Assembly: GCA_037442825.1 (NCBI GenBank) | Contig: JBBIPN010000021.1 | Coordinates: forward strand, 1 to 18,805 | Source: Sulfurihydrogenibium sp. | GTDB lineage: Bacteria; Aquificota; Aquificia; Aquificales; Hydrogenothermaceae | Direction of reading: 5' to 3' | Length of the DNA stretch: 18,805 bases | In this document: positions 1 through 18,805 of the stretch, piece by piece | Numbering within the stretch: the stretch's first letter is position 1 | How the letters are laid out: each line of letters starts with the position of its first letter | Made by a program: the position numbers and the translations under genes | The notes under the pieces: generated by a model | Databases searched by the model: none | Seen by the model: only the letters and a program-made list of their open reading frames with translations | What the model was told of the DNA's origin: nothing

Positions 1-173
1 GGTTTATTTGGTAGAAGACCAAGTTCATACATTGAAAATAAAATTCTTCTTTGAACTGGTTTCAATCCATCTCTTACATCTGGTATTGCCCTTCCAGCAA
101 TAACAGACATAGCATAATCAATGTATGCACTTTTAACTTCTTCTTCTATAAAAACTTTTTTAATATCTTCCAT
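1..173 (-). CDS. gyrA: Type IIA topoisomerase A subunit (DNA gyrase subunit A), 5' end only, runs off the window
   Basis: Manual translation from ATG at 173 (GGAG RBS upstream): [58 protein letters not shown]. It contains the GyrA/ParC signature [21 protein letters not shown]. ParC-like identity cannot be excluded from 57 aa. Confidence 0.9.
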
Positions 174-239
174 AACTACTCCATAAAAATATAATAAGTT
201 GAACATATTATAACATTTCTACAATTTTTATTAAATATA

Positions 240-275
240 ATTTCGAAATGCAATATATTATTTCAAAATGAAATA
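240..275. promoter_or_regulatory. Tandem palindromic sites, candidate upstream activator sequences for a sigma54 enhancer-binding protein
   Basis: ATTTCG-AAA-TGCAAT (240-254) and the perfect TATTTCA-AAA-TGAAATA (259-275) repeat 20 bp apart, centred about 140 and 120 bp upstream of the predicted sigma54 start. Confidence 0.55.
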
Positions 276-359
276 TGCAAACATTAATATAATTTAATTA
301 GTTAATATTAGCTAACTAAACAAAATATAACACTGTTTTTTATTAAAAATTCTTAACAA

Positions 360-376
360 CTGGCATATTTGTTGCG
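360..376 (+). promoter_or_regulatory. sigma54 (RpoN) -24/-12 promoter
   Basis: CTGGCATATTTGTTGCG matches TGGCAC-N5-TTGC with exact GG-N10-GC spacing, within a very AT-rich intergenic region. Confidence 0.75.
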
Positions 377-417
377 TATATTTAACAACGTAGGTTTTAA
401 ATTAATAAGGTTAGTAT

Positions 418-445
418 TTGACAACTTTTATAATATAATTAGAAT
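418..445 (+). promoter_or_regulatory. sigma70-type promoter
   Basis: TTGACA (418-423), 16-bp spacer, TAGAAT (440-445). Additional TATAAT hexamers lie nearby. Confidence 0.55.
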
Positions 446-468
446 ATAATGAGATATTTATATTCTAA
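439..468. promoter_or_regulatory. Perfect 11-bp inverted repeat overlapping the sigma70 -10/+1 region, candidate repressor operator
   Basis: TTAGAATATAA (439-449), N8, TTATATTCTAA (458-468). Confidence 0.45.
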
Positions 469-492
469 AAATTTTATATAGGAGGTTTTTAA

Positions 493-1410
493 ATGAAAAA
501 AGTTTTAACACTTGCAACAGCTGGTCTTTTAGCAGTATCTGCTTCATCAAAAGCAGCTGATTTATTGGTCAGCGTAGATCAAGCAAAAGATTTAGTAGGA
601 AAGGCTGTTTTTGTCAACGGTGATGACCCAAAAGTTTTTGCTCAAGGTCATATTCCAGGCTCCGTAAATGCATTTGCTCATGATCTTCACTATCTAAAGG
701 ATATTAGACAGTGTGGTGGTCTCCCTATGTGTGAGAAAAATGCTCAGAAGTTCATAAGTGAGCTTGGAATCAGCAACAACTCTCAGGTTATAGCTTATGA
801 TGATGGTAAAGGTCCAAATGCTTCAGGTGTATGGTTCTTCCTTTATTTATACGGTGTAGATAATGTTCAAATGTTAGACGGTGGTTTTGCTACTTGGAAA
901 GCAAAAGGTTTACCAGTAGAAACTGGACCAGCTAAAAAACCAGCTCCTGGAAAATTCACTGTTAAAGTAAGAAAAGAGATTTTAGCTACTAAAGATGAAG
1001 TCTTAAAAGCTAGTAAAGATGCGTCTTATGTAGTTTTAGATGCAAGAAGATTTGAAGAGTATACTGGAAAAACATTATTAGACGCTCTTGAAGCACCAGG
1101 AAAACACAAACAGGTTGAAAGAGGTGGTCACATTCCTGGATCTAAATTCTTTGAATGGAAAAAGATTGCTGGAAACCCAAACGGTGAGCCAGGCAAATCT
1201 TTATTTAAATCAGTTGATCAAATTAAAAAACAACTTGAAAGAGCAGGTATTACTCCAGACAAAACAGTTATATCTTACTGTCACGTAGGTTTAGGAAGAG
1301 GTTCTTTTGTATTTACTGCTTTAAAATTAGCAAGTTATTCAAAAGCAAAAGTCTACGTTGGTTCTTGGGATGAATGGGGTAATGATAAATCTTTACCTAT
1401 AGAACAATAA
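493..1410 (+). CDS. Secreted (Sec signal) tandem-domain rhodanese/sulfurtransferase family protein
   Basis: GGAGG RBS; signal peptide MKKVLTLATAGLLAVSASSKA; two GHIPGS motifs; inactive N-domain YDDG and LDGGF.TW; LDARR.EEY; catalytic YCHVGLGRGS; C-terminal YVGSWDEW rhodanese signature. Confidence 0.9.
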   Translation: MKKVLTLATAGLLAVSASSKAADLLVSVDQAKDLVGKAVFVNGDDPKVFAQGHIPGSVNAFAHDLHYLKDIRQCGGLPMCEKNAQKFISELGISNNSQVIAYDDGKGPNASGVWFFLYLYGVDNVQMLDGGFATWKAKGLPVETGPAKKPAPGKFTVKVRKEILATKDEVLKASKDASYVVLDARRFEEYTGKTLLDALEAPGKHKQVERGGHIPGSKFFEWKKIAGNPNGEPGKSLFKSVDQIKKQLERAGITPDKTVISYCHVGLGRGSFVFTALKLASYSKAKVYVGSWDEWGNDKSLPIEQ

Positions 1411-1419
1411 TTTTATCTT

Positions 1420-1449
1420 AAGCCGGTCTTAGGACCGGCTTCAATTTTT
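1420..1449 (+). terminator. GC-rich hairpin after the rhodanese gene (weak terminator or mRNA-stabilising stem)
   Basis: AAGCCGGTC-TTAG-GACCGGCTT perfect 9-bp stem (1420-1441), followed by an interrupted T-tract CAATTTTT. Confidence 0.6.
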
Positions 1450-1467
1450 ATCAAGGAGGTTTTTAGT

Positions 1468-2604
1468 ATGGAACATTCACACCATTTAATAATGGGTATA
1501 ATTACAGGTATGTTGTTTGGCTTTACACTGTTTAAAGTTGGAGCTGTTAGATATTCAAGAGTTGAAGGTCTACTTTTACTTAGAGATTTAAAAATTATGA
1601 AATTTGCTTTTACTGGAATAGCAACTGCTTCTATAATCTATGGGTTAGCTGATATATTAGGTTTTGCTGAATCTACAAACTTGATTCCAAGGATAATGCC
1701 ATATATGGGAGTTGCACATCTTATAGGTGGTGTTATGTTTGGAATAGCTATGGCTTCAGCTGGATTTTGTCCTGGTACATGTGTTGCAAGGGTTGGAGCA
1801 GGTAAGTTCATATCTGCAGCAGGTATAATAGGTTTAGTTTTAGGTATAGTTATTTACAATGCAATCCAACCAACCTTAGTAGAAGCTGGAATATTAGGAA
1901 GTAGGCAAGATTTAACATTGTATGGTGTACTTGGAATACCTTATGGTCCTTTAGCTGTAGCATGGGGAGTTTTATTTTTAATACTTGCTTTAGTTGCAGA
2001 TTGGTTAGATCCGGCTAAAAAATTTTATATAGAAGAAAATACAAATAAATCATTAGTAAATAGATTAATAAAATCTGAATGGCATTGGGCTGTAGGTGGT
2101 GTTGCAGCAGGATCTATCATTGCTTTGGCTACTGCACAAGGGGAATATTTAGGATTTTCTGGTGCTTTACTTGCATTAGTTGCATGGATAGGTGATTCTT
2201 TAGGCTATCCTCTTTCTAACGTGGTGCCAAAATTAAATGAAACTATATATTGGCATTCTGGATTAATCATTGGCGTACTACCTGGAGCATTTATTGCTTC
2301 TATAATATCTGGTAAATTTAAATTTGATCCGGTTCCACCAGCATTTGCCCAAGTTACTCCACTACCAATAGTCAGAATGATTCTTGTTTTCTTTGCAGGT
2401 ATATTCTTGGCATTAGGTGCTATGATAGGTGGTGGTTGTACTACTGGAGCATTTTTAGCAGCTTATCCAACACTTTCTATTGGAAGTATGGCAATGTCTG
2501 CAACATACTTTATTGTAGGTATATTAACTGCAAACCTTATATACTTAGGTAGATGGTCAAGATTTATAGAAGCTAAAAAGGCTTCTGAAGAACTTTACGA
2601 TTAA
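1468..2604 (+). CDS. YeeE/YedE family (thiosulfate/sulfur-compound transporter-like) membrane protein, two-domain fusion
   Basis: Polytopic Gly-rich membrane protein with G..FGF, GG.MFG.AM...GFCPGT and LGAMIGGGCTTG motifs typical of YeeE/YedE; AAGGAGG RBS. Confidence 0.85.
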   Translation: MEHSHHLIMGIITGMLFGFTLFKVGAVRYSRVEGLLLLRDLKIMKFAFTGIATASIIYGLADILGFAESTNLIPRIMPYMGVAHLIGGVMFGIAMASAGFCPGTCVARVGAGKFISAAGIIGLVLGIVIYNAIQPTLVEAGILGSRQDLTLYGVLGIPYGPLAVAWGVLFLILALVADWLDPAKKFYIEENTNKSLVNRLIKSEWHWAVGGVAAGSIIALATAQGEYLGFSGALLALVAWIGDSLGYPLSNVVPKLNETIYWHSGLIIGVLPGAFIASIISGKFKFDPVPPAFAQVTPLPIVRMILVFFAGIFLALGAMIGGGCTTGAFLAAYPTLSIGSMAMSATYFIVGILTANLIYLGRWSRFIEAKKASEELYD

Positions 2605-2621
2605 TTTTAGAGGTGGTTAAT

Positions 2622-2756
2622 ATGAGTATGACAGAAAGATTATTATTTTGGATAGCTATAGTAGTTTTAGTCGTAGCTACATTTGGTGTAAAGGGTAAAG
2701 TTGACAACTTGGAAAAGCAAGTTTCTCAAGTAAATCAGGCATTTGGAGGTGAGTAA
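2622..2756 (+). CDS. Small single-TM protein (44 aa), absent from the ORF track
   Basis: GAGGTG RBS at 2610-2615; MSMTERLLFWIAIVVLVVATFGVKGKVDNLEKQVSQVNQAFGGE*. It fills the gap between genes, ends 2 nt before the next start, and resembles the next protein's N-terminus. Confidence 0.75.
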   Translation: MSMTERLLFWIAIVVLVVATFGVKGKVDNLEKQVSQVNQAFGGE

Positions 2757-2758
2757 CA

Positions 2759-3250
2759 GTGAATCCAAAAATTGAAAGAAGTGTATATATAGGTATTATT
2801 GTTGTTTTATCAGTTATCCTTTTTGGCTTAGGTAAAAAAGAACTTGAACTTAAAAAACAGATACCTGTAACTGCAGAAGAACTTTATAAAAAACTTTCAA
2901 ATCCAAAAATAAAGGTACAAATCATAGATGTTAGAGAGTTAACTTCTTCTGATGAGGTTGGTGGATATGAAGATTCAAGAATACCTGGAGCTTTACCATT
3001 TCCAAACTGTGATGAAACAAACATGAATACAGAAAATTTAAAAGATGCTTTAAAAAGAATCAATCCTTATATGTATACAGTAATAGTTTCTACTGATGGA
3101 AATCCAGATATATTTAAAAAATGTACTACAAAATTTAACAATGCTCAAAACTTAACAGGTGGTATGAAAGCTTGGCAAGAAGCAGGATTACCAGATGAAT
3201 CTGGAGAGTATACACCACCTAAAGCAGGTGGCGGCGGTGGTTGTTTATAA
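2759..3250 (+). CDS. Membrane-anchored single-domain rhodanese-like protein with a C-terminal Gly-rich Cys tail
   Basis: GTG start with GGAGGTG RBS; N-terminal TM helix; IIDVRE, RIPGA and LTGGMKAW...GLP rhodanese motifs; catalytic position reads VIVSTDG (Ser instead of Cys); ends PPKAGGGGGCL. Confidence 0.8.
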   Translation: MNPKIERSVYIGIIVVLSVILFGLGKKELELKKQIPVTAEELYKKLSNPKIKVQIIDVRELTSSDEVGGYEDSRIPGALPFPNCDETNMNTENLKDALKRINPYMYTVIVSTDGNPDIFKKCTTKFNNAQNLTGGMKAWQEAGLPDESGEYTPPKAGGGGGCL

Positions 3251-3273
3251 AAACAATAACAGGAGGTTAACGT

Positions 3274-6159
3274 ATGGCAATTTCTAGAAGAGATTTCTTA
3301 AAAATAATGTCTACAACAGGAGTTGCTGTTGGAACTGTTTCTTCAGAAGCTTTTGCTAAGTCAAAAGCTGTAGTAGTAGAAGATCCAAGAGCTTCTTATC
3401 CAAATAGTTCTTTTGTTGAAAATATGTATCGAAAAGAATTTGCTTATACTTACGGTAAAAAAGAAGAGCATGGAACAGCTTACCACTGTGTAAACTGTCA
3501 AGGTAACTGTGCTTGGGACGTATGGGTTCAAAATGGTATAGTAACAAGGGAAAATCAAGTAGCAAACTATCCCCTTTTAAACCCAAAAATTCCAGATGCT
3601 AACCCAAGAGGATGTAATAAAGGTGTACAACACTCTCAAGTTATGTATGAAAAAGATAGAGTTTTATACCCTATGAAAAGAGTAGGAAAAAGAGGAGAAG
3701 GAAAGTGGAAAAGGATATCTTGGGATGAAGCAATCGCAGAAGTAGCAACAAGAATATACGAAACAATGTTAACAAAAGGACCTGCTGGAAACTATATTCA
3801 CGTTGGTGCAGGTATGTTAACAGAAGCAAGGGCAGCTTCAGGTAAAAGACTTGGTACACTTCTTGGGGCTGTAAGGCCTTACATAGCATCTTACGTTGGA
3901 GATATGTTCCCAGGTGTTTCTCTCGTTTATGGTGAAGGTAATATAGGATTTTCTTATGACTTTGTTTATACTGCAAACGTCCAAATCTGGTGGGGACAAG
4001 ATCCAAACAAAACAAGGATACCAGATGCTCACTGGGTTTGGGAAGGTAAATACAACGGTGGAAAAGTTATAGTAATAACTCCTGATTTTAATGCAACAGC
4101 TAAAGGAGCTGACCTTTGGGTTCCAGTTAGAGCTGGATATGATGGCTTCTTAGCAATGTCTATAATAAATGAGATAATTCAAAAGAAACTTTATAAAGCT
4201 AACTTTATAAAAGTATTCACAGATTTACCATTCTTAGTAAGACTTGATAACAAGAAACTTTTAAGATTATCAGATATTGATAAAAATGATTCAATGTTTG
4301 ATAAAAAAGTATTTCACGTTATGGAAGAAAAAGCTCATGGTAAAGAGTTTGAGGAAGATGCAGTATTCTTATCTTACAACTTAAAAAATGGTAAATTTAC
4401 AATAATGCCAGGTAGTGAAGGAAACCCTATTAAAACATTAAGATTAAAAGATTTAGGATGGGATATAGATCCAGCATTAGAAGGTGTATATGAAGTAAAA
4501 CTAAAAGATGGTTCAAAGGTAAAAGTTACACCTGCATTTGAACTACTTAAAGCAGAAGCTGCAAAATTTCCAGCTGAAAAAACATTTAAACTTACAAACG
4601 TTCATCCAAAAATAGTAGAACAACTTGCAAAAGATATAGCTCTTCCAAAAGTTGCCTTTATCTCTATGGGATTTACTATAGGAAAATACTTTAATGGTAT
4701 ATTAACTCAAAGAGCAATAGCATCTATAACACCACTCTGTGGAAGACTTGGACCTTACGGAGGATTTAACTCTGAAAACGAATGGTCAATCTCTGGTTTA
4801 GCTAAAATATCTGGATTTGCTGGAAAATATAAAGAAAGATTCGCTTCTGGTTTTGTAAGTGAGTTTGTATTAGGTAATATGATGGAAGATTTTGACAAAT
4901 TGTATGAAGAAGATACATTTAAAGAAGTAACGGGAATGTCTAAAGAAGAGTATAAGAAAAAAGTAAATGAAATGCTTGCAAAATCAGAAGGAGATAAAGG
5001 AATAGGTCATGGTAAATCATATTGGAAAGATATAGAAACATTTTTACTTTTTGCAGATGCAAGATTTAGAAGAAATAAAGGTAGTACATATAAAAAAGCT
5101 TTCTTAGAAAAAGCTAAATTTATAGCATATATTGATTTTAGAATGTCTGATTTTGCAAACTATGCAGATATAATACTTCCAGCAAAATCTCACTATGAAG
5201 TGTGGGATTTAAGAACTAACCCTGGTTATCACAGATTTGCCAACCTTGCTCACCCACCAACAAACTTAAAACCTGTTGGAGAAGCAAAATCTGAATGGGA
5301 AATATGTACTATGATTGTTGAAAAAATCCAAGAAATTGCAATGAAAAAGTACAAAGAAACAGGAGATCAAAAGTATATTAAAATACCAGATCCATTATCA
5401 AAAACAGGTTATAGAGATTTAGATACATTGGTTGAAGAGTATACTATTGGTGGTCAGTTAAGAACAGATAGAGATGCTGTTGAAATAGCTTTAGAAAATA
5501 CTGACCAATTTAAACCAAACACTATTGAGACAATGTTTAAAAGAGGTGGTTATCTCGTACTAAATGAAAAAGCTGGAAAGTCTTCTCCACTTTATCCTGA
5601 TAAACCTTACAACGTATTTGAAAATAACTTATACCTATATGAAAGATTTGAAACACTCTCAGGAAGAATAACTTACTACGTAGATGATGACTTATGGATA
5701 CAACAAGGTGCAAATGTACCAACAACAAAAGAACCAATAAGACCAAGAAGATTTCCATTTGTTCTTATGACACCACACGCAAGGTGGTCAATACACTCAA
5801 CTTATAAAACATCTACTTTACTCCTTAGATTACAAAGAGGAAAACCTTATGTAATGATAAATCCAGAAATAGCTAAGAAAAAAGGCATAAAAGATGGTGA
5901 GGAAGTAAGAGTATTTAACTCTATTGGTGAGTTTTATGCTATGGCAAAAGTTTATCCATCTTGTCCTAAGGATACGATTATTCTGGAACATGGATGGGAA
6001 CCATTTTTCTATAAAGGTAGAAAAGGACATAATGAGACTGTTGCATCACCACTTAACTTGTTAGAACTTTCAGATGGTTGGGGACATCTTAAATTTGGTG
6101 GAAATTGGGATGGAAACCAACTTGGTTATGAAACTTCAGTAGATGTAGAAAAAGTTTAG
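3274..6159 (+). CDS. Tat-exported Mo-bisPGD oxidoreductase alpha subunit, DMSO reductase family type II (SerA/DdhA/EbdA/periplasmic Nar-like); substrate unknown
   Basis: Tat motif SRRDFLK; FS0 motif HCVNCQGNC...NPRGCNKG (His plus 3 Cys); YPMKRVGKRGEGKWKRISWDEA; predicted Asp Mo ligand in SYVGDMFPG; TRIPDAH; C-terminal TPHARWSIHS. Confidence 0.88.
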   Translation: MAISRRDFLKIMSTTGVAVGTVSSEAFAKSKAVVVEDPRASYPNSSFVENMYRKEFAYTYGKKEEHGTAYHCVNCQGNCAWDVWVQNGIVTRENQVANYPLLNPKIPDANPRGCNKGVQHSQVMYEKDRVLYPMKRVGKRGEGKWKRISWDEAIAEVATRIYETMLTKGPAGNYIHVGAGMLTEARAASGKRLGTLLGAVRPYIASYVGDMFPGVSLVYGEGNIGFSYDFVYTANVQIWWGQDPNKTRIPDAHWVWEGKYNGGKVIVITPDFNATAKGADLWVPVRAGYDGFLAMSIINEIIQKKLYKANFIKVFTDLPFLVRLDNKKLLRLSDIDKNDSMFDKKVFHVMEEKAHGKEFEEDAVFLSYNLKNGKFTIMPGSEGNPIKTLRLKDLGWDIDPALEGVYEVKLKDGSKVKVTPAFELLKAEAAKFPAEKTFKLTNVHPKIVEQLAKDIALPKVAFISMGFTIGKYFNGILTQRAIASITPLCGRLGPYGGFNSENEWSISGLAKISGFAGKYKERFASGFVSEFVLGNMMEDFDKLYEEDTFKEVTGMSKEEYKKKVNEMLAKSEGDKGIGHGKSYWKDIETFLLFADARFRRNKGSTYKKAFLEKAKFIAYIDFRMSDFANYADIILPAKSHYEVWDLRTNPGYHRFANLAHPPTNLKPVGEAKSEWEICTMIVEKIQEIAMKKYKETGDQKYIKIPDPLSKTGYRDLDTLVEEYTIGGQLRTDRDAVEIALENTDQFKPNTIETMFKRGGYLVLNEKAGKSSPLYPDKPYNVFENNLYLYERFETLSGRITYYVDDDLWIQQGANVPTTKEPIRPRRFPFVLMTPHARWSIHSTYKTSTLLLRLQRGKPYVMINPEIAKKKGIKDGEEVRVFNSIGEFYAMAKVYPSCPKDTIILEHGWEPFFYKGRKGHNETVASPLNLLELSDGWGHLKFGGNWDGNQLGYETSVDVEKV

Positions 6160-6172
6160 GGAGGTATTGTAG

Positions 6173-7327
6173 ATGTCAAAAAGACAACTTGCAATGGTAA
6201 TGGATTTAAATAAATGTATTGGTTGCCAAACATGTACAGTAGCATGTAAAACACAATGGACAAACAGAAATGGAAGAGAGTACATGTATTGGAACAACGT
6301 AGAAACACATCCAGGAGCAGGATATCCAAAAAATTGGATGGAGGCTGGTGGTGGTTTTGATCAAGAAGGAAACTTAAAAGATGGCATTATTCCAGATATG
6401 GTTTTAGATTATGGTGTACCTTGGGATTACAACCACGATGAACTTTTTAACGGTGGTTTATTACACACAAAAGAAAACTTAGAATATGGCCCAAACTGGG
6501 ACGAAGACGTAGGTGGTGGAGAATATCCAAACTCTTACTTCTTCTATATTCCAAGAATATGTAACCACTGTTCTAACCCAGGATGTTTAGCAGCATGCCC
6601 AAGGGAAGCTATCTTTAAAAGAGAACAAGATGGTATTGTTTTAGTTGACTTAGAAAGATGTCAAGGTTATAGATACTGTATAGCTGGATGCCCTTACAAA
6701 AAGATTTACTTTAATCCCAAAATATCAAAATCTGAAAAGTGTATATTCTGTTTCCCAAGGGTGGAAAAAGGTTTACCACCAGCATGTGCTCATCAATGTG
6801 TAGGTAGAATAAGATTTGTAGGTTTCTTAGATGATGAAGAAGGACAAGTTTACAAATTGGTACACAAATATAAAGTAGCTTTACCACTTAGACCAGACTT
6901 TGGAACACAACCAAACGTATACTATGTACCACCTCTATTTGATGCACCTAAATTTGATGACAAAATGGATTCGATAGAAAACTCAAGAAGAGTACCAATA
7001 GAATACTTAGAATTACTCTTTGGTAAAGAGGTTCATCAAGCTTTAGATACATTAAGGAAAGAAATGGAAAAAAGAGCAAAAGGAGAAGAATCAGAACTAA
7101 TGGATATACTTATAGCATACAGCCATAGAGATATGTTTAGACTTGATAATAACTACTATCAAAAAGAGGCTGTAGCTAAAAATCTAAAAGGTTCTGAATT
7201 CTTTAAAGTAATAGATCAAAGATATTTACAAGGTGCAAATACCAAAAAAGTTGAGATAAAAGATTACACATTCCATGAAAAAGTATTACCTTTACCACCG
7301 AGAGAAAATGGACATGGTCACCATTAA
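6173..7327 (+). CDS. Type II DMSO reductase family iron-sulfur beta subunit (NarH/SerB/DdhB-like)
   Basis: MDLNKCIGCQTCTVACK, YMYWNNVET, PRICNHCSNPGCLAACP, CQGYRYCIAGCPY (3Fe-4S type) and KCIFCFPR..PPACAHQCVGRIR; GTQPNVYYVPP. Confidence 0.92.
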   Translation: MSKRQLAMVMDLNKCIGCQTCTVACKTQWTNRNGREYMYWNNVETHPGAGYPKNWMEAGGGFDQEGNLKDGIIPDMVLDYGVPWDYNHDELFNGGLLHTKENLEYGPNWDEDVGGGEYPNSYFFYIPRICNHCSNPGCLAACPREAIFKREQDGIVLVDLERCQGYRYCIAGCPYKKIYFNPKISKSEKCIFCFPRVEKGLPPACAHQCVGRIRFVGFLDDEEGQVYKLVHKYKVALPLRPDFGTQPNVYYVPPLFDAPKFDDKMDSIENSRRVPIEYLELLFGKEVHQALDTLRKEMEKRAKGEESELMDILIAYSHRDMFRLDNNYYQKEAVAKNLKGSEFFKVIDQRYLQGANTKKVEIKDYTFHEKVLPLPPRENGHGHH

Positions 7328-7330
7328 TAT

Positions 7331-7354
7331 AAAAAGGGGGTTATACCCCTTTTT
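7331..7354 (+). terminator. Intrinsic terminator-like hairpin between the beta and gamma genes
   Basis: AAAAAGGGG-GTTATA-CCCCTTTTT; A/T tracts on both sides (bidirectional type). Confidence 0.65.
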
Positions 7355-7385
7355 GATAAAAAACAACGGAATAAGGAGGAACCTA

Positions 7386-8513
7386 ATGAAAAAATATTTA
7401 ACATTGTTGGCTTTATCTTCATTAGTAGTTGTATCAAATGCAAGTACAGAAGATTTTAATGACGATTTAATAGAAGCAAAACAAGTAACAAAAATAGATG
7501 AATCTACATTATCTTCAATAGAAACAAAAAAGATAATATTATATCCACAGTACACTGTTCATTTAAACGATAAAGACGCAAATAAAAAATTACAGAACGC
7601 AAAACCTATAGAGGCAGAAGTTGGTGTAGTATACAATAAAAAAGATATAGGTATTGTTATTAAATGGAACGATGAAACAAAATCCATACAACCAAGTATG
7701 ACAACTAACAAATTTGGCGATGGTACATCTGTAGAATTTCCTACAGTTTATGGAAAAGGAAAAACCTTAGCTTACATTGGCATGGGTGATTCAAACCATC
7801 CTGTTATGGTTTATTTAAAAAAAGCTGTAGAAGGTAAAGATTATAAGAAAGCTTTCATATCAGAAGGCTTTGGAACAATGACAGAAGTTCAAGAGAAGTA
7901 TAATTTTACAATGAAGTACGATGAAAATAAAAAAGAATGGACAGCTATACTCGTAAAACCATTAAAAACACAAGATTTAATATTATCTGGATTAGTACCT
8001 GTTGCTTTTGCAGTTTGGGATGGAGATTCTTTAAATAGAGATGGTAATAAAATGATTTCTAGCTGGAAATTTGTAAAATTAGGAAAATCTAATCCTGATA
8101 CATCTTATATTAAATACATATCTTATGGTTATGGGGAAATTGGAAATCATCAGAAAGGGAAAGAGCTAATGATACAAAATGGTTGTAATGGTTGTCACAG
8201 ATTTGATGACCAAACATCAGCTCCAGAAGGTTTAGCTCCAAATTTATCTAAAATAGGTGGATATTCAAATCCAATATATCTAAAAGAATCTATAATCAAT
8301 CCTAATGATGTTGTTATCAAAAACTTAAATATAAATAGACACTACAATAAATCAGCAGATAGAGATAAAAATGGTGCATATCCCAACAACGATATGTATA
8401 CTTGGTATATAAAAAGTGAAAAAGGAAAATTACAATCAAAAATGCCACCTTATTCACATCTATCAGAACAAGATATTAACGATATTATAACTTATTTAAA
8501 AACTCTTAAATAA
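7386..8513 (+). CDS. Gamma subunit: secreted heme-b DOMON-like (EbdC/SerC/DdhC-type) domain fused to a C-terminal c-type cytochrome
   Basis: Start corrected from 7275 to ATG 7386 (AAGGAGG RBS at 7373-7379; signal peptide MKKYLTLLALSSLVVVSNA). N-domain has IKWND, FGDG..VEFP, YIGMG (candidate Met ligand) and VAFAVWDG...RDGNK (candidate Lys ligand). C-domain has CNGCH, APNLSKIG, YLKESIINP and the distal Met in SKMPPY. Confidence 0.85.
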   Translation: MKKYLTLLALSSLVVVSNASTEDFNDDLIEAKQVTKIDESTLSSIETKKIILYPQYTVHLNDKDANKKLQNAKPIEAEVGVVYNKKDIGIVIKWNDETKSIQPSMTTNKFGDGTSVEFPTVYGKGKTLAYIGMGDSNHPVMVYLKKAVEGKDYKKAFISEGFGTMTEVQEKYNFTMKYDENKKEWTAILVKPLKTQDLILSGLVPVAFAVWDGDSLNRDGNKMISSWKFVKLGKSNPDTSYIKYISYGYGEIGNHQKGKELMIQNGCNGCHRFDDQTSAPEGLAPNLSKIGGYSNPIYLKESIINPNDVVIKNLNINRHYNKSADRDKNGAYPNNDMYTWYIKSEKGKLQSKMPPYSHLSEQDINDIITYLKTLK

Positions 8514-8526
8514 GGAGGAAATAAAG

Positions 8527-8928
8527 ATGAAAAAATTATTTTTATCCTTTTTAGCAGCATCTTTTATAATGGGCATATCTTTTGCAGATGAAGAAGTAGG
8601 AGAAGAGATAGAACTATCAAGTGCAGTTATAACTGCAAAGTCATGTGCAGAAAAAGCTAAAGAAACAGGAAGTTTTGAACTTCTATCCAACTGTCCCCCT
8701 GTAGAAGCGGCTAAAACGGGATACGTAGTATATGATGTTACAGAAAACACGTTTTATTCTATTGCCCCTAAAAATGTATACTTTTTTGAACTTGATGAAG
8801 GTTTTGGTGGAAGTATAGATGTATCAGGAAAGATTCTAGGAAAAGAAGGAGATCTACCTGTTATTGAAGTACAAGATTATAAAATATCACCAAAACCAAA
8901 AGCTGGATTCTTTAAAGGATGTTTATAA
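8527..8928 (+). CDS. Small secreted acidic protein of unknown function with an internal Cys pair and a C-terminal GCL tail
   Basis: AAGGAGG RBS; signal peptide MKKLFLSFLAASFIMGISFA; Cys in KSCAE and SNCPP; beta-rich pattern; ends PKPKAGFFKGCL. Confidence 0.8.
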   Translation: MKKLFLSFLAASFIMGISFADEEVGEEIELSSAVITAKSCAEKAKETGSFELLSNCPPVEAAKTGYVVYDVTENTFYSIAPKNVYFFELDEGFGGSIDVSGKILGKEGDLPVIEVQDYKISPKPKAGFFKGCL

Positions 8929-8963
8929 TTGAACATTAAAATATCTAAATAAATTGAATAAAT

Positions 8964-8992
8964 TTGACTTAATGGAAAAGTTTATATATAAA
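8964..8992 (+). promoter_or_regulatory. Possible internal sigma70 promoter for module 2
   Basis: TTGACT (8964-8969), 17 bp, TATAAA (8987-8992) in a 94-bp intergenic gap. The AT-rich background weakens the match. Confidence 0.4.
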
Positions 8993-9022
8993 ATTAAGTA
9001 TTTAAACTAATGGAGGTTAGTT

Positions 9023-9658
9023 ATGAGACTTGGCTTTTTGGTAGATTTAAGTAGATGTATGGGATGTATGGCTTGTGCAGTATCTTGTAAAGCTGAAAAT
9101 GATGTTCCATTACACAGTTGGAGGTTGAGGGTCAAGTATATAGACCAGGGTGAGTTTCCAGATGTAAAAAGACATTTTGTACCACTTAGATGTAATCACT
9201 GTGAAAATGCTCCATGTGAGAGAATTTGTCCAGTAAGTGCATTACATTATTTACCAAATGGTATAGTCAATGTAGACCATAACAGATGCATTGGTTGTGC
9301 TTCTTGTATGATGGCTTGTCCATATAACGCTATATACATTGATCCAATAACAAACTCTGCTGATAAATGTACTTACTGTGCTCATAGAATAGAAGTTGGA
9401 ATGATGCCTGCTTGTGTAGTTGCATGTCCAACCCATGCAAATATTTTTGGAGACCTTGATGATCCAGAAAGTGAGATATCTAAATATTTAAAAGAACATA
9501 GAGATGTAATGGTTAGAAAACCAGAATTAAATACAAAACCTAAACATTTCTATGTTAGAGGTTCTACTGTTGCATTAGATCCACTTGCATCGGAAAGACC
9601 AGAAGGATATACACTCTTTACCGAAGTTAAATTTTTAGATCATATAGGAGGGCATTAA
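9023..9658 (+). CDS. Four-cluster ferredoxin subunit B (PsrB/TtrB/NrfC-like)
   Basis: CMGCMACAVSC, CNHCENAPCERICP, CIGCASCMMACPY and KCTYCAHR...PACVVACP; no signal peptide; GGAGG RBS. Confidence 0.9.
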   Translation: MRLGFLVDLSRCMGCMACAVSCKAENDVPLHSWRLRVKYIDQGEFPDVKRHFVPLRCNHCENAPCERICPVSALHYLPNGIVNVDHNRCIGCASCMMACPYNAIYIDPITNSADKCTYCAHRIEVGMMPACVVACPTHANIFGDLDDPESEISKYLKEHRDVMVRKPELNTKPKHFYVRGSTVALDPLASERPEGYTLFTEVKFLDHIGGH

Positions 9659-9660
9659 TC

Positions 9661-10542
9661 ATGTTAGGTGCAGAAGTAACTTTTGACGTTGCTTTACCTA
9701 AGGTAATTTGGGGATGGCTTGTTTCAACAAATATGTGGGCAAAAAGTATTGCAACAGGTAGTTTTTTAATTGGTATTTATTTTATAAAAAAATACCCAGA
9801 GAAAGATGCATTTTTTAGAAAATGGATTCCATTATTAGGTTTAATATTTATAGGTATTACACTGTTAGTAACAGTTTTAGATTTACATCATATGTTTAGA
9901 TTTTGGAAAATTTTCTTATTCGCTCATTTCACTTCAGCTGTTACATTAGGTGCATGGGTTGTATCAGCATTTGTTTTAGTATTACTTGTATCTTTTTGGT
10001 CTTGGGTTACAGGAAATAAAAAACTATTCGATAAGGTAATGCTCCCAGGTACTGTATTAGCATTTTTCTCTACCATTTACACTGCTGGAATTATGGGAGA
10101 AGCTACTGCAAGAGAGATATGGGTATTTCCAGCTGAGATGGTTCAAATGCTTTTATCTGCAGTTTTAGCAGGTTCTGCAGTATACTTGCTTTTAATGTCA
10201 ATTTTTAGCGTTCAATTAGAAGAGGTCAAAAGGGAACTTAGATATATATTTATAGGTACTGCTTCTTTGTCAGCCGCAATGTATATAGGAGAGTTAATGT
10301 TTGCAAAAATGCATTCAGAATTTTCCAATAGGGTTGTAGAAGTTTTAGCTTTTGGGGAACTTGCTCCTATGTTTTGGCTTGGAATATTCTTAACATTTAT
10401 TATACCTATCGTACTTATAGGAATAGCTAATGAAAATAAGAAATACGAGTATTTCTTACTTGGGTCTATATCTGCATTAATTGGTCTTTGGCTTGTAAAA
10501 CATTCATGGCTTTTAGCTCCTCAAATGTTACCATTAAGTTAA
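9661..10542 (+). CDS. NrfD/PsrC-family quinone-interacting membrane anchor subunit C
   Basis: About 8 hydrophobic helices; WG..V, LDLHH.FRFW, TSAVTLGAW and YTA motifs typical of NrfD/PsrC. Confidence 0.85.
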   Translation: MLGAEVTFDVALPKVIWGWLVSTNMWAKSIATGSFLIGIYFIKKYPEKDAFFRKWIPLLGLIFIGITLLVTVLDLHHMFRFWKIFLFAHFTSAVTLGAWVVSAFVLVLLVSFWSWVTGNKKLFDKVMLPGTVLAFFSTIYTAGIMGEATAREIWVFPAEMVQMLLSAVLAGSAVYLLLMSIFSVQLEEVKRELRYIFIGTASLSAAMYIGELMFAKMHSEFSNRVVEVLAFGELAPMFWLGIFLTFIIPIVLIGIANENKKYEYFLLGSISALIGLWLVKHSWLLAPQMLPLS

Positions 10543-10558
10543 TAGTGGAGGGAAAGAG

Positions 10559-13500
10559 ATGATAAGAACATCAAGAAGAAATTTTTTAAAAGGATCTGCA
10601 GCATCAATAGGAGGATTAGCTCTAGCTAAAGGTGTTTTTGAAAAAGTTGATGCTAATAGCAAAGTAGCAAACAATCAAGAATTAACATTTGAAACAAAAC
10701 ATCTTGACTATTATCCACCTTTTGAAAAGTGGAATGATTGGAAAGAACCAGAAGGTGCTTACTGGAAAACACATGGTGGAGCACTTAGAGATGGTGTTAA
10801 ACTTATAAACTATATGATAGTTCCAACAGCTTGTAACAACTGTGAAGCTTCTTGTGGTCTTACAGGATGGGTAGATAAAGATACAATGGTTGTAAAGAAG
10901 TTTATGGGTAATCCTTTCCATTCTGGTTCAAGAGGTAGAAACTGTGCAAAAGGATACGCATCCTTAGCCCAGATGTATGACCCAGATAGAATACCATTTC
11001 CATTAAAAAGAGCTCCAGGTAGTAAAAGAGGAGAAAATAAATGGATTAGAACTACGTGGGAAGAAGCTTTAGAAACTATTGGTAAAAAAATTAGAGAAGT
11101 TTTACAAAGAGGCGATGAAATATCTAAGAAACAGATAAACTATCAGGTAGGAAGACCAAACGAAATGAGTTTCAACGTAAAAAGGGTTGTTTGGTCTTGG
11201 GGAATAGACGGTAGAAATAGCCATACAAATATATGTTCATCAAACGGTAGATTTGGATCTATATTATGTGTTGGTGATGACAGAACATCTCCAGACTTTG
11301 CAAATTCAAGATTAATAATCCTCAACTCTTCCCATGCTGCAGATGCAGGTCACTACTATCAACAGCATGCTAGTTATATAGCAGATGCAAGGGCAAAAGG
11401 TGCAAAGTTGGTTGTAGTTGATCCAAGGTTGTCAAACTCTGCAGGTATGGCTGACCTTTGGATACCAACATGGCCTGGAACTGAAGCAGCATTATATTTA
11501 GCAATTTTAAATAAAATAATACAAGAAGGCAAGTATGATAGAAAGTTCGCAGAAAGATGGCTTAACTGGAAACAGCTTATGAAAGATAAAGAATATCTTA
11601 ACTACTTAAAAGAAAATGGATATATCTCATCTATACCTTCTGGTGAGACATTTGATGATTTCATAAGCTTACTTAAGGATATGTATAAAGATTATACATT
11701 TGAGTGGGCTGCAGAAGAGTGTAGAGTTCCTGTAGATAGGATATATAAACTTTATGAAATGGTAGTATGGGCTGGAAACGCTATTACAAACTATCAATGG
11801 AGAGGTCCAGCTGCAGGAAATAGAGGTGGTTGGTTAGTTGGAAAAGTTATGAATATGTTACTTGCCTTTATGGGATCTATAGGTTCTGTTGGTGGATTAG
11901 GATGGTCCCACTGGCATAAAATTGACGTTGGTGACAAAGGTGGAGATGCATGTATGGCAGATAAACCCGAAAAAATAAATGTTTGGAATGAGCTTCACTA
12001 TCCACCAGAATGGCCTTTATCTTCATATGAACTTAGTTTCATATATCCACATCTTTTGATAGATGATGAATGGAGAAATAAATGGAAAGAAAAAGGACTT
12101 AAAATACCAGATAAAGTAGAAGTTTGGTTTTCAAGAATATACAATCCTGTATGGATCAATCCAGACGGTTTTAGATGGGTTGAAGTACTAAAAGATGAAA
12201 ACAAATTTGGTTTGAATATCTATATGTCTCCTAACTGGGCTGAAACAGCATTTTACTGTGATTATATCTTACCTATGGGACTTGCAGGAGAAAGACACGA
12301 TCAACATTCTGAACCTACAAAACCAGAAAAATGGACATCATTTAGACAGCCAGTTTTAAGAGTTGCACTAATGAAATTAGGATGGAAGCCAAACGATCCT
12401 GCTAAAGCTACTCTTGAAGCACATAAAAAAGTAGGACTTGGTGAAGTATGGGAAGAAAACGAATTTTTCATCAATCTCGCTTTCCATATAGATCCAGATG
12501 GAATCTTAGGAATAAGAAAATACTGGGAATCAAAACAAAATCCTGGTAAGCCAGTTACAATTGAAGAGTATTACAATGCAGCATTTTCTAAATTACCAAG
12601 ACTATCAGAAGTATGTAAACAACTTGGTGTTACACCTTATGAGTATATGAGAGACAGAGGTGCTTGGACAGAAGCTTCAAACCTATACTACATAATGGAA
12701 AAACCACTTCCTTACGATGAACAAAAAGATGTTTACAAATATAAAGATAAAGAAATTCCAAAATCATCTATTAAAATAGATGAAGAGTTAGCTATCGCAT
12801 ATGTAGAAGAAGAAGGTAAAAAGCATAACATCGGTGTCTATAAAGATGGTAAAATTTTACAAGGGTTCCATACACCATCAGGACATATAGAGTTTTACTC
12901 TAAAACACTAAAAGAATGGAAATGGTCAGAGTACGCTGTCCCTTACTATCCTAAAAATAGAGAAGAAAGACAAAAGATGATACACATTGTTAGCCAAGTA
13001 CACCATGATTATATGACAGAAGAAAATGCCTTTGTATTAAATCCTATATACAGATTACCTTACTTAATACATACAAGAAGTGTTAACGCAAAATGGCTTA
13101 TGGAGATAGGCCAAAACCATAATCCACTTTGGATATACGAAAAAGATGCAAGAAAACTTGGTATAAACAGAGGAGATTCTGTAAAAGTTTGGGTTGTAGA
13201 TACACTAACAGGTATAAAAACAGGTTACTTTGTAGCAATGGCAATGCCAACACAAGCTACAAGACCTGGTGTAGTTGCATGTTCACACCACAATGGAAGA
13301 TGGAGACTTGTAAATGAAGTAAAAGTAGAAGGATTTGAACATCCACTTAGTGTAATGAGACTTGGTTCAGTTCTTGCAGAGATTAAAACAGAAGGTAGTA
13401 AGTATTTCTTAAGGACAAAAGAAGGGGTAAAACCTTTCAAATCATGGCAGTTCCCTGAATTTAACAAAGATACAGAGCTAATTTGGTGGAAAGGTACAAA

Positions 13501-13774
13501 CGGTGTATTCCAAAACGCTGTATTTCCAGCAAATCCAGATCCATTATCTGGTATGCAATGTTGGCATAAGAAAGTTTTAATAGAAAAAGCTGGTCCAGAA
13601 GATAAGATAGGTGATGTATTTGTTGATATTCAAAAAACATTTGAAGTATATAAAGCATGGAGAGATCAACTTACACGACCAGCTCCAGGACCAGGAGGTC
13701 TTAGAAGACCGAAATGGATGCCAAGACCATGGGTACCATTAACAGATGAAGCATACAAAATGCCAAGTGCTTAA
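10559..13774 (+). CDS. Tat-exported Mo/W-bisPGD oxidoreductase subunit A of the Psr/Ttr/Arr lineage (polysulfide/tetrathionate/thiosulfate reductase-like); substrate unknown
   Basis: Tat motif SRRNFLK; FS0 motif CNNCEASC...GRNCAKG; YDPDRI.FPLKR..RGENKW; predicted Cys Mo ligand in NSHTNICSS; VVVDPRLS; PGTEAA; C-terminal HTRS.N.KWL.E. Confidence 0.85.
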   Translation: MIRTSRRNFLKGSAASIGGLALAKGVFEKVDANSKVANNQELTFETKHLDYYPPFEKWNDWKEPEGAYWKTHGGALRDGVKLINYMIVPTACNNCEASCGLTGWVDKDTMVVKKFMGNPFHSGSRGRNCAKGYASLAQMYDPDRIPFPLKRAPGSKRGENKWIRTTWEEALETIGKKIREVLQRGDEISKKQINYQVGRPNEMSFNVKRVVWSWGIDGRNSHTNICSSNGRFGSILCVGDDRTSPDFANSRLIILNSSHAADAGHYYQQHASYIADARAKGAKLVVVDPRLSNSAGMADLWIPTWPGTEAALYLAILNKIIQEGKYDRKFAERWLNWKQLMKDKEYLNYLKENGYISSIPSGETFDDFISLLKDMYKDYTFEWAAEECRVPVDRIYKLYEMVVWAGNAITNYQWRGPAAGNRGGWLVGKVMNMLLAFMGSIGSVGGLGWSHWHKIDVGDKGGDACMADKPEKINVWNELHYPPEWPLSSYELSFIYPHLLIDDEWRNKWKEKGLKIPDKVEVWFSRIYNPVWINPDGFRWVEVLKDENKFGLNIYMSPNWAETAFYCDYILPMGLAGERHDQHSEPTKPEKWTSFRQPVLRVALMKLGWKPNDPAKATLEAHKKVGLGEVWEENEFFINLAFHIDPDGILGIRKYWESKQNPGKPVTIEEYYNAAFSKLPRLSEVCKQLGVTPYEYMRDRGAWTEASNLYYIMEKPLPYDEQKDVYKYKDKEIPKSSIKIDEELAIAYVEEEGKKHNIGVYKDGKILQGFHTPSGHIEFYSKTLKEWKWSEYAVPYYPKNREERQKMIHIVSQVHHDYMTEENAFVLNPIYRLPYLIHTRSVNAKWLMEIGQNHNPLWIYEKDARKLGINRGDSVKVWVVDTLTGIKTGYFVAMAMPTQATRPGVVACSHHNGRWRLVNEVKVEGFEHPLSVMRLGSVLAEIKTEGSKYFLRTKEGVKPFKSWQFPEFNKDTELIWWKGTNGVFQNAVFPANPDPLSGMQCWHKKVLIEKAGPEDKIGDVFVDIQKTFEVYKAWRDQLTRPAPGPGGLRRPKWMPRPWVPLTDEAYKMPSA

Positions 13775-13789
13775 CCATAAAAATTTAAT

Positions 13790-13814
13790 GAGGGCTTTTA
13801 TGCCCTCTTCTTTT
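13790..13814 (+). terminator. Intrinsic terminator-like hairpin after subunit A
   Basis: GAGGGC-TTTTAT-GCCCTC followed by TTCTTTT. Confidence 0.65.
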
Positions 13815-13835
13815 AAAATATATCAGGAGTAATGT

Positions 13836-14480
13836 ATGGACGAAAAAATTCAAGAAAACCAAGCAAGAATAAATATGTACGCTTTTATATCCCGTTTATT
13901 AGTTGAAGAAGTAGATAAAAAGCTATTAGAAAACATTAAAAATAATAAAGACCTTATAGAATTATTTCCACATACAAAACAATGGGAGACATTTTATCAA
14001 AAATCTACAAAAGAGATAATTGAAGAAGATCTAAATGTAGATTACACAACAATTTTTATACTTAACGTATATCCTTATGAATCTGTATTTATGAATGATG
14101 AAGGACATATAAATCCTACCCCTACAAACCCTACACTACAGTTTTATCTTGAAAATGGTTATGAAGTAGATTTGAATAAAACAAGAGTATTATCTCCAGA
14201 TCATTTAGCATTAGAGTTAGAGTTTATGATAACACTTATACAAGAACAGCTTAAGTCCTATTCCATAAACAAAATTGAAGAAGAAAAAAAATATTTAGAC
14301 TTACAAAAAAAGTTTATGGAAAATCATCTATTACAATGGGCTCCAATATATCTTATGACAGCAAGAGATATGGCAGAAACACCATTTTACTATGATGTAT
14401 GCCAACTTTCTCTTGATTTTATAATGTCAGATTATGAATATATATTAGAGCAGTCAGAAAGGATGGAAAATGTCAGATAG
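13836..14480 (+). CDS. TorD/DmsD-family redox enzyme maturation chaperone
   Basis: YPYESVF, PDHLALELEFM, HLLQW and FY motifs of the TorD/DmsD family; AGGAG RBS. Confidence 0.88.
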   Translation: MDEKIQENQARINMYAFISRLLVEEVDKKLLENIKNNKDLIELFPHTKQWETFYQKSTKEIIEEDLNVDYTTIFILNVYPYESVFMNDEGHINPTPTNPTLQFYLENGYEVDLNKTRVLSPDHLALELEFMITLIQEQLKSYSINKIEEEKKYLDLQKKFMENHLLQWAPIYLMTARDMAETPFYYDVCQLSLDFIMSDYEYILEQSERMENVR

Positions 14481-15561
14481 ATTACATTTTGATATATATT
14501 CTTGTGTAAGAGTTTACTATAGATATGCTGATTGTAAAAAATGCTTAGAAGTATGTCCTATAGAAAACACCATATATTTAGAAAACGATAAAATAAAAGT
14601 AAATCCACAATCTTGTGTGTTATGTAGTGCATGTGTAGGTAACTGTCCTACAGAAAGTTTTAAAATAGAGGGTTTTGATATAAATAACTTCTATAAAAAG
14701 TTCTTAGAAAGTGAAAACAATTTAATATCTTGTAAATTAAATATACCTTGTTTATCTGCTTTAGATGAAAACTATTTAGTCTCTATAGTAATAGAAAAAG
14801 AAAGTGATTTAATGTTAGACATTGGTCACTGTAGTAGTTGTCAAATAGAAAAACAGACTGATATCATCAACAAAAATGTAGAAAAAGCAAACTATATTTT
14901 AGATCAAATATCTTATCCTTATAGAGTCAAAATAGAAAATATAAGCTATACTAAACCAGAGCAACCAAAAAACAAAAGAAGGTCTTTTTTGAAAATATTC
15001 GCAAAACAAACAGCAGCATTAGCTTTTTGGATGATTGAAGATAAGATTCCTTTTGAAGATGAGAAAAGAAAAGAAGAAAATAAAAATTTCAAAAATATAG
15101 TTAGTGAAAAAGTAAATCCAATTAAAAGAGATATACTTTTATCTTCTCTCTCTAAAATAGAAGATAAAGAAAACAGATATTTTGAAGTAGATAAAATTGA
15201 ATTTTCTTCTGATAAATGGATAGATAGCTATAAATGTACAAACTGTTCTATCTGTTATAACGTTTGTCCCAGTGGAGCTTTATCACCAGATAGTTCTAAG
15301 TTAAAAGTATTATTTTCACCTACATTATGTATAAAATGTAGAATATGTCATGATGTTTGCCCAGAAAAATGTATATATTTAGAAGAAAAACTTTGTCTAT
15401 CTGATTTTATTTCTGATAAATATAAAGTTTTAGCTGAGCATGTTATGATTCCTTGTAGTGAATGTTTAGTTCCATTTTCTTATAAAGGGGATTCTACAGT
15501 TTGTCCTCGTTGTAGACAGTTAGAAGATGATTTAAAAGAGCTGTTAAAAATAGGAGATTAA
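14470..15561 (+). CDS. Cytoplasmic polyferredoxin (4Fe-4S dicluster protein), probable maturation or electron-transfer accessory
   Basis: CKKCLEVCP, CVLCSACVGNCP, CSSC, CTNCSICYNVCP, CIKCRICHDVCP and terminal CSEC...CPRC; overlaps the chaperone gene by 11 nt. Confidence 0.82.
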   Translation: MSDRLHFDIYSCVRVYYRYADCKKCLEVCPIENTIYLENDKIKVNPQSCVLCSACVGNCPTESFKIEGFDINNFYKKFLESENNLISCKLNIPCLSALDENYLVSIVIEKESDLMLDIGHCSSCQIEKQTDIINKNVEKANYILDQISYPYRVKIENISYTKPEQPKNKRRSFLKIFAKQTAALAFWMIEDKIPFEDEKRKEENKNFKNIVSEKVNPIKRDILLSSLSKIEDKENRYFEVDKIEFSSDKWIDSYKCTNCSICYNVCPSGALSPDSSKLKVLFSPTLCIKCRICHDVCPEKCIYLEEKLCLSDFISDKYKVLAEHVMIPCSECLVPFSYKGDSTVCPRCRQLEDDLKELLKIGD

Positions 15562-15565
15562 TTTT

Positions 15566-17851
15566 TTACCCTATTTTAACTATTGTAGCACCTAAACCAC
15601 CTTCATTGTAAGGAGCATCTTCATACTTGACTTTATAAGGAGACTTATCTAAATACTCTCTTACTGCATTTCTAAGTACACCAGAACCAAAACCATGAAT
15701 TATTTTAAAAGTTGTATAACCTTCAAGAATAGCTCTATCTAAATAATTTTCTAAAATTTTTAAAGCTTCTTCCTTCGTTTTACCTATTAGATTTAAAGTA
15801 GGTGTTATATCAGATTTAGAACGGCTTAATTTGAAAGTTTGTTTTTTTTCTTTTTCTTCATACTTTTCCAACTGATTTAGATCTATCCATACTTTAATAC
15901 CACCAAAATTAACATTTGCTTTATTTTCTCTTATAGATGTTACTGTACCAATCTGATTTTTACCTTTTATTTTGACTGTATCACCTTCTTTAATTTCTGG
16001 AACATTTTCTTGCGATAAATCTAACTTTATTTTTTTCTTTTCTTTTATAAATCTTTCAAGGTCTGAACCACTTTGTTTTTCTTTTATCTCTTTAAGTATC
16101 TGATAACCTTCTTCCCTTATCTTATCAACAAAATCATAAACTTCTTTTAAACTTTCTTGCCATTTCTCTTTTTTATCTTTTTGAAGTTGACTTACAAGTT
16201 TTTTATATTTAGCTTTTTCTTCTTCTACTTCTTTTTTCAACTTTTCTACTTCTTTCACTTTTTCTTCATACTGAGATATTAAGCTTGAAAGATTAGAAGC
16301 CATCTCTTCAAAGGTAAGTAAATTTTCTGATATATAAATTTTTGCTTTTTCTAATACCTCCTCTTGTAAATTTAGCTTTTCAGCTATATAGAAAGCCATA
16401 CTTTCACCAACTGTATTGTAGTATATTTTGTATGTTGGTGTAAGTGTTTCTTTGTCAAATCCTACAGCTGCTATTTTGAAATAATTTTCCTTTAAAACAT
16501 ACTGTTTTATCTTTTTTAAGTGTGTAGTTGCAATTACTCTGATATTTTTCTCTTTTATATAATCAAGGATAGCAATACCTATAGCTGAAGCAAAATCTGG
16601 ATCTGTACCTGGTATAAGTTCATCAAATAAAATTAAAGATTCTTTATCTGCCAAATCAAATATTTCTTTAATATTTTTTATATGGGCAGAGTATGTAGAG
16701 AGATTTTCTTCTATACTTTGATAATCTCCTATATCTATAAAAATAGATTTAAATACAGGCATCTTACTATTTTCATCTAATGGAACTGGTATAGCTGTTT
16801 GGAATATTAAAGCTGTTATTCCAGCAGTCTTTAAAGCAACAGTTTTACCACCAGTATTTAACCCAGTAATAACAAGACCTTTTTTGTCTTCAAGTAAAAT
16901 ATCTAAGCTAACAAAAGGTTTATTTTTTAGTAAAAATATTGGATGTTTTACATTGTAAATTTCAAAATTCTCACTTATTTGTGGAAATTTACAATCAAAC
17001 TTTTTAGAAAATTTTAGTTTTGAGTATAAAATGTCAAGTTCTAATAAGGTATTAACAGAGTTTGAGATAAAGTTTAATTTACTTCTTATAATATCTGTAA
17101 GAAATTTTAAAATCCTTCTTATCTCAACACTTTCTTGAAGTTTTAAATCGGAAAGTTTATTGTTTAGTGATAATGCCTCAAAAGGCTCTATAAAAACAGT
17201 ATTACCTGAAGAAGACCTATCTAAGATAATACCCTTTATTTTATAACTAAAGTTGTACTTTACAGGTATAACAAATCTATCCCTTCTAACAGTTATAAGT
17301 TTTTCCTGAATTGCATCTTGAAAATTTGGATTGTTTAATATCTTCTCTAAAACATTATTTATTTCTTTTTCTACTTCTTTTATCTCTTTTCTTATTTTGT
17401 ATAGATCATTACTTGCATTATCTCTAATTGAAAAACTTTCGTCTATACTGTCAGAAATGATTTTTTCAAGTTCCCTTAGTGGTGTTAATGATTGAAATAA
17501 ACTTTTTAAATAGACTAAACTATGTCCAGAAAAATAGTTTTTTACATCTTTTACAATTCTTAAAATCTTCCCTATATCGTAAATTTCTTTTGGAGATAAA
17601 ATACTATCCTCTAATTTTGCAAGTTGCAATGATGAAGTAATATCTTCAAATTCAGAAAGAGGAAAATATCCTTCTTTTGTATATATTGATTCAAACTCTA
17701 AAAATTTGTTTATTTCTATTTCTAATACTTTCCTATCTGTGTATGGTTTTAGAGATTTTATCTTTTCTTGTGTTATATAATTATGGCTAAATTCTGCCAA
17801 TAAGTTTAAAAACTTTTGGTACTCTAAACTTTCTAGATCTCTTTCTCTCAT
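15566..17851 (-). CDS. mutS2: MutS2 (MutS-family ATPase with C-terminal Smr domain)
   Basis: LEY.K N-terminus, [21 protein letters not shown], Walker [36 protein letters not shown], coiled coil, KOW-like region and Smr motif [11 protein letters not shown]. Confidence 0.95.
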
Positions 17852-18805
17852 CTAATCTAATTTAAACTTTTTTAAAATTTCTGGTAGTTTATTTAGTATA
17901 ACCATTATTCTCTTCCATTTTTTCCACTCTATAGCATACAGTGAACTACCATAGATACCGTTTGATGGTAAATTGCTACCTACACCAGATTTTGCTGTTA
18001 CTATAACATTATCTCCTATAGTTATATGATCTGCTACACCTACTTGACCTGCAAGTATTACATTGTTTCCTATTTTACTACTTCCAGCTATTCCAACTTG
18101 AGAAACCAAGACAGAGTTTTCTCCTATTTTACAGTTATGACCTATCATTACTAAGTTATCTATTTTAGTTCCTTTTTTGATTATAGTTTCATCTACTAAA
18201 GCTCTATCTATTGTAGTATTTGCACCTATCTCAACATCATCTTCAATAATAACTTTTCCTATATGTTTTATCTTCTTTCTTTGTAATCCTTCCTGGTAAT
18301 ATCCGAAACCATCTGATGCTATAACAGCTCCAGAATGGATAATAACGTTGTTTCCTATAAATGTATCTTTGTAAACTGTTACATTAGGATAAAGTATACA
18401 GTTGTCTCCTATCTGTGTATTTTTTCCAATATAGCAAAATGGATATATCTTACAGTTTTTACCTATTTTTACATTATCTTTTATATAGACATACTCACTT
18501 ATATAACTATTCTCTCCTATCTCTACATTTTTACCAATGATAGATTTATCAGATATAAAACTTTCTAACTTTTCATCTGGATAAAAAATTTCTATTAGTT
18601 TATAAAATGCTATATCTGGTTTTTCTACAACAATTTGTGGGATATCAATATTTTCTATAGGAGATTCAACTAAGATAGCTCCTGCTTTTAAATCTTTTAT
18701 ATCTTTAGCTTTCCTGATAAAAGTTAAATCATTTTCACCAGCTGTTTCTATACTTTTAATTCCCTTTATTTCAATATCTTCTTTAAAGTTTATAATACTA
18801 CCATT
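17852..18805 (-). CDS. lpxD: UDP-3-O-(3-hydroxyacyl)glucosamine N-acyltransferase, 5'-truncated by the window edge
   Basis: The frame is open from 18805 to the stop at 17852. Manual translation gives ..[16 protein letters not shown]..hexapeptide repeats..[59 protein letters not shown]. The stop abuts the mutS2 ATG. Confidence 0.95.

Follow-up and report, generated by a model that had tools for sequence, protein, structure and literature searches.

Truncated Sox systems need SoxCD, rDsr or sHdr to reach sulfate according to current schemes (PMC13500833), and genomes without these three are currently read as S0 producers. Sulfuricurvum PC08-66 was concluded to be an S0 producer (PMC4288042); it encodes an orthologue (P0459) of the molybdoenzyme subunit A1 described here. 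Sulfidic hot-spring mats are dominated by Sulfurihydrogenibium, a genus in which SoxCD, rDsr and sHdr were all missing where tested.

The window analysed here is an 18,805-nucleotide stretch of a Hydrogenothermaceae-like Sulfurihydrogenibium genome. It holds 13 genes at 493–15,561, all on the + strand, comprising 12 listed ORFs and a 44-aa ORF (Table 1). The first-pass annotation had described 13 co-oriented genes with a rhodanese-fold pair, a YeeE/YedE transporter, Cys-tailed exported proteins and two molybdoenzymes, and the coordinates and the Pfam and NCBIfam assignments agreed with its list. The cluster consists of two separable modules. Module 1 comprises a rhodanese, YeeE, a Cys-tailed rhodanese-fold protein, an Asp-ligated type II Mo enzyme with a heme b/c subunit and a Cys-tailed OB-fold protein, and was found across four phyla. 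It is considered slightly better than an even bet that module 1 is a periplasmic sulfane-sulfur dehydrogenase that takes the place of SoxCD but is built from other, unrelated proteins, and that module 2 is a separable quinone-linked enzyme, probably acting on the same sulfur pool. If this reading holds, the novelty lies in the system as a whole; most of its parts come from old families.

Table 1. Features of the cluster and the site upstream of it.
Feature	Position	Strand	Evidence
Best sigma-70-like site upstream of cluster	418..445	+	11/12; lead only
Rhd1, exported tandem-domain rhodanese, active loop C263-HVGLGR	493..1410	+	PF00581 twice
YeeE/YedE-family membrane sulfur transporter	1468..2604	+	PF04143
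Single-helix membrane microprotein, 44 aa	2622..2756	+	In 23/80 loci
Rhd2, membrane-anchored rhodanese-fold protein, invariant GGG-C-L tail	2759..3250	+	PF00581
A1, Tat-exported type II DMSO-reductase-family alpha subunit	3274..6159	+	Asp210; FS0 ligands H71/C75/C79/C114
B1, type II Fe-S beta subunit	6173..7327	+	TIGR03478 531 bits, cut-off 481
G1, soluble heme-b gamma domain fused to monoheme cytochrome c	7386..8513	+	PF09459 + PF00034
Orf133, exported OB-fold-like protein, invariant FKGCL tail (C132)	8527..8928	+	Predicted model
B2, module 2 four-cluster Fe-S subunit	9023..9658	+	TtrB model 197 bits, cut-off 416
C2, NrfD/PsrC membrane quinone-site subunit	9661..10542	+	PF03916
A2, Tat-exported Cys-ligated Mo-bisPGD alpha subunit, uncharacterised family	10559..13774	+	Profiles, alignment, tree
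TorD/DmsD-type maturation chaperone	13836..14480	+	PF02613
Polyferredoxin, 363 aa, co-travels with chaperone	14470..15561	+	Domain match + neighbourhoods

Sigma-70-like sites were not enriched (50 observed, 67.9 ± 8.6 in shuffles). Among the loci, Rhd1 kept C263 in 75/75 and C74/C80 in 73/73; it likely loads sulfane sulfur onto the carriers. YeeE kept C101 (71/71) and C324 (72/72), and its gene was not found in 7 Campylobacterota-titled module-1 loci. The 23 loci with the microprotein were all from Aquificota, and distant copies of so short an ORF may be missed. Rhd2 lacks the catalytic Cys at the usual loop, where S, T, G or A stood in 72/72, and it is likely a tethered sulfur carrier. The GCL tail was present in Rhd2 (72/72) and Orf133 (65/65), 137/137 altogether, and SoxY of genome G000 ends in GGCG. 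Orf133 received no family assignment from Pfam or NCBIfam. Its predicted model (pLDDT 89; 71/52 for the tail) matched OB-fold proteins best (Z up to 7.2, rmsd 3.0, 75 aligned), and SoxY was absent among the 50 fold matches listed. Orf133 is likely a soluble sulfur carrier. The predicted Orf133-A1 complex scored 0.84, against 0.00 for the best of three controls; of 157 solved complexes, 116 reach the mark for this score, as do 2 of 215 mismatches. The runs shared at least 76% of contacts, with 80–92 contacts and a partner pLDDT of at least 83. Predicted contacts included A1 494, 505 and 507 and Orf133 126–128, and the tail Cys itself lay outside the confident contacts. In the predicted complex, Orf133 sits on A1 and its tail lies close to the loop that corresponds to the substrate gate of PcrA.

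A1B1G1 belongs to the type II enzymes by its Asp ligand, His-3Cys FS0, B1 score over TIGR03478 and heme-b gamma domain. A1 D210 aligns with PcrA D170, and the Asp ligand was kept in 80/80 loci; the His-3Cys set is joined by an additional, near-invariant C72. A1 scored 812 bits against TIGR03479, below the cut-off of 985, and was under the EbdA (355/2000 bits) and NarG (230/1084 bits) cut-offs. The gamma domain scored 37.3 bits for PF09459 (cut-off 33.3) and 86 for TIGR03477 (cut-off 170). The predicted A1 model (pLDDT 92) had a TM of 0.84 to PcrA. A1 W504 aligns with PcrA W461, and the PcrA gate residues F164/Y165 are I/A in A1. G1 most likely starts at ATG 7386, with an AGGAGG site ahead, and 7275 is disfavoured. 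It has no hydrophobic segment of 19 residues, carries CxxCH at 267–271, and keeps M133/K222 in 68/68 and CxxCH and M353 in 67/67. These features bear out the earlier description of an Asp-ligated type II enzyme wired to heme b and heme c without a membrane anchor. The nearest named relative of A1 was ClrA (36% identical; 10-row clade, support 100). In a tree that left out SerA, DdhA, EbdA and PcrA sequences, A1 formed its own clade on a long branch, apart from ClrA, NarG and haloarchaeal NarG, and it was not within a proven nitrate or selenate clade among these references. The N-termini of A1 and A2 both start with RRxFLK.

Module 1 occurs mainly where the known sulfane-oxidising systems are lacking. 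In the Aquificales sample, A1 orthologues occurred in 31/36 genomes of the window's family and 0/16 of the sister family, where seven matches reached only 33–36% over about 290 aa; sHdrB1 occurred in 0/36 and 16/16, respectively. A single gain and a single loss may account for this split. SoxC over the cut-off was found in neither family (0/36 and 0/16) nor in G000, SoxB occurred in 27/36 and 16/16, and DsrA and SOR were not found in four genomes tested of the window's family. sHdrB1 was not found in G000, where the gene for a 291-aa CCG protein comes after one that is SdhB-like. Among 221 Campylobacterota genomes, A1 was present in 9/9 with SoxB and without SoxC and in 1/21 with both (Fisher p 7e-7, which is overstated because kin are not independent). 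The 25 Campylobacterota genomes with A2 each had exactly one of A1 (14) or SoxC (11), A1 occurred without A2 in 6, and SoxB was missing from 10 of the 20 A1-positive genomes. In G097 and G079, a soxXYZAB operon that lacks soxCD lies 6–9 kb from module 1. One of the nine SoxB-positive, SoxC-negative matches (G105) spans residues 4–691 only. In G003 (99% complete) SoxB was present and A1, A2 and B1 were not found; in G004 (complete) the first 122 residues of A1 are absent, as is Rhd2. Many module-1 hosts are Myxococcota or Bdellovibrionota, which are not, to our knowledge, known as sulfur oxidisers. The independence from Dsr and SoxCD proposed in the first-pass annotation agreed with these counts. 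The term "Sox-independent" applied to the lack of SoxCD, but not to Sox as a whole, since module 1 appears to complete truncated Sox.

Neighbours of module 1 in 54 other loci included a SorA/SorT-like dehydrogenase (12), a caa3-type oxidase (11), an ArsR-rhodanese regulator (8) and a persulfide-dioxygenase-like protein (3). The step from sulfite to sulfate is not accounted for in G000, because its SorA-like gene is broken and SoeA was not found. A weak MBL-fold match in 30/36 genomes of the window's family (E 1e-12 to 1e-18) could be a persulfide dioxygenase. The published proteome of a sulfidic hot-spring mat appears to hold both modules: eight genes of one scaffold were detected as proteins (PMC6918859 supplement), and the scaffold agrees with the cluster in gene order, in annotation and in one length. 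Rhodanese FPKM in the mat RNA was 5792 and 2007, against 88–329 for soxXYZ (PMC6918859).

Module 1 likely oxidises carrier-bound sulfane sulfur and reduces cytochrome c. Rhd1 would transfer sulfane sulfur to the Cys in the tails of Orf133 and Rhd2, drawing on polysulfide, thiosulfate or SoxY-persulfide. The tail would present a persulfide to the Asp-ligated Mo, and oxygen would be added from water. The product of A1 would be sulfite, or a sulfonate that releases sulfite, and electrons would flow from FS0 through B1, heme b and heme c to cytochrome c oxidase. A SorA-type enzyme, where present, would convert sulfite to sulfate, and YeeE may swap sulfur with the cytoplasm. Full oxidation would require a single Mo site to carry out several two-electron steps, for which we know of no precedent in the enzyme class. 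The SoxCD-like role is preferred because of the Aquificales A1/sHdr split and the Campylobacterota A1/SoxC exclusion, the invariant tails and the SoxY end of G000, the complex score and gate-loop contacts, the four kinds of neighbour, the mat proteome and RNA match (PMC6918859), and the need of truncated Sox for a partner (PMC13500833). Counted against it were kinship among genomes, G003, G004, G105, the SoxB-less and non-sulfur-oxidiser hosts, the sulfite step in G000, the MBL-fold match, the position of the tail Cys and the number of two-electron steps asked of the Mo site.

C226 of A2 lines up with the Cys ligand of PsrA, and both this residue and the FS0 Cys (C92/95/99/129) were invariant in 24/24. 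A2 scored far under the cut-offs for PhsA (141/694 bits), TtrA (58/1750) and ArrA (82/1600), and it grouped with Thermomicrobium, Rhodococcus and Natrinema proteins in a separate clade. The tree, from which Wolinella-type PsrA was left out, does not place this clade relative to PhsA, TtrA and a SoeA-like protein. The assignment of A2 as PsrA, PhsA or TtrA proper was rejected on these scores and the separate clade. From the earlier proposal of a Psr/Ttr-lineage enzyme, Cys ligation and the NrfD-type partner (PF03916) were retained. A Sulfurovum orthologue of A2, matched by primer mapping, was published as putative psrA1 ("PsrA1"; PMC10045233). Module 2 would most likely interconvert polysulfide and sulfide with quinone, the next guess being sulfite:quinone oxidation.

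The first-pass annotation had treated both modules as one coupled unit. Of the Aquificota loci, 18 extended far enough to reveal the arrangement and 8 others were truncated; module 2 came after module 1 in 17 of those 18, so the gene order of the cluster is non-random. Elsewhere, module 2 lay within 10 kb in 9 of 54 module-1 loci, some of them incomplete, and in the 14 Campylobacterota genomes with both, the modules were more than 400 kb apart (8) or on separate contigs (6). Module 2 is a distinct NrfD-coupled family, usually not linked to module 1 outside Aquificota. This weakens coupled disproportionation, in which module 2 would cleave S-S bonds with quinol and module 1 oxidise the same carrier-bound sulfur. 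Such a unit would explain the shared cluster, the single TorD/ferredoxin pair found behind either module and the joint appearance in one mat proteome, and Sox-bearing Campylobacterota disproportionate by a route given as unknown in the part of PMC9948710 consulted. It is nevertheless unlikely, given the unlinked modules, the 11 genomes with A2 and SoxC without A1, the 6 with A1 without A2, the neighbours indicating cytochrome c oxidase, and a disproportionator survey whose consulted part does not mention Aquificota (PMC12998232).

A little less probable again is that A1B1G1 reduces selenate, chlorate, nitrate or thio-arsenate, leaving the product to the sulfur proteins. The kinship with ClrA fits this, as do an isolate of the family that reduces selenate, nitrate and arsenate in the absence of a nitrate/selenate reductase annotation, and the "Nar" credited to Sulfuricurvum (PMC4288042); the sub-cut-off alpha subunit on its own long branch, the invariant carrier tails, the exclusion of SoxC, the abundance in a sulfide mat and the lost PcrA gate residues do not. 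The same chemistry may instead remove toxic persulfide or polysulfide, or supply biosynthetic sulfur via YeeE, rather than conserve energy. This is improbable: caa3-type oxidases and SorA/SorT-like enzymes adjoin module 1, Campylobacterota versions lack YeeE, and module 1 fills the SoxCD gap in chemolithotrophs, against which stand the many heterotrophic hosts, the ArsR-rhodanese regulators upstream in 8 loci and the Rhodococcus A2-family gene next to DsrE, TusA and three MBL-fold genes. The least probable reading takes the Cys-tailed proteins as maturation factors or as fixed subunits, which would sulfurate the Mo centre or shield it, A1 acting on a free, small substrate (sulfite, thiosulfate or organosulfur). 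The large Orf133-A1 interface resembles that of a stable subunit, Mrp/NUBPL genes adjoin module 1 in 28 loci, Moco genes are also common there, and G000 lacks a known sulfite oxidiser; however, the same flexible GCL terminus is conserved in two independent proteins, characterised type II enzymes manage without such partners (ClrABDC locus), and mat rhodaneses are expressed far above sox genes.

The results supported a periplasmic system not described before, in which sulfur is carrier-bound, one enzyme transfers oxygen and is wired to heme b/c, and a second is linked to quinone. The chances are about even that module 1 is a fourth, convergent sulfane-oxidation route beside SoxCD, rDsr and sHdr, in which a DMSO-reductase-family enzyme acts on a persulfide on an OB-fold swinging-arm carrier. 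This route would complete truncated Sox in Hydrogenothermaceae, Sulfuricurvum and related lineages and let myxobacteria and Bdellovibrionota draw electrons from sulfur. If true, the gap in sulfane oxidation would be closed with named genes, and "Nar" annotations feeding nitrogen-cycle inferences would be corrected. A1 would also be a type II molybdoenzyme with a protein-bound substrate, of which we know no example.

Compared with ClrABC, SerABC, DdhABC, EbdABC and PcrAB, module 1 shares the Tat alpha subunit, Asp ligand, His-3Cys FS0, Fe-S beta subunit over the family cut-off, heme-b gamma subunit and PcrA-like fold. It differs in the separate A1 clade, the extra C72, the changed gate, the gamma subunit fused to cytochrome c and the nearly constant co-encoding with a rhodanese and a Cys-tailed protein. 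Module 2 shares with PsrABC, PhsABC, TtrBCA and SoeABC the Cys-ligated alpha subunit, four-cluster beta subunit and NrfD-type anchor, and its order is B-C-A, as in ttr; A2 is about 24% identical to PhsA and TtrA over part of its length, and its family is highly expressed in sulfur oxidation too. The MOLY and YTD clusters of sulfur-disproportionating Desulfobacterota share a molybdopterin enzyme with TorD and a YedE-family gene (PMC13490349, PMC12998232), MOLY being compared by the description in the consulted parts of these papers. TusA and DsrE, which define YTD together with yedE, were not found among the cluster genes, and module-1 hosts lack DsrA where tested.

The sHdr-LbpA and rDsr pathways likely perform the same net task, completing truncated Sox, with sulfurtransferases and a YeeE-like transporter involved. 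Both are cytoplasmic, whereas module 1 is exported and the cluster has no Hdr, lipoate-binding or Dsr genes; module 1 and sHdrB1 were mutually exclusive in the Aquificales searched. SoxCD is not homologous to module 1: A1 is a Mo-bisPGD type II enzyme and not of the sulfite-oxidase family, and A1 and A2 match PF00384 rather than PF00174, the mark of the SoxC type. Orf133 is predicted to be OB-fold-like. The Gly-Cys arm that it and Rhd2 have in common with SoxY is counted as a shared trait and not as homology. Module 1 also brings a rhodanese and two carriers of its own, and half of the Campylobacterota genomes that have it lack SoxB. With SoxYZ and SoxCD it shares the periplasmic site, a C-terminal Gly-Cys arm, electron transfer from a Mo enzyme to heme c and the same genomic role beside soxXYZAB.

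The genome containing the window (G000) was 1.35 Mb in size and 99% complete, with the window as its contig C21. ORF calls and family assignments bore out the 13 co-oriented genes listed by the first-pass annotation, all on the + strand and bounded by a gyrA-like start and mutS2. The gene order was Rhd1, YeeE, a 44-aa membrane peptide, Rhd2, A1, B1, G1 and Orf133 (module 1), followed by B2, C2 (NrfD), A2, TorD and a polyferredoxin (module 2). A1 is a type II molybdenum alpha subunit, and A2 is a Cys-ligated one. Promoter and terminator counts in the window were not above shuffles; three GC-rich hairpins, their number also not above shuffles, may give different transcript levels.

Coordinates of features in the window, in its genome and in compared loci
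Feature	Position	Strand	Remark
Hairpin after Rhd1	window 1420-1441		GC-rich
Hairpin after B1	window 7337-7349		GC-rich
B2	window 9023-9658	+	unusually conserved
Hairpin after A2	window 13790-13807		GC-rich
mutS2	window 15566-17851	-	ordinary housekeeping gene
lpxD-like gene	window 17852-18805	-	contig end; ordinary housekeeping gene, presumably lpxD
291-aa two-CCG protein	G000:C8:5880-6755	-	after SdhB-like gene
Arsenite oxidase large and small subunits	G000:C31:11302-14435	-	adjoin two-component system
SorA-like gene	G000:C74:3321-4288	-	broken by several stops
Repeated YeeE	L024:6988-9290		Hydrogenothermaceae locus
Repeated YeeE	L032:5855-9310		Hydrogenothermaceae locus
Broken cluster copy	L143:2391-6109		G004, complete genome of the same genus

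The 13 window proteins were mapped on the best 80 of 529 A1-related loci. Rhd1 and B1 were found in 75 of these each, YeeE and Rhd2 in 72 each, and G1 in 68; Orf133 was detected in 62, rising to 65 under a looser threshold. Records with module 1 among the best 80 were titled Aquificota, Myxococcota, Bdellovibrionota, Campylobacterota and, in a few cases, Pseudomonadota. The nearest named loci came from an Aquificales MAG, at 95%, and from Sulfurihydrogenibium yellowstonense, at 94% in A1, and the window's family (f1) was therefore taken as Hydrogenothermaceae; a second family (f2) is probably Aquificaceae. YeeE occurred as a tandem duplicate or triplicate in two Hydrogenothermaceae loci. B2 was 93-99% identical across Aquificota loci, and its neighbours 64-92%.

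The first-pass annotation had treated both modules as one system. Their linkage held in Aquificota, where module 2 stood behind module 1 in 17/18 informative loci, but in only 9/54 others among the best 80. YeeE and Rhd2 were absent from all seven Campylobacterota loci of this set, and five carried TorD and ferredoxin directly. Among 221 Campylobacterota genomes, 20 had A1 and 25 had A2; the 14 with both never had them on one stretch. A 23% A2 match in locus L046 was a Nap-type gene and was left out of the A2 counts. Since the modules are linked in Aquificota and mostly separate elsewhere, the cluster joins two units in an arrangement that is fixed in the window's family. A divergent gene set was seen upstream of Rhd1 in Campylobacterota module 1 (L179/L178, L181, L185, L186); it encodes an Mrp/NUBPL ATPase and a repeat protein of ~190 aa, often with an unknown protein of 118 aa as well.

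The distribution was compared with known sulfur-oxidation systems in 60 Aquificales relatives (36 f1, 16 f2 and 8 of a third family, f3). PF00174 and PF02754 were too broad for scoring SoxC and sHdr, so TIGR04555 and an sHdrB1 query from the full sHdr-type cluster of G037 were used instead. A1 orthologues occurred in 31/36 f1, 0/16 f2 and 0/8 f3 genomes, and A2 in 30/36, 0/16 and 0/8. The sHdrB1 distribution was the mirror image of A1 (0/36, 16/16 and 0/8). SoxB was found in 27/36 f1 and 16/16 f2 genomes, and SoxC above the cut-off in 0/36 and 0/16; the single f3 genome above this cut-off (G052) had neither SoxB nor A1. In Campylobacterota, SoxB occurred in 30/221 genomes. A1 was present in 9/9 SoxB-positive genomes without SoxC vs 1/21 with SoxC, and all 25 A2 genomes had exactly one of A1 or SoxC; as a rule only three candidates were scored in each Campylobacterota genome, and a single A1 match among the nine was truncated. 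Kinship among the genomes makes these counts, like those in Aquificales, non-independent. A sox operon without soxCD lay 6-9 kb from module 1 in G097 and G079. In two f1 genera the cluster lay ~7 kb (L182, G012) and ~16 kb (L183-L184, G014) from soxB.

G000 itself had soxXYZAB, flavocytochrome c-like genes and two heme-copper-family subunits; neither DsrA nor SOR was detected in it or in three relatives. Its only PF00384 enzymes were A1, A2 and an arsenite oxidase. The SorA-like sulfite-oxidase-family gene, broken in G000, kept a ~400-aa frame in 7/8 genus relatives. In the accessible part of PMC6918859, one Sulfurihydrogenibium gene that equals the 291-aa protein in length carries two annotations, 'heterodisulfide reductase B' and 'succinate dehydrogenase C'; by this double annotation, the published 'hdr' in Sulfurihydrogenibium may be a succinate dehydrogenase subunit.

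A1 carried the marks of a type II enzyme: D210 aligned with PcrA D170, and H71/C75/C79/C114 correspond to the FS0 ligands. Its predicted structure (pLDDT 92) matched PcrA at TM 0.84; in the profile search, its score was below the type II alpha-subunit cut-off. A1 shared 36% identity with ClrA. In a 44-row FastTree with SH-like support only and a long-branch warning, from which SerA, DdhA, EbdA and PcrA were absent, the seven A1 rows formed their own clade (support 100) adjoining ClrA. PcrA F164/Y165 were replaced by I/A in A1 (73/80 and 80/80 of the best 80 loci), which, judged from the residues, would make the channel wider. An additional Cys72 was present in 79/80. G1 was soluble, with a CxxCH domain and conserved Met/Lys, which we take to be heme-b ligands by analogy to EbdC.

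The putative sulfur carriers Rhd2 and Orf133 ended in GCL-stop in every case among the best 80 loci (72/72 and 65/65), and no selenocysteine was found in these 137 tails. Rhd2 had a membrane helix at the N-terminus, and its usual rhodanese loop was without Cys. The Orf133 model is a beta-barrel of pLDDT 89 whose tail has low confidence. OB-fold proteins were its best fold matches, though the Z score, 7.2, was modest; Foldseek gave nothing at E ≤ 0.001, and SoxY was not in the 50 VIA-align rows listed. Co-folding of Orf133 with A1 residues 70-950 scored 0.84; of three controls, the best reached 0.00. The benchmark mark for this score was reached by 116/157 solved pairs and 2/215 mismatches. Contact agreement between runs was at least 76% and partner pLDDT at least 83. 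Predicted contacts included A1 494, 505 and 507 around W504 (PcrA W461) and Orf133 126-128, four residues ahead of C132, whose own placement was without confidence. The model supports binding of Orf133 to A1.

Neighbour clusters were obtained from 1346 filtered ORFs of the 54 non-Aquificota loci among the best 80. Mrp/NUBPL was found in 28/54 loci, a sulfite-oxidase-family enzyme in 12/54, a caa3-type oxidase in 11/54 (3 scanned), an ArsR-rhodanese regulator in 8/54 (1 scanned), a persulfide-dioxygenase-like protein in 3/54 (2 scanned) and a flavoprotein, presumably SQR-like by its motif, in 3/54. Ten sulfite-oxidase-family neighbours were scanned; all had PF00174+PF03404, and seven were best as SorA or SorT, all below cut-off. 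These recurring neighbours point to sulfite as the product and oxygen as the sink of module 1.

We somewhat favor the reading that module 1 does the job of SoxCD on its own carriers; carrier loading, oxygen transfer and the electron path would be its steps. Several observations stand against it. G003, a genome with SoxB, does not have the cluster; in Campylobacterota, half of the A1-positive genomes are without SoxB. The cluster copy in G004 is broken: YeeE runs straight into A1 without its first 122 residues, and Rhd2 is gone. This copy is a candidate natural loss-of-function. A protein with a weak match to the MBL fold could serve as a dioxygenase, and one family isolate did not grow on sulfur donors according to the available part of a preprint (bioRxiv 10.64898/2026.06.14.732183).

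Other explanations were given less weight than this SoxCD-like role. Coupled disproportionation by both modules was considered unlikely, and oxyanion reduction slightly more so. Detoxification or assimilation was rated lower again, and a maturation role for the Cys tails was the least probable.

A2 kept the Cys ligand in the alignment, and its identity to PhsA, TtrA and YnfE was only about 24-27%. It grouped with Thermomicrobium, Rhodococcus and Natrinema proteins in the 44-row FastTree; the Rhodococcus copy adjoins DsrE, TusA and three MBL-fold genes. A2 was left out of the conservation counts over the best 80 loci because its rows were confounded by paralogue matches. Of the Sulfurovum indicum 'psrA1' primers (PMC10045233), one mapped at 18/22 bases and the other at 23/25 on the A2 orthologue from Sulfurovum mangrovi, spaced for the stated 149-bp product. 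In the accessible part of that source, the rise of 'psrA1' under S0 reduction was non-significant, and its levels during oxidation were high, at 24306 with S0 and 16069 with thiosulfate. Its supplement had no PF09459 match and does not tell whether module 1 is present. By the primer mapping and these levels, module 2 is named in print as putative 'psrA1' and goes with sulfur oxidisers.

A matching cluster was found in the accessible part of a study of a sulfidic Sulfurihydrogenibium mat (PMC6918859). The annotations of scaffold YNG2014_100266 genes 1, 2, 3, 5, 6, 7, 8 and 11 follow the window cluster in reverse order, and gene 8 has the length of Rhd2, 492 bp. By annotation order and this one gene length, the two clusters were taken as orthologous. 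All eight genes were detected as proteins in the mat, the A1 and B1 counterparts by all four methods. RNA FPKM was 5792 and 2007 for the two rhodaneses, compared with a range of 88-329 among soxX, soxY and soxZ. The molybdenum enzymes are not handled as one sulfur system in that part of the study.

The cluster is genuine, has no description in the literature covered and lends itself to direct testing. No publication on it as one system was found in a literature search covering few subscription papers, by which absence from print is not established. The new elements are the two-phylum exclusion pattern, which is the main new evidence, the predicted docking of Orf133 on A1, the match to the mat proteome and the classification of module 2. 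In the portion of PMC13500833 available, the partners named for truncated Sox are only rDsr, SoxCD and sHdr, and SoxCD is reported absent from Aquificota. Sulfuricurvum PC08-66 is described with soxAXBYZ and 'Nar' and without soxCD (PMC4288042, accessible part). The PC08-66 bin encodes an A1 orthologue, and this 'Nar' is probably that orthologue.
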